From an uncultured Thermodesulfobacteriota bacterium (GTDB lineage: Bacteria; Desulfobacterota; WTBG01; CAIYCZ01): a stretch of 64,000 bases of DNA. The stretch covers positions 11,912 through 75,911 of the forward strand of contig CAZQKW010000009.1 of the NCBI GenBank assembly GCA_964594075.1. Reading direction: 5' to 3'. Positions 1 to 64,000 of the stretch are shown here, piece after piece. Under the pieces are notes generated by a model. The model ran no database searches. It saw only the letters and a program-made list of their open reading frames with translations, and was not told the DNA's origin. A program made the position numbers and the translations under genes. The number at the start of each line of letters is the position of its first letter. Within the stretch, counting starts at the first letter, position 1.

Positions 1-52
1 GTTGCGTTCGCTGCCCGATGCTATGCGGCGCGCCCAAAGCCCTTTAAAATTC

Positions 53-775
53 TTACATGGTAAATTTTTCTCCAAGATAAATACGTCGTGCGCTGCTGCT
101 TTCAATAATATCTTGAGGTGCCCCCTCTTCCAGAACCCGGCCATCATGAATAATATAAGCCCGCTGGCAAATGCCCAACGTCTCTCTCACGTTGTGGTCA
201 GATATTATCACCCCAATTCCCTTTGCGGTCAGGCGCAGAATGATGTTTTGAATGTCATGTACGGCGATTGGATCAACACCGGTAAACGGCTCATCAAAGA
301 GAATAAACGATGGCGAGGTTACCAGGGCACGGGTTATCTCTACCCGCCGGCGTTCGCCGCCCGACAGCAAGTATGCCTTCCGCTTGGCAATGCCGGCAAT
401 ATTAAGCTCGTTTAAGTGTTCCTCAAGCCGCTCCAGCATCTCTTCTCTTGAAATGGGGAGCGTTTCAAGGATGGCAAGGATATTCTCCTCAACCGTTAGT
501 TTTCTAAATATGGACGTTTCCTGGGGCAAATACGTAATGCCCATGCGCGCCCGCAGATACATGGGGTATTCGGTAATATTCTGGCCATCCAGATACACGG
601 CCCCGCTGTCCGGGTGATACAGGCCAACCATCATATAAAACGTTGTGGTTTTTCCCGCACCGTTTGGCCCCAGCAGGCCGACAATTTCACCGCGTTCAAC
701 CTCTAGCGAAATATTGTCAACAACTTTTTTCTCTCCAAAATATTTAACCAGTGCCTCGGTTCTGAGATGGGTCAT
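53..775 (-). CDS. lptB: LPS export ABC transporter ATP-binding protein LptB (start moved to internal ATG at 775, MTHLRTEAL...)
   Basis: Walker A GPNGAGKTT, ABC signature LSGGERRRV, Walker B ILFDEP; immediately downstream of lptA/lptC/kdsC/kdsD in conserved order. Confidence 0.85.
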   Translation of the reverse strand: MTHLRTEALVKYFGEKKVVDNISLEVERGEIVGLLGPNGAGKTTTFYMMVGLYHPDSGAVYLDGQNITEYPMYLRARMGITYLPQETSIFRKLTVEENILAILETLPISREEMLERLEEHLNELNIAGIAKRKAYLLSGGERRRVEITRALVTSPSFILFDEPFTGVDPIAVHDIQNIILRLTAKGIGVIISDHNVRETLGICQRAYIIHDGRVLEEGAPQDIIESSSARRIYLGEKFTM

Positions 776-874
776 AAATTCTTTGTTGGCTATGCACGCA
801 TATTGATACTTTACCACAGGATGCACATAAAACCATACTTTTTGTATGGATCCGCACGAGCTGCATCGCTAGCG

Positions 875-2098
875 TCACGGCGCGGTTTTCTGCCCCTTTT
901 TTTTGGGAACAATCGTTGCGCTCACCCGATTTGCCGTGCTGCCTTCAACAATGCTGCGTTCTTCCTTGATGAAGACCGTAATTTTCTCGCCATTGATGAC
1001 ATTGTCGCCCTGCCAGACCCGCGGGTTTCCGGTCAGCACAATTTTCTGCTCTTCATTATAATAGGTGATAACATCGCCGGTGGCAATCCGGTCGCCCTGA
1101 ATGATTTTTACACCACCCCGAGCTTCAATTTGCCGAAGCTTCCCTTGGGTTTCATAGGTTACATTCATGGCATCGGCGAAAATGACCATGTCGCCCTGGC
1201 GGGCAACCACGTGCCCCTTAAAGGCAACCATGTTGCGTTTATTGTCATATTCAAGGGTATCAGCATTAATATTTACCGGAAGGTTGGAACCAAAAGAAAG
1301 CGGCCCTCTTTTCTTCTGCGCTTCATCTGCTGTGCGAGGCGGTTTTTTATCCTCGCCCGACGGCACGGCAGCGACGCGGGCGCGCTCTTCCTCTGCCACA
1401 GGTTGCTCTGGCGCTGCGGCAGAAGGAGTCTGTGCCGGCATTTCAGATTTTTCAATCGAGGCTGGCGGAGGGGCTGAGGTCGTGGCACCATTTTCTTCTG
1501 CTCCGGAAGGAAGCTCCTGCTCAGCAGGTGGCGGCTGTTTCTCCGCCTCTTCGGCAAGCAGTTCTTCAGGGGGTTCAGGCCGTGGCGCTTCCTCGCTGGC
1601 ATCCGGTTGCTGAGGTTCGCTGAGAAGGGCCTTTTTCATGATTTCCGGCTCCAGCTTTTGCGCAATGGTGCGGATCAGAACGTCAAGCACCGTTCCCTCG
1701 GCAAACGCCTTAAAGTAAGCGCCCTTTTCGGCGCTGTTAAAGAGCTGTACATCAATGCTCATATCGTTTTGTATTTTGGTCATGCTGCCAAACACGATAA
1801 ATTGCGCATTAAGGGCTTGTGCGATTTCAGCGAGGGCAGTTTCGTGTAGACGTTTATCCTTTCTGTTTTGCAAAATAGCAGCGATTACCTCATAGCTGCA
1901 CGTGAATATTCGAGGATTAAGCGCCATCTGCTGCGCAAGCTGAATGGAAAGCTCTTTGCCCAGATTGGGCATTTCTTCCATGCTGAAAATATCAAATGGC
2001 ATTACCGCCACGCGCACTGCCGGCGCCTGTTGGGCGCTGAGGCTACCTGACCATAGCAGCGCTATCAGGATGAGGAGCATCGTGCGTTTGTAGTTCAT
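875..2098 (-). CDS. lptA: LptA/OstA-family periplasmic LPS transport protein with unusual N-terminal TolB-N-like domain and Pro/Glu/Ala-rich linker
   Basis: Signal peptide MNYKRTMLLILIALLWSGSLSA; C-terminal ~135 aa OstA-like beta-jellyroll (NINADTLEYDNKRNMVAFKGHVV...GDVITYYNEEQKIVLTGNPRV); position between lptC and lptB. Confidence 0.6.
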   Translation of the reverse strand: MNYKRTMLLILIALLWSGSLSAQQAPAVRVAVMPFDIFSMEEMPNLGKELSIQLAQQMALNPRIFTCSYEVIAAILQNRKDKRLHETALAEIAQALNAQFIVFGSMTKIQNDMSIDVQLFNSAEKGAYFKAFAEGTVLDVLIRTIAQKLEPEIMKKALLSEPQQPDASEEAPRPEPPEELLAEEAEKQPPPAEQELPSGAEENGATTSAPPPASIEKSEMPAQTPSAAAPEQPVAEEERARVAAVPSGEDKKPPRTADEAQKKRGPLSFGSNLPVNINADTLEYDNKRNMVAFKGHVVARQGDMVIFADAMNVTYETQGKLRQIEARGGVKIIQGDRIATGDVITYYNEEQKIVLTGNPRVWQGDNVINGEKITVFIKEERSIVEGSTANRVSATIVPKKKGQKTAP

Positions 2099-2664
2099 TT
2101 GTTCTCCGTTACCTTGACGTTGGCAAGCAAATCGATTTTTTCTTCCTTAATGTTAATAATCATGCCCACACCTTCCATATACGACCGCTCGCGGGTAATG
2201 ATTACTTTATCCGACGTGGTTACGATGCGCTTGGCATTGTCATATAAAAATGATTCGGTTGCAATCTGGGTGTTGTTCGGCAGCGTTCCTTTTACCTCAC
2301 CTTGAACAGTAATATTCTGGGTATCAATGTTAAGCTCTCCATACTTTCCCGAGAGCTTGTAGGTTTGGTTATTGGGCCGGTAGAGAATGACTTCTATGTC
2401 CTCAAGTTTTACCAGCTTCTGGTCTTTAAAATACCGGGCTTTTGCCGCTTTAAGCTCCCATTCCTTCTCATTATTTTTATTCGTATAGCCAAATGAGACG
2501 CCCGTGACTTCAAGGTTTGCGTCGCCTGGCGGAGGCTGCGTATCTGGTACTTTTATTATGAAGGGCGCGCGTTTTTCCTTTACCGCAGAACCTACGACGA
2601 TTACGATAATAACCAGCGCCACGCCGAGCAGCGCCACCTGAAGCCGCCGCATACTGCGGTACAT
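2095..2664 (-). CDS. lptC: LPS export protein LptC (start probably at internal MYRSMRRLQ / MRRLQ, N-terminal TM anchor)
   Basis: Single N-terminal TM helix LQVALLGVALVIIVIVVGSAV followed by beta-rich periplasmic domain; between kdsC and lptA; listed ORF start at 2760 would overlap kdsC by >70 nt. Confidence 0.55.
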   Translation of the reverse strand: MYRSMRRLQVALLGVALVIIVIVVGSAVKEKRAPFIIKVPDTQPPPGDANLEVTGVSFGYTNKNNEKEWELKAAKARYFKDQKLVKLEDIEVILYRPNNQTYKLSGKYGELNIDTQNITVQGEVKGTLPNNTQIATESFLYDNAKRIVTTSDKVIITRERSYMEGVGMIINIKEEKIDLLANVKVTENK

Positions 2665-2683
2665 GCTGTTGGGTGGTTGCCGA

Positions 2684-3193
2684 CTAAAAATAGCGCGCGG
2701 TAACTGATTCCCAAACGCCGCGAGCCTTGAGAATAATTTCGCATACCTCCCGGACAGCACCCTTTCCTGCCTCCTTCTGGGTTACATAATCAACCTCCCG
2801 CTTGACTTCATCCACACTGTCAGGAACTGCAACAGAAAATCCGCATTTTCTCAGGATCGGGAGATCCGTCAGGTCGTCACCCATGACACACAGCTCTTCA
2901 TCGCGCAAATTTTGTGTTGCGCGTATTTCCTCGTAGGCCTCAATTTTATTCAGCGCTTTTTGAAACACCAGACGTATGCCAAGATCCCGGGCCCGGTGCT
3001 CTACCGCAGCAGATCGTCTGCCGGTTACCAAAGCAACCTCAATGCCCGCGCGCAACAACAGTTTAATGCCATGCCCATCCTTCACATCAAAACACTTTAG
3101 TTCTTCGCCCCGGTCAGAGTAGATAATTTTTCCGTCAGTAAGCACTCCGTCAACATCAAGAATGAGCAGTTTAATGGCGCGCGCCTTTTCCAT
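2684..3193 (-). CDS. kdsC: 3-deoxy-D-manno-octulosonate 8-phosphate phosphatase KdsC (HAD family)
   Basis: HAD motif I LILDVDGVLTDG, typical KdsC length (169 aa), synteny with kdsD. Confidence 0.8.
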   Translation of the reverse strand: MEKARAIKLLILDVDGVLTDGKIIYSDRGEELKCFDVKDGHGIKLLLRAGIEVALVTGRRSAAVEHRARDLGIRLVFQKALNKIEAYEEIRATQNLRDEELCVMGDDLTDLPILRKCGFSVAVPDSVDEVKREVDYVTQKEAGKGAVREVCEIILKARGVWESVTARYF

Positions 3194-3225
3194 ATCTTGT
3201 GCCCCGCCGCGTTTTGCAGCAGCCT

Positions 3226-4194
3226 CTACACAATCCCTGCCTTAAGAATGTCATGCAGATGAATTACTCCCTCAGGCCGTTTTTTCCCGGACTCTGACAC
3301 AATAAACAATGCGGTAATAGCATACTGCTCCATCTTCTGCAGCGCCTGTTGTGCCAGCGCATTTTTTTCAATGGTTTTAGGATTGACCGTCATGACTTCC
3401 CGGGCAGAGCGGGCAAGAAGGTTTTCATCGCGTTCAAGTCCCCTGCGCAGATCGCCATCAGTGATAATGCCGGTTAGTTCGCCGCTTTCATTAACAACCC
3501 CAGCCAGGCCTAACCTTTTGGACGTCATCTCAATGAGCACCGCTTTCATAGGATCCTGCTCAAATACCAACGGGAGCGCATCTTTGACATGCATCAAATC
3601 CTCAACCCGGAGCAATAATTTGCGTCCTAATGTGCCGCCAGGATGGAGCAGGGCAAAATCTTCTTCTCTGAACCCGCGCCGCTCCAGGAGCGCCAGCGCC
3701 AGTGCATCCCCCATTGCCATTGCTGCGGTGGTACTGGCGGTAGGGATCAGCCCCAGCGGACACGCCTCTTCCGGAACGCTGATGTCAAGGACAACGTCGC
3801 CACTTTTTGACAAGACTGAATCCGGATTCCCGGTTAACACGATGAGTTTTATGCCCAGGCGTTTGATGACCGGCAATATCTTCAGCAGTTCATCGGTTTC
3901 ACCGCTGTTGGAAACCGCTATCACCACATCATCCTTTGATACCATGCCAATATCGCCGTGAATGCCCTCTGCCGGATGGAGGAAAAAAGCCGGTGTTCCT
4001 GAACAGGAAAGCGTGGAAGCAATCTTCTGGGAGATTATGCCTGATTTCCCAATACCGGTCACAATGACTTTGCCGGAACATGATTGCAGAATGTTCACCG
4101 CCTTGACAAAATCCTCATCAATGCGATCGATGAGCGCAAGAATTGCGTTTGCTTCCTTGCGAAAAATCTCTTTTGCATGTGTGAGAATGGTCAT
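3226..4194 (-). CDS. kdsD: arabinose-5-phosphate isomerase KdsD (SIS + tandem CBS domains); start at internal ATG 4194
   Basis: SIS domain (GIGKSGIISQKIASTLSCSGTPAFFLHP), C-terminal CBS pair; synteny kdsD-kdsC-lptC. Confidence 0.8.
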   Translation of the reverse strand: MTILTHAKEIFRKEANAILALIDRIDEDFVKAVNILQSCSGKVIVTGIGKSGIISQKIASTLSCSGTPAFFLHPAEGIHGDIGMVSKDDVVIAVSNSGETDELLKILPVIKRLGIKLIVLTGNPDSVLSKSGDVVLDISVPEEACPLGLIPTASTTAAMAMGDALALALLERRGFREEDFALLHPGGTLGRKLLLRVEDLMHVKDALPLVFEQDPMKAVLIEMTSKRLGLAGVVNESGELTGIITDGDLRRGLERDENLLARSAREVMTVNPKTIEKNALAQQALQKMEQYAITALFIVSESGKKRPEGVIHLHDILKAGIV

Positions 4195-4316
4195 GCGATC
4201 TCCTGTCGCAACGTGCCGCCTATGGCTAACATATAACCCATAACCACAGCCGGGACACCTGAAAGCCTTCAGGATTTCGGGCACACCCAGAATTTAGTAA
4301 ACGCTGAAAACTGCCG

Positions 4317-5153
4317 TCAGCCGGATCGGGTTATGCGGTCAATCTGCTTTATGACCTGTAACAGCCGGGGCACTTGCGCCAGCCGCAGTGAATTTGGTCC
4401 GTCACAGAGCGCGTTGTCCGGTTGTTCGTGCACTTCTAAAAATAGCGCATCCACGCCCACTGCTGCAGCTGCCCGGGCAAGCGGTGCCACAAACAGGCGC
4501 TCTCCACCAGACGCAGCGCCACCGGCTCCCGGAAGCTGGACACTGTGTGTGGCGTCAAATACCACCGGAAATCCGAACTGACGCATAATAACCAGCGAAC
4601 GCATATCAACGACTAGATTATGATAACCGAAGGTGGCACCTCGTTCGGTAATCAAAAGACGCCTATTGCCGGTGCTGGTAACCTTTTCAATAATGAAACC
4701 AACATCGTCGGGAGCAAGAAACTGTCCCTTTTTAATATTCACTGCTTTGCCCGTGCGGGCAACTTCTATAATAAAATCGGTCTGCCTGCATAAAAACGCT
4801 GGAATTTGCAGAACATCCAGCACTTCTGCAGCAGCTTCAATCTCTTCAAAACGATGCACATCAGAAAGCACTGGGATTTCAAGCTGGCGCCTGATCCGTG
4901 CTAAAATTTCCAGCCCCTGCTCATATCCCGGCCCCCGGAAAGATGTGAGTGAAGTCCGGTTCGCCTTATCGTATGATGCCTTAAAAATAAACGGCATTTC
5001 TGCAGCAGCAGCAATTTTTTTTAGCTTTTGAGCTACTGCGCAGGTTTGTTTCCATCCTTCTATTACGCACGGTCCAGCAATAAGAACAATTGGAGCTTGT
5101 CCCCCAATCCTGATGTTGCCAATCCTGACCTGTTCTGATTTAGATACCGTCAT
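4317..5153 (-). CDS. kdsA: 2-dehydro-3-deoxyphosphooctonate aldolase (KDO-8-phosphate synthase)
   Basis: DAHP/KDO8P synthase family signature (IAGPCVIE..., KASYDKANRTS, DVHE), 278 aa. Confidence 0.85.
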   Translation of the reverse strand: MTVSKSEQVRIGNIRIGGQAPIVLIAGPCVIEGWKQTCAVAQKLKKIAAAAEMPFIFKASYDKANRTSLTSFRGPGYEQGLEILARIRRQLEIPVLSDVHRFEEIEAAAEVLDVLQIPAFLCRQTDFIIEVARTGKAVNIKKGQFLAPDDVGFIIEKVTSTGNRRLLITERGATFGYHNLVVDMRSLVIMRQFGFPVVFDATHSVQLPGAGGAASGGERLFVAPLARAAAAVGVDALFLEVHEQPDNALCDGPNSLRLAQVPRLLQVIKQIDRITRSG

Positions 5154-5190
5154 GCAAAAACTATACAGAAAACTTAAGGGTTAATCAAGA

Positions 5191-5223
5191 CTAAAATCCC
5201 CCCAGACAATCTCTCATCTGAGG
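5191..5223 (-). terminator. putative intrinsic terminator downstream of the TPR-like gene
   Basis: 8-bp stem (one G-U) CCCUCAGA/UCUGGGGG with 10-nt loop followed by GAUUUUAG on the minus strand. Confidence 0.35.
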
Positions 5224-5265
5224 GAATTTAAGATGAAACAGGAATATAGAAATAGATACTTCGCG

Positions 5266-6228
5266 TTACGCCATGTAAGCATCAACGGGAGCAGTATCCG
5301 AAAGCCAGGTAAGTGCACCGGGCGTCTGTTGCCACAGTTCTAATGCAAGTGCCGCATATTCGACCGCTTCATTTTTGTCACCTATAGCTACATAATCAGG
5401 AAGATATCGCGGCAGCCGCTTTTTACCCAGGAGAAACAACGGGACAAAACGATTATATGCTTTTGCCTCCTGCAGAGCCGCGCGGGCACGCTGACTGTTT
5501 CCGTCTTTGCGAAACAGCAATAACGCACGGCTATACAGCCAGGTCGCGGATCGGTCATCTTCATAGGTATGCAAAAGATTTTCGAGTTCCTGGTCCAGGG
5601 CTTCAGCAAGCAAGCAATTGGCAAGCAGATACCGAATGCCCTGATTATCATTGGGGTTGAGTCGCAGCAAATCCCGATAGTGATCCAACGCCTCCTTCCG
5701 GCTGCTAAGCAGCCACAAGCATTGCGCCAACCCGGCCCGCGCCCGCATATAGGGGCGCGTCTCCAGTATGCCCCAAAAATTGCCAACTTCATTTTTAAAC
5801 ATTTTTGGTCCCAGGGCGCGCTCCCCTGCCTGAACGCCTTGTTCAAAGAGATTTTTTTGTTCCTCAAGGGTGTGCGTCGCCTCTTCTGCAAGGAGCACAT
5901 AGGCATCAGCACAATCGGGGCATATTTCAAGTGCCTGTCGAGCCAGTTCAACCCGTTTTTTTCCGGAAGCCTCGAATGCTTCATAAACAAGTTCCTGGGC
6001 TTTTTGCAGAGCCGTAGCGTTTTCTGCAGGCGGCAGTTCCCCGGTGGTCAGCAGGTCATGTAAAAAAGACTTCGCCTCTTCTACAGAACCAAACTGCTGC
6101 TCATTCAAAATAGCGGTCAAATCAGACAGGGCTTTTTCTGCTGCTCGCATGTCTCCAGCCCGTTTACCTTTTTTTGACCTGGTGTTTGAGACTTTATTTC
6201 CTTTCCGCTGGGTTTTTTTAGTCTTCAT
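5266..6228 (-). CDS. hypothetical protein with TPR-like helical repeats and Lys-rich N-terminus
   Basis: Long ORF; alpha-helical repeat-like sequence; no recognisable catalytic motifs. Confidence 0.4.
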   Translation of the reverse strand: MKTKKTQRKGNKVSNTRSKKGKRAGDMRAAEKALSDLTAILNEQQFGSVEEAKSFLHDLLTTGELPPAENATALQKAQELVYEAFEASGKKRVELARQALEICPDCADAYVLLAEEATHTLEEQKNLFEQGVQAGERALGPKMFKNEVGNFWGILETRPYMRARAGLAQCLWLLSSRKEALDHYRDLLRLNPNDNQGIRYLLANCLLAEALDQELENLLHTYEDDRSATWLYSRALLLFRKDGNSQRARAALQEAKAYNRFVPLFLLGKKRLPRYLPDYVAIGDKNEAVEYAALALELWQQTPGALTWLSDTAPVDAYMA

Positions 6229-6670
6229 ATTATAACATCCTCCCCATATCGCGCTTGTGCCGCGCGTGTTTCCGACTTACTTTCAGCAGCGTTTATGTGC
6301 GTCAATGAAAATGCCCGTAACAACTGGATAAATCAATCCTTCATTACCTGACGGTTGGTGCAGGTTAATATCCCCTCATGGTAGTAGCATACTGCTCAAA
6401 AGCACTAGCATAGGTGTCAATCGCAGATAATGCGGTTTAAACAGAAGCACCTGAATACAGTGTTTTGTTGCTTTGGCTCCCTGTTCTGAAGAAGCAACTT
6501 ATCTGATAGTTTTCTTGAGAAGACTGGGGCCGGGAACTCCTTTCATTGGATTTCCCCTTTTATTAAATTTTAATCCGATAGCTGACCCTTGCCACACAAG
6601 CAGGCAAGGACATCCTTCTCTTTTTCCGAAATAAAGCCCTTTTTATTTCTGTTTCTTGCAATATAAAATT

Positions 6671-7744
6671 TCAGGATAGCGCGTATTCTTCTCTCAGTCG
6701 CAGGGAAACATCGCTTAACATCTGCAGCACCTTCAGTGCGGATTCTTCACTGAGCGACCCCATGCCGCAACTTGGGGTTATAAGGGACTGGCGGATAATT
6801 TTCTCCCGTGCAACACCGGCCGAAGAGAGTTGCTGCACTTCTTCATTCCACAGGTCTAAAAGATTATTAAGGGTTACCCTCTCAATGACCTCTTCTGAAT
6901 GGGTTGGCACAAGGCCCCAGGCAATGGTTCCTCCTCTATTAAGAAAACCAACCAGCTCCTGTTTGAATAACAACACCCGGTCAAAAAAACCATAGGCATC
7001 AAAATTTAAAACATCAATGTCACTCTTCAGCAGTATTGCCCAGTCGGTATTTTCACAGCAGTGGACGCCGGCCCACGCTGTAGTATTATGAATCAGGCTA
7101 ACTACTTCGTTGAGGTCTTTAGTAATATCTTCAGCCTGAACGCCCAGATACGCGCTGGAACCGAACCCGCACAGCGACGGCTCATCCAGAAACATGAGCA
7201 CGGAAACACCGAACTGCTGAAGTTTTTTTATTTGCCACAGCGCTTTCAAGCCGACATGTTTTACGATGATATCCCTTAACTGGGTGTTATAATAGGCATA
7301 TTTACCGTGCTGGTCTTTAAGTCCGGTGGATAGGGTAAAAGGGCCGGTTACCTGACCTTTGACGATTGTGGCGGGCAGATGTTTTTTTTTGGCAAGGAGG
7401 TCAATAAAAGAAAAAAACCCCCGGGCCCGATTCCGTGATATGGCAAAACGCTCTAGAGATGCGGGTGAACCTCCCTCGGTAACCGCCAAATAATCCTCAT
7501 AAAAGCGCAGCACAGCCGGTTCAAATTCCGCGTGTTCGGTATCAAAGTAGCTGCGCTCGGCAGTCTCATATATTTCGGGCAATCCTTCATTATACTGTTC
7601 AAGCATTCCTTCACCCGGAAATTTGGGTAGCTGCACCCATGAAGGGAGCAAGGGAGCATATTTAAATATCAATGCGGTTGCTTCCTCCGGGTCAGTGAGC
7701 GGAAGGCTACCGATAGTGGTTGCGCGCAAATCACCGTTGAACAT
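6671..7744 (-). CDS. cobalamin-independent methionine synthase (MetE C-terminal/UroD-like) family protein
   Basis: MetE-like motif RATTIGSLPLT (cf. TTTIGSFPQT), His-Cys (VHCCEN) and later Cys (PSCGMG) at positions matching MetE zinc ligands. Confidence 0.5.
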   Translation of the reverse strand: MFNGDLRATTIGSLPLTDPEEATALIFKYAPLLPSWVQLPKFPGEGMLEQYNEGLPEIYETAERSYFDTEHAEFEPAVLRFYEDYLAVTEGGSPASLERFAISRNRARGFFSFIDLLAKKKHLPATIVKGQVTGPFTLSTGLKDQHGKYAYYNTQLRDIIVKHVGLKALWQIKKLQQFGVSVLMFLDEPSLCGFGSSAYLGVQAEDITKDLNEVVSLIHNTTAWAGVHCCENTDWAILLKSDIDVLNFDAYGFFDRVLLFKQELVGFLNRGGTIAWGLVPTHSEEVIERVTLNNLLDLWNEEVQQLSSAGVAREKIIRQSLITPSCGMGSLSEESALKVLQMLSDVSLRLREEYALS

Positions 7745-7793
7745 AGCAAGCCCCTTTTTTTATCTTGACTATACACCGGGACTGAAAAAATGC

Positions 7794-7826
7794 AAAAATA
7801 AAAAACTGACAGCGGTTAGCGGTCAG
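7794..7826 (-). terminator. intrinsic terminator of glmS
   Basis: Minus strand CUGACCGC-UAAC-CGCUGUCAG hairpin followed by UUUUUUAUUUUU, ~60 nt after glmS stop. Confidence 0.45.
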
Positions 7827-7883
7827 CTCGAGGTTCGAAAAAGAGATACTTGTAACAGTCCTGGTACGAAAATATTTTTTAAA

Positions 7884-9713
7884 TTATTCAACCGTCACGC
7901 TTTTTGCCAGATTCCGCGGCTGGTCCACATCAGTGCCCTTTATAACTGCCACATGGTAAGCAAAAAGTTGCAGAGGTATAACCATGAGAATGGGGGTTAA
8001 CAGCGGGTTTGTTTCTGGCACAAACAGCACATGGTTGGCCTTCTGGGCTATTTCAGTGTCTCCTTCAGTAGCGACAGCAATAATACGCCCTTTGCGTGAT
8101 TTTACTTCTTCAATATTGCTCATGACTTTTTCATAGTTTGCGCACCGTGGGGCTACCACCACAATCGGCATCTCTTCGTCAATCAAGGCAATTGGACCGT
8201 GTTTCATTTCCCCTGCCGGATAGCCCTCGGCATGAATATAGGAAATTTCTTTCAGTTTCAGCGCTCCTTCCAGCGCAATGGGGTAGTTGATGCCGCGGCC
8301 AAGATATAAAAAATTTCTCGCATCAGCATATATGCGGGCAGTCTTTTCTATTTCTGCACTGGTTTCAAGAACTCGTTCCATAAGATGCGGCAACCGTACC
8401 AGATCTTGAATCAATTGACCTGCACGCTCTTCGGTAACCGTACCCTTGGCTTTGCCTAAAAACAGCGCCATGAGAAAAAGGGCGGTAACCTGGCTGGTAA
8501 ATGCCTTGGTTGAGGCAACACCGATCTCCGGACCGGCATGGGTGTATAATACGCTGTCGCAATCACGGGCAAGGCTGCTCTCTACCACATTGCAGATGGC
8601 AAGCGTCCGGGCGCCTTTTGCTTTTCCTTCTCGCATGGCGGCAAGAGTATCGGCGGTTTCCCCTGACTGGGAGATTAAAATAATGAGCGTCTGATCATCC
8701 ACCAGCGGGTTGCGATAGCGGAACTCTGATCCCAGATCCACTTCCACCGGGATGCGGCTCAGCTCTTCTATCATAAATTTCCCTACCAGACCAGCATAGT
8801 AAGAAGTGCCGCAGGCAATGCAGCAGACGCGCCTAATGGCATGCAGGTCCGGCACCTCCGCTTCAAACCCATTTAAAAAAACCTCACCGGTATCTGCGGA
8901 AATTCTCCCGCGCAGCGTATCCGTAATGGCACGGGGCTGTTCAAAAATTTCCTTTTGCATAAAGTGCTTGAACCCGCCCTTTTCAGCCATGATGGGATCC
9001 CAGGTAACTACCTTAACGGAGCGCTCAATGGGCTCACCGGCAAGATTTTTTATTACCACTGACTCAGCATCCAGCAGCGCCAAGTCGCCATCTTCAAGGA
9101 AAATCATTCTGCGCGTATAGGGCAGGATTGCCGGGACATCTGAGGCAACAAAATTTTCACCGGACCCGAGCCCGATTACCAGCGGGCTTTCATTGCGGGC
9201 GGCCACTAATTGACCGGCCGCAGCTTCATTGAGGACTGCAATTGCGTATGACCCTCTGATGAGGGCGAGTCCCTTGCGCACCGCCTCCTCAAATGAACAA
9301 CCCGCTGCACAGAAGCGCGCAAATAGGTGGGAGAGCACCTCGCTGTCTGTTTCCGATTGAAACTGGTGTCCCTCCTCTTTCAGCATGTTTTTCAACTCAA
9401 GATAATTTTCTATAATGCCGTTATGCACCACGGCTATGCCGTTATAGAAATGAGGATGGGCATTCTCTTCTGAGGGACGGCCATGTGTTGCCCAGCGGGT
9501 ATGACCAATACCGGCACCGCCATTGAAGGTTGCATTGCAGAGAATATTTTCCAGATTACACAATTTTCCCTGGCAGCGGCGGACGGCAATTTTACCATCA
9601 TTAAAAATTGCAATGCCAGCCGAATCATAGCCGCGATATTCCAGCCGCCGGAGTCCTTCCAGCAGCACCGGACAGGTATTTCTGCTGCCAATATAACCAA
9701 CAATTCCACACAT
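7884..9713 (-). CDS. glmS: glutamine--fructose-6-phosphate aminotransferase
   Basis: N-terminal MCGIVGY class-II amidotransferase nucleophile, two SIS domains, C-terminal ...KSVTVE. Confidence 0.9.
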   Translation of the reverse strand: MCGIVGYIGSRNTCPVLLEGLRRLEYRGYDSAGIAIFNDGKIAVRRCQGKLCNLENILCNATFNGGAGIGHTRWATHGRPSEENAHPHFYNGIAVVHNGIIENYLELKNMLKEEGHQFQSETDSEVLSHLFARFCAAGCSFEEAVRKGLALIRGSYAIAVLNEAAAGQLVAARNESPLVIGLGSGENFVASDVPAILPYTRRMIFLEDGDLALLDAESVVIKNLAGEPIERSVKVVTWDPIMAEKGGFKHFMQKEIFEQPRAITDTLRGRISADTGEVFLNGFEAEVPDLHAIRRVCCIACGTSYYAGLVGKFMIEELSRIPVEVDLGSEFRYRNPLVDDQTLIILISQSGETADTLAAMREGKAKGARTLAICNVVESSLARDCDSVLYTHAGPEIGVASTKAFTSQVTALFLMALFLGKAKGTVTEERAGQLIQDLVRLPHLMERVLETSAEIEKTARIYADARNFLYLGRGINYPIALEGALKLKEISYIHAEGYPAGEMKHGPIALIDEEMPIVVVAPRCANYEKVMSNIEEVKSRKGRIIAVATEGDTEIAQKANHVLFVPETNPLLTPILMVIPLQLFAYHVAVIKGTDVDQPRNLAKSVTVE

Positions 9714-9786
9714 CTGTCAGTCCCTTTCTTTGCCAGAGCGGTGACGGGTTGCCCTGGTATTAAAAGTCCCGATGGCGACTTATGGC

Positions 9787-11190
9787 TTATTTTTTTTCTG
9801 GCTCCTTGGTTTTGCGCCCCCGGCGCGACACCCTGAACCACTGCTCATAATTGGTCTGGCGGCCTCGCCCCACCGCAAGCGCGCCGGGCGGCACATTTTT
9901 GGTTATAGTTGAGCCCGCCCCGATGACCGCATCCTTTCCTACGGTTACCGGAGCCACCAGCGAGGTGTTGCTGCCAATAAACGCGCCGTCTTCGATAACG
10001 GTCGGATGCTTCGCTGTGCCGTCATAATTACAGGTAATCGTCCCGGCGCCAATATTGACGCCTTCGCCTATGGTAGTATCACCGATATAGGTGAGATGAT
10101 TAGCTTTTGAGCCTTTGCCAATCCGGGATTTTTTTACCTCTACAAAATTACCGATGCGGCCGCCCTCTTCTATGCGTGTCTGCGGACGGAGATGCGCAAA
10201 GGGCCCTATGGTGGCGTGCGCACCGATAAAGCTCTCGTCAATAACTGAAGCTGGTTTAATGTGCACGCCGTCGCCGATTACGGAATTGCTGATAATGCAA
10301 TTCATATCGATGATACAGTTGCTGCCAATGACTGAAGCGCCCCGGATGCTGGTATTGGGATAGATGACAGTGTCCGGCCCAATACGTACCGCATAATCAA
10401 TATAAGTTGTAGCAGGATCAATAATGCCGACCCCCTCCTGCATGTGCTGTTTGAGAATCCGCTGCATCATGACCTGTCCCGCCTCTGCCAGCTCAATCCG
10501 GTCATTAATGCCCTTTACCTCTGTGAAATTATCGGTAAGTATCGCTGCGGCAGGTTGTTTCTCCTTCACCGCAAGGGCAATGATGTCGGTCAAATAATAT
10601 TCGCCCTGGTTGTTGTCCGGAACAATTTTTTTCAATGCATAAAAAAGAAACGGCGCTTCACAGCAGTATATGCCGGTATTTATCTCCTGTATCGCTTTGG
10701 TTGCGTCATCAGCATCGCGATGCTCAACAATTGCCCGGAGGGCACCCGCCTCATTGCGCACAATTCTGCCATAACCGGACGGGTCAGCTACTATAACGGT
10801 TAGCACGCTCACCACTGCCCGCGACTCACGATGGCGATGCAGAAAACGGTTGAGCGTTGCCGTGCTAATCAGCGGCACGTCTGCACACATTATAAGTACG
10901 GTTCCGGTAAAATTGCTCAGCACTCCTTCCGTTACAGCCACGGCATGTCCTGAACCAAGCTGTTCCTTTTGCAGTACCGTCGTAATGCCCGCAGGCTTAA
11001 GAATTGTTTCAACCGCTTTTCCTTGATGGCCTACCACTACCACCAGTTTTTCCGGCGCAAGCGCCTGGGCTGTTTGTACGGAATATAAAATCATTGGCTG
11101 ACCGGCTAAAGGATGCAGGACTTTTACTATATTTGATTTCATCCTGGTGCCTTTTCCTGCAGCCAGTATAATAATAGACAGGTTATGCAT
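9787..11190 (-). CDS. glmU: bifunctional GlcNAc-1-P uridyltransferase / glucosamine-1-P acetyltransferase
   Basis: N-terminal LAAGKGTRM nucleotidyltransferase motif, C-terminal left-handed beta-helix hexapeptide repeats. Confidence 0.9.
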   Translation of the reverse strand: MHNLSIIILAAGKGTRMKSNIVKVLHPLAGQPMILYSVQTAQALAPEKLVVVVGHQGKAVETILKPAGITTVLQKEQLGSGHAVAVTEGVLSNFTGTVLIMCADVPLISTATLNRFLHRHRESRAVVSVLTVIVADPSGYGRIVRNEAGALRAIVEHRDADDATKAIQEINTGIYCCEAPFLFYALKKIVPDNNQGEYYLTDIIALAVKEKQPAAAILTDNFTEVKGINDRIELAEAGQVMMQRILKQHMQEGVGIIDPATTYIDYAVRIGPDTVIYPNTSIRGASVIGSNCIIDMNCIISNSVIGDGVHIKPASVIDESFIGAHATIGPFAHLRPQTRIEEGGRIGNFVEVKKSRIGKGSKANHLTYIGDTTIGEGVNIGAGTITCNYDGTAKHPTVIEDGAFIGSNTSLVAPVTVGKDAVIGAGSTITKNVPPGALAVGRGRQTNYEQWFRVSRRGRKTKEPEKK

Positions 11191-11288
11191 GCTTATTACA
11201 ATCGGTAATATATTGACAACAGTAGTTGTTCATGGCACTATCAGCTCAATGTTATCAATAAACCGCTTAATTTAATCATTTTATCGAA

Positions 11289-12143
11289 ATGAAAAACACT
11301 GTGCTCAAGCACTTTTTGTGCATCCTGCTTTTGGCCGGCGCTTATGCCTGCGCTGCCGCGCCAGATATTAAAAAACCGCAAACCGATGAAGACTACTATA
11401 ATAGGGCCATGGCGTTTTTCAAAGCACGCAACTATTTTGATGCCATCCCGGCATTTCAAGAGCTTAAAGAAAAGTTCCCCTTAAGTCCCTATGCGGTGCT
11501 GGCCGAGTTGCGGCTCGGTGACTCTCATTTTTACAAGGAGGAATATGTTGAAGCTATACATATGTATGAAAATTTTCGGCGGCTGCACCCGAACAATCAA
11601 AGCGTTCCTTACAGCATTTATATGACCGGCATGTGTTACTATAATCAGATATTAACTATTGACCGTGACCCCACCTTTGCCCGCCAGGCGGCAGAACAGT
11701 TTCAACAGCTCTTGGAACTGTATCCTGCCAGCCCCTATACGGGAAAAGCGCTCTTCAAGCTGAGCGAATCACGCCGCATCATCGCTGAACACGAATTTCA
11801 CATAGCCGAGTTCTATCTGTTTTACAAAAATTATTCAGGAGCCATTAACCGGTTCAATACGATTCTGAAAGAATATCCGTATGCCATCCCGCGGGAGCGG
11901 GTGATTTTTTATATTGCCAAGGCATATTTCTTATCTGACCAGAAGGAACGCGGTCAGAAATTCTTGAATTATATTATACGAAAATATCCTGATAGCCCCT
12001 ATGCAACACAGGCCAAGGAGCTCTTAGCCTCGGCGGCGCCCAAGAAAGAAGCGCAAAAACTGGTGCAGGAAGCACAAGACAAAGCCGCTGCGCCTGCACC
12101 GGCTACCAAAAAGAAGAAGACTAAGAAATTCCTTATCTTTTAA
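11289..12143 (+). CDS. bamD: outer membrane protein assembly factor BamD (TPR lipoprotein)
   Basis: Lipoprotein signal (LLAGAYAC), TPR repeats, typical BamD opening YYNRAMAFFKARNYFDAIPAFQEL. Confidence 0.75.
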   Translation: MKNTVLKHFLCILLLAGAYACAAAPDIKKPQTDEDYYNRAMAFFKARNYFDAIPAFQELKEKFPLSPYAVLAELRLGDSHFYKEEYVEAIHMYENFRRLHPNNQSVPYSIYMTGMCYYNQILTIDRDPTFARQAAEQFQQLLELYPASPYTGKALFKLSESRRIIAEHEFHIAEFYLFYKNYSGAINRFNTILKEYPYAIPRERVIFYIAKAYFLSDQKERGQKFLNYIIRKYPDSPYATQAKELLASAAPKKEAQKLVQEAQDKAAAPAPATKKKKTKKFLIF

Positions 12144-14791
12144 GACTTAGACCCCAGCATTTCAACAATGGCTGCAACCTTTTCAAGAGCTTCATCTAGC
12201 TTTTCCGGACATTTTCCTCCCGCCTGCGCCAGCTCGTCCTTCCCGCCACCTCTGCCGTCTATGAGCGGGGCAATTTTTTCTATAATCAGCTTTGCCGGAA
12301 ACTGTTTGGCGATATCTTTGGTCACCATCGTAATGACCTGAGCCGTATCTGCTGCTGCGGAACCGACCACTACGATTCCTGATCCGAGTCGGTCTTTGAG
12401 GCGATCCCCATAATCCCTGAGCGCTTTGACATCCGCCGCCTCAACCCGGGTTACCAGCACTTTCACCCCGCCAATGGTGCGCATGTTGTTCAACGCGCCA
12501 CCGGATTGCTGGGTAATTAATTGAGCTTTAAGTGTGGCGACCTCTTTCTCAAGTTGTCTGAGGTCATTCACCAGCCGCTCCACCCGCGACACCACTCCCT
12601 CACGCTCTGTTTTTAAAAGCTGAGACACCTCGCGCAGCATGGACTCCTGTTTTTTCATATAGTTGAGCGCTGCGCGGCCCGTGACAGCCTCAATGCGTCT
12701 GACGCCTGCAGCAACGCTGCCCTCGCTGACTATTTTAAAAATGCCGATATCCCCAGTCCTCCCGACATGGGTCCCGCCACACAGCTCACTGCTAAACTCA
12801 GCAATGTTCACAACCCGAACCTGCTCACCGTATTTTTCGCCAAACAAAGCCGTGGCTCCCTGGGAAAGCGCTTCAGCGAGGGGGACAATGTTCACAAAAA
12901 GGGGTGTGTTCTGCTGGATCCGTTCATTAACCAGTGTCTCTATGGTTTCAAGCTCATCTGTGCTGAGTGGCGCAAAATGGGTAAAGTCAAAGCGGAGCCG
13001 TTCCGCGTTTACCAGAGAACCTGCCTGCTTCACATGATTCCCCAGAACCTGGCGTAGAACCGCATGGAGAATGTGGGTTGCGGTATGGTTATTTGCGGTC
13101 GCCTGCCTTTTTTTCCGATCCACCCGCAGCATCACTTTGTCTCCGCACCGAATCGTTCCCGCTGTTACCTGACCCCGATGGACAATCAGATCAGGCAGCG
13201 GGCGTATGGCAGTGCTAATTTCCACGGTGACTGACTCATTGAATATGTTGCCGCAATCGCCCGCCTGTCCGCCTGCTTCACCGTAGAAGCAGGTCTTTTC
13301 TGTTATCAATTCAATCTGATCGCCTTGGGCAGCATGGCTTACAACCTCTCCATTTCGGATGATGGCGCGCACATGCGATGAACTTTCACAGCATTCGTAG
13401 CCTTCAAAAACCGTCTGAACACCATCCTGAACGAGCCGTTTATATACCGATGCGATTTCATCAGCGCCGGAGCCACGCCAGGATTCTCGGGCGCGCCTGC
13501 GCTGTTCAACCAGCGCCTGTTCAACCTCAGCCACATCTATCTGCATACCGTATTCTGAAGCAATGTCCTGAGCCAGGTCAAGAGGAAACCCGTAGGTATC
13601 ATAGAGCTTAAATACAACCCCCCCGGGGATGAAGCTGCGCCCCTCCTGCTGTAAAGCTTCTATGTGCTCTTGGAGCATTTTAAGGCCTGCTTCAAGGGTT
13701 GACGAGAAATGCTCTTCCTCGTTGAGGACGACCCGTTCGATGTAGTCGCGGGATCGGCTCAGCTCGGGATAAACTGGTTGCATTTCCTGGGCCACAACTT
13801 TAATCGCAGAGCATAAAAACGGCTTGGTCAGCCCCAGTTTTTTCCCGTGACGAGCAGCACGGCGCATAATTCTGCGCAGCACATAGCCCCGGCCTTCATT
13901 TGTCGGCAATACGCCGTCGCCGATGAGAAATGCTATGGCGCGGCTGTGATCAGCGATGATTCTGATCGAGATGTCATGCTCGGGATTTTTTCCATACGGC
14001 GTGCCCGCATATTCTTCGACAAAGTGGACGAGAGGAAGAAACAGATCCGTGTCATAGTTGCTGCCAACACCCTGAACGATGGCAGTAATGCGCTCCAGCC
14101 CCATGCCGGTATCTATGCTGGGGCGTGGCAGCGGAGTTATCTTTCCCTGCTGATCGCGGTTATACTGCATGAATACCAGATTCCAGAGTTCAAGATAGCG
14201 GTCGCAGTCGCATCCGACCCTGCAGTCTGATTTGCCGCAGCCACATGCCGGGCCCTGATCAATAATAATTTCGGAACAGGGACCGCAGGGACCGGTTTCT
14301 CCCATTGACCAGAAATTATCTTTTTCTCCCATGCAAACGATGCGCGCCGGATTCAACCCGATTCGCTCGCGCCAGATGACAGCCGCCTCCTCATCTTCTT
14401 CAAACACGCTTACCCAGAGTTTTTCCACCGGCAGATTAAAATGGCCGGTCAGTAATTCCCAGGCCATGCAGATTGCTTCCTCTTTAAAATAATCGCCAAA
14501 AGAAAAATTGCCCAGCATTTCAAAGAATGTATGATGGCGGGCTGTCCGGCCGACATTTTCCAGATCATTATGCTTGCCGCCGGCACGTACACACTTCTGG
14601 GAAGATGCGGCGCGCCGGTATGGGCGGGTCTCCTCTCCCAGAAACACCCCTTTAAATTGAACCATGCCGGCATTAGTGAACATCAGGGTAGGGTCGTTAG
14701 AAGGAATGAGGGAAGCGCTTGCAACCACCGTATGATTTTTGTTTCTGAAAAAATCTAAGAATTCTTTTCTGATCTCAAATGATGTCTTCAT
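12140..14791 (-). CDS. alaS: alanine--tRNA ligase
   Basis: 883 aa; class II aaRS motifs, editing domain HxxxH...CGGTH, C-terminal DHHA1. Confidence 0.9.
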   Translation of the reverse strand: MKTSFEIRKEFLDFFRNKNHTVVASASLIPSNDPTLMFTNAGMVQFKGVFLGEETRPYRRAASSQKCVRAGGKHNDLENVGRTARHHTFFEMLGNFSFGDYFKEEAICMAWELLTGHFNLPVEKLWVSVFEEDEEAAVIWRERIGLNPARIVCMGEKDNFWSMGETGPCGPCSEIIIDQGPACGCGKSDCRVGCDCDRYLELWNLVFMQYNRDQQGKITPLPRPSIDTGMGLERITAIVQGVGSNYDTDLFLPLVHFVEEYAGTPYGKNPEHDISIRIIADHSRAIAFLIGDGVLPTNEGRGYVLRRIMRRAARHGKKLGLTKPFLCSAIKVVAQEMQPVYPELSRSRDYIERVVLNEEEHFSSTLEAGLKMLQEHIEALQQEGRSFIPGGVVFKLYDTYGFPLDLAQDIASEYGMQIDVAEVEQALVEQRRRARESWRGSGADEIASVYKRLVQDGVQTVFEGYECCESSSHVRAIIRNGEVVSHAAQGDQIELITEKTCFYGEAGGQAGDCGNIFNESVTVEISTAIRPLPDLIVHRGQVTAGTIRCGDKVMLRVDRKKRQATANNHTATHILHAVLRQVLGNHVKQAGSLVNAERLRFDFTHFAPLSTDELETIETLVNERIQQNTPLFVNIVPLAEALSQGATALFGEKYGEQVRVVNIAEFSSELCGGTHVGRTGDIGIFKIVSEGSVAAGVRRIEAVTGRAALNYMKKQESMLREVSQLLKTEREGVVSRVERLVNDLRQLEKEVATLKAQLITQQSGGALNNMRTIGGVKVLVTRVEAADVKALRDYGDRLKDRLGSGIVVVGSAAADTAQVITMVTKDIAKQFPAKLIIEKIAPLIDGRGGGKDELAQAGGKCPEKLDEALEKVAAIVEMLGSKS

Positions 14792-14881
14792 ATCCTGAAA
14801 TGTGAGAGCAGAACCGGTAAAAAAACGCGGCCATTATTTCAGCGTATTCTGCAAAACAGCCCTATGCCGTCGTATCCTTTC

Positions 14882-15364
14882 TTACCGCTGCCATTTTCCG
14901 TTATCGATGTTGTCCGCATCCAGATTTTTGCCAATGGCATCCTGAGTAAAGCCCCGCGACTGTAAAAAGCGAACCATCTGTTCCCGCGACGGCTGGCGGC
15001 CTGTTCGGCTATAGTGTTTTTGCAGCGCGGCACGGGCGACGTCGGCTTCATCAAACGTGTGCCAGATCTGTTGCTGCACCCGATCAATCACTTCGCGCTC
15101 AATACCCTTATGCATGAGATATGCTTTGACCTTATGCCGTCCCCAACAGCGCTTTTCCACAAGCGAAAGCGCCCACTGTAAGGATGTCTTTTCATCGTTG
15201 ATATATCCCAGCCGTTCGACAACTTCAAGCACATGACCAGCGACAGTTGGGTCAAAACCCTTTTTGAGAAGCTTGGCCTTCAGCTCTTCCTGACTATGCG
15301 AGCGGCGGGCAAGAAGGCGATACGCTGCGGCGAGCGCCTGCCGGAAAACTGCCTCACTTTCCAT
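14882..15364 (-). CDS. recX: regulatory protein RecX (start at internal MESEAVF)
   Basis: RecX-like helical repeats; immediately downstream of and slightly overlapping recA. Confidence 0.7.
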
Positions 15365-16418
15365 CCCGGGGCTTGGCTTTTGGCGAGCTGTCAACAGGTT
15401 TCTGGGCAATGCCAGCACGCGTAAGAATGGTTTCTTCTATTTCACGTGCTATCTCGGGGTGTTCTTTTAAAAACCCCTTGGCATTTTCCCGGCCCTGCCC
15501 GATGCGTTCATTTTTGTAGGAAAACCAGGCGCCACTCTTTTCAATAATATTTTCCGCAACGCCCAGATCAATAATATCTCCCACCCGTGAAATTCCCTCG
15601 CCAAACACGATGTCAAATTCTACCTCCCGGAAGGGTGGCGCAATTTTATTTTTCACTACTTTTACCTTGGTCCGATGTCCGGTAACATTGTCGCCATCCT
15701 TGATCATGCCTATTTTCCTGATATCCAACCGTATTGTGGAGTAAAACTTGAGGGCGTTTCCGCCGGTCGTCGTTTCCGGGTTGCCAAACATCACCCCTAT
15801 TTTCATTCGGATCTGATTAATAAAAATGACTGCTGTCATGGACTTGCTTATGGCAGCCGCCAGTTTGCGCAAAGCCTGTGACATCAGACGCGCCTGTAGC
15901 CCCATGTGCGCATCGCCCATTTCTCCTTCTATTTCTGCCCGCGGTACCAGTGCCGCCACAGAATCAATCACCAGAACGTCAATAGCACCGCTGCGCACCA
16001 GCATCTCGCTAATTTCCAACGCCTGCTCGCCATGATCCGGCTGCGAGACAAGCAGCTCATCGGTTTTAACCCCCAGCTTGCGTGCGTAGGAAATATCCAG
16101 TGCATGCTCGGCATCAATAAATGCTGCATTGCCGCCCATCTTTTGCGCCTCAGCAATAATATGCAGCGCCAGCGTGGTTTTGCCGGATGACTCGGGACCA
16201 AAAATTTCAATAACCCGTCCGCGCGGGATCCCCCCCAGCCCGAGGGCTATATCCAGGCTGATCGAGCCGGTAGGTATGACCGGCAGGTCGGGAATCAGTG
16301 CCCCCTCATCGCCCAGACGCATGATCGCCCCTTTCCCAAACTGTTTTTCAATCTGGCTTAATGCCATATCAATTGCTTTTGCCTTGTTGTGGTCTTTTGT
16401 GGGTACTTCTTTAGTCAT
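15354..16418 (-). CDS. recA: recombinase RecA
   Basis: Canonical RecA sequence (GPESSGKTT Walker A, L1/L2 loops), 354 aa. Confidence 0.95.
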
Positions 16419-16449
16419 GAAAAATATCCTCCGCTTTTGGCTGCGGCCT

Positions 16450-16464
16450 GGTTTTAATTAGACC
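16450..16464. promoter_or_regulatory. imperfect palindrome GGTTTTAATTAGACC ~32 nt upstream of recA start; candidate SOS (LexA-type) operator
   Basis: GGT...ACC inverted repeat in the recA promoter region; does not exactly fit a published LexA-box spacing I can recall. Confidence 0.2.
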
Positions 16465-16490
16465 TGCGACTGCACCGATCCGCTGCTGAT

Positions 16491-17063
16491 TTAAAGGTGT
16501 ATGGTTTTTAAAGAAGAATAAACCGGCCCTTCTGGAACCAGGTCACTTCTATAAAACACCAGGGTATCTGCTGTGAAACATCCCAAATGGTGATTTTTAT
16601 AATTTTCTATCAGGTTTTCAATATGATGCTTTCCCCTACGTTCTTTCACTCTGCCAAGAGTCAAATGGGGTGCATAGAGGCGCTTTTCCGGAGCAAAACC
16701 TATGGCCGCAAGAGCCTCTTCCAGTTGTTTCTGAAACTGCATAAGGGGCTGCACAGGGTCATTTATGCCAACCCAGATGACTTTTGGGTTGCGGGGATTG
16801 GGGAACGCCCCGACCCCGGCCGCATGCAGCGTAAAGGGTCTTATGCCGGTTGCGACGTCCTCAAAAATGCGGGCAATCAATGCTACTTGAGATTCTGCAA
16901 TGGCACCTAAAAATTTCAGCGTCAGATGGATATGGTCCGGCTTAACCCATCTGACGCAATCGGTCTGATTACGCAGTTCATCCTGAAGGTTTTGCAGGCT
17001 TTTTTTTAGATCTTCAGGCAAATCTAATGCAATAAACGAGCGGACTTTTGCCATCGGATACAT
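16491..17063 (-). CDS. thpR: RNA 2',3'-cyclic phosphodiesterase (2H phosphoesterase, LigT/ThpR)
   Basis: Two H-x-T/S-x motifs (HLTLKFLG and HLTLGRV), ~185 aa. Confidence 0.75.
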   Translation of the reverse strand: MYPMAKVRSFIALDLPEDLKKSLQNLQDELRNQTDCVRWVKPDHIHLTLKFLGAIAESQVALIARIFEDVATGIRPFTLHAAGVGAFPNPRNPKVIWVGINDPVQPLMQFQKQLEEALAAIGFAPEKRLYAPHLTLGRVKERRGKHHIENLIENYKNHHLGCFTADTLVFYRSDLVPEGPVYSSLKTIHL

Positions 17064-17408
17064 AAGCTAATGCTATTGAACACCTATCACAGACGCACGC
17101 CATTGTCAACGCGAACCACCCTCCAATACTTTTCACCAAAAAAATAATTTTGTTGCTGTGTGCATAGCACTCAGGTTTTTTTCAATCCACCAGAATCGCT
17201 TTGAGCCTGCGGAACAGCAGGGACTTTCAAATGCTGCACAGCCTGCTCCAGTGCATTTTAGCCATAGCGAAGAATTAGGCGCCGCTGAGTTGACGCCCGC
17301 ATCTCAAGATATTGATGTGAGGGCAACTCCTTATTAAGCATCTCGTTTCTGCCGGGAGTTCCTGCAAAACTTTGCAGCCACCTCCTCGAACCAGCATCAA
17401 TATCAGCG

Positions 17409-18662
17409 CTATACAGTCCTATGAGCAGATAATATAAATTTGCGCAAATTATTTAACGCTATTTGCGCTGACATCAGTTTAATCTGTTCACGGCTCCCAA
17501 ACAAGCAATAATTGTTTACCTCAATAGTATGGGTGGAAGCTATGCCGATAAAAACTGTTCCCACAGGCTTTTCAGCAGTGCCTCCGGTCGGTCCGGCAAT
17601 ACCGGTCACTGATAAACCAAACGTTGTTCCCGAACGTTCCCGCACCTGTTTTGCCATAAGGCGGGCCGTTTGCTCGCTTACCGCACCATGTTCCTTGAAA
17701 ACTGACTGCGGTATGCCCAGTAATTCTGATTTAGCACGATTGCTGTAAACCACTACGGATCGCTCGAAATAATTAGAACTTCCGGAGATGTTAGTAATGC
17801 GGTGACTGATAAGTCCTCCGGTGCATGACTCGGCAACAGCAAGGGTTGCCCGGTTTGCGCCGAGCAGCTTTCCGACAACCGCCTCCAGAGGTTCATCATC
17901 AACAGAGTAAACAAATTCTCCAATTTTCTCATTTATAATGCCGATTATGGAGTCAAGATTCTTCTGGACTGTTTTTGGGTCGGCACCGATGCCGGTTAAT
18001 CTCAGTCGAACTTCAGGATAAGTTGGCAGATAGGCAAGAGATACCGCCGTGTTCCCTGAAATAGCACCCTTCAAACGTTCTTGAATTGCCGATTCCCACA
18101 GGCCGAAGACCCGCAGCGTGCGGTTGATTATAACCTGCAGGCCCCCGGTTTTTTTGCGCAGATAAGGCAAGAGAAAAGATTCGGTCATAGCTTCAACTTC
18201 AGCGGGAACGCCCGGCAAGAACATGAACTCCTGCCCGCGGTTTTCGATAATAAAACCACTTGCCGTACCAACCGGGTTGGGAATTAATCGTACCCCTTCA
18301 GGCAGCAGAGCCTGCTTGCTGCTGGGAAATGGCATCTTCATATGCACGCCCTGGAATATTTTTTCTATCGCAGCCAGTGCCTCCTGGTTCAGCACCAGGC
18401 GTTTGCCAAATGTTTGTGCAGCAGCAGCTGCGGTGCAGTCATCGTCGGTTGGCCCAAGCCCTCCGGTTACGATAATGAATCGGCTTTGTGGCAAAACCGT
18501 ATTCAAACATGACACTATATCATCTATCGCATCGCCCACCGAACTCATGCGGGATACGCTGAGGCCAATAGTAGTGAGGCTACGCGCGATAAACGCAGCA
18601 TTGGTGTCAACAGTTTCGCCCGACAGCAATTCATTACCGATAGTTATAATTTCAACCGACAC
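17409..18662 (-). CDS. cinA: competence/damage-inducible protein CinA (MoCF-binding + NMN deamidase PncC domain)
   Basis: N-terminal IITIGNELLSGETVDTNA MoCF-binding motif and C-terminal CinA domain (TLAVAESCTGG). Confidence 0.8.
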   Translation of the reverse strand: MSVEIITIGNELLSGETVDTNAAFIARSLTTIGLSVSRMSSVGDAIDDIVSCLNTVLPQSRFIIVTGGLGPTDDDCTAAAAAQTFGKRLVLNQEALAAIEKIFQGVHMKMPFPSSKQALLPEGVRLIPNPVGTASGFIIENRGQEFMFLPGVPAEVEAMTESFLLPYLRKKTGGLQVIINRTLRVFGLWESAIQERLKGAISGNTAVSLAYLPTYPEVRLRLTGIGADPKTVQKNLDSIIGIINEKIGEFVYSVDDEPLEAVVGKLLGANRATLAVAESCTGGLISHRITNISGSSNYFERSVVVYSNRAKSELLGIPQSVFKEHGAVSEQTARLMAKQVRERSGTTFGLSVTGIAGPTGGTAEKPVGTVFIGIASTHTIEVNNYCLFGSREQIKLMSAQIALNNLRKFILSAHRTV

Positions 18663-18679
18663 GTGAACAGTATCCTTCT

Positions 18680-19141
18680 TTATAAAAGCACCTGTAATAT
18701 CTGCATTACAATGTTTGCGTACACACCTGCCAGCACATCGTCAAGCACGATACCATATCCTCCCGCCACATGCTGATCAATCCACCTGATGGGATAGGGC
18801 TTTACAATATCCATAATCCGGAACAGGATAAACCCTGTTATGATATACCCCCACGATGGCGTAATCCCTGCCATAGCCACGAGGTACCCGGCAATTTCAT
18901 CTATGACAACCTGCGGCGGATCTTTTTTTTGAAATATGAGGGCAGCCCTGGCTGCCCACCAGATGGCGAAAAAAATAAAGGCTATGACGGTGGTGCAATA
19001 AAGGGGAAATAAAAGAGGGGCGAGGGCCAAAAAAAGAACGACGCCCATGAGTGAGCCGGCAGTGCCGGGAATGCCGGGGAAAAAACCGCTGTAGCAGCCT
19101 GTCGCAAGGAGCACAACCAGCCAGTTTTTTCGCACACTCAT
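18680..19141 (-). CDS. pgpA: phosphatidylglycerophosphatase A
   Basis: PgpA family membrane protein (GFFPGIPGTAGSL motif). Confidence 0.75.
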   Translation of the reverse strand: MSVRKNWLVVLLATGCYSGFFPGIPGTAGSLMGVVLFLALAPLLFPLYCTTVIAFIFFAIWWAARAALIFQKKDPPQVVIDEIAGYLVAMAGITPSWGYIITGFILFRIMDIVKPYPIRWIDQHVAGGYGIVLDDVLAGVYANIVMQILQVLL

Positions 19142-19518
19142 CCTGATGCCTTTTCCACCCGAATGGCAGCCCCTGCCTTGAGCTGGTGAAGGACTGATAG
19201 GTCCCCAATAACGTTTCCAAAAACGTTGACCGCGCTTGCCGGTCGGATTTCGGTTCCCGTGCTTGCAGGAGTTGGGCCGAAAAATATACAGAAGGCGGGG
19301 CCGCTCGGCCAGTAACCCAGATCGCCCTTCTGAACAACTTCATGCGCGGTATCATCGAGGTTTATGTGTACAGGAATGATAAAATAAATTTCATCACCCC
19401 AGGTTTGGGCAGTGCTGGTCAAGGGCAATGCATCCCAGATGGCATCAGCTGTGGGACAGTCATGCAGAATGCCGGTAATTTCCTGTGAGCCTGACACAAT
19501 TCTAATCTTACGTTCCAT
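19138..19518 (-). CDS. cyclophilin-like fold protein (TM1367/DUF369-like)
   Basis: 126 aa, pattern GDLGYWPSGPAFCIFFG typical of the cyclophilin-like family; ATGA overlap with pgpA. Confidence 0.5.
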   Translation of the reverse strand: MERKIRIVSGSQEITGILHDCPTADAIWDALPLTSTAQTWGDEIYFIIPVHINLDDTAHEVVQKGDLGYWPSGPAFCIFFGPTPASTGTEIRPASAVNVFGNVIGDLSVLHQLKAGAAIRVEKASG

Positions 19519-20461
19519 CCGGTCCCCCCTCCTTTAATGCGGCAGCCAGAAGCGGAATCATAATTTCATGATGGCCTGTGAGGACAAACCCTTTGCCCCC
19601 TCTTGCCACCGGGCGGCTGGCAACATTAGTCAGCGGCCGGTAGTGTCGCAGAAAATCAAGTGTAACAGTGGTAAAATGGTTGACGGTGTGGCCCAGATTT
19701 CGTGCCAGATTGACAGCCTTCAGAAACACCTCCGGAAGAACGACCGCCGAGCCAATATTGAGATACGCACCGCCTTCAAGGTGTCCTACAATTCCCGTCA
19801 GCAGGCGGAAGTCCCGATGGCTTGCTTCACCATGGTCAGATCCACTGCATGACGGATGCATGTGGATGATATCGGTTCCTATCGCCACATGGACGGTAAC
19901 AGGGATGCCGCGCGCAGTTGCAGCGGCAAGGAGGCTTTCCTGAATATACGGAAAGCCGCTGTCCAGAAGTGCCTCCCCCACAGATTCCCCCAAGCCTTTG
20001 CCGCTCGCAACCCCGCGCGAAACGGCAGTATTTATAAATATGGCAGGCTCCTCTGCCATGCCAAAATCGCCGCTGTCAAGTTCTGATGCCACATCTTCAG
20101 ATGTCTGCCCCAGCATAGCCATTTCTACATCATGGATGACGCCGGCGCCATTTAATGCAAGGGCGGTTACAAAGCCCCGGTCCATAAGGTCGATTAGAAT
20201 CAAAGAGAGTCCCACCTTGATGACATGGGCGCCGATACCCCACAGAATGACTTTATTATTTTTACGGGCGGCACTGAGACTCTGGACTATCTCTTTAAAA
20301 TCCCGGGCAGCCAGGATATCAGGGAGACTCTGCACAAAATCCTTTAATAGTAACGGGCTTCTGCACACGGAGCCCAATTTTTCCCGCGCAACTAGGCTTT
20401 TTCGTCGTTTAAGTGAACGAGTTCGTGCGCAGTGTAAGTCAACGGGTTTAAATCGCTTCAT
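19508..20461 (-). CDS. deoxyhypusine synthase-like family protein
   Basis: ILWGIGAHVIKVGLSLILIDLMDRGFVTALALNGAGVIHDVE aligns to the DHS Rossmann segment (...VLVTTAGGVEEDL); later GTDIIHMHP; ~317 aa. Confidence 0.5.
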   Translation of the reverse strand: MKRFKPVDLHCARTRSLKRRKSLVAREKLGSVCRSPLLLKDFVQSLPDILAARDFKEIVQSLSAARKNNKVILWGIGAHVIKVGLSLILIDLMDRGFVTALALNGAGVIHDVEMAMLGQTSEDVASELDSGDFGMAEEPAIFINTAVSRGVASGKGLGESVGEALLDSGFPYIQESLLAAATARGIPVTVHVAIGTDIIHMHPSCSGSDHGEASHRDFRLLTGIVGHLEGGAYLNIGSAVVLPEVFLKAVNLARNLGHTVNHFTTVTLDFLRHYRPLTNVASRPVARGGKGFVLTGHHEIMIPLLAAALKEGGPDGT

Positions 20462-20479
20462 AGAGAGCCAGGGGTAGTT

Positions 20480-21070
20480 TTACGCTTTTGCCAGGAAGTG
20501 TTCTTCTACCAGAGCACAGAGAATATGACCGGCACATAAATGCACCTCTTGAATTTTCGCAGTATCCTGCAAAAAAACGGTCAGGCACAGGTCTGTTGTC
20601 TTTGCGATCGCACCGCCATCACGCCCGGAGAACGCAATAGTCATGAGGCCCATGGCGCGCGCTTGATTGCAAGCGTTGATTAAATTTCGCGAGGTGCCGC
20701 TGGTGGTCAAGCACCAGGAAACGTCCCCCTTGGTGCCAAGTGCCTCTATCTGGCGAGAAAATATATCGTCAAAGGAAAGGTCATTGCCAATGCTGGTTAA
20801 AACCGAGCTGTCGGTATTGATGGCAATGGCCGGCAACGGCTTGCGGTATGCAGCAAGCTTGTTAACCAATTCTGCCGCGAAATGCTGTGCATGCGCCGCA
20901 CTTCCCCCGTTGCCAAAAATAAGCAGTTTGCCACCCCGTTCAAAACAGGAAATAAGTTCATGAGCCATCTGCGAAATTACATCACAATTTTCTTTGCCAC
21001 AGGCAAAAACAGCTTGGGACGTTTCGGCAAACAGCCGCAAAATCTTTTCCTTCACCGTGAATATCTCCAA
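20480..21070 (-). CDS. gmhA: SIS-domain phosphoheptose isomerase (GmhA/DiaA-like); TTG start
   Basis: Collinear with GmhA over its length (FGNGGSAAHAQHFAAEL..., TTSGTSRN). Confidence 0.65.
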   Translation of the reverse strand: MEIFTVKEKILRLFAETSQAVFACGKENCDVISQMAHELISCFERGGKLLIFGNGGSAAHAQHFAAELVNKLAAYRKPLPAIAINTDSSVLTSIGNDLSFDDIFSRQIEALGTKGDVSWCLTTSGTSRNLINACNQARAMGLMTIAFSGRDGGAIAKTTDLCLTVFLQDTAKIQEVHLCAGHILCALVEEHFLAKA

Positions 21071-21447
21071 AATTTAATCTGGCAGTAATCTTATAAGTCG
21101 CCGGAAATAGTGTCAAGAATAATTATCCAAGCGGCCTTTGGCCTGAAGAAAACCTCGCCGCCCGCCACGGGAACAGAGCGTGTGGCACCGCACAATTCAC
21201 CAAAAAAATGATTTTTTAGGAATCCATTTAATCTGTCCGACAGCAATGTCAGCAAGGATCAAGAAATGATGGGGATGGCAGGGTTAATTAATAATTACAA
21301 CAGGGGTATGAAAACCGGCATAAAAAGAAGTCTGGTATGCTCTGTATTATTTTTTTGGATCACCGCAAAACGATTCGGCATCAAGTTGCTCAAGAGGGCA
21401 ACTTTGTTAAGCAACACCTCCGGCAAGGTGGCCAGAGGTGTTTGGTG

Positions 21448-21690
21448 TCACAGTTCAGTATCTTGAGCCGTGCCCTCTTCTTCGGCAAGTCTTTTTCTGC
21501 TCTTTTCGTCAAGTCGCACCTTGCCTGCTGCAATTTCCCGTAAGGCAATGACAACTAATTTATTATCGGGAGCATTAACCAGCGGTTTTGATCCTTTAAG
21601 AAGCTGTTTGAGACGCTGGTTTGCCATGTGAACAATCACAAACCGGTTGTTAACTCTTTTGAGACAATCTTCAATAGTTATTCGTGCCAT
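21448..21690 (-). CDS. rpoZ: DNA-directed RNA polymerase subunit omega
   Basis: [30 protein letters not shown] typical RpoZ N-terminus. Confidence 0.8.
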
Positions 21691-21867
21691 ACTTTATTAA
21701 ATAACCTCCAAAAAACATTTACCAAAAAACCCCCAATACCCAATAAATTGTGTTTTTGTTGTCTTTCAACTGCACAGGAATGGAAGGCAAACCACCAGGT
21801 GCAAAATTAAAGAATTTATTTGCAGCATGATATAGCAATAATTAAACATTATCGCAAGCTAAATATT

Positions 21868-22056
21868 CTTCAGGACTTTCCCAAAAAATGTCTTATTGAT
21901 GGGGAAAAGAAGCGTCTGGGGTTTTTCTCTGCACCAACAATGTGCAAGGTGCTCATTAGTTGGTATCACGACCCCAAACTGTGTCTATCCTGCCGTGGGC
22001 AGGCAGCCAGTTGCGCCGTCGCCACCGGTGAGGTACGGGGGGGGACTGTGGTTACA
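21868..22056 (+). mobile_element. 5'-fragment (~190 nt) of a MITE-like element (copy A), beginning with the terminal repeat TTCAGGACTTT
   Basis: Collinear similarity to 23537..~23700 (e.g. cttcaggactttcccaaaaaatg... / gtctggggtttttctctgcaccaacaatgtgca... / ggcaggcagccag); ends where the dsbA-like gene 3' end begins. Confidence 0.5.
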
Positions 22057-22650
22057 TTAACCAAACTGCTGAATTGTTTCCCGAAAAACGGCGAACGGCT
22101 GGGCACCAACAATCACTTGGTGTTCGTTTATGACAAAGGTTGGCACGCAGCTAACATTATACCTGCGGCCGGCTTCTTGTGCTGCCCTGAGCCGTGGCGC
22201 ATAGCGCCCCTGACGCAGCGCATCCTGCAGTTCCTTAACGTCAAGCCCTGATGCAGCAGCAAGATCCTGTATTACATCGCTTTTGCCAATATCCCGTGCT
22301 TCAGTAAAGTAAGCTTGAAAAACTTTTGCAGAGAAAAAATCATATTTTCCCTGATCGCGCGCATATTCACTTGCTTCCAGTGCCATGCGGGAATTAGAAA
22401 GCACGGTCACCGTACCAAAGGCAATATTATAGGGCGCTCCCAGACGGCGGAGGTTATCATATGTGCGTTCCCAGTCAACTTCGGGAAGCCGCACTGCAAG
22501 AGGAACTCCTTCCGAAGGCGTTTCCGGATGAATTTCAAAGCTGATCCATTCATCTACAACCGGGAATTCCTTTTTCAGCGTATCGACAATACCCTTGCCG
22601 ATGTAGCAGAAGGGTCAAATGTAGTCTGAAAAAATTTTAACTGGTATCAC
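22057..22650 (-). CDS. DsbA/FrnE-like thiol-disulfide oxidoreductase, candidate selenoprotein (in-frame TGA at 22615..22617 read as Sec; GTG start at 22650)
   Basis: Listed ORF 22057..22494 is the C-terminal DsbA-like part; upstream in the same frame is GTG-IPVKIFSDYI-TGA-PFCYIGKG, i.e. the FrnE N-terminus (cf. MKIEIWSDVVCPWCYIGK) with TGA at the first Cys of CxxC; AGGGA before the GTG; tRNA-Sec present in window. Confidence 0.6.
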
Positions 22651-22865
22651 AGTCCCTGCTGTTCCCCGTTTATCTTTTTTCTGTACTTTTTAAAAAGTGC
22701 TTGTAGATTCTTTTCCGAGTCATGGACGGCGTTCTCATGGTCGGTCAACAACAGACGCATAATTTCTTCCGGCGGAATGTCTTTGCACTGGCCTATTAAT
22801 TCCTCAATGCGCTTCTCAATCTTGCGCCACAGGCAACTAACCGCGGTTGTATTCTTTTCATCCAT
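22647..22865 (-). CDS. hypothetical 72-aa protein translationally coupled (GTGA) to the DsbA-like gene
   Basis: Stop TGA overlaps the GTG start of the downstream dsbA-like gene; no recognisable domain. Confidence 0.35.
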   Translation of the reverse strand: MDEKNTTAVSCLWRKIEKRIEELIGQCKDIPPEEIMRLLLTDHENAVHDSEKNLQALFKKYRKKINGEQQGL

Positions 22866-23142
22866 GAGAAATGTTCACCTTTTATCTTTTATTAATGGCA
22901 TTACACAGCTTGTAACATAAAATAAAAAAGATAAAATTTGAAACTAAAAATCCCAAACCCTTGTGTAAACTCAATGGATTTGGGAGGGAGGTATTGTATG
23001 TTTCCTGCGCATCCGCTGCAAACGCAGAAAGATCCCGCTGTTAGGTTTTTATTCAGACAATAAATACCAGAAGGCTTAATAAAAAGATAGAGGGAAAAGA
23101 TTGAGGGGCAGCCATACAAGAATATTGTTGCACATCTTTCTA

Positions 23143-23433
23143 TCAGACTTCTTTTGTTATTTTAAGAAACTCTTCAATTGGTATTGCCTGCATTGATTCT
23201 GCAGATATTCTTCCTGACGAGCATATTTTGAGAATAGTAGCGGTAAAAGCGCTTTTGTCCGGCATCTCCATAATGGTCATCACATCATACTCACCGATTA
23301 AGCCATAAATACAAAGCAATTTCCCACCGTGAGATTCGATAATTTTTTTGACTGCCTCAAATCGTGAGGCAGTGTTGCGAATATCCATTAGACCATCTCT
23401 GGTATATTTCCAGAGGGTAATGTAAACGGGCAT
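23143..23433 (-). CDS. GYD-domain protein
   Basis: ~96 aa with GEYDVMTIMEMPD motif characteristic of the GYD family. Confidence 0.7.
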   Translation of the reverse strand: MPVYITLWKYTRDGLMDIRNTASRFEAVKKIIESHGGKLLCIYGLIGEYDVMTIMEMPDKSAFTATILKICSSGRISAESMQAIPIEEFLKITKEV

Positions 23434-23536
23434 AGCAACTCCCCTCCTTTCCCTTTAGAACTCTGGCCGCCCCCAATCATGCGGCAAACCCAAGTATAAA
23501 GTAGCATATTATGGCGCACAAATTCAAGAGAAGTTT

Positions 23537-23888
23537 AATTCAGGACTTTACCTAAAATGCTTTATTCCCGGGAATAAAGAACGGTCTGGAGGTTTTTATC
23601 AGCCACAACAATGCACGCATCCGCTGGCATCACGACCCCGGCACCGCGCATATTCGGCCCCGTGCAGGCAGCCAGCAGAGTCTTCGTCCCTGGTGATGCA
23701 CGGGGGTCTGGGGACGAAAGAACATAACGGCCCCTGCCGTGTTCCCGGCACGGACGGTTATGTTGTGGTCATAAGAGACCCCTCAGATGCGTGTGAGTTG
23801 ATGTTCCACATAATACCCATTGCGCGTTTGTGTTCTCATGCGGGTTGCCTGAATTTCAGTTTTCATTTTTTGACGAAAGTCCTGAATT
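23537..23888 (+). mobile_element. MITE-like non-autonomous element (copy B, intact) with 13-bp perfect terminal inverted repeats AATTCAGGACTTT / AAAGTCCTGAATT
   Basis: TIRs at 23537..23549 and 23876..23888; internal region shared with 21868..22056 (5' part) and reverse-complement of ~43060..43420 (3' part); internal hairpins 23682..23719 and 23721..23766. Confidence 0.6.
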
Positions 23889-24013
23889 TTGGTTAAAGTG
23901 GATTTTAATATCCATAGTTTTGTGGTAAAGGTTATCAACCATTAATACATAACCACAGAATGTTTTGTTGGCAGCACAACAACCAATCTATCCAGGAATT
24001 TAGGAGTTATGCG

Positions 24014-26032
24014 ATGAATCAAAAACAAGCCCCTATGGAACAGCTCTGTATCAATACTATTCGCACTCTTGCAATGGATGCTGTGCAAAAAGCACATTCA
24101 GGCCACCCTGGCACTGCTATGGCATTAGCACCACTGGCCTATGTATTGTGGATGAAATTTCTCCATTTCAATCCGCGCAATCCGTCCTGGTTCAACCGGG
24201 ACCGGTTTGTGCTCTCATGCGGCCATGCTTCAATACTTAACTATATTATGCTCTTTTTAACAGGCTATGACTTGAGCATTGATGATATTAAAAATTTCCG
24301 CCAATGGGGCAGTAAAACTCCCGGCCATCCGGAATTCGGGGTTACTCCCGGGATAGAAACCACAACGGGGCCGTTAGGGCAGGGCTTAATGAATGCCGTA
24401 GGCATGGCAATGGCAGAAGCACGTCTTGCCGCAATTTTCAACCGTCCTGGATATGAGGTTGTTGACCACTTTACCTATGGATTTTGCAGCGACGGGGACT
24501 TGATGGAAGGCGCTTCCCATGAGGCTGCATCAATTGCCGGCCATTTCGGTTTAGGCAAGCTGATTTTTATCTATGATGATAACCGCATAACCATTGAAGG
24601 AGAGACAGCGCTTACCTATTCTGATGACGTATGCAAGCGGTTTGAAAGTTATCACTGGCACGTGCAGAATATCGGCGATCGGGCAAATGATTTGGCGGCG
24701 CTTTCGGCTGCGCTGATCGAGGCACAAAAAGAACAGAACCGTCCATCGCTTATTATTGTGCGCTCGCACATCGGCTACGGGTCGCCAAACTTCCAGGACA
24801 CCAAGGAGGCACACGGCCAGCCACTGGGTGAAGAAGAGGTAAAACTAACCAAAAAGCATTATGGTTGGCCTGAAGAGGCTTATTTTTATATACCGGAAGG
24901 CGTTCTCCAGCACATGTCTCAACCAGGACAGCGCGGTGCACAGCTTGAAGCTGCATGGCGCGAAACCCTGACTCGCTACCGCCAGGCATATCCCGAGCTT
25001 GCTGAGCAGTTTGAAGCCACGTTGCGTGGCGACCTTCCGGATGGATGGGATCATGAAATGCCGGTGTTTACCCCGGACAGCAAATCAATAGCCACCCGCA
25101 GCGCCTCAGGAAAAGTCCTTAATGCCATAGCAAAAAAAGTTCCTTGGCTTATGGGCGGGAGCGCAGACCTTGGCCCTTCAACGAATACAATTATTTCTAA
25201 CCACGGATATTTTGCCAGAGATAATTATGCCAGCCCAAACATTGCCTGGGGTATTCGGGAGCACGCCATGTGCAGTTGCTCTTCCGGCATGGCGCTGCAT
25301 GGAGGTGTGCGTCCTTACGCAGCCACTTTCTTTGTTTTCACTGACTATGCCCGGCCGGCAATCAGGCTTGCTGCCATGATGCATTTGCCGGTTATTTATG
25401 TAATGACCCATGACTCAATTGGGCTGGGAGAGGATGGCCCCACCCATCAGCCGGTTGAACATCTCGCTTCATTTCGCGCCATGCCCGGCATCTGTGTTAT
25501 CCGGCCGGCTGATGCCAATGAAGTTATCTTTGCCTGGCGTGCAGCAATGGAGCGCACCGGCGGCCCGACTATGCTCGTCCTCAGCAGGCAGAATCTCCCC
25601 ATCCTTGACCGATCAAAACTCTCCGGGGCAGAAGGAGTGCTTAAAGGAGCATACATTTTATCCAAGGAGAATGCGGGGCAACCGGATATTATACTTATCG
25701 CTTCCGGGTCGGAAGTGCATCTGGTACTGCAAGCACAGGAGCAGCTTTTGCTCGATAGGATTAATGCCCGTGTGGTCAGCATGGCAAGCTGGGAGCTATT
25801 TAGAGAACAGCCGCAGAACTACCGCGATGAAGTGCTTCCTCCGAAAATAAAGGCACGGCTTGCAGTAGAAGCAGGATCACCGCTTGGCTGGCGCGACTGG
25901 GTTGGTGATACCGGCGACATCATTGGCATAACACGATTTGGCGCCAGCGCTCCGGCAAAGGAGCTGTTCAGCAAGTATGGCTTCACCGTGGAGCATATTG
26001 TGGCGCGGGCGAAGCAAATTGTTACCAAATGA
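24014..26032 (+). CDS. tkt: transketolase (start at ATG 24014, AGGAG RBS)
   Basis: TPP-binding motifs (GHPE/GHPG..., GDGDLMEG), 673 aa. Confidence 0.9.
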
Positions 26033-26388
26033 AGAGGGGCTGAGGGTATTGTTTAGTGATCCTCTTTGGTTAAAAGGTTTTTTTAAAAGAGATTTTTTCA
26101 GCGCCCCAAAGGATGTCCGTTATTGATTCCTCTCATGCTGCTTAAAAAAGTAAACCTGCGCTATACCTCTCTTTAAACCTTTAGCAAAGCGATTCAAGCC
26201 ACATTAGAGGAAATAGGCTGCCGATTCATAACATAAATTTCAAATATTTTATCTGAGAGTGCATTATAGTTACAAAAACCGATGTCAGCAGCTGCTCGAA
26301 ATAACGGAACTATATTTAACTTATTGAAATTGCTTTATTTATTTTCAAATAAGGCTTAACCTATTGAAATTTAATTATAATTTTTTAT

Positions 26389-26417
26389 TTGACATGCACC
26401 ATAAACTTTCCTATACT
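26389..26417 (+). promoter_or_regulatory. near-consensus sigma70-type promoter TTGACA-N17-TATACT
   Basis: TTGACA 26389..26394, 17-nt spacer, TATACT 26412..26417; ~295 nt upstream of the NlpC/P60 gene. Confidence 0.45.
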
Positions 26418-26600
26418 CCGTCCAGACCGAAGCCGGGGGGCAGCAGTCTACCATTTTTAGTTTTCATGTAGAACACCTTCTCACATTGACCAAACGTCTG
26501 TATATAGTGGCACTTCTGCTACTGAGACCCAGGTTGAGCTAAACAAAAACTAAATGCAACAGCCGTGCACAATGGTTGCTACATCTCTCAGCCATTGAGC

Positions 26601-26642
26601 TTGTGCAAAAATATCCAGAATATGGATACATTTTTGCATAAA
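26601..26642. promoter_or_regulatory. ~17-bp imperfect palindrome TTGTGCAAAAATATCCA-gaa-TATGGATACATTTTTGCATAA; candidate operator just upstream of NlpC/P60 gene
   Basis: Inverted repeat seen directly; cognate regulator unknown. Confidence 0.3.
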
Positions 26643-26712
26643 AATGAAGGATTCAGGCTGTTTAACTGACTGTGGAGAGGCTATGTTTCCATCAGATAAC
26701 AGAAAAAACGAG

Positions 26713-27972
26713 ATGTTTGTTGGTCGCTCAATACATCGCACTATTCATATCATTCTTGTCATAATCATTACGTTCTGCACTCATAGTGTTTACGGAAAAA
26801 CAAGGGTCGCTTCTTCCCGGAAGAAATCGGGCATCCCGGTCTCTATTCAGCACCAGCGATTGCTCCAAAACGAGATGAAGAAATACCTTGGAACGCCCTA
26901 CGAACTGGGCGGTACCGGCTTAGATGGCATTGACTGCTCTGGCTTTGCACGGCGAATTTATAAAGATGTGTATGGCGTCAATCTCCCCCATAATGCGGCG
27001 TCACAGTCAAAATGTCCGCCCTCGGTGCTGAAAAAAGTGCCGTTAGAAAACCTGAATCCGGGCGATCTTATTTTTTTCTCATCTTCCCCTCGAAACAAAC
27101 AGCGGATAACACATGTAGGCCTTTATCTTTCAGATGGCGAATTTATCCATGCTTCCCGTGGAAAAAAAAGTGTCGTTATTTCAAGCCTGAATGAGGGTCA
27201 TTGGCGTTCAAAGATAGTTTCAACCAAAAGGCTATCACGTCTTGATCCGTGGGATGAATGGCAGGCAGAACGTTCAAGCAACATATCTCTGGCAGCTAAT
27301 AAGAAAAATAGGCTTAGACTTTCATATAAGAAAACCGCCAAACCCTCGCCGACTACTGAACCCAGTAAATACGCCGCTATTTATTACCGTGATCAGTTTC
27401 ACGATTTAGACCTTCAATACACCAGAACATTATGGGATAACACCTGGAATGTCACTATGAGCATGTTTCAGCAGCAGGCGCTCATAGGTGATGGCAGGAT
27501 GTTCTCAAACCCTTATCCGGTGCCAACGGGACAACTGGTATGTGACGGGCACTTTACGTCTGCGTACAACCGAGGCTTTAGAATGAGTAGTGACTTTAGA
27601 CCGGTTAACTGGCTTAACATAATGCCTTCAATAACGTATTTTAATCATGGTCCGGCAATACAGAACAGGGAACTCCCCCGCCGCGTCATGGGCGTTGATA
27701 TAGACCTTATTTCTCAAGACAGTACGTGGTCATTGTCCACGGGAGTCCAGTATGCGGATCTCAAGCAGCCCAGCATTTCTGTGGTGAATTACCGTAAAAA
27801 TGATATTAATGAACTCGATATGTCATTAAGATATCGCCAGCAGGTAAACGATCGCCTGAATATAACGGTAATTGGGCAGCGTATTCAACAATCAAGCTCA
27901 GGTATTGAACAGTATCTGGATAATGAACGGACAGATCAAAGCATTTCTTTCCGCCTGAATTTTGTCTACTAA
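26713..27972 (+). CDS. NlpC/P60 (C40) peptidase fused to C-terminal putative outer-membrane beta-barrel (autotransporter-like); start at internal ATG with signal peptide
   Basis: Signal peptide IHIILVIIITFCTHSVYG; NlpC/P60 catalytic Cys (GIDCSGFARRIY) and His (ITHVGLY); C-terminal ~250 aa with alternating hydrophobic pattern ending ...RLNFVY (aromatic C-terminus typical of OMP barrels). Confidence 0.55.
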   Translation: MFVGRSIHRTIHIILVIIITFCTHSVYGKTRVASSRKKSGIPVSIQHQRLLQNEMKKYLGTPYELGGTGLDGIDCSGFARRIYKDVYGVNLPHNAASQSKCPPSVLKKVPLENLNPGDLIFFSSSPRNKQRITHVGLYLSDGEFIHASRGKKSVVISSLNEGHWRSKIVSTKRLSRLDPWDEWQAERSSNISLAANKKNRLRLSYKKTAKPSPTTEPSKYAAIYYRDQFHDLDLQYTRTLWDNTWNVTMSMFQQQALIGDGRMFSNPYPVPTGQLVCDGHFTSAYNRGFRMSSDFRPVNWLNIMPSITYFNHGPAIQNRELPRRVMGVDIDLISQDSTWSLSTGVQYADLKQPSISVVNYRKNDINELDMSLRYRQQVNDRLNITVIGQRIQQSSSGIEQYLDNERTDQSISFRLNFVY

Positions 27973-28145
27973 TAACCTCATTTCACGATTGCATGTGACA
28001 AAGCAATACCACGGAGATGGGCCGCATGCGTGCCAGCCGCCGTGGTTTTGCTGAAATGCTGAACTATCAGGCGTTCCGCACATTACCCGTGAAAATAAGC
28101 CTGCCTGATAAAGACAACCCCCCCTTTGACGCTGCTTACACGGAA

Positions 28146-28161
28146 ACACTATTTCTTGTGA
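28146..28161. promoter_or_regulatory. possible NrdR box ACACTATTTCTTGTGA upstream of nrdJ
   Basis: 13/16 match by eye to the NrdR-box consensus acaCwAtATaTwGtgt; no clear second box at the expected helical spacing. Confidence 0.2.
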
Positions 28162-28367
28162 GACTTGTGTCGCAAAAATCCCTTGTGAAAAAGTAATAAT
28201 TGCAATAATAAATATTGCTATATCCATTAATTGTCGGTTGTGCTGGTTTACCTCGACTTTTCTTCCGTGAGGTGCACATAGTCTATTGAGGTTTGGAGCG
28301 TGCGGGTGCAAGGATTCAGGTATTATGGTGAACATTATACAGCATTAATCTCACCCAAGGGGTAATC

Positions 28368-30485
28368 ATGCAGGTTCTTCCGCAAACGATACGTAAGCGT
28401 GACGAGTCTCTGGTGAGCTTTGATAACCAGAAAATATGGCGCGCCATCTATAGGGCTGCTTTTGAAGTTCTGGCAGATGAATCAAAAGCCAGAGAGTTAG
28501 CAGATGGCACACTTGGCAAGGTATTGGAAAAAATTTCACTTCGTTATGCCAATCTCGTTCCTTCCGTTGAAAATATCCAGGATACGGTAGAAGAAACACT
28601 GATGGAGGAAGGCAACAGCGTTATTGCCCGAAGTTATATTCTCTATCGGGAGGAACATAAATACCTCAGACAGGCAAAAAAAATCTTTGGTATTAAAGAT
28701 GACCTTAAACTCCCCTTAAACTCTCTTTTTGTGCTAAAAAATCGTTATTTGCTGAAAAATGATGATCAGCAGGTAATAGAAACCCCCCGCGAACTCTTTC
28801 AACGAGTCGCAAAAGCTATAAGCCAAGGCGAGCTGAATTACAAATCGCCGTATCAGAGGGAGGAAGTTGAAGCAACCTTTCTGCAGATGATGACCAGCCT
28901 AAAATTTATGCCAAATTCACCCACCCTCATGAATGCGGGAACAGAGCTCGGGCAACTTTCTGCCTGTTTCGTGCTGCCTGTTGAAGATTCCATTGAAGGT
29001 ATTTTTGAGACTCTGAAAAACATGGCCCGCATTCATCAGACCGGCGGTGGAACCGGGTTCGATTTTTCGCGTCTCAGACCGCGGGGCGATATTGTTAGTA
29101 CCACAAAGGGGGAAGCATCAGGGCCGGTTTCATTTATGAGCATTTTTAACCAGGCTACGGGAATAATCGTTCAAGGGGGACGGCGACGCGGCGCCAATAT
29201 GGGCATACTGCGCTGTGACCACCCCGATATTGTTGACTTTATTCAGGCCAAGCAGCAAGAAGGGGCATACTCAAACTTTAATCTTTCGGTGGCCGTTACT
29301 GACGCTTTTATGGATGCTGTCCGCAAAAATGGCTCATATGACCTCATCAATCCCCGGAACGGGAAAAAAGTCAAATCCATCCGCGCTAAGTCCACATTTG
29401 ATCTTATCGTGCACGCTGCATGGCGTTCGGGTGACCCGGGACTGGTATTCCTTGATGAAATCAACCGCCATAATCCCACGCCAGTAATGGGGAAAATAGA
29501 AGCCACTAACCCGTGCGGAGAAATCCCGTTACTTCCTTATGAAAGCTGTAACCTTGCATCAGTCAATCTGGCAAAATTCGTAAATGGAAGAACTATTGAC
29601 TGGGAAGGACTAAAAGAGTGCATCTGGTGGGGAGTTCGTTTTCTTGACGATGTTATTGAAGTCAACAAATATCCCCTGTCCCAAATCAAAGAAATTACAT
29701 TTGCAAACCGCAAAATAGGGCTGGGGGTCATGGGATTTGCCGATATGCTAATAAAATTAGGCATTCCCTATACTGATCCTCAGGCACTCACTACGGCAAA
29801 GACGCTTATGCAATTTTTTCAGCAGGAAACGCGCAATGCTTCAATGCGCCTTGCCCGTGAACGAGGGGCCTTCCCGGCTTATGAGAAATCCATATATCCG
29901 GCGATGAACCTGAAACTGCGCAATGCAACGGTCAACACTGTAGCGCCGACGGGAACTATCAGCATTATCTGCGGCTGCTCCAGCGGTATAGAGCCGTTAT
30001 TCGCGTTGAGCTATGTGCGGAACGTCCTGGCGGGAGCAAAACTGTTTGAAGTCCATCAGCTCTTTGCACAGGAACTTCGCCAGCGGGGTCTTTACCATAA
30101 AGATCTTATGGCAGAAATAGGAAAATCAGGTTCGATCCAGCAGCTCAATGAAATACCCGAAGAGCTGAGAAAATTGTTTGTCATTGCTTTTGATATATCG
30201 CCTGACCAACACCTTGAAATTCAGGCAGCGTTTCAGCAGTTCACGGATAATTCGGTTTCCAAAACCATAAACCTTCCCCCTGATGCGAGCATTGAGGATG
30301 TGGCACATATTTATCTGCGCGCCCATGAATTGAAATGCAAGGGTATAACGATTTACCGTTACGGCACGAAAGAAAATCAGGTGCTTTCTTTTGGCGCGGA
30401 GGAGTGGGAAGAAGAAGCAGAAGAGCTTATTACTGCAGATGCTGAATATTCCGGGGGATGTTTTTCCGGAACCTGTGTTTTTTAG
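28368..30485 (+). CDS. nrdJ: class II (adenosylcobalamin-dependent) ribonucleotide reductase with N-terminal ATP-cone
   Basis: ATP-cone (VSFDNQKIWRAIYRA), NPCGEIPLLPYESCNL active-site region, C-terminal Cys pair CFSGTCVF. Confidence 0.85.
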   Translation: MQVLPQTIRKRDESLVSFDNQKIWRAIYRAAFEVLADESKARELADGTLGKVLEKISLRYANLVPSVENIQDTVEETLMEEGNSVIARSYILYREEHKYLRQAKKIFGIKDDLKLPLNSLFVLKNRYLLKNDDQQVIETPRELFQRVAKAISQGELNYKSPYQREEVEATFLQMMTSLKFMPNSPTLMNAGTELGQLSACFVLPVEDSIEGIFETLKNMARIHQTGGGTGFDFSRLRPRGDIVSTTKGEASGPVSFMSIFNQATGIIVQGGRRRGANMGILRCDHPDIVDFIQAKQQEGAYSNFNLSVAVTDAFMDAVRKNGSYDLINPRNGKKVKSIRAKSTFDLIVHAAWRSGDPGLVFLDEINRHNPTPVMGKIEATNPCGEIPLLPYESCNLASVNLAKFVNGRTIDWEGLKECIWWGVRFLDDVIEVNKYPLSQIKEITFANRKIGLGVMGFADMLIKLGIPYTDPQALTTAKTLMQFFQQETRNASMRLARERGAFPAYEKSIYPAMNLKLRNATVNTVAPTGTISIICGCSSGIEPLFALSYVRNVLAGAKLFEVHQLFAQELRQRGLYHKDLMAEIGKSGSIQQLNEIPEELRKLFVIAFDISPDQHLEIQAAFQQFTDNSVSKTINLPPDASIEDVAHIYLRAHELKCKGITIYRYGTKENQVLSFGAEEWEEEAEELITADAEYSGGCFSGTCVF

Positions 30486-30539
30486 ACACGGTGCCAAACA
30501 ATTTCTTTCCCAATTTATCTGCTGACAGGAGTTTAAACC

Positions 30540-31187
30540 ATGCAAAGCGCACAGAAACGAATAGGTGCGATTATCAAAATTCTCCGACAAAACTATCCCG
30601 TTGCCTGCACAGCACTTAATTTTGAAACGCCGCTGCAGATTCTTGTCGCGACCATTCTTTCAGCCCAGTGCACTGACGAACGGGTTAATAAAATAACTCC
30701 GGCACTCTTTAAAAAATATTCTTCCGCAAAACATTTTGCGTGCGCTCGGCAGGAAGACCTGGAAAGAGAAATTCGGTCCACCGGATTCTTTAGAAATAAA
30801 GCAAAGAATATCATCGCAGCGGCAAAAAAAATTTGTAATGACTACGGCGGGCACGTGCCGGATTCCATGGAAAAACTTTTAACGCTACCGGGCGTTGCGC
30901 GTAAAACAGCCAACATTGTGTTATCCAGCGCCTTTAAAAAGGCGGAAGGTATTGCGGTAGATACGCATGTCAAGCGGTTATCTGAACGTCTGGCGTTGAG
31001 CACGCATGAAGATCCGGAAAAAATTGAAAAAGATCTCATGGCGTTGGTGCCCAAAAAGGACTGGCTGGATTTTAATTATCTGCTGGTCAATCATGGCCGG
31101 GCAATTTGCACGGCACGAAAGCCGAAATGCCTTGAATGCCCGATACAACATCTCTGCCCGTCGGCAAAAAAATTCTCCACTGGCTAA
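30540..31187 (+). CDS. nth: endonuclease III
   Basis: HhH-GPD (LPGVARKTANIVL), catalytic Lys/Asp, 4Fe-4S motif C-x6-C-x2-C-x5-C (CTARKPKCLECPIQHLC). Confidence 0.85.
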   Translation: MQSAQKRIGAIIKILRQNYPVACTALNFETPLQILVATILSAQCTDERVNKITPALFKKYSSAKHFACARQEDLEREIRSTGFFRNKAKNIIAAAKKICNDYGGHVPDSMEKLLTLPGVARKTANIVLSSAFKKAEGIAVDTHVKRLSERLALSTHEDPEKIEKDLMALVPKKDWLDFNYLLVNHGRAICTARKPKCLECPIQHLCPSAKKFSTG

Positions 31188-31203
31188 AAAGCCAAGATGC
31201 ACA

Positions 31204-32124
31204 ATGGCTAAAAAGTTAATGGGCATTTTTTATGGCTTTTACCCGTTAACCCCTATGCAGCGAGGAAATATGCTATTTACCAACTCAGTTATCAAAGAAG
31301 CCTGTGCAGATTTGCAGTCCCGCTATGTTGACTATCTTATCAATCATTTTGCAGATTGGCGCGTCTGGGCGGAGGCTTCCGCTAAAGTTGCGAACCGGGA
31401 ACCGGTGCGGGAGGAAGAAATTCCCGTGGCGTTTCGAACAGAATTCAAGATAACCAAAGTCATCGTGGAGATGGAAGACCTCGGGAAATTTGACTGGCAA
31501 AACCCCACGCTGCTAAAACTGTTTGGTGAACTTGCGCAAGGAGAATTTTATGCCTTTTTTGGCGATATGATAACCCAAATTGCCCTGCGTCTGTCACAGT
31601 CAACGGGGGTCAAAACCCTCTTTGAGATCGGGGCCGGCAGAGCAAATCTAACCAAGATTATGCTTGACCAGATGAGGGCGATGCAGGTAGCGCTGCCTAT
31701 CATAACCACAGATTCCCAGCCGATTATTTTAGATACTATTGAAAAGCTGAAATCAGAATACCCCGAGGCAGAAATTTATCCCGGCCTCTGGAATATTACC
31801 GACGATCCTTCCGATGAACTGTTCACCGTAATTCAGCATCCGGTTCTTCTGTATGAGCGCTACACGCTTAACTATGCAAACGTGAGTGCGATCAAAAATA
31901 TCTCACGAATTGCAGACATTGTGGTGCTGGGGGACTGGTTTAACTATACCGGCGAACTGTTTGCCTATGACGAGATATTTAAAAAAATTGGTGCGATGCC
32001 CCTGTTTTTTAAGGACATAAAACCCCATCTTGATAAATATTTTCCCAATCAGTATATTTTTGATCAGCGCGCCCTTGATTCAATCAAGCTTCCCAATATA
32101 ACCCTGCTTATAGCGTGGAAGTGA
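31204..32124 (+). CDS. putative class I SAM-dependent methyltransferase (start after nth stop; ORF-track upstream extension overlaps nth)
   Basis: Motif-I-like LFEIGAGRANLTKIM; otherwise uncharacterised. Confidence 0.4.
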   Translation: MAKKLMGIFYGFYPLTPMQRGNMLFTNSVIKEACADLQSRYVDYLINHFADWRVWAEASAKVANREPVREEEIPVAFRTEFKITKVIVEMEDLGKFDWQNPTLLKLFGELAQGEFYAFFGDMITQIALRLSQSTGVKTLFEIGAGRANLTKIMLDQMRAMQVALPIITTDSQPIILDTIEKLKSEYPEAEIYPGLWNITDDPSDELFTVIQHPVLLYERYTLNYANVSAIKNISRIADIVVLGDWFNYTGELFAYDEIFKKIGAMPLFFKDIKPHLDKYFPNQYIFDQRALDSIKLPNITLLIAWK

Positions 32125-32133
32125 TGGATCAAT

Positions 32134-32847
32134 TCAATATTTGAGAGCAGGATTGAGCATGTCGGCAGGAAACTGCCATCTGCCCCGCAGCGTCTTATGC
32201 TTTAATGCTTCCCTGAGCAAACGCAGAAACTCTGCGCGAGGAATCTCCCGTGCTCCGAAATTAACCAAGTGTTGTGTGGTAAGCTGGCAATCAATTAACG
32301 AGAACTTTTTTGCCTGCAAAAACCAGACCAGATATACAAATGCTATCTTGGACGCATTGCTTACTCGGGAGAACATTGATTCACCAAAAAAAGCCCTTCC
32401 CAGAGATACGCCATAAAGTCCGCCAACCAGCGCACCATGTTGCCAGCTTTCAATCGAATGCGCGAAGCCTTCCTGATGGAGACTGCAATAGGCTTCAACC
32501 ATATCATCGGTGATCCACGTAGCGCTTTGATGCGGCCGCTTAATGCTGGCGCACCCCTTTATTACTTCATCAAAAGCCTGGTCAAAAGTAATGTCAAACG
32601 GTTCTTTTTTTATAAGGCGCATGAGGCGCCGGGAAATTCTCAGTTCCCCAGGATTAAGAATAAGCCGGGGGTCTGGCGACCACCATAAAATGGGCGTTTC
32701 TTTACTAAACCAAGGGAAAATCCCCATTCGATACGCCAAGAGCAGCCGCTGAACACTCAAGTCTCCGCCAACAGCAAGCAAACCATCCGCATCTGCATAG
32801 ACTGGCGAAGGGAATAGGAGTTGTTCCGTAAGCTTAAAGACGGTCAT
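32134..32847 (-). CDS. aat: leucyl/phenylalanyl-tRNA--protein transferase
   Basis: L/F-transferase family (GIFPWF, GGLYGVSLGRAFFGESMFS). Confidence 0.8.
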   Translation of the reverse strand: MTVFKLTEQLLFPSPVYADADGLLAVGGDLSVQRLLLAYRMGIFPWFSKETPILWWSPDPRLILNPGELRISRRLMRLIKKEPFDITFDQAFDEVIKGCASIKRPHQSATWITDDMVEAYCSLHQEGFAHSIESWQHGALVGGLYGVSLGRAFFGESMFSRVSNASKIAFVYLVWFLQAKKFSLIDCQLTTQHLVNFGAREIPRAEFLRLLREALKHKTLRGRWQFPADMLNPALKY

Positions 32848-32915
32848 GGTATGCGCAGATAATATAAACGATAATTTTATAATACGCTATACTGTGATAA
32901 TAATCCATAATTTGT

Positions 32916-32944
32916 GTTGACACCGGGCAATCATCTTTCTATAT
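32916..32944 (+). promoter_or_regulatory. sigma70-type promoter TTGACA-N17-TATATT upstream of the SDR gene
   Basis: TTGACA 32916..32921, 17-nt spacer, TATATT 32939..32944. Confidence 0.4.
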
Positions 32945-33029
32945 TTTTTTTATTCAAACCGGCAACTATCGGAAAGAAAATCAGTGTTATGTGTCAAATC
33001 CGGTGTTTGAGTGCACAGGGAGAACCAAG

Positions 33030-33719
33030 ATGACTGGCACAGAAAAAATCGTTGTAGTAGCAGGTGCCACGGGAAGGACAGGAAGGCACATTATACATGA
33101 AGCGCTGAAACAGGGGTATCGGGTGCGAGCGCTTATATTACGGGCAGGTGGCGCATACGACAAGTCATTTCTCAAGCAGCCGGGAGTAGAATCTGTTGAA
33201 GCCCGCCTTGAATCGGTCGCGTCACTTGAGGAGGCAATGAAGGGTGCTGATTATATAATTAGTGCAATCGGATCTAAGAAACCATTCAACAGGAGGGAGA
33301 ATGATCGTGTTGATAATAAGGGCAATCAAAATCTGGTGCTGGCAGCTAAAGCGCGGGGATTAAAACATGTGGTGGTGATATCATCAATCGGGGTGGGCAA
33401 CAGCCGCAATGCTTTAATGTGGCTGTTTCGCTTATTAATGGGCCCCGTGCTCAAGGCAAAGGAAAAATCAGAAAATTTTATCAGGGCAAGCTGCATTGAT
33501 TACACGATCATTAGACCGGGGGGCTTAACTGATACACCGCTTATGGGTAACATTGCATTCGGCGAAGGCGGAAAAATTAGCGGGCGCATAACCCGCGAGG
33601 AGGTGGCGCGTGTCTGTGTTGCAGCGTTGACTGATCCGGCACTGAAAAATAGAACGCTTGAAGTAGTTAACGCGACTACGGTAAGGGCGGATCGGCGGCG
33701 TTTTCTGATTAACCCCTAA
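33030..33719 (+). CDS. NAD(P)H-binding atypical SDR (NmrA-like) oxidoreductase
   Basis: N-terminal Rossmann motif VVVAGATGRTGRH. Confidence 0.6.
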   Translation: MTGTEKIVVVAGATGRTGRHIIHEALKQGYRVRALILRAGGAYDKSFLKQPGVESVEARLESVASLEEAMKGADYIISAIGSKKPFNRRENDRVDNKGNQNLVLAAKARGLKHVVVISSIGVGNSRNALMWLFRLLMGPVLKAKEKSENFIRASCIDYTIIRPGGLTDTPLMGNIAFGEGGKISGRITREEVARVCVAALTDPALKNRTLEVVNATTVRADRRRFLINP

Positions 33720-33867
33720 ATCAAGCCAGTAGCTATATCGCCAAGAAGAGTGTTTGGGGAACGTATTCCCATAAATTCGCAACCTTCTTGGAACATCTCG
33801 CTTATTATCATCGCAGGGGTTCTTTATTTATTTTGCCAATTGCAACCAGCAGGATAAGGATCGCGGC

Positions 33868-34659
33868 ATGCACCAAGCAGAAATACCATATCCCTCCAAA
33901 CTTGATGATCCTCGAGCGCTGCAATACATCTTTCATCCCCGCAAAGACGATGTGGCCTCTCCGCCTCATGGCGCAGTTGATTATCCTATAGCTGTTGAGG
34001 AAGGGATAACCATCGGATGCAGATTTTATACTGCAGGCGCACAGGCGCCTTCGATTCTTTTTTTTCACGGAAACGGTGAAACAGTGAGGGATTATGATGA
34101 GATAGGTCAAGTGTATAATCAGTATGGGTTGAACCTGCTGGCAGTTGAATATCGTGGCTACGGAACAAGCAATGGAACGCCTACCGTTACCGCAATGCTC
34201 AAAGATGCACTGGTAATATGCCAAGAAGTGCAGAAGTGGCTCAAAAATAATAACATGAGGGCACCGCTGTGGGTTATGGGGCGATCGCTGGGCAGTGCGC
34301 CGGCTCTGGAGCTTGCGTCCCGCTATCAAACAGATTTTGAAGGACTGATTATAGAGAGCGGGTTTGCCTTTACTGTGCCACTGTTAGATTTTCTTGGTGT
34401 GGATACCAGGGCTCTGGGCATTACTGAAGCGGATTGTTTCCGGCACATAGAAAAGATTAGAACGGTGTACAAACCCACGCTGATCATTCATGCTCAGTAT
34501 GACCAGTTTATTCCTGTTTCAGATGCGGAAGTCTTTCTGAAAAATTCACCGGCTGCAAAAAAAGCTTTGAAGATAATACCCCGAGCTGATCATAACACCA
34601 TTTTGATGATTGCCGGCAGAAGCTATTTTGAAACTATACTGCAGTTTATAACGCACTAA
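33868..34659 (+). CDS. alpha/beta hydrolase
   Basis: Nucleophile elbow GRSLG, HGNGE oxyanion region, C-terminal His (RADHN). Confidence 0.6.
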   Translation: MHQAEIPYPSKLDDPRALQYIFHPRKDDVASPPHGAVDYPIAVEEGITIGCRFYTAGAQAPSILFFHGNGETVRDYDEIGQVYNQYGLNLLAVEYRGYGTSNGTPTVTAMLKDALVICQEVQKWLKNNNMRAPLWVMGRSLGSAPALELASRYQTDFEGLIIESGFAFTVPLLDFLGVDTRALGITEADCFRHIEKIRTVYKPTLIIHAQYDQFIPVSDAEVFLKNSPAAKKALKIIPRADHNTILMIAGRSYFETILQFITH

Positions 34660-34665
34660 GGCTTT

Positions 34666-35349
34666 ATGAATATAACCGCCATTAAGGCAATACTCCGCGA
34701 CACTCTGGGTATAAAAAAAGAAGTTATTGCGTTAAAATGTGCGAAGGAACCTCCAGCCCATATCAACGCTTACGGAGACATGAATAATATCTGCTATATG
34801 ATGGGCGAGGTGCTTGAAGAAAAGAAGACTTTCTATACTACTCTTAAAGACCATGTGTGCACGCTGGGGTGTGCTGCCACCGGACTTGATCCGCGGCTGC
34901 AGAAGATGGATGATGCGGCGCGAAAGGAGACCGAAAACTATCATGTCGCCACGGTAAACATATTTCCAACGCAAGAAATTCAGGCGCGGGCAGAACAAGA
35001 GGCGCAAATGCTCTTCCCCCATTTTAATGAAACCTATGCCGCGGTCATAATGGGGACGCTGGGAGACGTTCTGGAGCCCGATGCGTTGCTGCTGTTCGGC
35101 ACCCCTGAACAGATACATGTGCTGACCCGGGCGTATTGTTATGCAGCGGGAACATTTATCAAGGGCTTTGCGGGAATGGGGGCCTGCAGGATGCTGCTGC
35201 CGTACGCCATCATTAATAAAGAACCAATTTTTACAATCAGTGACCGGGCATGGCGTAGAGCTTTAGCGCTTGCTCCTGAAGAGCTTACCCTTGCAATGCC
35301 ACCAGACAAGCTTCTTATTATGCTGGAGCATCTTGACAAGGTGCGGTAG
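34666..35349 (+). CDS. DUF169-like uncharacterised protein
   Basis: ~227 aa, Cys-containing pattern recalled as resembling DUF169 family; low certainty. Confidence 0.35.
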   Translation: MNITAIKAILRDTLGIKKEVIALKCAKEPPAHINAYGDMNNICYMMGEVLEEKKTFYTTLKDHVCTLGCAATGLDPRLQKMDDAARKETENYHVATVNIFPTQEIQARAEQEAQMLFPHFNETYAAVIMGTLGDVLEPDALLLFGTPEQIHVLTRAYCYAAGTFIKGFAGMGACRMLLPYAIINKEPIFTISDRAWRRALALAPEELTLAMPPDKLLIMLEHLDKVR

Positions 35350-35423
35350 CAATGCACATCCTATCCGGAAGGCTTTTTGTTTTAATTGAAGTTTAGGGCG
35401 GTTACCTTGTCTGGGGCGAGGGT

Positions 35424-35870
35424 TTATTTGGCTTTTGTCATATCTCCCATTATTGCTTTTCCCTGCATATTATATAATGTGCCGCTTTTCAGCCTGCCGC
35501 CTTCATAGACAAGGTCAGCTTTTAATTGTCCATTCAAATAATATTCTTTAGTCACGCCCTCCCGTTTGCCATTCCTGTAATGAATCTCTGACCACACCGT
35601 ACCGTTTTCATAATAGCGCTTAAAGACACCCTCAAGCTTACCATTCACATAATGTGCTTCTGTCTTTATTTTATCGCTTGGGTAAAAGGTTCTTTTTATT
35701 TCCTCATTGTGGTCTTCTGCGGCGCACTTAACGGCCAGCACGCAAAAACAGGACATACATGCCGATACAAACAATAGTTTTGAAAAATGACTGATGCCAG
35801 AGAGAACCACGAGTTTTTGTCCAAGGCGTTTAGAGATGCGCTGGGCGAGAGAAGAGAGGAGGTGGGGCAT
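35424..35870 (-). CDS. MORN-repeat (YwqK-like) secreted protein; start at internal MPHLL...
   Basis: Repeated Y-x-NG-x-x-EG motifs (HYVNGKLEGVFKRYYENGTVWSEIHYRNGKREGVTKEYYLNGQLK); signal-like N-terminus. Confidence 0.5.
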   Translation of the reverse strand: MPHLLSSLAQRISKRLGQKLVVLSGISHFSKLLFVSACMSCFCVLAVKCAAEDHNEEIKRTFYPSDKIKTEAHYVNGKLEGVFKRYYENGTVWSEIHYRNGKREGVTKEYYLNGQLKADLVYEGGRLKSGTLYNMQGKAIMGDMTKAK

Positions 35871-35877
35871 AAGACAA

Positions 35878-36471
35878 TCAGGCCTTTGTTTTTGCAGCGG
35901 GCCGGGGAACGGAAATATGCTTGAACTCTTTGCCGTTTCCGCTGTCCCGATTTTGCAGCATTTGCTCCAGGTCATCAAATTTTTTCATATCAAAAGAATG
36001 TTCTAAATACCCCTGTGCCACAAGCATAACTTTTTTGGAGATTGCAATAAGCTGCGGGGCAAGTTTTGATTGCATAATTATCTGAGTTTTTGGCGGAAGA
36101 AAAGAAACAAGGATTAATACCCCAACACAACAAACCGCCATGCCTTTTAAACCACCGAAGATGATCCCTAATATTCTATCGAGCCACCCCAGCTTGATAC
36201 TTTTCACGACCCTTCGTATTCCTTTGCCCACTAAAAAAAGCGGAATATAAATAGCAAAAAACAGGGCGGCGAAACTGATTAATGTGTTTATCTGCTGATT
36301 ATTAAGGTAGGCAGAAAGTTCCTTGCTTATTTCGTCATGAAACGAAAATGCACCATAAAGGCCCAAGCACAGTGCGGCGAGAGAAAAAGCGGCCCTGATG
36401 AGCCCTTTGCTCAAACCAGACACGGCAAAAATGAGACAGATTAAAAGAATGGCAATATCCAAGGAATTCAT
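35878..36471 (-). CDS. cvpA: CvpA family membrane protein
   Basis: Four TM helices and family-typical N-terminus MNSLDIAILLICLIFAVSGLSKGLIR. Confidence 0.7.
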   Translation of the reverse strand: MNSLDIAILLICLIFAVSGLSKGLIRAAFSLAALCLGLYGAFSFHDEISKELSAYLNNQQINTLISFAALFFAIYIPLFLVGKGIRRVVKSIKLGWLDRILGIIFGGLKGMAVCCVGVLILVSFLPPKTQIIMQSKLAPQLIAISKKVMLVAQGYLEHSFDMKKFDDLEQMLQNRDSGNGKEFKHISVPRPAAKTKA

Positions 36472-36975
36472 ATGCCGATGCAGGGAATAGGAACAGCACC
36501 AGAAATTTAAAAATATTCAAACAGGGTTGAATTAGATTAAAATTACATTAATTGTATTTTTTCATATATTTTTTTTTAGTCAAGATTTATTTTAGTTTCA
36601 GGTTGCTGCTCAAAAATATTGCTTTCAGCACCCGTGAGTTCATTCTCAACATGCTAACTTCACAAAAGTTTTTAGCATCGCCATTAAACTCATATAAATA
36701 AAATGGCAAGGTAAGGTAAAACGCAACGTTTTGAATAGTAAAATTGCTCACAAGTTTATTATATTTTAAAATAAAAAACGAATTTAAAAAATATAAAATA
36801 GCTCTTGCAATTATTTGTCTGAAGTAATATTTTATTCACATTGATCCTGCATTATATTCATTTATTGGTATAAATTTCTTCTGCGGATTGTATAAACGTA
36901 TAGGTATAGAATTTGTTGGTATGGATGCCAGAGGTAAGATACCAATAGGTTTTCAGGTTTCTGCATTCATAAAAG

Positions 36976-37020
36976 CTCCTATCAAATAGTAACTAGTGCA
37001 CGGTAGGAGTTTTTTGTTTT
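36976..37020 (+). terminator. terminator-like hairpin + T-run ~20 nt upstream of the start codon of the 37040 gene (possible attenuator / end of an unannotated sRNA)
   Basis: CTCCTATC-N18-GGTAGGAG (8 bp, one G-U) followed by TTTTTTGTTTT. Confidence 0.4.
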
Positions 37021-37039
37021 AATAGGGAGGGGTTGTCGC

Positions 37040-37420
37040 ATGAAAGAAAGAAAATTATTTTTCAAAATAACTCTGGTGCTTTCATTTATCGCAGGCTTTG
37101 CATTAATGTTATACGATGCCGGAGAACGCTACACGATTTTTAGAGATAGTCTGGCACGGGAAATAGTGATAAAGAAAACCAATAATGATTTTGCAGATAA
37201 CGCTGGCTATATAGATGCAGCAGCATCAGGAAAGAACTCGGCAACGGAGGTCTTGCAGGAACTCTTGAACAAAGAAAAACAGGCAATAGGGTTCATGGAT
37301 GTAATCAAGAATACCAGGTTTGGCATATTTATGGGGACCTTTTTCCTATTGGGTTTTGCCCAGATCTGGATGCTGTATTTTCTCATTATGCTGGGATTAA
37401 CCAGCAAAAAAAGACGCTGA
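37040..37420 (+). CDS. hypothetical small membrane protein
   Basis: GGGAGGGG RBS; N- and C-terminal TM helices; AT-rich codon usage. Confidence 0.4.
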   Translation: MKERKLFFKITLVLSFIAGFALMLYDAGERYTIFRDSLAREIVIKKTNNDFADNAGYIDAAASGKNSATEVLQELLNKEKQAIGFMDVIKNTRFGIFMGTFFLLGFAQIWMLYFLIMLGLTSKKRR

Positions 37421-37442
37421 ACAGCGGGGCGTTGCACTGCCT

Positions 37443-37973
37443 ATGAATCTCAAAATAAAGATTTCAGCACTCAATAGTGAAATATCTCTGGTAGACAACA
37501 AATTTCAACTTTACTTTTTAGGCGAAGAAAGAACGCCGCCCATAAAAGAATTTGAGCGACTAAAGCAGCAGGTGAGTATTCTGCAAAATGAAAAACCCCC
37601 TTCTGTGAGCGGTCAATTTCTCACCAACAGTTTTTTGCGTCGCTTTGCAGCCTATCGAAACAAATGGGAGCGGTTGCTAAGAGATATTGAAGAAGGGAGA
37701 AAAAAGCCCAGCAAGCATTTCTTCGTAAAGGCGCCCCAAAAAGTATTGCCCCCGACCGCGCTGCCAGATGAGGTGGTAAAGGAAATTGATTTGGTGGTTG
37801 CCCAGTTTGCAGAATACACAGAGAAACATTCAGGAAAAAAATTAAATAGAAAAACTTTAAAGCACCAGCTTGCAGAAAAAGCCCGCGATATGTATGTTCA
37901 GTATGGCGACAGCTATTATTTGGATCTTTATTATGATGACACCGGCATTGAAATTCGAACCATTAAACGGTAG
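37443..37973 (+). CDS. hypothetical protein
   Basis: 176-aa ORF, no recognisable motif. Confidence 0.4.
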   Translation: MNLKIKISALNSEISLVDNKFQLYFLGEERTPPIKEFERLKQQVSILQNEKPPSVSGQFLTNSFLRRFAAYRNKWERLLRDIEEGRKKPSKHFFVKAPQKVLPPTALPDEVVKEIDLVVAQFAEYTEKHSGKKLNRKTLKHQLAEKARDMYVQYGDSYYLDLYYDDTGIEIRTIKR

Positions 37974-38002
37974 ATAAGATGCTCATATAATCCAAATGTT
38001 TT

Positions 38003-38428
38003 TTGAGGACAGAGGAACAAGAAATGAAAAAAATCTTATTATTGACCGCAATCGTAATACTCACAGGTTGCAGCACAAAAAGGCCGGTGCTGTATCCCAA
38101 TGAACACCTGCAAAAAGTTGGACAGGCACAGGCGCAGCTTGATATAGAAGAGTGCTGCAGAAGGGCTGATGCATATATTAAGTCAGAGCCCGGCAAAGAA
38201 ATCGCTAAAGATGCAGCTCAAGCAGGGACAGTCGGCGCTGCAACCGGCGCAGCTGTTGGGGCAGTCTATGGAAAGGCAGGGCGGGGCGCTGCCGCAGGTG
38301 CCGCAGGTGGAGCTGTTGCTGCAACAACCAGCGGCATTTTCAGGTCAAAAGAACCAAGCCCGGTTTATCAAAATTTTGTAAATCGCTGTCTGCGCGAAAA
38401 GGGGTATGAACCCATCGGATGGCAATAA
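38003..38428 (+). CDS. glycine-zipper lipoprotein
   Basis: Lipobox LTGC; Gly/Ala zipper GTVGAATGAAVGAVYGKAGRGAAAGAAGGAVAATT. Confidence 0.5.
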   Translation: MRTEEQEMKKILLLTAIVILTGCSTKRPVLYPNEHLQKVGQAQAQLDIEECCRRADAYIKSEPGKEIAKDAAQAGTVGAATGAAVGAVYGKAGRGAAAGAAGGAVAATTSGIFRSKEPSPVYQNFVNRCLREKGYEPIGWQ

Positions 38429-38488
38429 CCGTGTGTTTAACGCGAATATTTGGATCGGAAGACATTACGGCACTGGTTTGCAGTTTAT

Positions 38489-39208
38489 TTACGCGCCGAA
38501 TAAAAATTCCCGCAAATACCGCTCGCTCCATGCTAAGCCAAAATGATGCTGCAATGGCGTACTGCCAGGATCATAGGCAATATAATCCTCCCGATATTGT
38601 TTCAGATATTCATTGCGTCTCGTGCGCAACGCGGCATCCGTAAGCGGCGTAGCTTTGTGAATGCACAAACAAAACACCTGCAGATAATCTTTAAACGCGG
38701 CTTCTATTTGAGGAAGATACTGAGGATCGCACCACCGGTACAGAGCATATCCTGAATCATATTTTTTAGCCCAATCATGGACTTCAGAACGTCCGCCTTC
38801 TGTTTTAGGAATCCATGCGTATTTTTCAGAAATGCTTTTTAGTGGCGCAAGATATTTTGCTGTGTATTCCTTGTCTTTTGCAACAGGATGAAGATCAAGA
38901 ACCGCTATTAAAAATTTGCTTGCGCTGGCAAAGGTAAAGCCAAAAACCGGAAAATCGTAGTCAGTGCCCGGTTGTATGCTGCCAAAATGCACTATCATGG
39001 AACCGGCAAAATGCATGGCACCCATGCGTATGCCGCTTGTTTTGGGACAGGCAAAAAACTCATTTTTAATAAAAATAGTTTTATCTCCAGAATCCGCATA
39101 CTTTACAGCAAACACCGGTTCAAGCGGCAATGGCTTTAACGGAAAAGCTTTCCCCATTTCATCTTTAAGGATCTCATTAAACCGTATTGTAACTGTTTTT
39201 TCTTCCAT
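38489..39208 (-). CDS. ferredoxin-dependent bilin reductase (PcyA/PebA/HY2 family) homolog
   Basis: KTIFIKNEFFACPKTSGIRMGAMHF...FPVFGFTFASASKFLIAVLDLHP aligns with PcyA [20 protein letters not shown]...LPMFGCDLVGGRGQISAAIADLSP; C-terminal HHFGLAWSERYLREFLF matches FDBR motif FG..W.ERY...LF. Confidence 0.6.
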   Translation of the reverse strand: MEEKTVTIRFNEILKDEMGKAFPLKPLPLEPVFAVKYADSGDKTIFIKNEFFACPKTSGIRMGAMHFAGSMIVHFGSIQPGTDYDFPVFGFTFASASKFLIAVLDLHPVAKDKEYTAKYLAPLKSISEKYAWIPKTEGGRSEVHDWAKKYDSGYALYRWCDPQYLPQIEAAFKDYLQVFCLCIHKATPLTDAALRTRRNEYLKQYREDYIAYDPGSTPLQHHFGLAWSERYLREFLFGA

Positions 39209-39685
39209 ACTGATTTCCTTCTTTAAAGACCTGAAATTAATTTAACACCTCTACCATACAACTCTTTTTTTTGTTTAAGCTCGCCTTAACCCGCATTCAA
39301 TGACCTGCCAGCCAGTACCTATCAGATTTCTCCCCTGATATTGTCCCGAGGATAAAAACCGTAGATGCGATCTGTGACATAAGCTCCCTGCGAGGATCAT
39401 TTGACTCGACAAACCCTACCATTCCCGACACGATAAAGCCAGCAATATTTCCCGCCGTTATCTGTATGCCCAGTTTTTCAAAAAGCAAAAAATAAATAAA
39501 TTTTGGGAGAGATCTTTTAAAACCCGCTGTGTAACGCAGACCCGTTTCCCTGTGACTTCACATGAACAGAGATACATGATAATTAAGAAGTGCAGGTCTG
39601 AAAAGGATTGGGTGCACTGACAGACCGCCATAACTAAGAAGATGAATATGTTGTGAATATCGAAATGCCTGATGGGACATACTGA

Positions 39686-40282
39686 ATGGATACGCTTGCT
39701 CATGGACTCTGGGCCACTGCTGCTGTTAAAACAAACAATATGTTTTTTCGTATAAAAATCCGCACCGCATGGTTTGTCTTTTGGGGCGTGTTGCCGGATT
39801 TATTTTCTTTTACACCAGTAGTGGTGTGGCTGTTATGGCAGGTTATTGTGCAGGGCATTCCTTTTTCAGAAGTGCCGAGGCCAGAATTGCTGCCCCCTGA
39901 AATTCGAAAGACTGTTCCCGTGTTTCGGCTGACCAATGGCCTGTACCATCTTAGCCATAGTCTGATAATTTTTACGGCAATATTTTTGCTGATATGGGCT
40001 ATTCGCTACTATTGTTTAAAGTCTCTGCGAGCGACACAGATAAGCCACACCGAGCTAAATCGGCTGCGGCCTCCCTGGGAACTCAGCGGATGGATACTGC
40101 ACATCCTGATTGACATACCAACGCATACCCGAGGGTTGTATCCCACGCCGTTTCTCTGGCCGCTTTCAGATTTTACCGTTGACGGCATCTCCTGGGGCAG
40201 ACCGTGGTTCCTGGCGATAAATTATTCCTCTCTGCTTATGGTGTTTTTGCTGCTGCGGATGAAATCCATGAAAAAACAATGA
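39686..40282 (+). CDS. YdjM/DUF457-like membrane-bound metal-dependent hydrolase
   Basis: LPDLFSF, YHLSHSLIIF and LHILIDIPTHTRGLYPTPFLWPL segments parallel E. coli YdjM (LPDIDHP, GFTHSLLAVF, LSHILADMLTPAGVPLLWP). Confidence 0.5.
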   Translation: MDTLAHGLWATAAVKTNNMFFRIKIRTAWFVFWGVLPDLFSFTPVVVWLLWQVIVQGIPFSEVPRPELLPPEIRKTVPVFRLTNGLYHLSHSLIIFTAIFLLIWAIRYYCLKSLRATQISHTELNRLRPPWELSGWILHILIDIPTHTRGLYPTPFLWPLSDFTVDGISWGRPWFLAINYSSLLMVFLLLRMKSMKKQ

Positions 40283-40327
40283 ACGGGCATTGAGAAGCGG
40301 GGACGATATACGCCGGACAGGTAATTC

Positions 40328-41248
40328 TTAGCCTACTATATCCCGAAGCGCCATCTCTGCATCCGGGAAGTTAAAGCTAAACCCTGCTTCAAGCAGGCGT
40401 TTGGGCTGCACCCGTTGGCCTGCCAGAATCAACTCTTCTGCCATCTGGCCAAACATGATGCGCAGGACAAAACCAGGAACTGACAACCACGAAGGCCTGC
40501 CCATAGCAGACCCGACCGCACGGAAAAAATCCCGAGCGCGCAGAGGATGCGGTGCACAGAGATTAAACGGGCCTTCAAGCCTTTCCTGTTCAAGCAGAAA
40601 ACAGACCGCTTCCACCTCATCTTTTATATGAATCCAGGAAAGCCACTGTTGTCCATTTCCCATGTGGCCACCCATAAACAGGCGAAACGGCAGCATCACC
40701 CGCGAGAGAAATCCGCCATCCCGGCCAAGCACAATACCGGTCCTTATAATCACATGACGCACGCCCTGATCTGCGACAATTTTTGTTGATGCCTCCCACT
40801 GTTGGGCAACGTCTGCTAAAAAACCGCTTCCAGGGAGTGAATTTTCATTTACCACTTCATCGCCGCGATTTCCGTAATACCCGATACCTGATGCTTGAAT
40901 AACCACCCGGGGCTTATGGTGTGCCTGCTCAACCGCTGCAACTATTGCTTTTCCAGCATCAAGCCTGCTCTGAAGTATTTTTTCTTTTTGCGCCTGTGTC
41001 CATCTTCCTGCAGCTATATTTTCTCCGGTCAAATTTATAATTCCCCGTGCACCGTCCGCATATTGAGACCAGCCCGCAGTGCTTCGCGCATCCCAGCCGA
41101 CCACGGTGACGCGATCTTCCCATGCCACGGATGCTGTCGCAGGATTTCGGGAAAGAGCCACTACCGCGTAGCCGCGTGCCATTAATACCCTGCAGAGCAT
41201 TCTCCCGATAAAACCGGTTGCACCACTCACAATAACAGTTTGCGCCAT
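40328..41248 (-). CDS. TIGR01777 (YfcH-like) NAD-dependent epimerase family protein
   Basis: VSGATGFIG Rossmann motif, ~306 aa with DUF1731-like C-terminus; GGAGC RBS. Confidence 0.7.
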   Translation of the reverse strand: MAQTVIVSGATGFIGRMLCRVLMARGYAVVALSRNPATASVAWEDRVTVVGWDARSTAGWSQYADGARGIINLTGENIAAGRWTQAQKEKILQSRLDAGKAIVAAVEQAHHKPRVVIQASGIGYYGNRGDEVVNENSLPGSGFLADVAQQWEASTKIVADQGVRHVIIRTGIVLGRDGGFLSRVMLPFRLFMGGHMGNGQQWLSWIHIKDEVEAVCFLLEQERLEGPFNLCAPHPLRARDFFRAVGSAMGRPSWLSVPGFVLRIMFGQMAEELILAGQRVQPKRLLEAGFSFNFPDAEMALRDIVG

Positions 41249-41308
41249 GTGGCTCCTTTCAAAGTATAGCGCTGGTCAGCATATATTCGGTAACGCATTT
41301 TCCTCTCA

Positions 41309-41905
41309 TCAGGGAACAGAAGCGCCGTCTGAGATCAGGAGCATGATTCCCTTACGCACCATCATAACACCGATTGCTGCTAAAATGAGGCTTGCGAGCT
41401 TTGATATTGTTTTGGTGCCTGAGGTGCCCAGGACGCGGTTTATTGAGCCTGCCATCCAGAACACTATGCCGGCAATAATGATATTGACTATTGTTGCAGA
41501 AACTGTCGGGATGAGTCCATATTGGTTAATAAGCAGAATTGTCGTGGTAAGAACGCCGGGTCCTACGATGAGCGGAACTCCGAGGGGCACTGCCCCCACC
41601 TCTTCCGGCTCCATCTGCAACCGGCGTTTTTCAGTTGAGATCAAATCGCTGAGTGAAATAACAAAAAGCAAGGTGCCTCCTGCAATCATAAAATCCGCAA
41701 CAGTTATACCGAGTAGCATGAGAATTCCCTTGCCAATAAAAAGGAAAACCAGGGCGACCATCATGGCGGTAATAACCGATTGAAAAATAATTCGTCTGGT
41801 TCGTGAACGTGTTAATCCCTGAGTAAGCCCCATGAATAAGGGCAGAATTCCCAGTGCATCTACGGCAACAAACAGGGGCACAAAACAGAGCCAGAAATTA
41901 TTCAT
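41309..41905 (-). CDS. MarC-family (UPF0056) integral membrane protein
   Basis: Six predicted TM helices; family-like N-terminus FVPLFVAVDALGILPLF. Confidence 0.7.
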   Translation of the reverse strand: MNNFWLCFVPLFVAVDALGILPLFMGLTQGLTRSRTRRIIFQSVITAMMVALVFLFIGKGILMLLGITVADFMIAGGTLLFVISLSDLISTEKRRLQMEPEEVGAVPLGVPLIVGPGVLTTTILLINQYGLIPTVSATIVNIIIAGIVFWMAGSINRVLGTSGTKTISKLASLILAAIGVMMVRKGIMLLISDGASVP

Positions 41906-42059
41906 AAACGCGGCGATAACTTTAGGTACGATACAAAGCGCCGGGCTTTCAGCAGCTCGTTTTATAGGTTTTTAAGCCCTAAGCGCTCGGATACTTTTTC
42001 TATTGTGCGGATTACTTTCAAGAGACAGCGAAAGGTTTTGTATTTCATGCCGGTTTCCC

Positions 42060-43031
42060 CTAAATGGGGTCACCCGGTTTCCACTCATAAATAAGAGCAG
42101 GATTATTTATATACCTCATCAGATGCTCATGAAAAGGGAAAGCCGCACCGGCATCAAAGGCGCGGTGGTCTATGGTGCCCATAACAGACATAACGCTGCG
42201 CGGAACTATTTCTCCGCCAACTACCAGGGGCGCTACATGCAGATCACCTATACCTATGAAAAATACTTCGGGTGGAACTATTACCGTAACGGTCTGAATA
42301 CCGGGAAGCATCATGCCGATGTTTGCAACGGTGCAGGTTGCGCCCATGATGTCCTCCGGCTGGAGTTTTTCCGTTTCCGGCACATTTGCTGTTGCGGAGT
42401 CAGGTTTTATGCCGGTTATAAAACGGGCTCGCAGAAAGATCAAGAGAGAGTACAGGCCTCTAAAATCAACCTGCCGAATGGCCGTCCAGAGGAGCTTTTT
42501 CGCGGCCTTGTAGTAGAGTTCATCCTGGTTTGTACGACGAGCCTTGCGTGCCAGAATGCGCATTTCCTGCGCCACTGTTTCCAGGTCTTTGAGATGAGGA
42601 TTGTGAAGGACGGGCCGCACAACGCCAACCGGTGTATTGACCGTAAAACTGAGATTGATGTCTTCAGCTTCATACAACGTGCCGCCATGGCTCAGCGGGC
42701 GATAGTCAAGAAAACTGTTCAGCGCCGGCACGTGGTATAAACAATGTGCAACAGCCTTGATGAAAAATGCAGAAAAATTTTTTCGAATCGCACGCTGCAA
42801 CAGCTTCTTGTCCGAATTTTCAGCCTGTTCTGCAGCCGCTTCTTGTGATGAAGCCTTTGCATATTCCACCAGCGGTGTTACATCAAGCTGAAGAATCATC
42901 GCTGCATGGGGGATTTTCTTGGCAGATTCAGACAGGAGATGAGCGACACTTTCCCGAAGCAGGCTAAATCTCCGTGCTTGGCGCACTTTAACATTTTGCA
43001 GTTGATAGGCTATTTTATACGGTTTAAACAT
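42060..43031 (-). CDS. stand-alone 2-oxoacid dehydrogenase E2 / CAT-like acyltransferase catalytic domain protein
   Basis: Catalytic motif TIDHRAFDAGAAFPFHEHL (cf. E2 DHRVIDGA); no lipoyl or E3-binding domains. Confidence 0.55.
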   Translation of the reverse strand: MFKPYKIAYQLQNVKVRQARRFSLLRESVAHLLSESAKKIPHAAMILQLDVTPLVEYAKASSQEAAAEQAENSDKKLLQRAIRKNFSAFFIKAVAHCLYHVPALNSFLDYRPLSHGGTLYEAEDINLSFTVNTPVGVVRPVLHNPHLKDLETVAQEMRILARKARRTNQDELYYKAAKKLLWTAIRQVDFRGLYSLLIFLRARFITGIKPDSATANVPETEKLQPEDIMGATCTVANIGMMLPGIQTVTVIVPPEVFFIGIGDLHVAPLVVGGEIVPRSVMSVMGTIDHRAFDAGAAFPFHEHLMRYINNPALIYEWKPGDPI

Positions 43032-43059
43032 GAAAAAGTCCGTTTCAAAAAACGCGATA

Positions 43060-43420
43060 TCGTCTCAATATCTAAATAGGAAAAATAAACCTGTCAAGGA
43101 AAAATCCAGAAGGACGTTCCCCAAAATGTTCCCATGAAATTCAGGTAAACTACATGAGAACCCAAAAAATCAATCACATAAAAGGGAAATGAAAAGCACC
43201 GGCACATGGGGATTTTTATCGCCACAACACAACCGTCCGTGCCAGGAACACGGCAGGTGCCGTTATGTTCTTTCGTCACCAGCCCCCGTGCATCACCGGT
43301 GACGAAGACTCTGCTGGCTGTCTGCACATTGCAAAATATTTTTGTGGGAATGTTTTAAAAAACCAGCACGGGTATTTTTTAAATACTTAATGATACATTA
43401 AATAATAAGTGATTCATGCA
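43060..43420 (-). mobile_element. degenerate MITE-like element (copy C), reverse orientation, ending ~30-60 nt upstream of the E2-like gene
   Basis: Reverse complement of ~43215..43335 is ~90% identical (by eye, ~110 nt) to 23671..23780; flanking parts align with indels; TIRs degenerate. Confidence 0.45.
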
Positions 43421-43581
43421 CATTTTTAATCCTTTGTAAAGGGTACCTTTTTCGAAAAATTGTGCTATAGATAAGGAAAATTCGACGCTGTTTTATCATC
43501 TCCGGTTTCTACAATTTTTTGGATCATAATTATAGTGCTGAACTCTTTGCAAGTAATATCCCAAAAGGAGCGTAACAGGTT

Positions 43582-44697
43582 ATGGAATCACAGACCATAG
43601 CGGTAATCGGCGCAAACGGTTTTATCGGAAGCAGACTTGTTGCAGAAGCGTTACAACACCAGGTGCGGGTCATCGCACTCGCGCGCCGGCGCAAAAAACA
43701 TTCTGCGGAGAAACGGGTGTATAATGAACTTGAGGACAATCTTACCCCGGAACAAATTAATTGCTTCAAAAAGAATCTTATTGTTATTGACTATGATTTA
43801 CAAGAGCCACAGATAGGCCTGGCGCAAGATGAGATCACGATGATTCGCGAGGAGTGCCAGCATGTTTTTAACTGCGCGGGAGATACCACGTTTTTCCCGC
43901 GGGACACTTCGCAGCTTTTTTTTACTAACGTTGACGGTCCAGCCCGCTTGATTGAGGAGCTATGCAGTAATGGCGCTGTATTTCACCATGTGAGTACCGC
44001 CTATGTGGCCGGCAAGCGTTCGGGCGTAATATATGAGTCGGAGCTTGATATTGGCCAGCAGTTTAATAATCCCTATGAGGAGAGCAAGCATTTAGGGGAA
44101 AAGAGAGTTCATGAAGTATGTGCACAACGGTGCGCTCAATATAATATCTACCGGCCAAGCATTGTTATCAGAAATCATGTAATTCCCGGCAAAACCCCGC
44201 ATTTGAATCACTTCTATCTGTTTTTTAATGTATTAAACAGTTTATATCGTGATGTGGAGAAAAGCGCGCAGATATTGGAGAATGGTTATTATTATATTCC
44301 GGTGCGATTTTTAGCCTTACGGGACGCCCGACTGAATATTGTTGACCTCGATTTTGTAACACAAGCGCTTTTCCACATTGGCATGAATAGCTCCGTGAGC
44401 GGCAAAACTTTTCATTTGGTCAATCCCCGGCCACTCAGCAATCAGGAGTTTCTTGATAATATAATCCAAGAGATTTATAAAATAAAAGGACTTATGATAG
44501 TTGAACGGCAGGAAGATTTGAACAATCCGAATGCTTATGAAAAAATGATTCAGGAGTGGCTATCCAACTATATGGTATATTTTTCACTAAAGCTGAATTT
44601 TGATATGACCAATACCAACAACGCTTTGCAGGGGAGCGGCATTAGCCACCCAACTTTTGACAGGGCATATGTGGCGCGCGCTATTGGGCGTGCCTAA
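43582..44697 (+). CDS. NAD-binding acyl/thioester reductase-like SDR (NAD_binding_4 / 'male sterility' domain)
   Basis: VIGANGFIGSRL Rossmann motif and STAYVAG motif; ~371 aa. Confidence 0.55.
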   Translation: MESQTIAVIGANGFIGSRLVAEALQHQVRVIALARRRKKHSAEKRVYNELEDNLTPEQINCFKKNLIVIDYDLQEPQIGLAQDEITMIREECQHVFNCAGDTTFFPRDTSQLFFTNVDGPARLIEELCSNGAVFHHVSTAYVAGKRSGVIYESELDIGQQFNNPYEESKHLGEKRVHEVCAQRCAQYNIYRPSIVIRNHVIPGKTPHLNHFYLFFNVLNSLYRDVEKSAQILENGYYYIPVRFLALRDARLNIVDLDFVTQALFHIGMNSSVSGKTFHLVNPRPLSNQEFLDNIIQEIYKIKGLMIVERQEDLNNPNAYEKMIQEWLSNYMVYFSLKLNFDMTNTNNALQGSGISHPTFDRAYVARAIGRA

Positions 44698-44713
44698 TGA
44701 ATAAAAAGATAAA

Positions 44714-44746
44714 AGGCATTGGGAATGGTGTCCAATGCCTTTTTCT
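44714..44746 (+). terminator. intrinsic terminator
   Basis: AGGCATTGG-gaatggtgt-CCAATGCCT followed by TTTTTC, 17 nt after stop of 43582..44697. Confidence 0.6.
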
Positions 44747-45058
44747 ATATCCCCTTATGCCGTGAAAATATAGCTCATTTGACTAATAATTATATGGTTT
44801 TTTTCCCCTATTAGTAAGAGCATATATTTTAAAACACGAACATACGAGACACAGTCACTTTATCGGCACAATGCTGCATCATAATGAAATAAAAAACGGG
44901 CAAAGGGATAAACCAGCCTTTGCCCGCAGTCTTGTGTTTAATAGATCATTGCTCTCTGGTGAGTAGTTGAAAAACCCTCACTGATTATTGTAAGCGATAG
45001 CGAAGAATCTCTAACGCGCTGTTCAGACCACCCTATAAAATAATTTGACGCGTTTCTT

Positions 45059-45868
45059 TTAAATGACCTTGTCGCCTTTGCTTTTGCCCCTGTTCGGCCC
45101 TTTATTTTTTTCCTTGCCTTTTCCCGGATTAATGACCCGCACCTCATCTGTTCCTTCGTATAATGTGTCTTCGCCTTGGAGTTGCCACTGCACCAGAAAT
45201 TTGACAGTTGCAGGGAACTCTGCTACGTTTGCTTTGATAAGATCCAATACTGCTTGATTGCTAAATTTGACATTCAGCACATCATCAAACATGTCGACCA
45301 TCACCCGTTGCGCTGGAATCCATTCTTCTGTGAGTTCGCCCGTATCTTTCACTATAAATAATTTAAAGGATTCCGGAATAATGTTTTCAAGATCAAACTC
45401 CTCCGGCATCCTAATATTTGCGCCAATAAATTGTCCGTTGCGCTTGAGGTTAATGGTATGGGGAGTTATGTCAACCAGCGTGGAAACATTTCCTTGGACA
45501 ACAATTTTTTCAATATCCTCGAGTACTACCGGATCATCTTTACCCGGAACGCCAGTATAGAGAAGAACAACAACCGCATAACCTCCGTGTTCAGGAGGAA
45601 CAATTGCTTCCTGAACAGTAAACTGGATATTCTCCGCTGTGCAATCCTGGGGTGGATTGGTAAATATCTGGATCATTATTTTATTTTCTACTGATGTCTG
45701 AAGGGTAAAGGGAGCACGAGCTCCATCGTCGCAGGCAAATGTCCCAGTAATTGCCACAATCACCGGTGGGCCATCTGAAATAGCAACTGCGTCAATTGTG
45801 TCTGCCCAAGAAGTGCTTCCAGTAAAAAGAACAAACATGCTAATCAATAAAACATAAAATTTTTTCAT
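45059..45868 (-). CDS. hypothetical secreted protein with Lys/Gly-rich C-terminal tail
   Basis: Signal peptide MKKFYVLLISMFVLFTGSTSWA; no recognisable domain. Confidence 0.45.
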   Translation of the reverse strand: MKKFYVLLISMFVLFTGSTSWADTIDAVAISDGPPVIVAITGTFACDDGARAPFTLQTSVENKIMIQIFTNPPQDCTAENIQFTVQEAIVPPEHGGYAVVVLLYTGVPGKDDPVVLEDIEKIVVQGNVSTLVDITPHTINLKRNGQFIGANIRMPEEFDLENIIPESFKLFIVKDTGELTEEWIPAQRVMVDMFDDVLNVKFSNQAVLDLIKANVAEFPATVKFLVQWQLQGEDTLYEGTDEVRVINPGKGKEKNKGPNRGKSKGDKVI

Positions 45869-46409
45869 AAAAAAACCTCCGTTTTAATAGTTGAACAAAC
45901 TGGTTACCCTGTCGTGTTAATTTCTATTTTAGAACATTTCAGCCTCAACTATCACCCCCCTTAAAATTTTAGCTATTCTCAAAGCGTAAATGCAGAGACT
46001 GCGGAGTGCGCTGAGCTCATTTTTTTATACTTTTTATCAATCTTTTAAAACAAACAGTTTCTGCGTTCCAAATTAAGACCGTTCATTTCGGAAAAAGCTT
46101 TCCCCTGTCTTTTTGCAGTTTAAAATATCTTACCAAAAACCATGCCAGCTCACAGCATAAAAATTTTATAAATTTTCGGCAAATTTGTTTGAAAAATTCT
46201 GTAGTCACGGTGAGATATAAAAAAATTTAAACGCCTTCGTATTATTTTGTTATGAGCCTACTCGCAAGACCGAACAGACTGCTTCGCGATTTTAAGAACG
46301 GTTCATTCCGTAAAATTTGTTTTGCCGACAAATAATTAACATTATTGACCCAAACGGGATAAGATGATAAAAATCTTCAATATAATTATAAGGGGGTAAC
46401 AAATTATCC

Positions 46410-46507
46410 GGAAGTGGACAGGGCACTGGTGGCCCTCCTGGACTTCAAATCCAGTGGGAGGCGTGAGCAACGTCTCCGGTGGGTTCGATTCCCATGCACT
46501 TCCGCCA
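46410..46507 (+). tRNA. selC: tRNA-Sec (anticodon TCA), CCA encoded
   Basis: 98 nt; anticodon arm CTGGA-CTTCAAA-TCCAG (UCA); long variable arm GGAGGCG-TGAGCAA-CGTCTCC; T-arm GGTTCGATTCC; G discriminator + CCA; closely parallels E. coli selC (GGAAG...CTTCCGCCA); TATAAT ~30 nt upstream. Confidence 0.85.
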
Positions 46508-46588
46508 TTTTATAGCAAAAAGCTTTTAGCCATCAGCTTAGAAAGCTTGGGCTGATAGCGGAAAGCTCACCACAAACGGAAATTGATT

Positions 46589-47581
46589 ATGACAAAAGGA
46601 CGGATATTCAGCGGTATTCAGCCAACCGGTATCATTCATCTCGGCAATTATGTGGGCGCCATACAGCAGTGGGTTAAGCTTATGCATGATTACGACTGCA
46701 TTTACTGTATCGTGGACTATCATGCGATTACTATTGAATATGATAGGCAGACGTTGCGGGACAATATTATGGAGGCTGGGGTAACGCTTATTGCCTGCGG
46801 CATTGATCCTGAACGCTGCACGCTGTTTGTTCAGTCGCAGGTGCCGGAGCATACAGAACTGGCCTGGATTTTTAACTGTATCACCCCGATAGGGGATCTT
46901 GAACGGATGACACAATTCAAGGAAAAATCCGCGCAGCACCGCGAGCATATAAATATGGGATTGCTGGACTACCCAGTTTTGCAGGCTGCGGACATTCTTA
47001 TTTATAAGGCCGGATTTGTCCCGGTCGGCGAAGATCAGGTGCAGCACATAGAATTGACGCGCAGGACTGCACGACGGTTTAATAATCGGTTTGGAGAGAC
47101 ATTTCCCGAACCACAAGAGATACTCACGCCCACATCGCGAATCATGGGAACAGACGGCAAAACCAAAATGTCAAAATCATTGAATAATTATATCGGGATA
47201 CTTGAACCGCCGGACGTAATCTGGGAAAAGCTGAGAACTTCGGTCACCGACGAGAATCGCAAGCGCCGTAACGATCCGGGGAATCCTGATATCTGCAACC
47301 TTTTTACCATCCATAAGGTATTTTCAGCGCCGGAAGATATCGCACGAATTAATCGCGCCTGCAGAACCGCGGAGATTGGCTGCATTGAATGCAAGAAAAT
47401 TCTTTTTAATTATTTGATGGCCCACCTTGAGCCTATTCAGCAAAGCGCGGCAAAGCTCCGTGATAAACCTGAACTGGTTATTGATGCACTTGATGAAGGC
47501 GCGCGTCGGTGCAGAGAAATGGCAGCCCACGTGATGGATGAAGTGCGGGTAAAAGTGGGACTGTTGCCTTGCACCAAATAA
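46589..47581 (+). CDS. trpS: tryptophan--tRNA ligase
   Basis: Class I motifs (GIQPTGIIHLGNY HIGH-like, KMSKS). Confidence 0.9.
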   Translation: MTKGRIFSGIQPTGIIHLGNYVGAIQQWVKLMHDYDCIYCIVDYHAITIEYDRQTLRDNIMEAGVTLIACGIDPERCTLFVQSQVPEHTELAWIFNCITPIGDLERMTQFKEKSAQHREHINMGLLDYPVLQAADILIYKAGFVPVGEDQVQHIELTRRTARRFNNRFGETFPEPQEILTPTSRIMGTDGKTKMSKSLNNYIGILEPPDVIWEKLRTSVTDENRKRRNDPGNPDICNLFTIHKVFSAPEDIARINRACRTAEIGCIECKKILFNYLMAHLEPIQQSAAKLRDKPELVIDALDEGARRCREMAAHVMDEVRVKVGLLPCTK

Positions 47582-47928
47582 AAACTGAACCATAGCACAA
47601 GTTTCTCAGCATATTCTCAAGGGTTGCTTTTATGTGCGACCAGTCCGGAGCATGATCGCGGAGACAAGGTCGCGCCTATAAATGCTTCAGCAAAATCTCT
47701 GCCTAACAACTTGAATCAATAATCCGTCTGAACCCCAACATTTTACATACTGTTTACATTCACGAAATACAGGCGATACAAAGCCGTGCTACATTAAATC
47801 CTAAATAACGGCAGCCGTTTTTCCCGGAGCAGTAAAGCCGGAGGTCGGGAAATTAACTTTCCAGGCATGCAGGCTGTGTTGCCATGCCATAACAATAAAG
47901 AACTCATGTAATGAAAGGAGAGATGTAT

Positions 47929-49257
47929 ATGACAAAAGACAAAGAATACGTATTAAAAATGGTCAAAGACCAGAATGTCCGGTTTATCCGCCTCTGGTTT
48001 ACTGATGTTCTCGGATTTTTAAAAAGTTTTGCTATAACACCGGATGAGCTTCAAGGGGCGCTTGAGGAAGGCATGGGCTTTGACGGCTCTTCAATTGAAG
48101 GATTTGCCCGCATTGAGGAAAGCGATATGGTCGCACTGCCCGATCCAAACACGTTCTGCCTTTTGCCATGGCGCGGCACTGAAACACCGGTTGCACGCAT
48201 GTTCTGCGACATCATGCAACCTGACGGCACTCCGTATGAGGGCGACCCGCGCTATGTTTTAAAACGCATGATGAAAAAAGCAGCAGAAAAGGGCTACACA
48301 TTTTACACCGGTCCGGAGCTTGAGTTTTTCTTTTTCAAAAACCAGGATGCACCGCCGATTACACTTGACCGTGGCGGATATTTTGACCTGACCCCTCTTG
48401 ATGTTGCCAGCGATCTGAGACGTGAGATAGTCCTCACCTTGGAAGAGATGGGTATTGTCGTAGAATACAGCCATCACGAAGTAGCACCAAGCCAGCACGA
48501 AATTGATCTGCGCTATGCCGATGCACTTACTATGGCTGATAATGCCATGACTTATCGTTTGGTGGTCAAAGAAATTGCCATGCGCCAAGGCGTTTATGCT
48601 ACATTTATGCCCAAACCCTTGTTTGGCCAAAATGGCAGCGGCATGCATACCCACCAATCTCTCTTTAAAAAGGATAAAAATGCCTTTTTTGACGCCACTG
48701 ATGAATACCACCTCTCGGCCGATGGAAAATCCTATATTGCCGGCATTCTCACCCATGCGCGCGAGATTTGCGCGGTACTCAGTCAGTGGATTAACTCCTA
48801 CAAGCGGCTGGTGCCCGGATACGAGGCGCCGGTGTATATTTCCTGGGCGCGGCGCAACCGCTCTGCCCTGGTCCGTGTCCCCATGTATAAACCGGGGAAA
48901 GAAAAAGCAACACGCATTGAACTGCGTTGTCCAGACCCGGCATGCAATCCATACCTTGCGTTCGCGGTGATGCTCGCAGCAGGACTGAAGGGTATCGAAG
49001 AAAAGTATAAACTGCCAGACCCGGTTGAGGAAGATATATTTGAAATGAGCGATGCCGAACGCGAGCGGAGAGGGATCGGATCTCTTCCCGGCAGTCTGAA
49101 TGAAGCAGTTAATGAAACGGAAAAAAGTTCTTTGGTCAAAGAAGCACTGGGAGACCACATCTTTAACAAGTTCATTGAAAACAAGAAAATTGAATGGGAC
49201 AATTACCGCGTTCATGTATCGCAGTTTGAGCTGGAGCGCTATCTGCCCGTTCTATAA
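47929..49257 (+). CDS. glnA: glutamine synthetase type I (start at ATG 47929 after AAAGGAGAG)
   Basis: GS beta-grasp and catalytic domains (FDGSSIEGF, GPELEFFF, NGSGMHTHQSLF). Confidence 0.9.
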   Translation: MTKDKEYVLKMVKDQNVRFIRLWFTDVLGFLKSFAITPDELQGALEEGMGFDGSSIEGFARIEESDMVALPDPNTFCLLPWRGTETPVARMFCDIMQPDGTPYEGDPRYVLKRMMKKAAEKGYTFYTGPELEFFFFKNQDAPPITLDRGGYFDLTPLDVASDLRREIVLTLEEMGIVVEYSHHEVAPSQHEIDLRYADALTMADNAMTYRLVVKEIAMRQGVYATFMPKPLFGQNGSGMHTHQSLFKKDKNAFFDATDEYHLSADGKSYIAGILTHAREICAVLSQWINSYKRLVPGYEAPVYISWARRNRSALVRVPMYKPGKEKATRIELRCPDPACNPYLAFAVMLAAGLKGIEEKYKLPDPVEEDIFEMSDAERERRGIGSLPGSLNEAVNETEKSSLVKEALGDHIFNKFIENKKIEWDNYRVHVSQFELERYLPVL

Positions 49258-49300
49258 TATGCAAAGGTACGTGGCTGGGTAACGACCGAGAAGTTTTGAG

Positions 49301-49975
49301 ATGTTTTTAATTCTTGAGCACGAACCTGCAGAAGGGCCGGGTATATTTCTGCCCCAACTTGTTGAGAGAGGAATATCTTATAGAAGGATAAGTCTTTTTA
49401 GCGGACAGCCGATACCCGAAACAAAGGACCTGAACGGCGTTTTGATTATGGGCGGGCCGATGAATGTTTATGAAGAATCGGCCTATCCATTTCTGGCAAA
49501 AGAAGACCGCTTTATAAAATACTGCATGCGCACCGCCGTTCCCGTGCTTGGCATTTGCCTTGGCGCGCAGCTCATTGCAAAGGCAGCCGGTTCAACAGTA
49601 TACAAAGCCCCGCATAAGGAAATAGGATGGTATGAAGTGCGGCTGACGGAAGAAGGTCGGCGTGATCCTTTGCTGGCAGAATGCCCGTCAACTTTTTCGG
49701 TGTTTCAATTTCATGAAGATACCTTTGATATTCCAACAGGCGCCGTGCATATTATAGAAGCACCAACGTGTCCTCATCAAGGATTCAGGATTGGCACCAC
49801 TGTTTATGGCCTTCAATTTCATGTTGAAGCCACTGCTGAAATGATTGCAGAGTGGATTGCAGATCAGGAAGTAAATGAACGAGAGATACGACAGCAGACA
49901 GCGCATAACATGAATTCCTGTCAACAGATAGGCAAAAATTTTTTTAAAAACTTTTTAGCCCAGTGCAGGCGATAG
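49301..49975 (+). CDS. class I glutamine amidotransferase-like protein
   Basis: Catalytic Cys in GICLGAQL, His/Glu in C-terminal part. Confidence 0.6.
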   Translation: MFLILEHEPAEGPGIFLPQLVERGISYRRISLFSGQPIPETKDLNGVLIMGGPMNVYEESAYPFLAKEDRFIKYCMRTAVPVLGICLGAQLIAKAAGSTVYKAPHKEIGWYEVRLTEEGRRDPLLAECPSTFSVFQFHEDTFDIPTGAVHIIEAPTCPHQGFRIGTTVYGLQFHVEATAEMIAEWIADQEVNEREIRQQTAHNMNSCQQIGKNFFKNFLAQCRR

Positions 49976-50012
49976 CGTGCACTGGGCAGTGTTAAAAACA
50001 GGAGGTAATGAT

Positions 50013-50387
50013 ATGGCAATTAACTGGGGGCCTCACTTCATTGTTCCCTCGAAAAAATTGACGCACCTTTCCGGCAAGGTTGTGCTTCGGGAAAGTTTTG
50101 ATGAAGAACTATTAAATAAAGAACTCGCGTCTTGCGGTGTTACCGGAAGTCCGGTTCGGGCAACCAATCCGTGGTACTACCGCAAAAAAAATGCGGAGAC
50201 CTGGATAAAAATAGGCGAATCTTCAGATCGGGGAAATTGGTTTTCTGTTTCCTGGGACACTACAGAGTTGGAAAATGGCGCCTACCAGATACTGGGAGTG
50301 ATGCATGTTTTCATTAGAGACGGAGATCGGGAACAGGTAGTATGCAGAGAAAATATAGTGGATGTGATGGTCGAGAATCCGGCTTAG
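50013..50387 (+). CDS. hypothetical protein
   Basis: AGGAGG RBS before ATG 50013; no recognisable motif. Confidence 0.35.
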   Translation: MAINWGPHFIVPSKKLTHLSGKVVLRESFDEELLNKELASCGVTGSPVRATNPWYYRKKNAETWIKIGESSDRGNWFSVSWDTTELENGAYQILGVMHVFIRDGDREQVVCRENIVDVMVENPA

Positions 50388-50576
50388 CACATTCAGGTAA
50401 TGTCGCTCGCTCACATGATAAAATGAATTTATAAACGGGTAAGCAGGGTCTGGTCATGGATTTAACATTTTTAAGGGGTTTGCATTTGTAATTTTCTGTT
50501 TGTTTTGGTATTTATAAATATTTTCTGTCAAAAAGTGGCAAGTGGGCTAAAAGTATTTTATATATTAATCAGATTT

Positions 50577-50990
50577 ATGGAACGCGAATTCACTCCCAGC
50601 ATCCTCATATTCTGTTGTCAGAATGCAGTTGTTTCTCCCAAAAAACTGATTGAAGAATTTGATCACCCTGAGACCATAACGGTAATCGAACTTCCTTGTT
50701 CGGGTAAGATGGAGACCATCTATGCATTGCAGGCTTTTGAAAAGGGCATTGATGGCGTTTGCGTAACCGGCTGCAGGGAAGGACAATGTCATTACCTTGA
50801 GGGCAACCTGAGAGCGGCAAAACGAGTCCATCAAATTGCAGTGGTGCTGGATGAGTTACATCTGGGCGCTGATCGGGTGCAGATGCTGAATGTAGATTCT
50901 GCTGATGATTCGGCATTTAAGCAGTCTGCGGGGGCTTTTATTCAGCGGCTTAAAACCATCGGACCAAATCCCTTGAAAAAGGGGGACTAG
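50577..50990 (+). CDS. MvhD/FlpD-like hydrogenase-delta-subunit-type iron-sulfur protein
   Basis: ILIFCCQNAVV N-terminal Cys pair and CVTGCREGQCHY cluster typical of the FlpD/MvhD family. Confidence 0.5.
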   Translation: MEREFTPSILIFCCQNAVVSPKKLIEEFDHPETITVIELPCSGKMETIYALQAFEKGIDGVCVTGCREGQCHYLEGNLRAAKRVHQIAVVLDELHLGADRVQMLNVDSADDSAFKQSAGAFIQRLKTIGPNPLKKGD

Positions 50991-51087
50991 TTAGCCACCC
51001 CAGCGTCTTTTATTCCTGTCGTGCCGGCAGGCTGTGTTACGGTTAGTTCTTCCATTTACTTGTTCAAGCAGTAAAGGTCACATAACT

Positions 51088-52479
51088 ATGCCCAAAAAGT
51101 ATCATATTGATTTCAAGCAGGCTGCGCCCCGCTATACGCCGCTGGGCAAATCGGGGATTATTGATTTTCGGGAGGGATGCACCCGCTGCCGTCCCTGCGC
51201 AAAAAAGGCCTGTGTATACAATGTGTATGATAAGCGCAATTTTGACAATGTATTGATGCTGGATTCCATAGATTACCTCTGTAAAAACTGTTTTCGGTGT
51301 GTTCAGCAGTGCAAAAAAGGCCTTTTAACCAAGTCCACCAATCCGGAATATGAAAAAATGGGCGATGCCTATTGGACGCCGGAAATTATCGCTACTAACT
51401 GGGCGCAGGCTGAAACAGGGAAGATTCCTGTTTCAGGGGCCGGTTACGGCGGGCCGTTTGCTGGGCCCGGATTTGACAGCATGTGGACAGATATGTCAGA
51501 AATTGTGCGCCCCACCAGAGACGGGATTCACGGCAGGGAATATATAAGCACCGCGGTTGATATAGGGAAAAAACTGCCACAGCTCTATTTTAATGACGCA
51601 GGAGTCCTTGCATCCCCGTTTCCCCCGCTAATCGAATTGCCCATACCCATGATAATGAGTTTTCCCTCATTCGGGCATATAAGCAAAAACGTGAAGAGTG
51701 CACTGGCGCTGGCGGCATCAAAGGTCGGAACCATGCTGCTGATATCGGCAGAAGATTATGAAGACTATTTAATAAATTATAAACAGTGTCTCATACCCCA
51801 GTTCTCTGAGGAACACTATGCGATGCTACAAGACAAGATTGCTGGACATCGCGCAATTGAAATAGTGTATTCAAAAGGCAGCAGCGAGCTGTTTAAAGAA
51901 ATTAAACAGAAATTCCCTGATGTTATTGTTTTTTTCAAAGTACCGCTGGACGGGAGAGAACTGGAAATCAGTGAAGAGCTTGTTTCTCAGGGTGCCGAAG
52001 TTATCCACCTGTATGCCGATGACAACGGGAATGAAATTGGCAAAACAAATCCGCGGTTTATCAAAGACATGATTCGGCGCGTACACCTGCGACTGGTAGA
52101 ACTATGTCTGCGCGATCACATCACACTAATCGCAGGCGGTGGCATTGCCATGGCGGAGCATGTAGCCAAAAGTATTATATGCGGGGCAGATGCAGTGGTA
52201 ATGGATATTGCACTGCTCATTGCGCTGGAATGCCGGCTCTGCAAACGATGTATAAAAAATCGGCCATGCCCCGTTACTATTGACAGTATAGAACCCGCCT
52301 GGGGATCGCAGCGCGTAATGAATCTGCTCTCAGCTTGGCGCAACCAGCTTCTGGAAGTGCTTGGCGCCATGGGCCTTAGAGAAGTGAGGCGACTGCGGGG
52401 TGAGGTGGGACGTTCTATGTTTTTTGAGGAATTGGAAGCAGATGTTTTCGGGAGGCTTTTTGGAAAGAGATTAACATGA
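51088..52479 (+). CDS. glutamate synthase domain-2 (FMN)-like protein with N-terminal 2x[4Fe-4S] ferredoxin motifs; divergent paralog of the next gene
   Basis: CTRCRPCAKKAC and CKNCFRCVQQCKKG Cys clusters; IAGGGIAMAEHVAKSIICGADAVVMDIALLIALECRLCKRC parallels the next gene's IASGGIRTAHDVAKAIALGADGVVIGTADMVALECVRCHNC. Confidence 0.5.
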   Translation: MPKKYHIDFKQAAPRYTPLGKSGIIDFREGCTRCRPCAKKACVYNVYDKRNFDNVLMLDSIDYLCKNCFRCVQQCKKGLLTKSTNPEYEKMGDAYWTPEIIATNWAQAETGKIPVSGAGYGGPFAGPGFDSMWTDMSEIVRPTRDGIHGREYISTAVDIGKKLPQLYFNDAGVLASPFPPLIELPIPMIMSFPSFGHISKNVKSALALAASKVGTMLLISAEDYEDYLINYKQCLIPQFSEEHYAMLQDKIAGHRAIEIVYSKGSSELFKEIKQKFPDVIVFFKVPLDGRELEISEELVSQGAEVIHLYADDNGNEIGKTNPRFIKDMIRRVHLRLVELCLRDHITLIAGGGIAMAEHVAKSIICGADAVVMDIALLIALECRLCKRCIKNRPCPVTIDSIEPAWGSQRVMNLLSAWRNQLLEVLGAMGLREVRRLRGEVGRSMFFEELEADVFGRLFGKRLT

Positions 52480-54029
52480 CAGCACAGAGTAAGATTGCAG
52501 AACCGGCAGACCGCCGCCAAACGTTTCCGCCAATTAAACGCGCTCCGTCGCGATTCAGAAACCCCATCGGAAAATATAAAATCAGAAGGGGGGCGCAGTG
52601 CATTGCCTGCGGGAAATGCGCCACACTGTGTCCGGAGGGTGTTCACGTAAAGGCGGGAGACGCAATGGGTAAACCGCATGACTTTTACTGCCTGGGGTTT
52701 TCCTGCAAAAACAATTCATTTTATTGTATTGATAATTGCCCGGTACATGCGTTGCGGCTGGTCGAGAACCCGTTGTGCCAGACGTTAGGCGATTTGCGCT
52801 GGACCAGCGATCTGCTGATTAGCACCTGGTACATGGCCGAAACCGGCGAAGTTCCCCGGGCAGACATTGAGTATTGCCTCGGCAACAGTAACGGGGGGTT
52901 TGACAAGCTGAGATTTAAAGCTGCCGCCACAATGCCGGGAGCCGAAGTTTCTGATGATGAAATTTCTACCGCAATTGATCTTAACCGCAGCAATGACGGA
53001 CGCCCCTTGGTGACCATTCAGGTTCCTTTTTATGGCGGCGGCATGTCGTTTGGCTCGGTAAGCTTAGCCACCATGGTGTCGCGGGCGAAAGCTGCTGCGG
53101 CGTGGGGGTCCTTTGGTTGTACGGGAGAAGGCGGCTATCCTGAGCACCTCATACCATATGACAACCATATGATCACCCAAGTCGCGACTGGTTTGTTTGG
53201 TGTCCGCGAGCAGACAATTCAGCGCGTGCGCATTGTAGAATTTAAATACGCGCAAGGCGCTAAACCCGGTCTTGGCGGTCATTTGCTGGGCGACAAGGTA
53301 ACGCCGGGCGTGGCCAAAATGAGAGAAGCGGTGGTCGGCAACGCCCTGTTTTCTCCCTTCCCCTTTCATAGCGTGTATTCGGTGGAAGACCACAAAAAAC
53401 ATGTTGACTGGATAAAACATGTAAATCCACAGGCGCTGGTATCCGTTAAAGTATCCACGCCCACCGATGTGGATATGGTTGCGGTGGGCATATATTATGC
53501 GGGAGCGCATATCATTCACCTTGACGGCAGTTACGGCGGAACTGGCGCAGCACCTGATATTGCGAAAAAAAATATCGCTATGCCCATTGAATATGCCATA
53601 CCCAAGGTGCATCAGTTTCTTTTGGAAGAGGGTATTCGGGATCGTATTACCCTCATTGCCAGCGGCGGTATCCGCACCGCCCATGATGTGGCCAAGGCAA
53701 TTGCACTGGGCGCAGACGGCGTAGTTATTGGTACTGCTGATATGGTGGCGCTTGAATGCGTGCGCTGCCACAACTGCGAAAGCGGGCGGGGATGCGCCCG
53801 AGGCATTGCCAGCACGGATCCCCGTCTGTCGGAAATGATAACAGTTGAATGGGGTGCCCAGCGGATAATAAACCTCTATACAGCATGGCGCACGCAATTG
53901 GTGCAGATACTCAAGCAATTCGGCATGCGCAGTATAAAAGAACTGGTTGGACGAACTGACTGCTTGTATCATGTTGATTATGTGGAGGGAAAGGATTCCG
54001 TGCACAGAGCAGCAGGAGGAGGAAACTGA
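52476..54029 (+). CDS. archaeal-type glutamate synthase FMN-binding subunit (GltB domain 2-like) with N-terminal ferredoxin motifs
   Basis: 4Fe-4S motifs (CIACGKCATLCPEG), Glu_synthase FMN domain segments (GGGMSFGS, KPGLGGHL, IASGGIRTAHDV); ATGA overlap with upstream paralog. Confidence 0.65.
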   Translation: MTAQSKIAEPADRRQTFPPIKRAPSRFRNPIGKYKIRRGAQCIACGKCATLCPEGVHVKAGDAMGKPHDFYCLGFSCKNNSFYCIDNCPVHALRLVENPLCQTLGDLRWTSDLLISTWYMAETGEVPRADIEYCLGNSNGGFDKLRFKAAATMPGAEVSDDEISTAIDLNRSNDGRPLVTIQVPFYGGGMSFGSVSLATMVSRAKAAAAWGSFGCTGEGGYPEHLIPYDNHMITQVATGLFGVREQTIQRVRIVEFKYAQGAKPGLGGHLLGDKVTPGVAKMREAVVGNALFSPFPFHSVYSVEDHKKHVDWIKHVNPQALVSVKVSTPTDVDMVAVGIYYAGAHIIHLDGSYGGTGAAPDIAKKNIAMPIEYAIPKVHQFLLEEGIRDRITLIASGGIRTAHDVAKAIALGADGVVIGTADMVALECVRCHNCESGRGCARGIASTDPRLSEMITVEWGAQRIINLYTAWRTQLVQILKQFGMRSIKELVGRTDCLYHVDYVEGKDSVHRAAGGGN

Positions 54030-54174
54030 CGCTAAAAATCCTTAACGTTACCTGCGACCCTCTGTGCCACTTTACAAATTTAACCCATCCCGGCATGGGG
54101 GGTGAGGATTTGGGTTTCAGGGTTTAGTATCCCAAAGCTATTTAAGCATCGAGGCTATTTAATTTATTCATACC

Positions 54175-56805
54175 ATGAAAGATATAGCTGTTATTCAAAA
54201 AATTATTGCGTCGCGCAGAACATTGATACCTGCCCAAGCAAGCCGCCACTATCAGAAGGTGGAGGAAGAAGGGGGGTGCGGTGTTACCGGATTCGCCTCA
54301 TCAATTCCGGTAGGCGGCAAACACATCTTTGAGCCCTCAGTGCAGATGCACAACCGCGGCAATGGCAAAGGGGGAGGAATTGCGGCGGCCGGCTTGTGCG
54401 CCGACGACCTGGGTGTCACGCAGGAAATCCTTGATAATGATTATCTGTTACAGGTAGCTTTTCTTGACCCGCATGCTCGCGAGCAGGTTGAACAGGAATG
54501 CATCCGGCCATTTTTAGACATTGATAATGCGGAACGGATTCCCACCATAGATGATTTCCGCGAGATAGCGGGCCTTGAGACGCGTCCTCCGGATGTATGG
54601 CGCTACTTTGTGCGGGCGAAGGAAAAGGTCCTTGCTGATTTCAGAGAAAAACATGGTTTGGAAAAGCTGGATTATAGAAAAGCGGAGGATGAGTTTATCT
54701 ACCAGAATTCCTATCGCTTGAACCAGAAATTTTACACCTCGTTAGGCGAAAAACGGGCGTTTGTTCTTTCCCACGCGCGCGACATGATGGTGCTGAAAAT
54801 TGTTGGCTATGCCGAACAGGTGGCACAGTATTATAAACTTGAAAATTTCAAGGCGCATATCTGGATTGCCCATCAGCGCTACCCGACCAAAGGTAAGGTC
54901 TGGCACCCGGGCGGCGCGCATCCATTTATTGGGATGCATGAAGCATTGGTGCATAACGGTGATTTTGCCAACTATTACTCGGTGACGGAGTATCTTCGGC
55001 AGCGAAATATTTATCCGCAATTTCTCACAGATACCGAAGTCTCAGTGCTGTTATTTGATTTGTGGAACAGAGTGTATGGATATCCGCTTGAATATATCAT
55101 TGAGGCGTTGGCGCCCTCGGGCGAAATGGATTTTGATTGTCTGCCGCCAGAAAAACAAAAAATTTACCGGGCCATTCAGGCAGCACATATTCATGGCTCA
55201 CCTGACGGCCCGTGGTTTTTTATAATTGCTCGGCATGATCCCTACACCAATCGCTATCAACTGCTGGGAATTACCGATACCTCTATGCTTAGGCCGCAGG
55301 TATTTGCCCTGCAGGAAAGCGAGGCCGTGCAGATCGGTCTCATCTGTTCTGAAAAACAGGCCATTGATGCGACGCTGCATAGTCTCTCGGAAGAAGATAA
55401 ACGGTTCGGCCCCATCGCAGACAAATACTGGAATGCGCGCGGGGGAAGCCATACAGATGGCGGCGCCTTTTTGTTTGAATTTACCAAGAACGGCTCGTCC
55501 ACTGCGGCCGCAGGTTTTACCTGTCGAGACAAATTTGGCAGGATAATATCTACGGCACAGAACCAGCAGCATCGTGATCGCAGCATCGAAGTCTTTTCAG
55601 CCCCTGCCCCTGCCTCTGGCGCGGCAGACGTGCTATCTGCATTTGAAGAAAAAACCGCGGTGGAGATGTTTGAAGTAATAAGAAATAAGATTCAGCAGTG
55701 GGATTTTACCACCTGTGGCTGGTGTTTTGATCAGGTGAGCGCGTTTGGCAGCCGTGATGGGGCGGCCTACGAGAAAGCTCTCGGAGTTCTTACGCGCCTG
55801 ATTGATTACCGTTATGCAACCGGCAGCAAAAAACGCAGCTCGCTACTTGAACTGCTCAATCGCAGCCTGTATAAATTGTTTGCCAGTGTGCCCCAGATCA
55901 TAGACCCGGCCACCGTCCCTTGTAAGCGGATTGACTGGCAGTTGCGCCAGCACCTGCGGCCGCCGGCGGCTTCGGAAACGACGCTCATTGTTTATGCGCG
56001 AGACTTTCCGCCCGAAGGCGAAGACTGTGATGCGCGCCTGTTATGTGATGCTTATAAACTGGGATGGAAACGTTTTATTGTCTATGGATGCCGTGGCCAG
56101 CGTTTTTATGGATGCGGATTTGGGCCGGATACGAGCGGGGTGCGTATTGATGTGTACGACAGCTCGGGCGATTATCTGGGATCCGGCGTTGACGGTATGG
56201 AAATATATGTGCACGGCAATGCTCAGGATCAGCTCGGGCAGATAATGAAGGCCGGTAAGCTGGTGATTTACGGCGATGTGGGACAAACCTTTCTTTACGG
56301 GGCCAAAGGGGGCGAGGTGTTTGTCATGGGTAATGCGGCAGGACGCCCGCTTATTAATGCAGTTGGCTGTCCCCGGGTCGTTATTAATGGCACCTGCCTT
56401 GATTACCTTGCTGAATCATTTATGGCGGGAGACCCGCTCAAAGGGGGTGGCTTTGTTGTGCTTAACGGACTGGAATATGATGAAAACGGTGTCGTCAGAG
56501 AACAGGCCGTCCCCTATCCCGGATCAAACCTCTTCTCGTTGGCTTCTGGTGGAGCCATTTATGTTCGCGATCCCCATAAACTGGTTGTTGAGGAGCAGCT
56601 GAACGGCGGCTCATTGGTTCCCCTTGCGCAGGAGGACTGGCACCTGATCCTGCCCTATTTGCAGGAAAATGAAAGATTGTTTGGTATATCAATTGAAAAG
56701 GATCTCCTGACGGTCAACGGCTCAGTAAAGACCCCGTACGAAGTGTACCGAAAAGTTGCGGCAGTAAGGCTTGCCGTGCTGACCGACGTTGATGATGATG
56801 CATGA
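54175..56805 (+). CDS. glutamate synthase amidotransferase (class II GATase) + GXGXG domain fusion (GltB domains 1 and 3-like)
   Basis: Cys nucleophile in GGCGVTGF after a ~33-aa putative propeptide; C-terminal GXGXG repeats (GDVGQTFLYGAKGGEVFVMGNAAGRPL). Confidence 0.65.
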   Translation: MKDIAVIQKIIASRRTLIPAQASRHYQKVEEEGGCGVTGFASSIPVGGKHIFEPSVQMHNRGNGKGGGIAAAGLCADDLGVTQEILDNDYLLQVAFLDPHAREQVEQECIRPFLDIDNAERIPTIDDFREIAGLETRPPDVWRYFVRAKEKVLADFREKHGLEKLDYRKAEDEFIYQNSYRLNQKFYTSLGEKRAFVLSHARDMMVLKIVGYAEQVAQYYKLENFKAHIWIAHQRYPTKGKVWHPGGAHPFIGMHEALVHNGDFANYYSVTEYLRQRNIYPQFLTDTEVSVLLFDLWNRVYGYPLEYIIEALAPSGEMDFDCLPPEKQKIYRAIQAAHIHGSPDGPWFFIIARHDPYTNRYQLLGITDTSMLRPQVFALQESEAVQIGLICSEKQAIDATLHSLSEEDKRFGPIADKYWNARGGSHTDGGAFLFEFTKNGSSTAAAGFTCRDKFGRIISTAQNQQHRDRSIEVFSAPAPASGAADVLSAFEEKTAVEMFEVIRNKIQQWDFTTCGWCFDQVSAFGSRDGAAYEKALGVLTRLIDYRYATGSKKRSSLLELLNRSLYKLFASVPQIIDPATVPCKRIDWQLRQHLRPPAASETTLIVYARDFPPEGEDCDARLLCDAYKLGWKRFIVYGCRGQRFYGCGFGPDTSGVRIDVYDSSGDYLGSGVDGMEIYVHGNAQDQLGQIMKAGKLVIYGDVGQTFLYGAKGGEVFVMGNAAGRPLINAVGCPRVVINGTCLDYLAESFMAGDPLKGGGFVVLNGLEYDENGVVREQAVPYPGSNLFSLASGGAIYVRDPHKLVVEEQLNGGSLVPLAQEDWHLILPYLQENERLFGISIEKDLLTVNGSVKTPYEVYRKVAAVRLAVLTDVDDDA

Positions 56806-56887
56806 CCGGGAGGTTCACGCGTACCGTGCGCAATAAACAGTTTTCATACGGTAATTTTTGGAGCGCAAGGCAGCGCGAGGGTTGTTT

Positions 56888-58009
56888 ATGAAAGCCATTT
56901 TAGCATTAGAAGACGGGAGCGTTTTTACCGGCACATCCTTTGGCGCAACCGGCGAGCGGTATGGGGAGGTGGTATTTAATACCAGCATGACCGGTTACCA
57001 GGAAATCCTAACCGATCCATCGTATAAAGGGCAGATCGTAGTCATGACGTATCCCCTGATTGGCAATTACGGCGTCAACGATGAAGATGTGGAGTCGGCA
57101 CTGCCCCAGGTAGAGGGATTTGTGGTACGGGAAGTAAGCCGCATGAGCAGCAATTGGCGATCGCAGCAGACGCTTGCGCAGTACCTCAAAGAACATAATG
57201 TGGTCGGCATTGAAGGCGTTGATACCCGCAAGCTTACCAAACACATCCGCACAGTGGGCGCGATGAAAGCAGTGCTGTCCAGCGAGGATCTGGATGAGCG
57301 GCGGCTGGTAAAAAAAGCCAAGGACTCACCGGGCTTGGTCGGGATTGATCTGGTCAAAGAAGTCACCTGCCGGCAGCCGTATTCATGGAACACGCTGCGT
57401 GGACAAACTGGCATCACCGCCTGCGATAACGCGTCGCCGGCAGGCCGGTTTTCTTATAAGGTGGTCGCCATAGACTGCGGTATAAAATATAACATTCTGC
57501 GGCTCTTGCAGACTGCGGGATGCGATGTAACCGTGGTGCCTGCCCATACCAGCGCGCAAGAGATTACCGCCATGAATCCCCACGGAGTTTTTTTGTCCAA
57601 CGGGCCGGGCGATCCCGCCGGTGTGCCCTATGTGGTTGAAACGGTGCAAAAGCTTATGGGTTCGTATCCCATTTTTGGCATTTGTCTGGGGCACCAGATG
57701 CTGGGCCTTGCCTACGGTGGCAAAACCTATAAATTGAAGTTCGGCCATCGCGGCGGGAACCAGCCGGTCAAGCACCTTGCAACAGGCAAAGTTGATATTA
57801 CCTGTCAGAATCATGGTTTTTGTGTTGACGTAACATCCCTTAACCAGGACGAAGTGGCACTGACGCATATCAATTTAAATGATCAAACCATAGAGGGGAT
57901 GCGGCATAAAAAATATCCGGTATTTTCCATACAGTATCATCCCGAATCATCCCCCGGTCCCCACGATGCCCGCTATCTGTTCAACGAATTTATAAAACTG
58001 ATGCAATAG
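56888..58009 (+). CDS. carA: carbamoyl-phosphate synthase small subunit
   Basis: CPSase small-chain N-domain + GATase1 (GICLGHQ catalytic Cys). Confidence 0.9.
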
Positions 58010-58031
58010 TTTCCCTGCGCGTACTAATCAC

Positions 58032-61000
58032 ATGCCACGCAGAACAGACATCCATAAAATTCTCATCATTGGTTCCGGCCCCATAGTCATTAGCCAGGCC
58101 TGCGAATTTGACTACTCCGGCACGCAGGCATGCAAAGCGCTGAAAGAAGAAGGGTTTGAAGTGGTTCTGGTTAACAGCAATCCGGCAACTATCATGACCG
58201 ATCCGGAGATGGCTGATAAAACCTATATTGAACCCATTACCCCGGATAGTGTTGAACTGATAATCAAACGCGAGCACCCCGATGCGCTGCTGCCCACCAT
58301 GGGAGGGCAGACAGCCCTCAACGTTGCATCACTGCTGGCGGAGAAAGGCGTGCTAGAGCGCTACGGCGTGAAGATGATTGGCGCGCACTATGAGGCAATC
58401 CGCAAGGCGGAAGACCGGGAATATTTCAAGAACGCAATAAAAAAGCTGGGTCTTGACCTGCCGCAGAGCGGACTTGCCCACACTATGGATGAAGCGCGCG
58501 CCATAGCCGCGCGCTTAGGATTTCCGCTCATCATCCGCCCCAGCTACACGCTGGGCGGCACGGGCGGCGGGATTGCCTACAACACGCAGGACTTTGTAGA
58601 GATCGCAGCCCAGGGCCTGCAGTGCAGCATGATCAACGAGATTCTTATTGAAGAATCGGTAATCGGCTGGAAAGAGTATGAGCTCGAGGTGATGCGTGAC
58701 CTGAAAGACAATGTGGTCATTATCTGCTCGATTGAAAATCTTGATCCTATGGGCATCCACACCGGCGACAGCATCACCGTTGCGCCTGCGCAGACGCTGA
58801 CCGACAAGGAATACCAGCAGATGCGGGATGCCGCCATTGCGATTATCCGGGAAATCGGGGTTGAAACCGGCGGATCAAACATTCAGTTTGCGGTGAACCC
58901 GGAAAACGGGCGCATGGTGGTCATAGAAATGAATCCCCGGGTTTCGCGAAGTTCCGCCCTTGCTTCAAAGGCCACGGGGTTCCCCATTGCAAAAATGGCG
59001 GCAAAACTTGCAGTCGGCTACACCCTTGACGAAATACCTAATGATATTACCAAAGAGACGCCGGCTTCCTTTGAGCCCACCATTGATTATTGTGTGGTTA
59101 AAATACCGCGCTTCACCTTTGAAAAATTCCCTGAAACCGACCCGACGCTGGGCATTTCCATGAAATCAGTGGGCGAAACCATGGCGATCGGCAGAACCTT
59201 CAAGGAAGCGCTGCAAAAGGGGTTGCGCTCCCTTGAAATTGGGCGCTGGGGGCTCGGCGCAGACGGTAAAGACCCGGTTGTTGCCGATCAGCAGGAATGG
59301 ACGGCGCTGGTGAGAAAAAAACTAGCGACCCAGAATGCGGAGCGCATCTTTTATGTGCGCCATGCTTTTCAATTGGGAATGTCCCTGGCCGAGATTCGCG
59401 ATCTGAGCAAAATTGATCCGTGGTTTTTAGATAACATAAAACAGATTGTTGACACTGAACAGCAGATACAAACAGCGGTTAGGACATGGTGCACTGCACC
59501 GGCTCATACCCAGAACCCGATTGCAGGGCACACCACATTTCTCTGGAAGATTAAACAATATGGATTTTCTGACCGGCAGCTTGCCTGGCTATCAGGCCTT
59601 GACGAAGATTCCGTTCGCCAGATGCGGGAACAGGCGGGCATCAAACCGGTATTCAAGCTGGTTGACACCTGTGCGGCAGAGTTTGAAGCCTATACGCCCT
59701 ATTATTATTCAACCTATGAGCGGGAAAACGAGGTCAAAAAAACCACCTGCAAGAAAATTATGATACTGGGCGGCGGTCCGAACCGCATCGGCCAGGGAAT
59801 TGAGTTTGATTACTGCTGTGTGCATGCATCATTTGCTTTGCGGGATCTGGGGTATGAGACCATCATGGTCAACAGCAACCCGGAAACAGTAAGCACTGAT
59901 TATGATACCTCAAGCAGGCTTTATTTTGAGCCCTTAACCCTGGAGGATGTCCTGAATATTGTCGCAGCAGAGCAGCCTGACGGGGTCATTGTGCAGTTTG
60001 GGGGACAGACGCCACTCAATCTCGCGGTGCCGCTGGCGCGACACAATGTGCCGATTATTGGCACCTCGCCCGACAGCATTGACCGCGCGGAGAACCGCAA
60101 GCGCTTTACCGCGGTGCTGACAAAACTGGGGCTTCGCCAGCCGCCCAATGCGACAGCGACCTCGGTAGCTGAAGCGGTACACAAGGCCCGCGAACTGGGG
60201 TTTCCGGTGCTGGTGCGGCCATCGTATGTGCTGGGCGGCAGGGCAATGCGGATTGTTTATGATGAAGATACCTTGCGCCGGTTTGTGCATGAGGCCATAA
60301 CCGTCAATCCCGAACACCCTATTCTGGTGGACAAATTTCTTGAGGACGCCATAGAAGTTGACGTGGATGCGGTTGCAGACGGGGAGAGCTGTGTTATTGC
60401 CGGCATCATGGAGCACATTGAACAGGCCGGCATTCATTCAGGCGACAGCGCCTGTGTCATTCCGCCCTATTCACTGTCAGACCGCATACAGGAAATTATA
60501 CGGCATAATACCTTTGCCCTGGCGCGCGAACTCAATGTCGTAGGCCTTATGAACATCCAATGTGCCATAAAAAACGACACTGTTTACATTCTGGAGGTTA
60601 ATCCCCGGGCATCACGCACCGTGCCGTTTGTCAGCAAGGCAACCGGCAGACCCTGGGCAAAAATCGCGGCCCGGGTCATGGTCGGGAAAAAACTTCAGGA
60701 GCTTGGCATAACCAGCGAGGTGAGGATAGGGCACTTTGCAGTCAAGGAAGCAGTGTTTCCGTTTAATCGGTTTCCGGGCGTGGATCCGATTTTAGGCCCG
60801 GAGATGAAATCAACGGGCGAAGTCATGGGCATCGATGAGGACTTTGGCAAAGCATTTCTCAAATCGCAGCTTGCTGCAGGCCAGCGGTTGCCGCGAGACG
60901 GAACGATCCTTATTAGTGTCAATGATCGGGATAAAAAATTAATAACAGAAAGTGCAAAACAGATGGAAGCATTGGGGTTCACTCTGGTGGGCACTGTTGG

Positions 61001-61304
61001 CACCGCCCGGTATCTCAAGGAGCAGGGAATCACCATCAGTGCTGTGTCAAAACTTGGGGAAGGACGGCCCAATATTCTGGACCTGATAAAAAATGACGCC
61101 ATTAATCTGGTAATCAATACACCGTCAGGCAAGGAGTCTGCACACGATCAGATAACCATTCGGCGCAGTGCAATACAGTATGGCGTTCCCTATATTACGA
61201 CTATTCCGGGGGCTGCGGCTGCCGTGCGCGGCATTGCATCCTTGAAAAAAGGTACCCTCACGGTTAAAACGATTCAGGAATACCATCAAAAAAGCAAACC
61301 ATAA
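58032..61304 (+). CDS. carB: carbamoyl-phosphate synthase large subunit
   Basis: 1090 aa; duplicated ATP-grasp halves, MGS-like C-terminal domain. Confidence 0.95.
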
Positions 61305-61449
61305 CTTCAAAATTCTAAAACTAAATAATATCAAATCTCACCCACTAAAGAGTTTAGAATTTAGAAATTCGGATTTAAGTTTTAACTAAAAACTGAGTAT
61401 AGTAATTATTCAATTTATACTAACCCCATTGCCAAAAAGAGGCAGAGAA

Positions 61450-62820
61450 ATGATGAAATATATGCCTTTGTCACGAAGTTTGCGTGAAGAGTGCGGCATT
61501 TTTGGCATTTATCATCATCCACATGCGGCTGAGATTGCCTACCTGGGCCTGTATGCCCTTCAGCACCGGGGCGAGGAGAGCGCCGGCATAGTTGTTTCTG
61601 ATGGCACGCGTGTTATAGGCCATAAAGGTATGGGGCTTGCAAGCGAAGTGTTTAACCCTGAAATTCTCCGGCAGCTCTCAGGACACCATGCCGTGGGACA
61701 CATCCGCTACTCCACCACCGGCGCATCAGAACTTAAAAATGCGCAGCCGTTTCTGGTGGAATATTCGCAAGGGCCGGTTGCCATTGCCCACAACGGTAAC
61801 CTGGTCAATATCAGAGAATTAAGAGCTGCCCTTGAGCAGCGTGGTTCAATCTTCCAGTCAACCATGGACAGTGAGGTGATTGTCCACCTTCTGGCCTGTT
61901 CGCAAAAAAACGCAGTAGAGGATCGGCTCATAGATGCGCTCGCGCAAGTGAAGGGCGCATATTCCCTTATTTTCCTTTTTAAGGATAAGCTGATCGGAGT
62001 CAGAGACCCGCGCGGATTCAGACCGCTCTGTCTGGGAATCTTGAATGGCTCGTATGTGCTTGCCTCTGAAACCTGTGCATTGGACATTATACAGGCTCAT
62101 TATCTCCGAGACATTGAACCGGGAGAAATTGTAATTATAGATGATTCTGGAATACGATCCATGTATCCCTTCCCTCCGGAAAAACATGCCTTTTGCATCT
62201 TTGAATTCATTTACTTTGCGCGACCGGACAGTGCCATTTTCGGCAAGGGGGTTTATAGTGCCCGCAAGGAACTCGGGCGGCAGCTTGCCCATGAAAGTCC
62301 TATTGCGGCAGATATTGTTGTTCCCATGCCCGACTCCGGAAACTGTGCGGGGCTTGGGTTTGCAGAGGTATCAGGGATACCGTTTGAGATGGGCATCATC
62401 CGTAATCATTATGTGGGAAGAACGTTTATTCAGCCCGCGCAATCATCCCGTGACCTGCGGGTAAAGATAAAACTAAACCCTGTACGGGAAGCAATAGCAG
62501 GGAAACGCATTGTGCTGGTAGAAGACTCCATTGTGCGCGGCACCACCAGCCGTATCAGGATCAAAAACTTTAAGGAGGCCGGCGCACGAGAAATTCACAT
62601 GCGCGTCAGTTGCCCGCCCCACCGCTATCCCTGCCTGTACGGCATTGACTTCCCCACCCGCGAGGAGCTGGTGGCGTCCTCCCACACCGAAGAAGAAATA
62701 CGGCAGTTCCTCGGCCTTGAAACCCTCGGCTACTTAAGCATCGAGGGAATGCTTAAAGCCATGCCCCTGCCTTCAGAAGAATTCTGCCTTGCCTGTTTTA
62801 CTGGCAAATATCCAACCTGA
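61450..62820 (+). CDS. purF: amidophosphoribosyltransferase (with short propeptide before Cys1)
   Basis: CGIFGIY class-II GATase nucleophile after propeptide; PRTase domain; C-terminal Cys residues suggesting 4Fe-4S type. Confidence 0.85.
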   Translation: MMKYMPLSRSLREECGIFGIYHHPHAAEIAYLGLYALQHRGEESAGIVVSDGTRVIGHKGMGLASEVFNPEILRQLSGHHAVGHIRYSTTGASELKNAQPFLVEYSQGPVAIAHNGNLVNIRELRAALEQRGSIFQSTMDSEVIVHLLACSQKNAVEDRLIDALAQVKGAYSLIFLFKDKLIGVRDPRGFRPLCLGILNGSYVLASETCALDIIQAHYLRDIEPGEIVIIDDSGIRSMYPFPPEKHAFCIFEFIYFARPDSAIFGKGVYSARKELGRQLAHESPIAADIVVPMPDSGNCAGLGFAEVSGIPFEMGIIRNHYVGRTFIQPAQSSRDLRVKIKLNPVREAIAGKRIVLVEDSIVRGTTSRIRIKNFKEAGAREIHMRVSCPPHRYPCLYGIDFPTREELVASSHTEEEIRQFLGLETLGYLSIEGMLKAMPLPSEEFCLACFTGKYPT

Positions 62821-63679
62821 TACCATAGAATCTGGGATACAGAAGTAAGATGACAAAATATTAATGCTGACAAAAAAGTCGGTCCGTTAATCTATCCCGA
62901 ACCATTCTGGCAAACAATCTCAAATGGCTCGGGACATATTTGTAGATGCTCGTTTAGCCGCAAAACTATTGCGCATAAATGCGCTCTTGCAGGAATTTAA
63001 TATGTTTTAATAGTGTTAGAGTACTGCTGTTGCCTTTTTCCACACCCACTCAATCAGTGAAATTCCCATAAAGCATGCAAGTGTCCAGTCGGCATTACCG
63101 AGCAGCAGACTTCCAGTAAAAATCTTCCCGTCTCTTTATTGCCTCGATTCCCAGCCCGTGACGCTGTGCCCGGTCATAAAAGCAAATAGTGAGCATGCAA
63201 ACAATGAATGAAAGCAAGTTTATCACAACGCCCCTGTCAGAATACCGAATTGATAAATAACAGATGGATCAATGCCAAAGTTAAAAGTCCAAAAAATGGC
63301 CGCCAGAAAAACCGTGCGCCCTTGTTAATGTTTTCTTCGATATCTTCTGCCTTGTAAACGTATTATGCGATTAAGTAATAACACCTGCACATGCGCTATG
63401 CTGCTTGATTTTGTTCACTATATGGGTATATAAACAAAAAAAATACACGCACGGTTAACACTATTAGAACCAATATTATAATTGATGTAAACTGATGTTT
63501 GAAACAACCAAACTCAGCCGATTAAAAACTAAAAAAGCCATGGTTCAAGAAGGATTGAAATTATTAATTAGTATTAAAAGGCAGAGACAAATATGGGAAA
63601 TTGAAAGGTCAGCTCAAATGGGATGATTAATCTTGAAAACAATAGTAAAACGCGATTGCGTATCCTAATGGTAGAAGCA

Positions 63680-64000
63680 TATGCAAAAAATTCTCATCAT
63701 AGATGACGATGTCCGGTTGGTAACAAACGTTGAAACCTACTTAAAAGACTTTGGGTATCGGATTGACGCCGCCTTCAACGGGTCTGATGGATTACAGAAA
63801 GTAAAATCTTTCCAGCCGGATCTGGTTGTGCTTGATCTGATGATGCCCGGACTTGACGGGCTTGAAGTATGCCGGCAGATACGCCGGGATAACGCAGTCC
63901 CCATTATAATGCTTACTGCCCGCGGCGAGGAGTCTGACGTGGTCGCCGGACTTGAAATGGGCGCAGATGATTATCTGACGAAACCGTTTAGCTTGCGCGA
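63680..64000 (+). CDS. OmpR-family response regulator (receiver domain; 3' end beyond window)
   Basis: MQKILIIDDD...DLVVLDLMMPGLDG...LTAR...GADDYLTKPF receiver-domain motifs; runs off the window end. Confidence 0.7.

What the first reader, a model, noticed from the sequence alone, without database searches (positions are those of the whole stretch)
21868..43420. Family of MITE-like elements (~350 nt, 13-bp perfect TIRs) with three copies in 64 kb
Copy B (23537..23888) is bounded by perfect inverted repeats AATTCAGGACTTT ... AAAGTCCTGAATT with TT on both flanks. Copy A (21868..~22056) shares the 5' terminus TTCAGGACTTT and about 190 nt of collinear sequence, then stops at the 3' end of the dsbA-like gene. 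Copy C (~43060..43420, opposite orientation) shares the 3' ~250 nt, including a ~110-nt block that is ~90% identical by eye, with degenerate termini. The element has no coding capacity for a transposase, so it is non-autonomous. Copies B and C each end 60-120 nt upstream of a gene in the same orientation (tkt; E2-like acyltransferase), so they may supply promoter or leader sequence.
Basis: seen in the sequence. Interest (0 to 1): 0.75.

Follow-up and report, generated by a model that had tools for sequence, protein, structure and literature searches.

The report
Old palindromic intergenic repeat family (MITE-like)
The window holds three clear and two degenerate copies of a ~350-base non-coding palindromic repeat that looks like a worn-out miniature transposon of an uncultured sulfate-reducer-like bacterium: a new family of an ordinary kind, with no sign that it is a riboswitch or that it supplies promoters.

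Summary
B (23537-23888), A (21868-22056) and C (43106-43453, minus strand, full length) are homologous and non-coding. There is also a footprint-like relic at 21130-21147 and a possible distant relative at 17114-17396.

The family has an imperfect ~22-nt terminal inverted repeat, consensus TTCAGGACGTTCCCCAAAAAATG. It has long mirrored arms and a G+C-rich core.

Short flanking direct repeats occur at two sites: 7 bp around C, and 10-12 bp, perfect, around the B-site copy in a relative. Related genomes carry full, internally deleted, replaced or absent copies in the same spacers.

Between strains of ~98% identity the copies change as fast as synonymous sites or faster, so they are not under constraint now.

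Nothing matches Rfam, and no reading frame is conserved. Whole-element alignment gives no consensus RNA fold.

The promoters of the neighbouring genes lie outside the element.

Best reading: an old, now probably immobile, MITE-like repeat family. It decays by internal deletion and is partly homogenised by gene conversion between B and C.

Two things stay unexplained. The core is better conserved between species than the termini, and its hairpins persist. No transposase partner was found, and genome-wide copy number could not be measured.

The parts
23537..23888 (+). Copy B, full length. Between the putative target duplications it runs 23541-23884 (CAGGAC...GTCCTG, 344 nt, 53% G+C). The perfect 13-bp inverted repeat is at 23537-23549 / 23876-23888. 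A subterminal hairpin CTTTATT-CCCGGG-AATAAAG lies at 23560-23579. The conserved core is about 23590-23775.
   Evidence: The orthologous copy in a strain of ~98% identity is 95.5% identical.
23531..23540 (.). Left half of the decayed target-site duplication of B (AAGTTTAATT). The right half is AATTTTGGTT at 23885-23894 (7 of 10 identical).
   Evidence: The homologous flanks are perfect in L021 (AAGATTGTCTAA on both sides) and 9 of 11 in L019. These were read from sequence.
21868..22056 (+). Copy A, truncated. It keeps the 5' terminus, the 5' arm and half of the core, has an internal deletion, and lacks the 3' arm. It ends at the stop codon of the dsbA-like gene.
   Evidence: nhmmer gives E = 7.6e-40 with a profile that includes A itself, and E = 2.1e-25 with a profile built without A. 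The ortholog L014 is 95.8% identical.
43106..43453 (-). Copy C, full length (348 nt, 41% G+C). The core 43208-43339 is 86-88% identical to B. The 5' third (43340-43453) is A+T-rich and diverged. The 3' terminus on the + strand reads CCAGAAGGACGTTCCCCAAAATG at 43106-43128.
43099..43105 (.). 7-bp direct repeat GAAAAAT flanking C. The second copy is at 43454-43460.
   Evidence: ATTTTT is also present on both sides of the C-site element in L025 (read from sequence).
21130..21147 (+). Relic at site X, between the SIS-domain gene and rpoZ: AGCGGCCTTTGGCCTGAA, two terminus-like halves with nothing between them. Relatives L019 (7148-7490) and L030 (about 2995-3300) hold full-length copies at this site.
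   Evidence: Weak: it rests on flank homology and on resemblance to the terminus.
17114..17396 (+). Possible distant relative, Y, between the LigT-like and CinA genes. It has terminus-like ends and mirrored GGTTTTTT / AAAAAC arm motifs but a different centre. Its orientation is uncertain.
   Evidence: With a profile built without Y only marginal hits remain: E = 2e-4, reverse strand, and E = 0.01 in L019.
23143..23433 (-). GYD-domain gene, divergent from tkt. Its upstream region abuts B's 5' end.
24014..26032 (+). Transketolase gene, 125 nt downstream of B. The conserved flank TAAAGTGGATTTTAATATC (23893-23911) lies outside the element.
42060..43031 (-). E2-like acyltransferase gene (2-oxoacid_dh catalytic domain), 74 nt downstream of C. 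Its conserved TTGACA...TATTTAGATA flank lies outside the element.

Best explanation
These are copies of one family of small non-autonomous DNA repeats of the MITE type. Each is about 345-350 bp, non-coding and richer in G+C than its surroundings. Each is built as a long imperfect palindrome: an imperfect ~22-nt terminal inverted repeat (consensus TTCAGGACGTTCCCCAAAAAATG), mirrored arms of ~100 nt, and a central core.

**Inferred mechanism.**
- A transposase supplied in trans, not seen here, once recognised the ends.
- It inserted copies into A+T-rich DNA a few bases upstream of the -35 box of outward-facing promoters, duplicating about 7-12 bp of target.
- In this lineage the copies are old and probably immobile.
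- They drift at the neutral rate or faster, and lose their interiors by deletion. That leaves terminus-only footprints at 21130-21147 here and at L019 9797-9893.
- They are partly homogenised by gene conversion. This explains why the B and C cores are 86-88% identical while the B-site copies of two species are about 56-62% identical.

**Shown.** Homology of the copies, inverted termini, palindromic symmetry, lack of coding capacity, flanking direct repeats at two sites, different element states at the same sites in relatives, and lack of present-day constraint.

**Inferred.** Transposition as the copying mechanism, the target preference, gene conversion, and immobility.
For: **Homology and ends.**
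- The copies are homologous.
- The terminal consensus is found only at element ends, in the window and in relatives.
- Elements match their own family profile in reverse orientation, E = 5e-7 to 5e-6, so they are long imperfect palindromes.

**Non-coding.**
- No reading frame is shared between copies.
- A protein search with the open frame found only the ortholog of C among 5.8 billion clusters.
- Rfam gives nothing at gathering or E-value thresholds.

**Flanking direct repeats.**
- GAAAAAT on both sides of C.
- A perfect 10-12 bp repeat around the B-site copy in L021, and 9 of 11 in L019.

**Element state differs at the same sites.**
- B site: full in the window and L021; a 97-nt remnant keeping both termini in L019; a different palindromic element Z in L031 and L020; no element in L024 or L030.
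- X site: full in L019 and L030; a relic in the window.
- L020 and L021 are 99.6% identical downstream yet carry Z versus B.

**Present-day neutrality.**
- Elements: 46 substitutions in 1176 sites (3.9%).
- Non-element spacers: 2.0%.
- dS 0.031.
- The substitutions hit the conserved motifs.

**No covariation between arms.** Whole-element RNAalifold gives 0 pairs, and the arms show no self-over-non-self pairing advantage.

**Fit to the definition.** Size, terminal repeats, waning direct repeats, intergenic location and stable folds match the published description of prokaryotic MITEs (PMC10969869). They also resemble Chunjie of Geobacter: 21-bp TIRs, 9-bp direct repeats, fold energy of -98 to -130 kcal/mol (PMC3184786). 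B folds at -126 / -130 kcal/mol.
Against: - No transposase or full-length IS with matching ends was found in the 80-kb contig or in any fetched locus.
- Genome and metagenome scans with the core pattern returned only orthologous copies and chance hits.
- No clean empty site was recovered. L024 and L030 lack the B element, but their right flank is too diverged to align.
- The direct-repeat lengths disagree: 7 bp against 10-12 bp. They are absent at the A, X and Y sites.
- A perfect 10-12-bp repeat in L021 is hard to reconcile with one ancient insertion at dS above 1.
- Copies occupy the same spacers across relatives, so recent movement is not shown.
- The core is more conserved between species than the termini (0.6-0.77 against 0.44-0.46), the reverse of the usual MITE pattern.
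- Core hairpins stay 91% paired across copies from four genomes (0 of 500 shuffles).
- B and A are G+C-rich (53%), not A+T-rich.
- Four of the five sites cluster within 7 kb. No further copy lies in the other ~73 kb of the contig.
Confidence: 0.6

Rival explanations
1. The element, or at least its ~180-nt G+C-rich core, is a functional structured nucleic acid. It could be an RNA transcribed from the B-orientation strand, or a folded single DNA strand. Selection would keep it, either for the host (for example a small RNA or an insulator/terminator module next to promoters) or for the element's own propagation. The palindromic arms would be secondary.
For: - The core is better conserved than the termini between species whose synonymous sites are saturated, with blocks such as TCACGACCCCGGCACC identical 16 of 16 between the window and L021.
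- Core-only consensus folding is better on the + strand (-20.0 against -11.2 kcal/mol).
- 91% of cells are paired, and 4 pairs change on both sides, with 0 of 500 shuffles reaching either value.
- The helices hold many G-U and very few A-C cells.
- One C:G to A:U change between B and C has a mismatched intermediate in the sister strain.
- The subterminal hairpin keeps its stem while its loop is replaced.
- All clear copies have their 5' end next to an outward-facing promoter (read from sequence).
Against: - Between close strains, B and C change faster than synonymous sites, and the changes fall in the conserved motifs and helices, e.g. GGGGGTC to GGTGGTC, CCTGCC to CCTTCC, GCAGGC to GCAGAC.
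- The interior is deleted without loss of the flanking genes in L019, in the window (X site) and in L025.
- No Rfam family matches.
- Whole-element alignment gives no consensus structure.
- No conserved promoter or terminator defines a transcript.
- Only about four independent sequences exist. The shuffle control is known to be exceeded by unconstrained related sequences in 5-25% of trials (tool note).
- The tested structure was derived from the same alignment.
Confidence: 0.2
2. This is a single-strand-DNA-mobilised palindromic element, moved by an HUH/Y1 enzyme and analogous to REPINs or to IS200/IS605-derived palindrome-associated elements. Its orientation would be tied to the direction of replication.
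For: - Copies left of the gene-strand and GC-skew switch near 23.5-26 kb are all in + orientation, and C, to the right of it, is in - orientation.
- The elements are long hairpin-forming palindromes with subterminal hairpins.
Against: - That class has no terminal inverted repeats and makes no target duplication. Here both are present.
- Only three to five copies carry the orientation argument, and the orientation of Y is uncertain.
- No HUH transposase gene is in any locus.
- The size is three times that of REPINs.
- DnaA boxes are not enriched, so the skew switch cannot be called an origin.
Confidence: 0.07
3. There was no transposition. The copies arose by local duplication and gene conversion of a spacer module within one chromosomal neighbourhood.
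For: - Four of the five sites lie within 7 kb, in the same orientation.
- Paralogs within the window are more alike (A-B 0.70; B-C core 0.88) than the B-site copies of different species (0.56).
- No copy lies elsewhere in the 80-kb contig.
Against: - C lies 20 kb away in inverted orientation, with its own 7-bp flanking repeat.
- Similarity stops at defined inverted termini rather than running into the flanks.
- The flanking genes are unrelated.
- Different repeat families (Z, W) occupy the same spacers in relatives, which points to insertion hot spots.
Confidence: 0.1

Closest known systems
Chunjie MITE of Geobacter uraniireducens Rf4 (as summarised in PMC3184786 and PMC10969869)
   Same: Both come from a delta-proteobacterial-type host. 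Both are non-coding and intergenic, with ~21-nt terminal inverted repeats and ~9-bp direct repeats. Both have very stable predicted folds (-98 to -130 kcal/mol; B is -126 / -130). Both families include many size-variant and partial copies that lack termini.
   Different: - Chunjie is 178-235 bp, A+T-rich and recently active, with tens of copies in one genome.
- This family is ~350 bp with a G+C-rich conserved core, and shows no sign of recent activity.
- Its copy number is unknown.
- Sequence similarity to Chunjie could not be tested, because the original paper is not held.
ERIC / Correia-type palindromic intergenic repeats (Enterobacteriaceae, Neisseria)
   Same: All are imperfect palindromes in spacers next to promoters or gene ends. 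Their copies are shared at orthologous sites between species, are variably deleted, and can affect transcripts through hairpins.
   Different: - ERIC and Correia are 100-200 bp, with TA target duplications and well conserved termini.
- Here the element is ~350 bp, the flanking repeats are 7-12 bp, and the interior is better conserved than the termini.
- No promoter, IHF site or RNase site was demonstrated here.
ISAs1- or IS4-family insertion sequences as possible parents. This is recalled from memory of published IS family tables (ends CAGGG, direct repeats of 8-10 bp) and is a lead only.
   Same: The element ends start CAGGAC or CAGGCT, and the flanking repeats are 7-12 bp.
   Different: No transposase gene or full-length IS was seen. 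A five-base resemblance has no statistical weight.
Structured non-coding RNA families in Rfam, including the transposon-associated HEARO (recalled from memory as an Rfam family)
   Same: It is G+C-rich, strongly folding and non-coding, lies in spacers, and its core hairpins are retained across copies.
   Different: No Rfam family matches, even at E up to 10. There is no consistent gene association. The interior is dispensable in relatives.

Membership tests
Prokaryotic MITE (definition in PMC10969869, section 2.1) | Total length under about 500 bp | tested here: met
   B is 344-352 nt, C is 348 nt, and full copies in relatives are 326-359 nt.
Prokaryotic MITE | No transposase or other conserved coding capacity | tested here: met
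   The open frames differ between A, B and C. The protein search found only the ortholog of C.
Prokaryotic MITE | Terminal inverted repeats of about 4-30 bp | tested here: met
   B has a perfect 13 bp. An imperfect ~22-nt consensus recurs at the ends of copies in five genomes and nowhere else.
Prokaryotic MITE | Flanking direct repeats (target-site duplication), which wane with age | tested here: inconclusive
   - C: 7 of 7, GAAAAAT.
- B site: 10-12 perfect in L021, 9 of 11 in L019, 7 of 10 in the window.
- None at A, X or Y.
- The lengths are inconsistent.
Prokaryotic MITE | Multiple dispersed copies in one genome | tested here: inconclusive
   There are three clear and two degenerate copies in 80 kb, four of them within 7 kb.
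Prokaryotic MITE | Mobility: presence/absence between related genomes, with an identifiable empty site | tested here: inconclusive
   The state of the element differs between relatives at the B, X, A and C sites. No unambiguous empty site could be aligned.
Prokaryotic MITE | A cognate autonomous IS/transposase with matching ends | not testable with these tools
   None occurs in the contig or the fetched loci. There is no match in plasmids or viral contigs.
Prokaryotic MITE | A+T-rich element inserted in A+T-rich intergenic DNA | tested here: inconclusive
   The spacers are A+T-rich (37.5% G+C), but B and A are 53% G+C and C is 41%.
Cis-regulatory RNA / riboswitch or small-RNA gene family | A conserved secondary structure supported by covariation | tested here: inconclusive
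   - The whole element gives 0 consensus pairs, and the arms do not co-vary.
- The core alone gives 28 pairs, 91% paired, with 4 pairs changed on both sides and 0 of 500 shuffles reaching that. This rests on only about 4 independent sequences.
Cis-regulatory RNA / riboswitch or small-RNA gene family | Purifying selection on the sequence or structure | tested here: not met
   Between close strains the elements differ by 3.9% (B 4.5%, C 6.2%), against dS 0.031 and 2.0% in other spacers. The changes disrupt the motifs.
Cis-regulatory RNA / riboswitch or small-RNA gene family | Consistent position in the leader of a related set of genes, or a match to a described family | tested here: not met
   The neighbouring genes are unrelated (rpoZ, dsbA-like, GYD, tkt, acyltransferase, SDR). 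The conserved promoter-like flanks lie outside the element. There are no Rfam hits.
REP/REPIN or IS200/IS605-derived palindromic elements | No terminal inverted repeats and no target duplication; short (REP 20-40 nt, REPIN about 100 nt); an associated HUH transposase | tested here: not met
   Terminal inverted repeats and flanking repeats are present. The size is ~350 nt. No such gene is in the loci.

The most novel reading that the evidence does not exclude
The element may not be a plain IS-derived MITE. It could be a mobile or formerly mobile non-coding element whose conserved, hairpin-rich G+C core is itself the functional part. That core carries the motifs CACGACCCCGGCACC, GGGCAGGCAGC, GGGGTCTGG and CCTGCCGTG, with complementary segments interleaved as a-b-a'-b'. 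It might act as a structured RNA or as folded single-stranded DNA, needed for propagation or co-opted by the host next to promoters. This would explain why the interior outlasts the termini across genomes whose synonymous sites are saturated.
Probability: 0.12. Interest if true: 0.7.

Novelty: new member of a known kind. Interest (0 to 1): 0.3.

Why it matters
**Practical value.** Spacers at 17.1, 21.1, 21.9, 23.5 and 43.1 kb should be masked as repeat-derived. That stops them being mistaken for riboswitches, small-RNA genes or small ORFs. One such ORF has already been called on the ortholog of copy C in public data (P0001).

**Assemblies.** Several public metagenome contigs end in or near these spacers. 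Whether the repeats cause the breaks was not tested.

**Biology.** The same few promoter-proximal spacers collect different palindromic repeats (this family, Z and W). In an uncultured Desulfobacterota-like clade these repeats are turned over by internal deletion, replacement and gene conversion.

**Open question.** Only the unexplained conservation of the core would lift the finding above the ordinary.

Tried and rejected
**Searches that gave nothing useful**
- Rfam at gathering and permissive thresholds: only tRNA-Sec elsewhere in the window.
- The core pattern in one genome per species (185,579 species): four chance-level hits in unrelated phyla. The source species is apparently not represented.
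- The same pattern in JGI metagenomes: only orthologs of A and C, plus chance hits.
- A conserved-motif pattern in viral contigs: 0 hits.
- blastn of B against 72,556 plasmids: no match.
- A protein search with the ORF spanning B and C: only the C ortholog.
- Literature searches for deltaproteobacterial MITEs and for the assembly accessions: nothing useful. The Chunjie paper is not held.

**Ideas considered and dropped**
- *Coding small protein.* B is open for 128 codons, but the frame is broken in A and C.
- *A's apparent 3' terminus inside the dsbA-like gene.* AAACTGCTGAATT at 22063-22075 matches B's end at 11 of 13. However, the C-terminus has the same length, 5 residues after VF(R/Q)(E/D)T, in L019, which carries a diverged copy A, and in L031, where the spacer is nearly empty. 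The match is therefore probably coincidental.
- *Replication origin at the skew switch.* DnaA boxes are not enriched: 16 observed against 14 expected.
- *Covariation between the two arms.* There is no consistent self-over-non-self advantage.
- *Y as a firm family member.* Its significance disappears when Y is left out of the profile.

Full report
**1. The observation**

Reading the sequence and detecting repeats confirm the three copies.

- B carries the perfect 13-bp inverted repeat AATTCAGGACTTT / AAAGTCCTGAATT at 23537-23549 and 23876-23888.
- A (from 21868) is collinear with the first ~190 nt of B at 70% identity. It stops at the stop codon of the dsbA-like gene.
- C, on the minus strand, shares 80 nt at 88%, 57 nt at 86% and 32 nt at 84% with B.
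- A 39-column pattern common to all three has no match in 100 shuffles.

One correction is needed. A perfect 13-mer inverted repeat within 450 nt is expected about 0.9 times in a window of this size and was seen once. The repeat is convincing only because it coincides with the ends of the family.

**2. Not coding, and not a known RNA**

- B is open for 128 codons in one frame. The frame that is open in A has stops in B, and a 1-nt indel shifts the frame in C.
- A profile of the B and C ORFs, searched against 5.8 billion protein clusters, found only the ortholog of C in a sister strain.
- Rfam gives only a tRNA-Sec elsewhere at gathering thresholds. It gives nothing credible at E up to 10 over 21600-24100.

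**3. Where the window comes from, and what relatives were available**

The window is positions 11987-75986 of an 83,878-nt JGI metagenome contig. Transketolase homologs place it among Desulfobacterota/Thermodesulfobacteriota-like bacteria, with nothing named closer than 72-76%.

Relatives were therefore reached through neighbouring proteins:

| Relative | Loci | Distance from the window |
|---|---|---|
| Sister strain | L001-L006, L014, L015, L017 | ~98% nt identity, dS 0.031 |
| Species | L019 | GYD dS 0.5 |
| Species | L021, L020, L031 | tkt dS 1.1 (measured on L021) |
| Species | L024, L030 | tkt dS 2.8 (measured on L024; L030 by tkt protein identity, 76%) |
| C locus | L025, L026, L027 | 93%, 85%, 77% acyltransferase identity |

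The gene order SIS gene - rpoZ - dsbA-like - 72-aa gene - GYD - tkt is conserved throughout.

**4. Anatomy of the family**

Aligning copies from the window and from relatives gives one architecture.

- **Termini.** An imperfect terminal inverted repeat of ~22 nt, consensus TTCAGGACGTTCCCCAAAAAATG. Fuzzy searches find it only at element ends.
- **Subterminal hairpin.** Its stem survives while its loop is replaced between strains (CCCGGG to GCTAAG).
- **Mirrored arms.** CTGGRGGTTTTTATC-GCCACAACA on the left and TGTTGTGGC-GAAAAACCCC on the right.
- **Core.** G+C-rich, with the motifs CACGACCCCGGCACC, GGGCAGGCAGC, GGGGTCTGG and CCTGCCGTG.

The elements hit their own profile in reverse orientation at E = 5e-7 to 5e-6. 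The whole unit is therefore a long imperfect palindrome. B folds at -126 kcal/mol on the + strand and -130 on the - strand (z = -3.1 and -4.7).

With the profile, C is full length (43106-43453) and only its 5' third has diverged. The window also holds two weaker members:

- A footprint-like relic at 21130-21147, at a site where L019 and L030 have full copies.
- A possible distant relative at 17114-17396. Its significance vanishes when it is left out of the profile.

No further copy exists in the remaining ~16 kb of the contig.

**5. Signs of insertion**

- C is flanked by the 7-bp direct repeat GAAAAAT at 43099-43105 and 43454-43460.
- The B-site copy in L021 is flanked by a perfect 10-12-bp repeat, (AA)GATTGTCTAA. 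The repeat is 9 of 11 in L019 and 7 of 10 in the window. This implies that the outer AATT of B's perfect inverted repeat is really target sequence.
- The insertion points are A+T-rich and lie about 10-14 nt upstream of the -35 box of an outward-facing promoter. This was read from sequence. The SIS promoter TTGACA-17-TAAGAT is also reported.

The state of the element differs between genomes at the same sites:

| Site | State |
|---|---|
| B | Full in the window and L021; a 97-nt remnant keeping both termini in L019; a different palindromic element (Z) in L031 and L020; no element in L024 or L030 |
| X | Full in L019 and L030; relic in the window |
| A | Truncated in the window; diverged in L019; nearly empty in L031 |
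| C | Arms only, without the core, in L025 |

L020 and L021 are 99.6% identical downstream of the element, yet carry Z versus B.

None of this gives a clean empty site, and the direct-repeat lengths are inconsistent. Mobility is therefore inferred, not shown.

**6. Present-day constraint**

Between the window and the sister strain:

| Region | Substitutions per site |
|---|---|
| Elements overall (46 in 1176 sites) | 3.9% |
| B | 4.5% |
| C | 6.2% |
| A | 2.6% |
| Non-element spacers | 2.0% |
| Synonymous sites (dS) | 0.031 |

The changes fall inside the conserved motifs and predicted stems. So the copies in this species are not under purifying selection. B and C even look accelerated, with a cluster of four changes in one hairpin loop. 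That pattern fits template switching or conversion.

**7. Concerted evolution**

Paralogs within the window are more alike (A-B 0.70; B-C core 0.86-0.88) than copies at the same site in different species (B window against L021, 0.56; X in L019 against L030, 0.51).

At the C locus, L025 keeps the arms. It lacks exactly the two segments that are nearly identical between B and C in the window. Gene conversion from a B-like copy into C is the simplest account. Deletion in L025 plus conversion is the alternative.

**8. Is it a structured RNA?**

*Against:*
- Whole-element RNAalifold over nine copies gives no consensus pair.
- The 5' arm of a copy pairs no better with its own 3' arm than with other copies' arms.
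- The interiors are dispensable in relatives.
- There is no constraint between strains.

*For:*
- The core is better conserved between species than the termini (0.6-0.77 against 0.44-0.46).
- Core-only consensus folding prefers the + strand (-20.0 against -11.2 kcal/mol).
- The predicted helices are 91% paired, and four pairs change on both sides (0 of 500 shuffles for each).
- There are many G-U and almost no A-C cells.

With about four independent sequences, and a structure derived from the same alignment, this is suggestive only. It is the one feature that a plain MITE does not explain.

**9. Promoter or leader supply**

The conserved promoter-like sequences lie outside the element. TTGACAGGTTTATTTTTCCTATTTAGATA precedes the acyltransferase and TAAAGTGGATTTTAATATC precedes tkt. 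Both persist in relatives in which the element is gutted, replaced or core-less.

B does create one weak hybrid match, TTGACG-18-TAAAGT, across its 3' junction. The TTGACG part is not conserved in other copies.

**10. Verdict**

The best-supported reading is a new family of an ordinary kind. It is an old MITE-like palindromic repeat with no visible parent IS, sitting in promoter-proximal spacers. It decays by internal deletion and is partly homogenised by conversion. It matches the published definition of prokaryotic MITEs in size, terminal repeats, waning direct repeats, intergenic position and stable folds (PMC10969869). Its nearest described analogue in a related phylum is Chunjie of Geobacter (PMC3184786).

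Confidence is about 0.6. Copy number, a parent transposase and a clean empty site are all missing, and the conserved core remains unexplained.

Noticed in passing
window 22057-22650 (-), TGA at 22615-22617: The dsbA/FrnE-like gene has an in-frame TGA in the position of the first cysteine of the redox motif (..KIFSDYI-U-PFCYIGKG, UxxC). The same is true of the orthologs in L019 and L031. It is therefore a selenoprotein, and the ORF list truncates it to 145 aa. No SECIS element was looked for.
   Followed up: partly
window 46410-46503 (+): A tRNA-Sec gene (Rfam RF01852, 74 bits), consistent with the selenoprotein above.
   Followed up: no
window ~23500-26000: Gene strand and GC skew both switch here. 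Genes are almost all on the minus strand, with negative skew, to the left. They are mostly on the plus strand, with positive skew, to the right. Copy B sits at the divergent GYD/tkt junction. DnaA boxes are not enriched (16 against 14 expected), so an origin cannot be claimed.
   Followed up: partly
L031 2774-2947; L020 151-280; L021 1285-1665; L020 336-714: Two other small palindromic repeat families occupy the same tkt-upstream spacer in relatives. Z has ends CAGGCTGKTSAAAAACA. W is 381 nt with ends CCACAGAG / CTCTGTGG. L020 and L021 are 99.6% identical downstream but carry Z versus B. The spacer is a hot spot for such elements.
   Followed up: partly
window 23567-23571 and the whole of B and C: Between strains of ~98% identity, B and C differ by 4.5% and 6.2%. 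That is above synonymous divergence (0.031) and other spacers (2.0%). Four substitutions cluster in one hairpin loop (CCCGGG to GCTAAG) while the stem is kept.
   Followed up: partly
window 23510-23893 (+), frame 0: B is free of stop codons for 128 codons in one frame, with an internal GTG-initiated ORF of 67 aa at 23693-23896. A 109-aa ORF has been called on the ortholog of copy C in public data (P0001). The frame is not conserved in A or C, so this is a spurious ORF.
   Followed up: yes
L005/L006 (ends at window 23687 and 22176), L001-L004 (ends 22097-22176), L014 (end 22074), L025 (starts inside the C spacer): Several independent metagenome contigs end in or near these spacers. This suggests assembly breaks at repeats or strain variation.
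   Followed up: no
window 22063-22075: AAACTGCTGAATT, inside the last codons of the dsbA-like gene, matches B's 3' terminus at 11 of 13. The C-terminus has the same length in L019, which carries a diverged copy A, and in L031, where the spacer is nearly empty. The match is probably coincidental.
   Followed up: yes

Follow-up and report, generated by a model that had tools for sequence, protein, structure and literature searches.

A FrnE-like gene with an in-frame UGA in its redox motif: a predicted DsbA-like selenoprotein cut short by ORF calling

Positions 22057..22650 of the minus strand most probably form a single gene for a 197-residue oxidoreductase of the FrnE subgroup, in which selenocysteine (Sec) acts as the nucleophile within the motif U12-P-F-C15. 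We assign this reading a probability of roughly 0.93. The window, i.e., the whole 64-kb stretch of DNA that was analyzed, had earlier been inspected from its letters and its open reading frames only. This sequence-only reading had proposed that a DsbA/FrnE-like selenoprotein gene is split here by ORF calling. The proposal is supported by the pairing of Sec and Cys forms among the homologues, the conservation of the TGA, the coding-type conservation around it and the presence of a tRNA-Sec gene in the window.

The predicted coding sequence (22057..22650, minus strand) comprises 197 codons and a TAA stop, begins with GTG and contains one in-frame UGA. Translation from the GTG at 22650 to the TAA at 22059..22057 stays in one frame, in which the TGA at 22617..22615 is the sole internal stop. 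It reads VIPVKIFSDYI-stop-PFCYIGKGIVDTLKKEFPVVDEWISFEIHPETPSEGVPLAVRLPEV...QQFG-stop, and a second rendering of the same frame gives VIPVKIFSDYI-stop-PFCYIGKGIVDTLKK...QQFG-stop. The mechanical ORF list contains only 22057..22494 at this gene, an ORF of 145 aa with a GTG start, which had been taken for the C-terminal part of a longer protein. This proved correct, as the DSBA domain reaches across the TGA. Residues 4–194 of the protein with Cys substituted at the TGA match positions 2–191 of the 191 positions of the Pfam DSBA profile (PF01323) with an E-value of 1.6e-29, and since the profile is matched end to end, the domain spans the TGA and is complete only with read-through. Codon 12 (UGA, 22615..22617) is predicted to encode Sec, with which the U-P-F-C redox motif begins. 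That the stop codon stands at the site of the first Cys of this motif had been claimed before and is confirmed by alignment with homologues carrying CPFC or CPWC as well as with FrnE. The UGC codon at 22606..22608 encodes Cys15, which is predicted to be the resolving Cys in UxxC and is invariant in the alignment of full-length homologues (UGY in 74/74 sequences); C15 and C168 are the only Cys residues of the predicted protein. Moreover, the codon at 22141..22143 encodes Pro170, which is the cis-Pro in the active-site loop (V-P-T-F) of the thioredoxin fold, and this residue is invariant in the alignments A1 and A3.

By sequence, the closest structure in the PDB is FrnE from D. radiodurans (5cnw/5cp1; E 5.4e-19, residues 2–185). 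Its segment IRVDIWSDIACPWCYIGK is aligned with IPVKIFSDYI-U-PFCYIGK, which places the TGA opposite the first Cys of CPWC. The protein used for structural modelling was not the window protein itself, it was P0001, a homologue with 74% identity that carries Trp at position 12. The AlphaFold2 model of P0001 has a pLDDT of 95.4 and shows position 12 directly before a helix comprising residues 13–28. A Foldseek search of this model against the PDB ranked FrnE (5co3/5cnw) first, with a TM score of 0.90, an rmsd of 1.8 Å and 31% identity, followed by S. coelicolor SCO1869 and then by kappa-class GSTs, HCCA isomerases and YjbH, with the periplasmic DsbAs far behind. With FrnE and SCO1869 as the best PDB matches in sequence and structure, the protein falls into the FrnE-type (COG2761) subgroup. 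Strand β1 starts at residue 2, leaving no room for a signal peptide. Judged from these sequence features, the protein is probably a FrnE-subgroup oxidoreductase of the DsbA family that would reside in the cytoplasm.

FrnE from D. radiodurans (DR_0659; PDB 5cnw, 5co3, 5cp1) is a cytoplasmic disulfide reductase/isomerase and shares with the window protein the N-terminal strand β1 followed by C/U-P-(W/F)-C-Y-I-G-K and the absence of a signal peptide; it differs in having Cys where Sec is predicted here. A C-terminal CxxxxC tail (residues 239–244) was proposed to regenerate the active site of D. radiodurans FrnE (PMC8945050). This tail is absent from the window protein, which ends at residue 197, and it is likewise absent from the FrnE proteins of S. 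roseofulvus and D. maricopensis. Periplasmic DsbA of the E. coli type has in common with the window protein the thioredoxin fold with an inserted helical domain, the CxxC-type motif and the cis-Pro loop. However, the similarity is distant only (E about 1e-6, TM 0.55–0.65), and in the window protein a signal peptide is missing. Among the neighbouring genes, none resembling DsbB was found. As both the signal peptide and the C-terminal CxxxxC tail are missing, the protein is probably a cytoplasmic reductase/isomerase, and an interpretation as a periplasmic oxidase is not warranted. Judging by the family, its function is most likely that of a cytoplasmic disulfide reductase/isomerase using a Sec12-Cys15 selenenylsulfide cycle and an external reductant.

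The Sargasso Sea study described a DsbA-like protein (COG2761) with a UXXC motif and a predicted SECIS element as a selenoprotein family that was new at the time, and its Table 3 lists UXXC for the DsbA-like family (Zhang, Fomenko & Gladyshev 2005, PMC1088965). DsbA-like selenoproteins were subsequently reported for Anaeromyxobacter dehalogenans, Desulfovibrio desulfuricans and Desulfotomaculum reducens (Zhang et al. 2006, PMC1794560), a later survey counted 45 of them in 41 organisms (Peng et al. 2016, PMC5029168), and a 2026 review contains the entry "DsbA-like protein form 1, PF01323, UxxC" (PMC13188914). The window gene agrees with this family in the PF01323 domain, in the predicted Sec as the first residue of UxxC, in a predicted SECIS element within the ORF right after the UGA, in the existence of Cys-form homologues and in its occurrence in deltaproteobacteria and Firmicutes. 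There is no essential difference; the window copy stands in an uncultured deltaproteobacterium-like genome. The gene is a member of the DsbA-like selenoprotein family (UxxC) and not a new kind, and as this family has been catalogued since 2005, the finding is not novel.

In a protein search, 933 homologues were obtained, and their best 120 cluster representatives were inspected at the active site. Among these 120, a Cys is present at the site in 29 clusters (...SDYICPFCYIGKG...), a Trp in 44 (...SDYIWPFCYIGKG...), and the remaining 47 are N-terminally truncated, with internal starts downstream of the motif. At the level of DNA, 80 species-representative genome loci were analyzed, and the motif was located in 79 of them. 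Codon 12 is TGA in 73/79 loci, the window being additional, and TGC or TGT in 6/79; as the loci were ranked by similarity to a Sec-form query, the dominance of Sec may be overstated by these numbers. The TGA forms span Thermodesulfobacteriota, Bacillota, Armatimonadota and Planctomycetota. They include deltaproteobacteria of the Smithella, Syntrophaceae and Desulfomonile type and, among the Bacillota, Alicyclobacillus, Tumebacillus, Ferroacidibacillus, Pseudalkalibacillus and others.

Downstream of the UGA, a predicted bacterial SECIS element, AUCGGCAA-GGGUA-UUGUCGAU, is located at 22582..22602 on the minus strand and begins 12 nt downstream of the UGA. Its stem consists of 22602..22595 paired with 22589..22582, and its loop of 22594..22590. 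With the U of the UGA numbered as 1 (UGA CCC UUC UGC UAC AUC GGC AAG GGU AUU GUC GAU), the hairpin extends from A16 to U36. This hairpin agrees in all four published criteria with the bSECIS model of Zhang & Gladyshev that is given in the legend of Figure 2 of PMC13188914. The apical loop has 5 nt (allowed 3–9 nt), the upper stem 7–8 bp (allowed 4–16 bp), the first two loop positions are GG (at least one G), and the spacing from UGA to loop is 20 nt (allowed 16–37 nt). Folded alone (about 21–22 nt), the hairpin has an MFE of −8.6 kcal/mol, for which the model allows values of −7.5 kcal/mol or lower, and a z-score of −5.2, with 0/200 shuffled sequences being as stable. The MFE fold of the 76-nt context also contains it, and the 76-nt and 40-nt folds as a whole are not significantly more stable than shuffled sequences (z −0.6 and −1.0). 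A conserved lower stem or bulge below the hairpin was looked for by mutual information and gave no covariation, and Rfam returned only chance-level matches near the gene at the gathering score or at E <= 1. Compared to the bSECIS consensus, the element in the window is minimal, and its sequence hardly varies between phyla, so that the conservation is not confined to the structure.

The strongest evidence for the hairpin comes from its constraint within the coding sequence. Seven of the eight base pairs (17-35 to 23-29) are standard in 97–100% of 72 distinct Sec-form sequences, the closing pair 16-36 being the one stem pair that is not conserved. The variation in the stem consists of wobble-compatible single changes, with changes on both sides at three pairs, including 18-34 and 22-30, and in four cells altogether. 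The covariation is sparse because the stem is almost invariant, and the support comes mainly from the conservation of synonymous sites. The third codon positions 18 (C in 71/74), 21 (C in 74/74), 30 (U in 72/74) and 33 (C in 73/74) are near-invariant, and the nearby third positions 6, 12, 27, 36 and 39 vary freely. Gene-wide, synonymous variation was analyzed for the 70 codons whose amino acid is conserved and at least three-fold degenerate, and the lowest codon entropies were those of I17, G18, I21 and V22 (0–0.23 bit; the next lowest value is 0.99 and the median 1.73). Moreover, the stem is broken in 7/13 distinct Cys forms versus 3/68 Sec forms (Fisher p = 5e-5), and since the sequences are phylogenetically related, such p-values do not represent independent tests. 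The Cys forms with an intact hairpin (loci L024, L086 and L088-L090) are Smithella-like and nearly identical to Sec forms, which suggests that they arose by recent Sec-to-Cys conversion. The alignment supports the hairpin at 22602..22582 as the predicted SECIS element.

A different hairpin, CCCUU-(13 nt)-AAGGG immediately after the TGA, had been put forward as SECIS-like structure in the sequence-only reading. It can be drawn; however, its loop size and its UGA-to-loop spacing are outside the bSECIS limits. Together with an extended version (pairs 3-7/23-27 and 10-13/19-22) it was rejected as SECIS on the basis of the 72 distinct sequences. The CCCUU/AAGGG pairing is largely kept across the alignment, but this is mostly forced by the codons for Pro, Phe, Cys, Gly and Lys, and the sole pair that is free to vary (6-24) is unpaired in 28/72 sequences. 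The extended CCCU/AGGG fold is slightly more stable, being the MFE structure in the window when the 40 nt from the UGA onward are folded (−9.9 kcal/mol), but its loop contains no G and is only 10 nt away from the UGA. This fold may form transiently or compete with the SECIS element, and it is not the structure that selection maintains.

The tRNA that decodes UGA as Sec is encoded in the same window. The selC gene at 46410..46507 on the plus strand, anticodon UCA, had been noted before and is recovered by ARAGORN (TCA) as well as by the Rfam model RF01852 with 74 bits versus a gathering score of 47 and an E-value of 2.6e-13. From established Sec biology, the following sequence of events would be expected. 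When the ribosome reaches the UGA at 22617..22615, the downstream hairpin at 22602..22582 with its loop GGGUA would be bound by SelB-GTP-Sec-tRNASec, the tRNA being supplied by 46410..46507, and Sec would be inserted in place of termination. In the folded protein, Sec12 would be positioned at the N-terminus of helix α1, facing the loop of the cis-Pro170, from where it could attack substrate disulfides and cycle via a selenenylsulfide with Cys15. Sec insertion, binding of SelB, cellular location, substrates and the direction of catalysis are predictions in this scheme.

Among the alternatives, a low-level read-through of the UGA by near-cognate Cys or Trp tRNAs, with the hairpin merely slowing down the ribosome or having another role, fares best, and even so it is very improbable. 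It would be in line with the absence of selA, selB and selD from the long ORFs of the 64-kb window. Of these long ORFs, a pair with 609 aa and 467 aa is glmS/glmU, and the others are housekeeping genes; a scan of the window for further TGA-interrupted genes gave none that was convincing. Near-cognate read-through is opposed by the geometry of the hairpin, which is that of a SelB-type SECIS with a 5-nt loop rich in G at a distance of 20 nt from the UGA, by the presence of the tRNA-Sec and by the membership of the gene in an established Sec/Cys family.

Slightly less probable still is that the 145-residue product starting from the GTG at 22494, or from another internal start, is the real one and that the upstream 11 codons represent an untranslated leader. 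This product is the one given by the mechanical ORF calling and by the public annotation, which lists a 145-residue "DsbA family" fragment, and many homologues in the databases are annotated likewise. However, it would be devoid of strand β1, the redox motif and helix α1, while DSBA and FrnE align from residues 2–4 onward. The truncated homologues begin at different, non-homologous codons (145, 162 and 174–187 aa), as expected of artefacts of gene callers; they are the same genes cut at the TGA. Furthermore, the peptide KIFSDYI-x-PFCYIGKG is conserved at the level of amino acids with synonymous variation in its codons. Within the 11 codons preceding the TGA, positions 1 and 2 are fixed and position 3 is variable, as exemplified by the third base of the Ser codon (C53/A9/G7/T5). 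The position of the GTG start is the same in close relatives, and the homologue P0001 begins at the same residue.

In front of the GTG at 22650, the sequence-only reading had pointed to a Shine-Dalgarno-like AGGGA, which is indeed present at 22653..22657 on the minus strand. The motif is weak and separated from the GTG by only 2 nt; the loci L081-L085 share the conserved GCAGGGAC-N-GTG. For a canonical ribosome-binding site this distance is short, so that coupling to the preceding ORF offers an alternative. This ORF, orf72 (22647..22865, minus strand, 72 codons), ends with a TGA at 22649..22647 that overlaps the GTG start at 22650..22648 as GTGA, an arrangement also present in L081-L085, and orf72 is possibly translationally coupled to the DsbA-like gene. 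Its protein is encoded directly upstream of the DsbA-like gene in L081-L085 with 62–87% identity and in L001 and L002 with 55–57% identity, and it has no match in Pfam or NCBIfam. The gene order RNR, NlpC/P60, transketolase, GYD, orf72, DsbA-like, rpoZ, SIS ... recA is common to five contigs of close relatives. Across the 80 loci, clustering of the flanking ORFs revealed no conserved neighbour; one large cluster was dismissed as an artefact of antisense ORFs. A repeat of about 170 nt is found on either side of the GYD-orf72-dsbA block.

The same five contigs speak against a pseudogene or an assembly error, in which the TGA would have arisen by nonsense mutation or by a miscalled base in a former Cys codon, leaving no functional full-length protein. 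A single base change from TGC or TGT to TGA would be sufficient for this, and the existing annotation contains just the C-terminal ORF of 145 aa. However, the five contigs (ENA ERZ4756917; Logan ERR6058144 and ERR6564811; NCBI GCA_900174595.1 and GCA_900175145.1) were assembled independently, encode proteins with 79–92% identity and agree with the window in the TGA, the GTG start and the hairpin. A sequencing error, or a nonsense mutation confined to this one genome, is thereby excluded. An error at 22615..22617 had been named as a possible objection and was looked for by way of these relatives, all of which show the identical TGA. Close relatives with a Cys codon and no SECIS had been named as well, and the five close relatives analyzed all have TGA and hairpin. 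Adding the presence of the TGA in 73/79 species representatives, the coding-type conservation that is kept on both sides of the TGA and a constrained hairpin after the TGA that decays where the codon encodes Cys, a pseudogene or assembly error has next to no probability.

An alternative genetic code, in which TGA would be read genome-wide as Trp or Gly (codes 4 or 25) so that the residue is W or G instead of Sec, is equally improbable: the W in 44/120 of the best homologue clusters would fit it, but TGA is the stop of 10/32 ORFs with >=250 codons in the window, among them recA and tkt (transketolase), with products that fit their profiles over the full length, which establishes the standard code and rules out a reassignment, the homologue loci have Cys and never a genuine Trp codon (TGG) at codon 12, a dedicated tRNA-Sec is present in the window, and the W entries can be explained, as we infer, by metagenome gene callers that switch to code 4 on short contigs and translate the TGA.

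The annotation of the family suffers from these effects in a systematic manner. No NCBIfam model reaches its cut-off for the protein, the best one being an unrelated (seleno)lipoprotein model with 35 bits versus 190, and this explains why the mis-annotation is systematic. With 44 spurious Trp entries and 47 truncated ones among the 120 closest clusters, and with no NCBIfam model reaching its cut-off, most database entries either lack the catalytic residue or show a wrong one.

Of modest interest are that the subclade uses Sec near-exclusively, that the minimal SECIS element is invariant across phyla, that the overlapping orf72 is conserved in this lineage and that the repeat of about 170 nt flanks the GYD-orf72-dsbA block. 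The FrnE-like subclade may have been ancestrally and almost exclusively Sec-dependent, a gene-plus-SECIS cassette may have spread horizontally over at least four phyla, and in the window's own lineage orf72 may be a coupled partner; these three features could be new if they were borne out. This reading is tentative, and we consider it rather unlikely. If it were true, the Cys forms that keep the hairpin (L024, L086, L088-L090) would be recent Sec-to-Cys conversions within such a cassette.

As a summary, the finding matters little for the biology as such, since it enlarges by one member a selenoprotein family that was described two decades ago. It matters more for annotation, as gene callers routinely truncate this family. 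The conserved minimal SECIS element AUCGGCAA-GGGNA-UUGUCGA provides a handy nucleotide signature to find and to correct such genes, and the near-invariant SECIS elements would lend themselves, as a clean test set from nature, to defining which sequence features SelB-SECIS recognition requires.

The predicted selenoprotein gene is preceded immediately at its 5' side by orf72, an open reading frame of 72 codons on the minus strand (22647..22865), and both genes overlap in the sequence GTGA at 22650..22647, made up of the GTG start codon of the selenoprotein gene and the overlapping TGA stop codon of orf72. The orf72 protein is conserved with 62-87% identity in the five closely related contigs from independent assemblies (L081-L085) and with 55-57% identity in the homologous loci L001 and L002, and in all of these its position relative to the selenoprotein gene is kept. 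It matched no profile in Pfam and NCBIfam. The orf72 product may be a translationally coupled partner of the selenoprotein.

The block formed by the GYD gene, orf72 and the dsbA-like selenoprotein gene is bracketed by two copies of a repeat of approximately 170 nt, which share 71% identity, are oriented alike and both lie on the minus strand in sense orientation, one 5' of rpoZ (21869..22041) and one 5' of the GYD gene (23539..23706). A partial copy is found in sense orientation 5' of the NAD_binding_4 gene (43283..43328, plus strand). L081 and L082 likewise contain both flanking copies. Folding of repeat copy 1 resulted in -58 kcal/mol (z -2.4), and a search of the repeat against Rfam gave no match; a repeated leader or small RNA, or an insertion scar, are candidates for its nature. 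The downstream neighbour of the selenoprotein gene, an 80-codon ORF on the minus strand (21448..21690), was identified with TIGR00690 (E 3.6e-17) as rpoZ, the gene for the omega subunit of RNA polymerase. Intergenic stretches of unusual length, 366 and 377 nt, lie between rpoZ and its neighbours, and both stretches are kept with 88-93% identity in L081 and L082.

The tRNA-Sec gene (46410..46507, plus strand) is located approximately 75 nt 5' of a gene for a class-I Trp/Tyr-type aminoacyl-tRNA synthetase (46583..47581, plus strand). Among the long ORFs searched, neither selA, selB nor selD was found beside it or elsewhere in the 64-kb window.

Within the selenoprotein, Cys168 (codon TGC, 22147..22149, minus strand) is placed in the active-site loop two residues N-terminal to cis-Pro170. 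All aligned relatives carry Gly, Ala, Ser or Cys-free sequence at this position, including the 92%-identical homologue P0003 (SGVPTF compared to SCVPTF in the window protein). Cys168 possibly represents a polymorphism at strain level, or else an additional thiol close to Sec.

Across the family, Trp occupies the Sec position in 44 of the top 120 protein clusters (P0001-P0120), presumably through reading of TGA with code 4, and another 47 of the 120 are N-terminally truncated with arbitrary internal starts. These wrong Trp and truncated entries are a systematic annotation artefact. In the NCBIfam search no model reached the cut-off for this family.

Finally, five loci encoding Cys forms with TGC or TGT (L024, L086, L088, L089, L090) contain an intact SECIS-type hairpin nearly identical to that of the Sec forms, and the hairpin is lost in more divergent Cys forms (L029, L062, L073, L075, L093). 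The former five look like recent Sec-to-Cys conversions that have retained a "fossil" SECIS.

Follow-up and report, generated by a model that had tools for sequence, protein, structure and literature searches.

Introduction

Endopeptidases that open the sacculus need tight spatial control, for which model bacteria use lipoprotein anchors and adaptor-guided proteolysis, as in the case of MepS with NlpI and Prc. Both MepS and NlpC of E. coli are outer-membrane-anchored lipoproteins, held by an N-terminal lipid. A barrel combined with a periplasmic peptidoglycan-binding domain is, in turn, a common means of tethering the outer membrane, and the domains employed for this purpose, such as OmpA_C, SLH, and LysM, bind the wall but do not cut it. 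A further link between outer-membrane barrels and the cell wall is provided by MipA, a barrel that scaffolds a cell wall hydrolase by binding MltA noncovalently.

In this study, we have analyzed a gene located in a 64,000-nucleotide stretch of DNA from an uncultured Thermodesulfobacteriota bacterium (the window). The original prediction had proposed a signal peptide, a C40 catalytic core, and a C-terminal outer-membrane barrel, and this order of parts was borne out by a PF00877 match of 92.5 bits, by the motifs surrounding Cys75 and His134, and by the barrel recovered with AF2 and Foldseek. The NlpC/P60-barrel design is real and conserved, yet unstudied: within the literature searched, we found neither a description of an NlpC/P60 domain joined to a barrel or an autotransporter nor experiments on any member of the family.

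Results

Gene and genomic setting

The gene lies in a single plus-strand open reading frame (26644..27972 in the ORF listing). The start chosen in the original prediction, position 26713, is the third in-frame ATG and gives a protein of 419 amino acids composed of a signal peptide, an NlpC/P60 domain, a polar linker, and a C-terminal beta domain.

26713-27972, plus strand: protein-coding stretch studied (419 amino acids, four parts)
26389..26417, plus strand: promoter-like site TTGACA-17-TATACT in the upstream spacer (11/12 consensus matches)

The spacer 5' of the gene spans 680 bp and is AT-rich (GC 0.37). The TTGACA-17-TATACT site is a possible promoter, which would mean a long 5' leader; promoter-like sites are no more numerous in this region than in shuffled sequences, and the site is to be read as a consensus match alone. 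An Rfam scan of positions 25900-28500, which takes in the spacers on both sides of the gene, matched no family. The flanking genes encode transketolase, ribonucleotide reductase, and endonuclease III, and the setting looks housekeeping-like, both in its neighbors and in a GC content in line with theirs. Horizontal transfer was ruled out, as the GC and GC3 values of the gene are the same as those of the neighboring genes. Across the window and four related loci, no gene neighborhood is conserved, and none backs a role in cell wall growth, a point that counts against a periplasmic anchor. Cell wall genes adjoin the gene at only one of these loci. In one relative, the gene is flanked by a Beta-lactamase2-family gene and a monofunctional transglycosylase.

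Signal peptide and N-terminal spacer

26713..26796, plus strand: signal peptide, residues 1-28 (MFVGRSIHRTIHIILVIIITFCTHSVYG before the cleavage site and K after it; site inferred from the -3/-1 rule)
26797..26889, plus strand: basic/Ser-rich spacer, residues 29-59 (low model confidence)

The N terminus looks like a signal peptide of the signal peptidase I type and not like that of a lipoprotein. Residues 3-25 form a helix in the AF2 model, and a hydrophobic h-region is found in 108 of the 117 relatives that have a complete N terminus, while a lipobox-like motif of any sort occurs in only 8 of them. A canonical lipobox is absent from this protein, in which Phe precedes Cys22, and the cysteine is not conserved among the relatives. 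In the full-length AF2 model, pLDDT falls below 50 at residues 23-43, and residues 45-56 form the helix with which the modeled NlpC/P60 fold begins. In relatives, the segment that separates the signal peptide from the catalytic domain ranges in length from 6 to 152 residues and is often Lys-rich.

NlpC/P60 catalytic domain

26890..27234, plus strand: NlpC/P60 (MEROPS C40) catalytic domain, residues 60-174 (PF00877, PDB, and Foldseek matches)
26935-26937, plus strand: Cys75, in GIDCSGFARRI
27112-27114, plus strand: His134, in ITHVGLY
27148-27150, plus strand: His146, third residue of the triad

The Pfam family PF00877 covers residues 60-172 (E 1.9e-26, with the score set against a cutoff of 23 bits), and the best solved relatives in a phmmer search of the PDB are Acd24020 and MepS/Spr (E 1e-19 to 1e-20). 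Cys75, His134, and His146 align with the catalytic residues of MepS/Spr in the canonical, nonpermuted order. The domain is modeled by AF2 with a pLDDT of ~90, and Foldseek matches it to 7cfl and 7v6t/7v6u, which share the papain-like alpha+beta fold (TMt 0.83-0.90, rmsd ~2 A; for 7cfl, TMt 0.88 and rmsd 2.0). The triad is kept in relatives down to ~25% identity (Cys75 in 84/86, His134 in 86/86, and His146 in 86/86), and this conservation in 84 to 86 of the 86 relatives argues for an active enzyme. The NCBIfam MepS model NF008096 is matched in part (78.3 bits against an equivalog cutoff of 186); orthology with MepS was rejected on the basis of this score, which lies under the cutoff, and the lack of a lipobox.

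Linker and C-terminal barrel

27235..27264, plus strand: polar acidic linker SRLDPWDEWQ, residues 175-184, joining the catalytic domain to strand 1
27265..27969, plus strand: predicted C-terminal outer-membrane beta-barrel domain, residues 185-419 (unclassified family, ~235 residues)
Residues 185-193, 199-210, 227-240, 245-257, 283-298, 301-312, 322-333, 339-350, 365-377, 382-395, and 406-417: 11 predicted strands (AF2/DSSP)
27934..27969, plus strand: beta-signal-like C-terminal strand DQSISFRLNFVY, with an aromatic last residue

The linker is modeled with a pLDDT below 50 in both AF2 models. Among the 82 relatives that possess the first hairpin, 63 have 17-18 residues, and 73 have 15-19, separating a conserved KR from the first hydrophobic residue of strand 1, although the sequence itself is little conserved. 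A linker this short limits the reach of the enzyme to the sacculus, which speaks against a periplasmic anchor.

The C-terminal region is predicted to be an integral outer-membrane beta-barrel of an unclassified family. Modeled alone by AF2, it forms an all-beta meander (pLDDT 79.5, pTM 0.73), and the full-length model shows identical strands, although the two models have much of their alignment in common and are not independent. The AlphaFold check suggested with the original prediction, which had set a soluble nonbarrel fold against a barrel, came out on the side of the barrel: the best 50 Foldseek matches of the domain in the PDB are all outer-membrane barrels, with no soluble fold among them. 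The scores of these matches are weak (E 1e-3 at best; TMq 0.32-0.58), and the likeness to solved barrels is generic, with no particular family standing out. The connections between the modeled strands alternate between short and long (5, 16, 4, 25, 2, 9, 5, 14, 4, and 10 residues). The alternating polar/hydrophobic pattern that had been noted is present over the C-terminal ~245 residues, as a hydrophobic/polar dyad in all 11 predicted strands, and is kept across 86 relatives. The terminal aromatic residue likewise held up: the protein ends in ISFRLNFVY, and 123 of 125 relatives have Tyr or Phe at the very end, with F, L, W, V, Y, or I at position -2 and L or F at position -4. Strand pattern and aromatic end together go far beyond what chance would give. 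The C-terminal Tyr/Phe is likened to the ends of BAM substrates.

Database searches placed the barrel in no described family. A profile of the barrel gave zero matches against all PDB chains, even at E 10, and no Pfam or NCBIfam family was matched in scans of 19 to 86 members. Sub-threshold HMM matches were scattered and nonrecurrent, mostly to outer-membrane families (DUF5777, OMP_b-brl_3, MipA, the PgaA barrel, PorV, FomA, and OmpL). Homology to MipA/OmpV (PF06629) was considered and rejected, with only 1 of 44 C-terminal domains matching at a sub-threshold E of 0.03. The autotransporter family PF03797, against which a comparison had been proposed, was not matched by the full protein at E up to 1, by 19 and 44 C-terminal domains at E up to 10, or by 86 full-length relatives at 0.01.

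Family and distribution

An exhaustive profile search with the barrel over 1.84 billion representative proteins returned only 115 relatives, and those with taxon names belong to the Desulfobacterota. Fusion of the barrel to NlpC/P60 is obligate, because all 86 full-length barrel relatives carry PF00877. Stand-alone barrels were rejected, as the short profile matches proved to be truncated gene calls without their own signal peptide. The two-domain layout repeats in relatives down to ~25% identity, and an assembly artifact was ruled out by this recurrence in distant relatives. A contig scan, which used patterns of the catalytic domain, returned mostly ordinary NlpC/P60 genes, and long match spans in Xanthomonas and Pseudomonas were found to be two adjacent lipoprotein NlpC/P60 genes, not fusions. 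A homologue (P0043) is present in a cultured organism, Desulforapulum autotrophicum, and the questions raised here are therefore accessible to experiment.

Strand number and orientation

DSSP assigns 11 strands, an odd number, in the two AF2 models of this protein, and the relatives appear by alignment to have 9, 10, or 11. One subgroup has a single strand ahead of a conserved nine, which would give 10 strands, an even number, and place the N terminus simply in the periplasm; this strand is preceded by an acidic, helix-like segment of ~20 residues, according to a reading of the alignment rather than a prediction. P0031 differs from P0030 by the loss of exactly one hairpin and retains the odd count. 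In a covariation test for pairing of strands 1 and 11, APC-corrected mutual information (125 sequences, effective ~106) was alike for adjacent and nonadjacent strand pairs, shared ancestry being dominant, and gave no signal on the seam.

Given 11 strands and the alternation of turns and loops, strand 1 would begin on the extracellular side, and a periplasmic enzyme would then need the polar linker, over 10-14 residues, to thread the barrel lumen. If the 11 strands of the models are real, the enzyme would thus either sit on the cell surface or be tethered through the lumen. A 2026 preprint reports that putative 11-stranded barrels in the AlphaFold DB, unlike those with other odd counts, have the look of a genuine fold not known before (bioRxiv 10.64898/2026.03.07.710327), and both AF2 runs gave the same strand number here; the preprint lists no sequences, families, or members. 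We regard it as fairly unlikely that this protein is a true 11-stranded barrel with strand 1 starting at the surface, displaying the enzyme without a pore helix or tethering it in the periplasm through the lumen. Either case, if true, would mean that an outer-membrane protein can be built and used in a manner not described before, and it would supply a concrete, workable case of the 11-stranded fold flagged as unknown in the AlphaFold DB. An odd count in a barrel that belongs to no curated family would also violate the rule that bacterial outer-membrane proteins have even strand numbers and would bear on how BAM closes barrels.

Discussion

We consider it probable, with room for doubt, that the gene encodes a Sec-exported NlpC/P60 (C40) endopeptidase, closest to MepS/Spr, which faces the periplasm and has a barrel, not a lipid, as its anchor. 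The sequence of events would be as follows: (i) export across the inner membrane is directed by the N-terminal signal peptide, which signal peptidase I then cleaves off, with no lipidation; (ii) the BAM machinery recognizes the C-terminal domain by its terminal aromatic beta-signal; (iii) the domain inserts into the outer membrane, where it forms a small barrel of 10 to 11 strands, taking the role that the N-terminal lipid anchor has in E. coli MepS and NlpC; (iv) the short linker, constant in length, keeps the catalytic domain (Cys75-His134-His146) in the periplasm, close to the inner side of the outer membrane; and (v) stem peptides or cross-links of peptidoglycan are cleaved there. Our data show the identities of the domains, the conserved triad, the prediction of a barrel-type fold, the beta-signal, the missing lipobox, and the obligate fusion; dependence on BAM, the side of the membrane that the enzyme faces, and the exact bond cleaved are inferred. 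The original prediction had spoken of a way to anchor or export a C40 enzyme, and anchoring is the more economical of the two, because the substrate is periplasmic and because MepS and NlpC, to which the enzyme is most closely related, are lipoproteins held at the outer membrane; the odd strand number predicted by the models leaves surface export open.

An endopeptidase welded to an integral outer-membrane barrel would represent a different solution to the control of wall opening in Desulfobacterota-type bacteria. The amount and position of the enzyme would then depend on BAM-mediated outer-membrane assembly, and wall opening would be coupled directly to the growth of the outer membrane.

Several other explanations have to be weighed against a periplasm-facing, barrel-anchored enzyme. 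The barrel could export the NlpC/P60 domain or hold it outside the cell, in an autotransporter-like manner, for action on foreign walls, free muropeptides, or another gamma-glutamyl substrate. We judge such surface display unlikely but deserving of serious attention, given that (i) signal peptide, enzyme, and C-terminal barrel follow one another as the parts of type Va autotransporters do; (ii) the 11 predicted strands and their short-turn/long-loop alternation would place the enzyme outside in the simplest geometry; (iii) the difference of exactly one hairpin between P0031 and P0030 preserves the odd count; (iv) the acidic helix-like segment of another subgroup resembles the autotransporter pore helix; and (v) putative 11-stranded barrels are reported to look like a real fold (bioRxiv 10.64898/2026.03.07.710327). 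On the other hand, there is no sequence kinship or specific fold kinship with autotransporter barrels, AF2 predicts no pore helix in this protein, and the enzymes most closely related to this one have peptidoglycan as their substrate, a polymer that lies in the periplasm of a diderm cell; moreover, the strand number comes from AF2 models, and the helix of the other subgroup from the alignment. A barrel of 10 to 11 strands is also narrower than the 12-stranded barrels that hold the autotransporter helix.

The remaining explanations concern what the two domains do. Proteins that join a barrel to a peptidoglycan-binding domain are common as outer-membrane tethers, and the NlpC/P60 domain might mainly bind peptidoglycan, stapling the outer membrane to the sacculus like an OmpA/OmpM whose domains stand in the opposite order; a linker that is short and constant in length would be suitable as a spacer, and RipD, an inactive, peptidoglycan-binding NlpC/P60 protein in NCBIfam, matches weakly. 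We hold this to be improbable, as a full Cys-His-His triad in 84 to 86 of 86 relatives, down to ~25% identity, is expected of an enzyme and not of a binding module, and the best matches are active endopeptidases. The very short linker, which keeps the active site within a few nanometers of the membrane, could also suit a papain-like domain acting on a lipid or lipoprotein, as do LRAT-type acyltransferases and phospholipases, which belong to the same superfamily, and weak superfamily matches to LRAT (E 0.063) and to the permuted papain-like enzymes YiiX/YaeF point in this direction. The matches to MepS, Acd24020, LytE, and CwlO are, however, 15-20 orders of magnitude better than these marginal ones, and Cys75 is followed by His134 and His146 as in MepS, without the LRAT-type circular permutation, which makes a membrane-directed enzyme very improbable. 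That the C-terminal region is instead soluble and rich in beta structure, such as a sandwich that binds the cell wall, would agree with the lack of a match to any curated family and with the modest Foldseek values (E 1e-3 at best; TM scores, 0.4-0.58), but it can hardly be credited when the best 50 fold matches are all outer-membrane barrels and when the region shows outward hydrophobic dyads, a conserved terminal aromatic residue, and tight turns alternating with long variable loops, all of them hallmarks of outer-membrane proteins.

Comparison with known systems

The periplasm-facing, barrel-anchored enzyme that we favor is most readily compared with MepS (Spr) and NlpC, which are the best matches in sequence and fold and have the same catalytic domain, Cys-His-His triad, and 12-residue spacing between the histidines. 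Like these two, the present protein is (here by prediction) an exported enzyme attached to the outer membrane; unlike them, it has no lipobox, and its predicted attachment is the C-terminal integral barrel of ~235 residues. Enzyme-carrying type Va autotransporters, such as EstA and EspP, share the order of signal peptide, N-terminal functional domain, and C-terminal barrel with an aromatic end. The autotransporter likeness of the original prediction stands in this order of parts but not in family membership, since PF03797 is not matched, the pore helix is lacking, with no helix at residues 175-185, and the strands number 11 rather than 12 in the AF2/DSSP models. EspP itself appears only at Foldseek rank 36 (TM 0.44), with OmpG, AlgE, and DcaP matching at least as well, and the would-be passenger here is small (~145 residues), with a substrate located in the periplasm.

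OmpA, OmpM, and intimin with its LysM domain also unite, in one chain, an outer-membrane barrel and a domain that engages peptidoglycan in the periplasm. In this protein, by comparison, the corresponding domain is a hydrolase whose triad is conserved, and a Pfam scan found no match to OmpA_C, SLH, or LysM. MipA, finally, is likewise an outer-membrane barrel linked to a peptidoglycan hydrolase, but here both are part of one chain.

Results

The NlpC/P60-barrel fusion gene lies in the single long open reading frame (ORF) of its region (26644..27972, plus strand) and, from the start given in the original prediction (position 26713, the third in-frame ATG), yields a product of 419 aa; in close relatives, the annotated start is the same ATG or one ten codons upstream. 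All motifs quoted in the original prediction were recovered, namely GIDCSGFARRI (Cys75), ITHVGLY (His134) and the C-terminus DQSISFRLNFVY, and its claims of a signal peptide (which we place at residues 1-28) and a C40 catalytic core were borne out, the latter by a Pfam NlpC/P60 match spanning residues 60-172 (E 1.9e-26; 92.5 bits, cut-off 23). The best PDB sequence matches were C. difficile autolysin Acd24020 and E. coli Spr/MepS (E 1e-19 to 1e-20), with whose catalytic Cys and His those of the fusion protein align; the AlphaFold2 model of the catalytic half (pLDDT ~90) superposes on these structures with a TM of 0.83-0.90 and an rmsd of ~2 A. His134 and His146 are invariant among the 86 relatives compared, and Cys75 is conserved in 84 of them. 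Since its best NCBIfam model, the MepS equivalog, scored 78 bits and thus below its cut-off of 186, the protein is, judged by sequence, a relative of MepS and not its orthologue. Unlike MepS and NlpC, it is predicted not to be a lipoprotein, because a lipobox-like motif was found in only 8 of the 117 relatives with a complete N-terminus (108 of which carry the hydrophobic segment of the signal peptide) and its sole signal-peptide Cys, which comes after Phe, is not conserved. In many relatives (including P0101, P0114, P0134, P0156, P0159, P0180 and P0186), a Lys-rich low-complexity stretch of up to ~150 residues separates signal peptide and catalytic domain; in the window's protein, this stretch is short (residues 29-45).

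Residues 176-419 matched no curated family when 19, 44 and 86 family members were scanned against Pfam and NCBIfam. The sub-threshold matches of the C-terminal half (DUF5777, OMP_b-brl_3, MipA, PgaA barrel, PorV, FomA, OmpL and SusC) were scattered and non-recurrent, and mostly outer-membrane protein families; a profile of the domain gave zero matches to PDB sequences, even at E 10. Two AlphaFold2 predictions, one of the full-length protein from 46 sequences (pLDDT 72.9) and one of the domain alone from a more diverse 44-sequence alignment (pLDDT 79.5, pTM 0.73), agree on an all-beta meander of 11 long strands.

Strands of the modelled C-terminal domain
Strands 1-6: residues 185-193, 199-210, 227-240, 245-257, 283-298, 301-312
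Strands 7-11: residues 322-333, 339-350, 365-377, 382-395, 406-417

The 50 best Foldseek matches of the domain in the PDB were all outer-membrane barrels (TM 0.32-0.58, best E 1e-3), including OmpG, TonB-dependent receptors, LpxR, DcaP, FadL, OprB, KdgM, AlgE, FapF and EspP; the domain is predicted to adopt a generic outer-membrane barrel fold, and no particular family stands out. A putative barrel is consistent with three features of the sequence: (i) hydrophobic and polar residues alternate with a two-residue period in every strand (86 relatives); (ii) connections in the domain model are short and long in turn (5, 16, 4, 25, 2, 9, 5, 14, 4 and 10 residues), the long ones being those that vary among relatives, which is the behaviour of periplasmic turns and surface loops; (iii) the final residue is Tyr or Phe in 123 of 125 relatives, with hydrophobic or aromatic residues at positions -2 and -4, the pattern of the BAM beta-signal. 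The original prediction had set its barrel against a soluble non-barrel fold; since the all-beta model, the barrel-only Foldseek matches and these features all point the other way, a soluble beta domain, contradicted by every outer-membrane signature, is very unlikely. The description as autotransporter-like stood for the domain order but not for the barrel family, the autotransporter beta-domain PF03797 being absent from all scans of the 19, 44 and 86 members.

A first search recovered 47 full-length homologues (24-96% identity), including one from Desulforapulum autotrophicum annotated as 'C40 family peptidase' and several MAG proteins under the labels Desulfatirhabdiaceae, Pseudomonadota or 'delta proteobacterium'; database names for family members go no further than 'C40 family peptidase', 'lipoprotein Spr' or 'hypothetical'. 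A barrel-only profile gave only 115 matches among all 1.84 billion representative proteins, with the barrel at the C-terminal end in all 115. Because NlpC/P60 is present in 86 of 86 full-length matches, and the short matches are truncated gene calls that start within the catalytic domain or linker and lack a signal peptide, the fusion is, as far as these sequences tell, obligate, the barrel being found neither alone nor with another partner among the 115. Two loci returned by a genome scan, L041 5749-7197 (Xanthomonas) and L056 5686-7134 (Pseudomonas), were rejected as barrel fusions; at each, the long match span comes from a pair of adjacent but separate NlpC/P60 genes, some or all of lipoprotein type. 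No gene neighbourhood was conserved across the fusion-gene loci compared. At one locus (L084 4499-7949, metagenomic relative P0023), the fusion gene is flanked directly by a Beta-lactamase2-family gene and a PF00912 gene (monofunctional peptidoglycan transglycosylase), the only cell-wall-related neighbourhood among the loci inspected.

The fusion gene's neighbours in the window encode transketolase, ATP-cone ribonucleotide reductase and endonuclease III; its GC and GC3 are those of neighbouring genes, which gives no hint of recent transfer.

Features around the fusion gene
26033-26712: spacer from the transketolase gene to the fusion gene, 680 bp, unusually long and AT-rich (GC 0.37)
26389-26417: candidate sigma-70-like site in this spacer, near-consensus TTGACA-17-TATACT
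27898-28335, minus strand: antisense ORF, 145 aa, overlapping the 3' end of the barrel gene
27973-28367: spacer, 395 bp, upstream of the ribonucleotide reductase gene (28368-30485)
28026-28010, minus strand: one weak terminator-like hairpin in this spacer
31006-32124, plus strand: ORF, 372 aa, overlapping the endonuclease III gene (30540-31187) over its last 180 bp

If used, the sigma-70-like site would give a 5' leader of ~230-300 nt. Rfam scans matched no family in the 680-bp spacer and none, cobalamin riboswitch included, in the 395-bp spacer. Neither ORF had a Pfam match; the antisense ORF, which occupies most of the 395-bp spacer, is probably not a gene, and the 372-aa ORF probably has its true start further downstream.

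Discussion

In BAM substrates, the last strand finishes in the periplasm. When the short and long connections are traced back from that point, strand 2 of the model would start in the periplasm and strand 1 outside the cell, so that 11 strands would place the enzyme outside the cell or lead the polar linker (residues 175-184) through the barrel lumen. Of the relatives, 82 possess the first hairpin; among these, strand 1 has its first hydrophobic residue 17-18 residues from the conserved KR at the catalytic domain end in 63 cases, and 15-19 residues from it in 73. This fixed length, kept despite barely conserved sequence and unlike that of the first surface loop (20-37 residues), suggests a linker that bridges a set distance. 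The relatives fall into three groups by what comes before strand 3: in group A, to which the window's protein belongs, a two-strand hairpin; in group B, a single clear strand that follows, in the alignment, an acidic, helical-looking segment of ~20 residues; and in group C, no more than 17-30 residues. Strand counts by alignment would then be 11, 10 and 9 within one family, which cannot all hold if the enzyme is always on the same side, so either this reading or the models are incomplete. Of two closely related members, P0031 corresponds to P0030 with a clean deletion of ~48 residues that takes away the first beta-hairpin with its loop and no more; barring an artefact of MAG assembly, the barrel would thus vary naturally in size by two strands. 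Testing the seam between strands 1 and 11 for covariation gave no informative signal. According to a 2026 preprint on strand counts across AlphaFold DB, most odd counts are artefacts and 11-stranded barrels are apparently a real, hitherto unknown fold (bioRxiv 10.64898/2026.03.07.710327), which is a lead for the window's barrel, not a test.

That an NlpC/P60 enzyme is fused to an outer-membrane barrel is very likely. In the mechanism that we favour, and hold as a whole to be somewhat probable, the protein would be exported by Sec and cleaved by signal peptidase I, the barrel would be inserted by BAM through the terminal beta-signal, and the catalytic domain, held at the outer membrane on its periplasmic face, would cut peptidoglycan peptides, the barrel standing in for the lipid by which MepS and NlpC are anchored. 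The identities of the parts were established directly; the BAM dependence, orientation and bond specificity were inferred. A periplasmic anchor is preferred for several reasons: (i) the nearest enzyme relatives act on peptidoglycan; (ii) the triad is strongly conserved; (iii) the putative 10-strand subgroup has a simple periplasmic N-terminus; (iv) a barrel of 10-11 strands is too narrow for an autotransporter-type helix to fit inside.

Autotransporter-like display of the enzyme at the surface would fit the order of domains and the odd number of strands in the models, but is rather unlikely, given that homology to autotransporters and a pore helix are both absent and that the substrate is periplasmic. 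Conservation of the catalytic triad makes it improbable that the protein is a non-catalytic tether joining outer membrane to wall, and the much stronger similarity to wall endopeptidases makes a lipid-directed enzyme more improbable still.

The fusion is a real, conserved and uncharacterised architecture with an unclassified barrel, not described in the literature searched (a search of limited coverage), and the barrel's topology could make it considerably more important. Like MepS and NlpC, it would be a wall endopeptidase attached to the outer membrane, but it falls outside their membership, having no lipobox and scoring below the equivalog cut-off. With type Va autotransporters it has the layout in common, whereas tests for their barrel family were negative. 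As in OmpA, OmpM and intimin, a barrel is joined to a wall-engaging domain, which in the fusion protein is a hydrolase.

Follow-up and report, generated by a model that had tools for sequence, protein, structure and literature searches.

The segment between cvpA and a TIGR01777-type epimerase gene of an uncultured Thermodesulfobacteriota bacterium, apparently a sediment anaerobe, probably belongs to the core chromosome and, although lineage-specific, is vertically inherited; it is made up of two unrelated units, a three-gene envelope operon and the remnant of a module whose ferredoxin-dependent bilin reductase (FDBR) homolog would process a bilin and belongs to a clade found in apparent anaerobes only. 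The segment spans positions 36472-40327 (approximately 3.9 kb) of the 64-kb stretch analysed, hereafter the window, whose annotation places housekeeping genes around it. The five genes listed in the first-pass annotation were recovered at the same coordinates, the names given there to both flanking genes (CvpA and TIGR01777) were matched by HMM, and the view that the segment genes have no housekeeping role was upheld. The features are:

35878..36471, minus strand: left flank, cvpA of the colicin V production family; PF02674, E = 2.9e-30; syntenic in the relatives L089, L003, L004 and L091
36472..37039: AT-rich intergenic region, 568 nt, GC 0.301
37040..37420, plus strand: 126-aa protein, operon gene 1; two predicted transmembrane segments; dN/dS 0.09-0.17
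37443..37973, plus strand: 176-aa soluble protein of an undescribed family, operon gene 2; dN/dS 0.07-0.09
38003..38428, plus strand: glycine-zipper lipoprotein, operon gene 3; lipobox LTGC; dN/dS 0.02-0.21
38489..39208, minus strand: FDBR homolog; PF05996 (Fe_bilin_red), E = 1.3e-32; dN/dS 0.05-0.21
39209..39685: scar of a deletion, with a divergent promoter region, separating the FDBR and membrane-protein genes, from comparison with L091, L145 and L009
39339..39473, minus strand: relic of an ACS-family MFS transporter, codons 377-421 of the C-terminus, from tblastn and blastn against L091
39686..40282, plus strand: 198-aa polytopic membrane protein, weak YdjM relative; dN/dS 0.14-0.22
40328..41248, minus strand: TIGR01777 (YfcH-type) SDR/epimerase containing DUF1731, on the right flank; 328.6 bits (cutoff 207), E = 4e-98

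Inheritance of the segment

The whole 3.9-kb segment had been read in the first-pass annotation as an islet recently acquired by horizontal transfer between cvpA and the TIGR01777 gene, a reading that was largely refuted by comparison with relatives and that we consider very unlikely. The gene set from cvpA to TIGR01777 was common to every relative recovered, namely L089, L003, L004/L005 and L091/L145 (protein identity to the window of 97-99, 90-99, 62-93 and 67-86%, respectively), with the segment genes in the same place in each and no empty site among them. This context was identical down to approximately 70% amino acid identity, and in each comparison segment genes and flanks had equal dS. 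Purifying selection acts on all five genes (dN/dS 0.02-0.22).

The same genes therefore occur in essentially the same context across the relatives, but their composition is not uniform, and it is here that the horizontal reading finds its support: the AT-rich gap and the reduced GC of operon genes 1 and 2 (z = -2.8 and -2.3), to which may be added the missing housekeeping role, the patchy phylogenetic distribution of the FDBR clade and the presence of the module in another context in L009. The AT-rich codon usage described earlier was weakly evident in GC3 (z = -1.0, -1.4, -1.5, -2.2 and +0.5), whereas the codon-usage log-likelihood of the segment genes under the pooled usage of the window was typical (z = -1.2 to +1.9). 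The tetranucleotide profile revealed a 3-kb outlier (z of approximately 3), but only where the interval included the intergenic gap. Hallmarks of mobility were absent: the single tRNA found by scanning the window was a tRNA-Sec 6 kb from the segment, repeats in the region were all ≤21 nt with none flanking the segment, and no integrase or transposase Pfam family was detected in the window scan. The segment resembles a classical genomic island in lying between conserved genes and in its lower GC, accessory genes of unknown role and decay, but differs from one in the lack of integrase, tRNA and repeats, in its conservation in place across the clade, in its co-divergence with the flanks and in its typical codon usage. 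As a putative island the region is ordinary, an old, conserved and partly decayed accessory segment. The FDBR module may plausibly have been acquired in the distant past: it lies elsewhere in L009, and the FDBR clade occurs in only approximately 10 of 185,579 species-representative genomes.

The strongly AT-rich gap noted earlier was confirmed: no intergenic region of the window has a lower GC than its 0.301, compared to 0.37-0.48 in the other intergenic regions of ≥150 nt (n = 13) and a mean of 0.484 in the genes. The gap is retained in all relatives (GC 0.29-0.35) and contains a promoter-like core at approximately 36755-36835, with an A/T tract, TTGCAA (36805-36810), 17 nt and TATTTT (36828-36833); this call is a consensus-level reading of 8 out of 12 matches, under the threshold of the scan itself. 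The core is conserved even where overall gap identity is only approximately 60%, and the conservation of both gap and core in relatives indicates a regulatory region rather than an insertion scar, which further argues against recent acquisition. A terminator-like hairpin followed by a T-run (approximately 36974-37020) lies directly 5' of the ribosome-binding site of the 126-aa gene; a 12-bp stem was common to the MFE and centroid folds of the leader, whose overall z-score was only -0.9, and an Rfam search of the gap gave no match at E ≤ 1.

The putative envelope operon and the remnant module

The promoter-like element in the AT-rich gap may drive the three-gene operon, for which a role in the envelope, and nothing more specific, is suggested. 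The 126-aa protein encoded by the first gene has hydrophobic segments at its N- and C-terminus and orthologs at 72-98% identity, and was without match in Pfam, NCBIfam and PADLOC scans. The 176-aa protein, without match in the Pfam scan, is mostly helical with a C-terminal beta-hairpin in its AF2 model (pLDDT 68), for which fold comparison gave no match; a globin identity was rejected, as the predicted fold is not that of a globin. It is a member of an undescribed family; a profile search recovered 400 representatives with E ≤ 1e-3, including 23 with E ≤ 1e-10, and a Pfam domain was present in none of 10 scanned; a distant homolog is solitary and set among housekeeping genes. The lipoprotein has an LPAM lipobox and sub-threshold matches to Gly-zipper_OmpA and YMGG (E = 2e-4 and 1e-3), and its true start is likely the ATG at 38024 (MKKILLLTAIVILTGC), giving 134 aa, the length at which its ortholog is called in L003 and L004.

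The second unit is incomplete compared to its relatives. In the intact module, the YdjM-like gene points one way and the PIN-PhoH2, MFS, rhodanese and FDBR genes the other; it is carried at the same site by the sister lineage L091/L145 and at a different site by an unrelated MAG, L009. The counterpart of the interval 39209..39685 in these genomes holds the PIN-PhoH2, MFS and rhodanese genes in approximately 3.6 kb, and relative to L091/L145 the window has lost approximately 3.1 kb, comprising PIN-PhoH2, most of the MFS gene and rhodanese. The transporter-like fragment reported earlier (ORF 39297..39488) proved to be a true transporter remnant: an intact 434-aa MFS gene (PF07690, E = 6e-67; TIGR00893/00894 subfamilies) at the same position in L091 aligns, over its codons 377-421, with positions 39339-39473 of the minus strand, at 56% identity over 45 aa in tblastn (E = 8e-10) and 83% over 70 nt in blastn, and the relic is also visible in L004. 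The decay suspected from this fragment was thus borne out by the relic and the missing 3.1 kb.

These comparisons are consistent with an ancestral five-gene module in which the YdjM-like gene was divergent from genes for PIN-PhoH2, an anion-type MFS transporter, rhodanese and FDBR, and from which a deletion of approximately 3.1 kb in the window lineage left 45 MFS codons, with the FDBR and membrane-protein genes intact. Both of the latter remain under purifying selection after the deletion. The FDBR gene of the window is now without its former operon partners, and its dN/dS is 0.18-0.21 within the deletion lineage compared to 0.05 against L091, so some relaxation is possible. The 198-aa product of the other gene had been labelled YdjM-like; it is indeed a membrane protein, but its resemblance to YdjM is weak, as the window protein had no Pfam match at E ≤ 0.01, one of five orthologs matched PF04307 (YdjM; E = 8e-6), weak matches extended to the Zn_dep_PLPC clan-mate of PF04307, and hhalign against a bona fide YdjM gave a probability of 0.4%. 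Its gene forms a divergent pair with the FDBR module and is linked to it in two genomic contexts (L091-type and L009).

The bilin reductase homolog and its clade

FDBRs are known as pigment-synthesis enzymes of oxygenic phototrophs and their phages. The bilin-reductase homology proposed earlier was verified by a PF05996 match of 113.7 bits (cutoff 31) over the full length of the family HMM, residues 14-237 corresponding to profile positions 4-227 of 228. The AF2 model (pLDDT 92.6, pTM 0.91) has the alpha/beta/alpha sandwich of PcyA, PebA, PebS, PEBB and HY2, built around a central antiparallel sheet, and Foldseek aligned it to all solved FDBRs with TM 0.78-0.86 and probability 1.00. Two aspartates were located in the active site: D105 (VLDLHP), on the central strand, aligns to the proton-donating Asp105 of PcyA/PebS, while D213 (YDPGS), in the C-terminal helix, aligns to PebS Asp206, PebA Asp205 and HY2 Asp256. 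Both were invariant in all 97 clade members aligned. The clade has invariant motifs of its own, CPKT, EGGR and LYRWC, and the column of PcyA-His88 holds His in 69/97. Position 66 is Asp in 75 of the 97 members and His in the window protein only. Judged by sequence and model, the enzyme appears intact and catalytically competent, and catalysis is predicted.

The clade comprises approximately 106 protein clusters at 51-95% identity, annotated at NCBI as "hypothetical protein", after which identity jumps down to cyanobacterial PebA at 30-33%. Among 185,579 species-representative genomes, its members came only from Thermodesulfobacteriota or "delta proteobacterium" MAGs. Host gene content includes aldehyde:ferredoxin oxidoreductases (AFOR), Hdr/Dsr-type complexes and MvhD, and the hosts look like strict anaerobes. 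Across approximately 15 clade loci, the neighbours of the FDBR gene include AFOR genes, in at least four distinct arrangements, and genes for small ferredoxins, CCG proteins resembling HdrD, and MFS transporters. The ferredoxin and AFOR genes, as frequent neighbours, are circumstantial support for ferredoxin dependence.

The clade appears to be previously uncharacterised, anaerobe-restricted and approximately equidistant from all named FDBR families (24-29% identity of the window protein to PebA, PebB, HY2 and PcyA). PebA (NF009720), which belongs to the lineage PebA/PebS/PUBS, is the best curated NCBIfam model, the fold is the same (TM 0.80 to 2X9O) and the PebA/PebS catalytic aspartates are conserved; however, the score of 90.8 bits is far under the equivalog cutoff of 263, no second FDBR gene is adjacent here while the cyanobacterial matches, in pebAB operons, all have pebB downstream, the hosts are non-photosynthetic, and a rough NJ tree sets the clade outside PebA+(PebB,HY2). 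The PebB/HY2 lineage provides top PDB matches, including GtPEBB (52.6 bits; TM 0.82) and tomato HY2 (TM 0.85-0.86), and shares the invariant D213, but identity is only 25-28%, the clade falls outside PebB/HY2 in the rough tree, and its context is neither plastid nor cyanobacterial.

Since 2023, FDBRs have also been described in some heterotrophs, in gene clusters with heme oxygenase and globin (PMC10151467). These pre-PcyA proteins form three groups, pre-1 to pre-3 (Rockwell et al., 2023, PMC10151467; Frascogna et al., 2026, PMC13446030); pre-1/3 clusters contain a heme oxygenase, an Fe-S protein, two V4R proteins and one or more BBAG globins, pre-2 clusters a B12-binding protein and a globin, and pre-PcyA is basal to PcyA (PMC10151467). 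Like the present clade, they are FDBR-family enzymes of bacteria other than oxygenic phototrophs, including "delta-proteobacterial" lineages and mostly from MAGs, and have the Asp105 equivalent. The clade differs in scoring lower with PcyA models (58 bits) than with PebA, in lacking every defining neighbour family at its loci, in its host phylum (Thermodesulfobacteriota, against Myxococcota and other phyla for pre-PcyA) and in the PcyA-His88 column, which is mostly His here and Asn or Thr in pre-PcyA. Membership of the window protein in PebA or pre-PcyA was rejected on scores, adjacency and neighbours.

Function and significance of the bilin reductase homolog

The most likely function is the ferredoxin-dependent reduction of a biliverdin-like linear tetrapyrrole: the enzyme would take electrons from reduced ferredoxin and reduce one or two double bonds of the substrate. 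We infer that the bilin is imported or adventitiously formed and is processed for catabolism or detoxification rather than for making a chromophore, because no locus has a heme oxygenase or bilin-binding partner. No heme oxygenase, phytochrome, V4R or bilin-binding globin gene was present within 8-10 kb on either side at the approximately 15 clade loci, nor were BBAG, B12-binding or GAF genes near the FDBR gene. The heme oxygenase search covered 10 kb on either side of each locus and the 64-kb window, in which none was found, nor did the L003 annotation contain one; the gene could sit elsewhere in the genome.

We give little credence to the alternative that the enzyme, in the manner of pre-PcyA enzymes, serves a photoreceptor or a bilin-binding globin by making a reduced chromophore (such as PEB or phytochromobilin), with the partner genes elsewhere in the genome. 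To our knowledge, all FDBRs characterised so far produce chromophore precursors, and both catalytic aspartates are conserved. Pre-PcyA proteins indicate that such pathways are possible in heterotrophs, but their clusters are defined by the very partner genes (PMC10151467) that are missing from all of the approximately 15 loci, and in hosts that look strictly anaerobic an O2-dependent heme oxygenase would be unexpected.

Equally improbable is action on another tetrapyrrole, either a chlorophyll catabolite (as in RCCR), anaerobilin released by radical-SAM cleavage of heme, or even a cyclic tetrapyrrole. The fold is common to RCCR (TM 0.73-0.78) and CPO, and variants of one pre-PcyA, altered in the active site, acquired affinity for cyclic tetrapyrroles (PMC13446030). 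The FDBR gene of L157 has, at a distance of 3.5-5 kb, a divergent CPO-like gene and a B12/radical-SAM gene, and in L155 and L158, genes for MFS transporters with a fused PCP_red (protochlorophyllide-reductase C-terminal) domain are found near the FDBR gene; each association is, however, confined to one or two loci, RCCR and CPO are more distant in sequence and structure than true FDBRs are, and the aspartate pair typical of biliverdin-reducing FDBRs is invariant.

The FDBR is the one notable gene of the segment, from a compact, well-conserved clade confined to sulfate-reducer-type anaerobes, whose genes sit among those for transporters and ferredoxin-linked redox enzymes, a setting wholly different from that of known FDBRs. 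Should the clade act on bilins, it would be a sign that bilins are turned over anaerobically in sediments and would offer a concrete candidate for early FDBR lineages, whose existence is a current open question; specialists have stated their search for a "pre-PebA / archae-FDBR" (PMC13446030, Discussion). A more speculative and rather doubtful proposal is that the clade is this early-branching lineage, in strict anaerobes without heme oxygenase, acting on an imported or O2-independently made linear tetrapyrrole with electrons from ferredoxin reduced by tungsten aldehyde oxidoreductases. If so, part of the bilin-reductase family would have begun in anaerobic tetrapyrrole catabolism and not in pigment synthesis.

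Organization and inheritance of the segment between cvpA and the TIGR01777 gene

The segment between cvpA and the TIGR01777 gene includes the gene of a homolog of the ferredoxin-dependent bilin reductases (FDBRs) and is organized as follows.

Genes and gaps of the segment and its flanks (window positions)
35878-36471 (-): cvpA, left flank
36472-37039: intergenic gap of 568 nt between cvpA and the 126-aa gene
37040-37420 (+): 126-aa protein with hydrophobic N- and C-termini, first of three closely spaced same-strand genes
37443-37973 (+): 176-aa protein, second of the three
38003/38024-38428 (+): third of the three, a lipoprotein (lipobox LTGC) whose glycine-zipper matches are sub-threshold
38489-39208 (-): FDBR, convergent with the three-gene set, with a full-length Pfam Fe_bilin_red match (E 1.3e-32)
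Between the FDBR and 198-aa membrane-protein genes: gap of 477 nt
39686-40282 (+): polytopic membrane protein of 198 aa, divergent from the FDBR
40328-41248 (-): TIGR01777/YfcH-type oxidoreductase, right flank

Outside the segment the window consists of core-chromosome genes, namely those of Lpt and Kds, GlmU, BamD, RecA/RecX, CinA, ribonucleotide reductase, GlnA, CarAB, PurF and an MvhD-type protein. Heme oxygenase, phytochrome and globin genes were absent from the 64 kb, as were integrase and transposase genes. The sole tRNA, a tRNA-Sec (anticodon TCA; 46410-46507, +) with a class-Ib (Trp/Tyr) tRNA synthetase gene directly downstream, fits an anaerobe using selenoproteins. The longest ORFs of cvpA and of a MORN-repeat gene (35424-35978, -) share 100 nt; the MORN gene probably starts downstream of its longest-ORF start, since the protein is annotated as shorter (148-170 aa) in relatives.

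The first-pass annotation had proposed that this segment is a horizontally acquired islet. A search for contigs with homologs of the FDBR and the TIGR01777 protein yielded four divergence levels, with amino acid identities of the flank genes to the window of 97-99% (L089), 90-98% (L003), 62-93% (L004/L005) and 67-86% (L090-L093/L145). In all of these relatives, the stretch from cvpA to the TIGR01777 gene had identical gene content and gene order, and none had the two flank genes directly side by side. The dS of the five segment genes equalled that of the flanks in every comparison (about 0.1, about 0.6-1.0 and about 0.9-2.2), and dN/dS ranged from 0.02 to 0.22 across all five. When scored on usage pooled over the whole window, codon usage was typical (z -1.2 to +1.9), and no repeats flanking the segment were found; recent import is thus not supported. 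The compositional shift that had also been noted is real for the gap, whose GC of 0.301 is the lowest among the window's 14 intergenic regions of at least 150 nt; GC3 of the genes was modestly low (z -1 to -2.2, one gene +0.5), and tetranucleotide outliers (z about 3) appeared only in 3-kb stretches containing the gap. An ancient acquisition is possible, since searches of JGI metagenomes with the TIGR01777 protein returned no empty-site relative and identity there falls from 72% to 57%, at which level (L094) all synteny is gone. As a putative islet, the segment is ordinary.

The AT-rich gap and the three-gene set

The gap contrasts in GC with the window genes (mean 0.484 +/- 0.033) and was kept AT-rich in all relatives (GC 0.29-0.35). 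Its promoter-like core, in which TTGCAA, 17 nt and TATTTT come after an A/T tract, could still be aligned where the remaining gap was only about 60% identical. About 140 nt downstream of this element, and about 20 nt upstream of the RBS of the 126-aa gene, lies a 12-bp hairpin with a T-run (36974-37020). This conservation, with the promoter-like core and the hairpin, argues that the gap is a regulatory region. Folding of the leader RNA gave a clear hairpin and a whole-leader z-score of only -0.9, with too few independent sequences for covariation. Positions 36800-37040 (+) could be a transcription attenuator or leader, or a small RNA ending at the hairpin; an Rfam scan of 36300-40400 at E<=1 gave zero matches. 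In L004, of an 82%-identity lineage, the gap (6432-7291) measures 859 nt vs 568 nt in the window, with about 290 nt of additional sequence, an annotated 38-aa ORF and no terminator-like hairpin.

We infer an envelope operon from the tight spacing of the three genes and from the lipobox and hydrophobic segments that the outer two encode. The 126-aa protein and the lipoprotein had no informative homolog, and the five segment proteins gave zero matches to the defence systems of PADLOC. The 176-aa protein, also without a Pfam or NCBIfam match, belongs to an undescribed family of 400 representatives (E<=1e-3); a scan of ten of them showed no Pfam domain. Its N-terminal domain of about 90 residues (about 8-90) also occurs within longer proteins. 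This undescribed, fairly widespread domain has matches in hundreds of proteins, 100-500 aa long, that lack Pfam annotation. The AF2 model is helical with a beta-hairpin at low confidence (pLDDT 68), and a fold search of the PDB gave no match at E<0.1. A bilin-binding globin (BBAG) was considered for this protein and rejected, given helices plus a beta-hairpin in a weak model, no fold or family match, and a distant homolog unlinked to an FDBR.

Loss of an ancestral module

The polytopic membrane protein divergent from the FDBR had been described as YdjM-like, a likeness that is weakly supported. In L091 and L145, three further genes lie on the FDBR strand between the membrane-protein and FDBR genes, encoding a 451-aa PIN-PhoH2 ATPase, a 434-aa MFS transporter of anion:cation-symporter type and a small rhodanese. 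Window positions 39339-39473 (-) aligned with codons 377-421 of this MFS gene at 56% identity over 45 aa (E 8e-10) and 83% nucleotide identity, so that the gene decay suspected here is genuine. Because the relic is also recognisable in L004 and the gene is intact in L091/L145, about 3.1 kb was deleted in a single loss, in the ancestor shared by the window, L003 and L004 lineages.

The full five-gene module (YdjM-like membrane protein, divergent PIN-PhoH2, MFS, rhodanese and FDBR) was found with other flanks in L009, from the GTDB MAG 'uncultured delta proteobacterium MFD04716.bin.2.301', so that this module and the three-gene set are independent units, adjacent here by chance. The same MAG holds a second, frameshifted copy (L010), whose frameshifts may be sequencing errors of a long-read assembly. 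Two of its three FDBR copies (L009, L010, L020) lie within the PhoH2-MFS-rhodanese module; the remaining copy, a paralog with 56% identity, precedes the genes of a 170-aa membrane protein and a bona fide YdjM.

The FDBR, its clade and its proposed role

The window FDBR is an intact, selected enzyme with the canonical acidic pair and a predicted FDBR fold. The best curated model was PebA (90.8 bits vs a cutoff of 263), followed by PcyA and PebB (about 58 bits); against PDB sequences, GtPEBB, PebA and PcyA scored 52.6, 50.8 and 39 bits. The AlphaFold model (pLDDT 92.6, pTM 0.91) superposed on all solved FDBRs with TM 0.78-0.86, on RCCR with 0.73-0.78 and on coproporphyrinogen oxidase (CPO) with 0.5-0.6. 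Asp105 (VLDLHP) and Asp213 (YDPGS) align to the catalytic Asp pair of PebS/PebA/HY2 and are invariant in 97/97 members of its clade, in which the PcyA His88 column holds His (69), Asn (15), Gln (9) or Asp (4). At residue 66, His is unique to the window; Asp occurs in 75 and Asn in 14 of the 97 members, Asn also in the nearest relative, L003. This His66 may stem from weaker constraint once the MFS, PhoH2 and rhodanese partners were gone. For experiments, the L091-type ortholog, with Asp at this position and an intact operon, would represent the clade better, since the window FDBR has lost these partners and carries the unique residue. An exact-sequence look-up of the window FDBR returned no record, and tblastn with it against a phage database no match.

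Database searches delimited a clade of about 106 clusters (90% level) with 51-95% identity, all of 238-242 aa. Below it, the score falls abruptly from 182 to 131 bits, the level at which genuine cyanobacterial PebA starts (30-33% identity, pebAB operons); identity of the clade to every named FDBR family was 24-29%. Among 185,579 species-representative genomes, it occurred in 13 loci of about 10 MAGs, labelled exclusively Thermodesulfobacteriota, delta proteobacterium or Proteobacteria, and NCBI annotates its members as 'hypothetical protein'. A rough neighbour-joining tree (175 columns, one PcyA sequence as root; pre-PcyA, RCCR and CPO sequences left out) had the clade monophyletic outside PebA+(PebB,HY2) with 88% bootstrap, which is not a placement. 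The literature search found no paper tying bilin reductases to Desulfobacterota or Thermodesulfobacteriota. One study describes two newly detected uncharacterised FDBR clades of uncertain placement and a query 'Unknown D6734_12105' (PMC13193486); the present clade could be one of these clades or D6734_12105.

About 15 distinct clade loci were surveyed for gene context. Genes of the aldehyde:ferredoxin oxidoreductase (AFOR) family were recurrent neighbours in at least four different arrangements, along with small 4Fe-4S ferredoxins, HdrD-like CCG proteins, DUF169, YdjM or YdjM-like membrane proteins and MFS transporters. Genes of oxygen stress (catalase, Fur-family, ODP, hemerythrin, flavodoxins) were a single occurrence. 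DUF169 genes lay 3-9 kb from clade FDBRs in four contexts (window 34666-35349 (+), L001, L006 and L011), which may be coincidence. Two of the MFS transporters (MamH/MamZ-like; L155 14947-15995 and L158 10695-12263), 2-7 kb from clade FDBRs in two unrelated contexts, are fused to PCP_red, the C-terminal domain of protochlorophyllide-reductase subunit B, and are possible tetrapyrrole transporters. In L157, a CPO-like gene and a B12-binding radical-SAM gene (6088-6873 and 7745-9253) lie 3.5-5 kb downstream of the clade FDBR, with ferredoxin and AFOR genes in between. The CPO-like gene, seen once among the loci, is of a divergent, oxygen-dependent type (111 bits vs a cutoff of 297); CPO and FDBR share one fold, which places two members of a fold superfamily in one tetrapyrrole-flavoured anaerobe neighbourhood. 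In three related loci (L001 9082-9858, L011, L018), a PNPOx-fold protein directly upstream of the FDBR, with no homolog in the window, is probably periplasmic because a signal peptide is present together with the heme-c motif CxxCH; its reading as a HugZ-type heme oxygenase was not supported. Pre-PcyA proteins, FDBR-family members of heterotrophic bacteria, have clusters defined by heme oxygenase, V4R, BBAG/globin, B12-binder-plus-globin and phytochrome genes (PMC10151467), whereas these genes were absent from all of the about 15 clade loci.

The window FDBR is proposed to take electrons from reduced ferredoxin to reduce a linear tetrapyrrole; ferredoxin would be plentiful in the host anaerobes and may be re-reduced by the neighbouring AFOR enzymes. 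Anaerobilin, chlorophyll catabolites or cyclic tetrapyrroles are possible substrates instead. Since heme oxygenase and acceptor-protein genes are missing nearby and the ancestral operon held an anion-type MFS transporter, we favour an FDBR that would process an imported or adventitiously produced bilin rather than make a chromophore.
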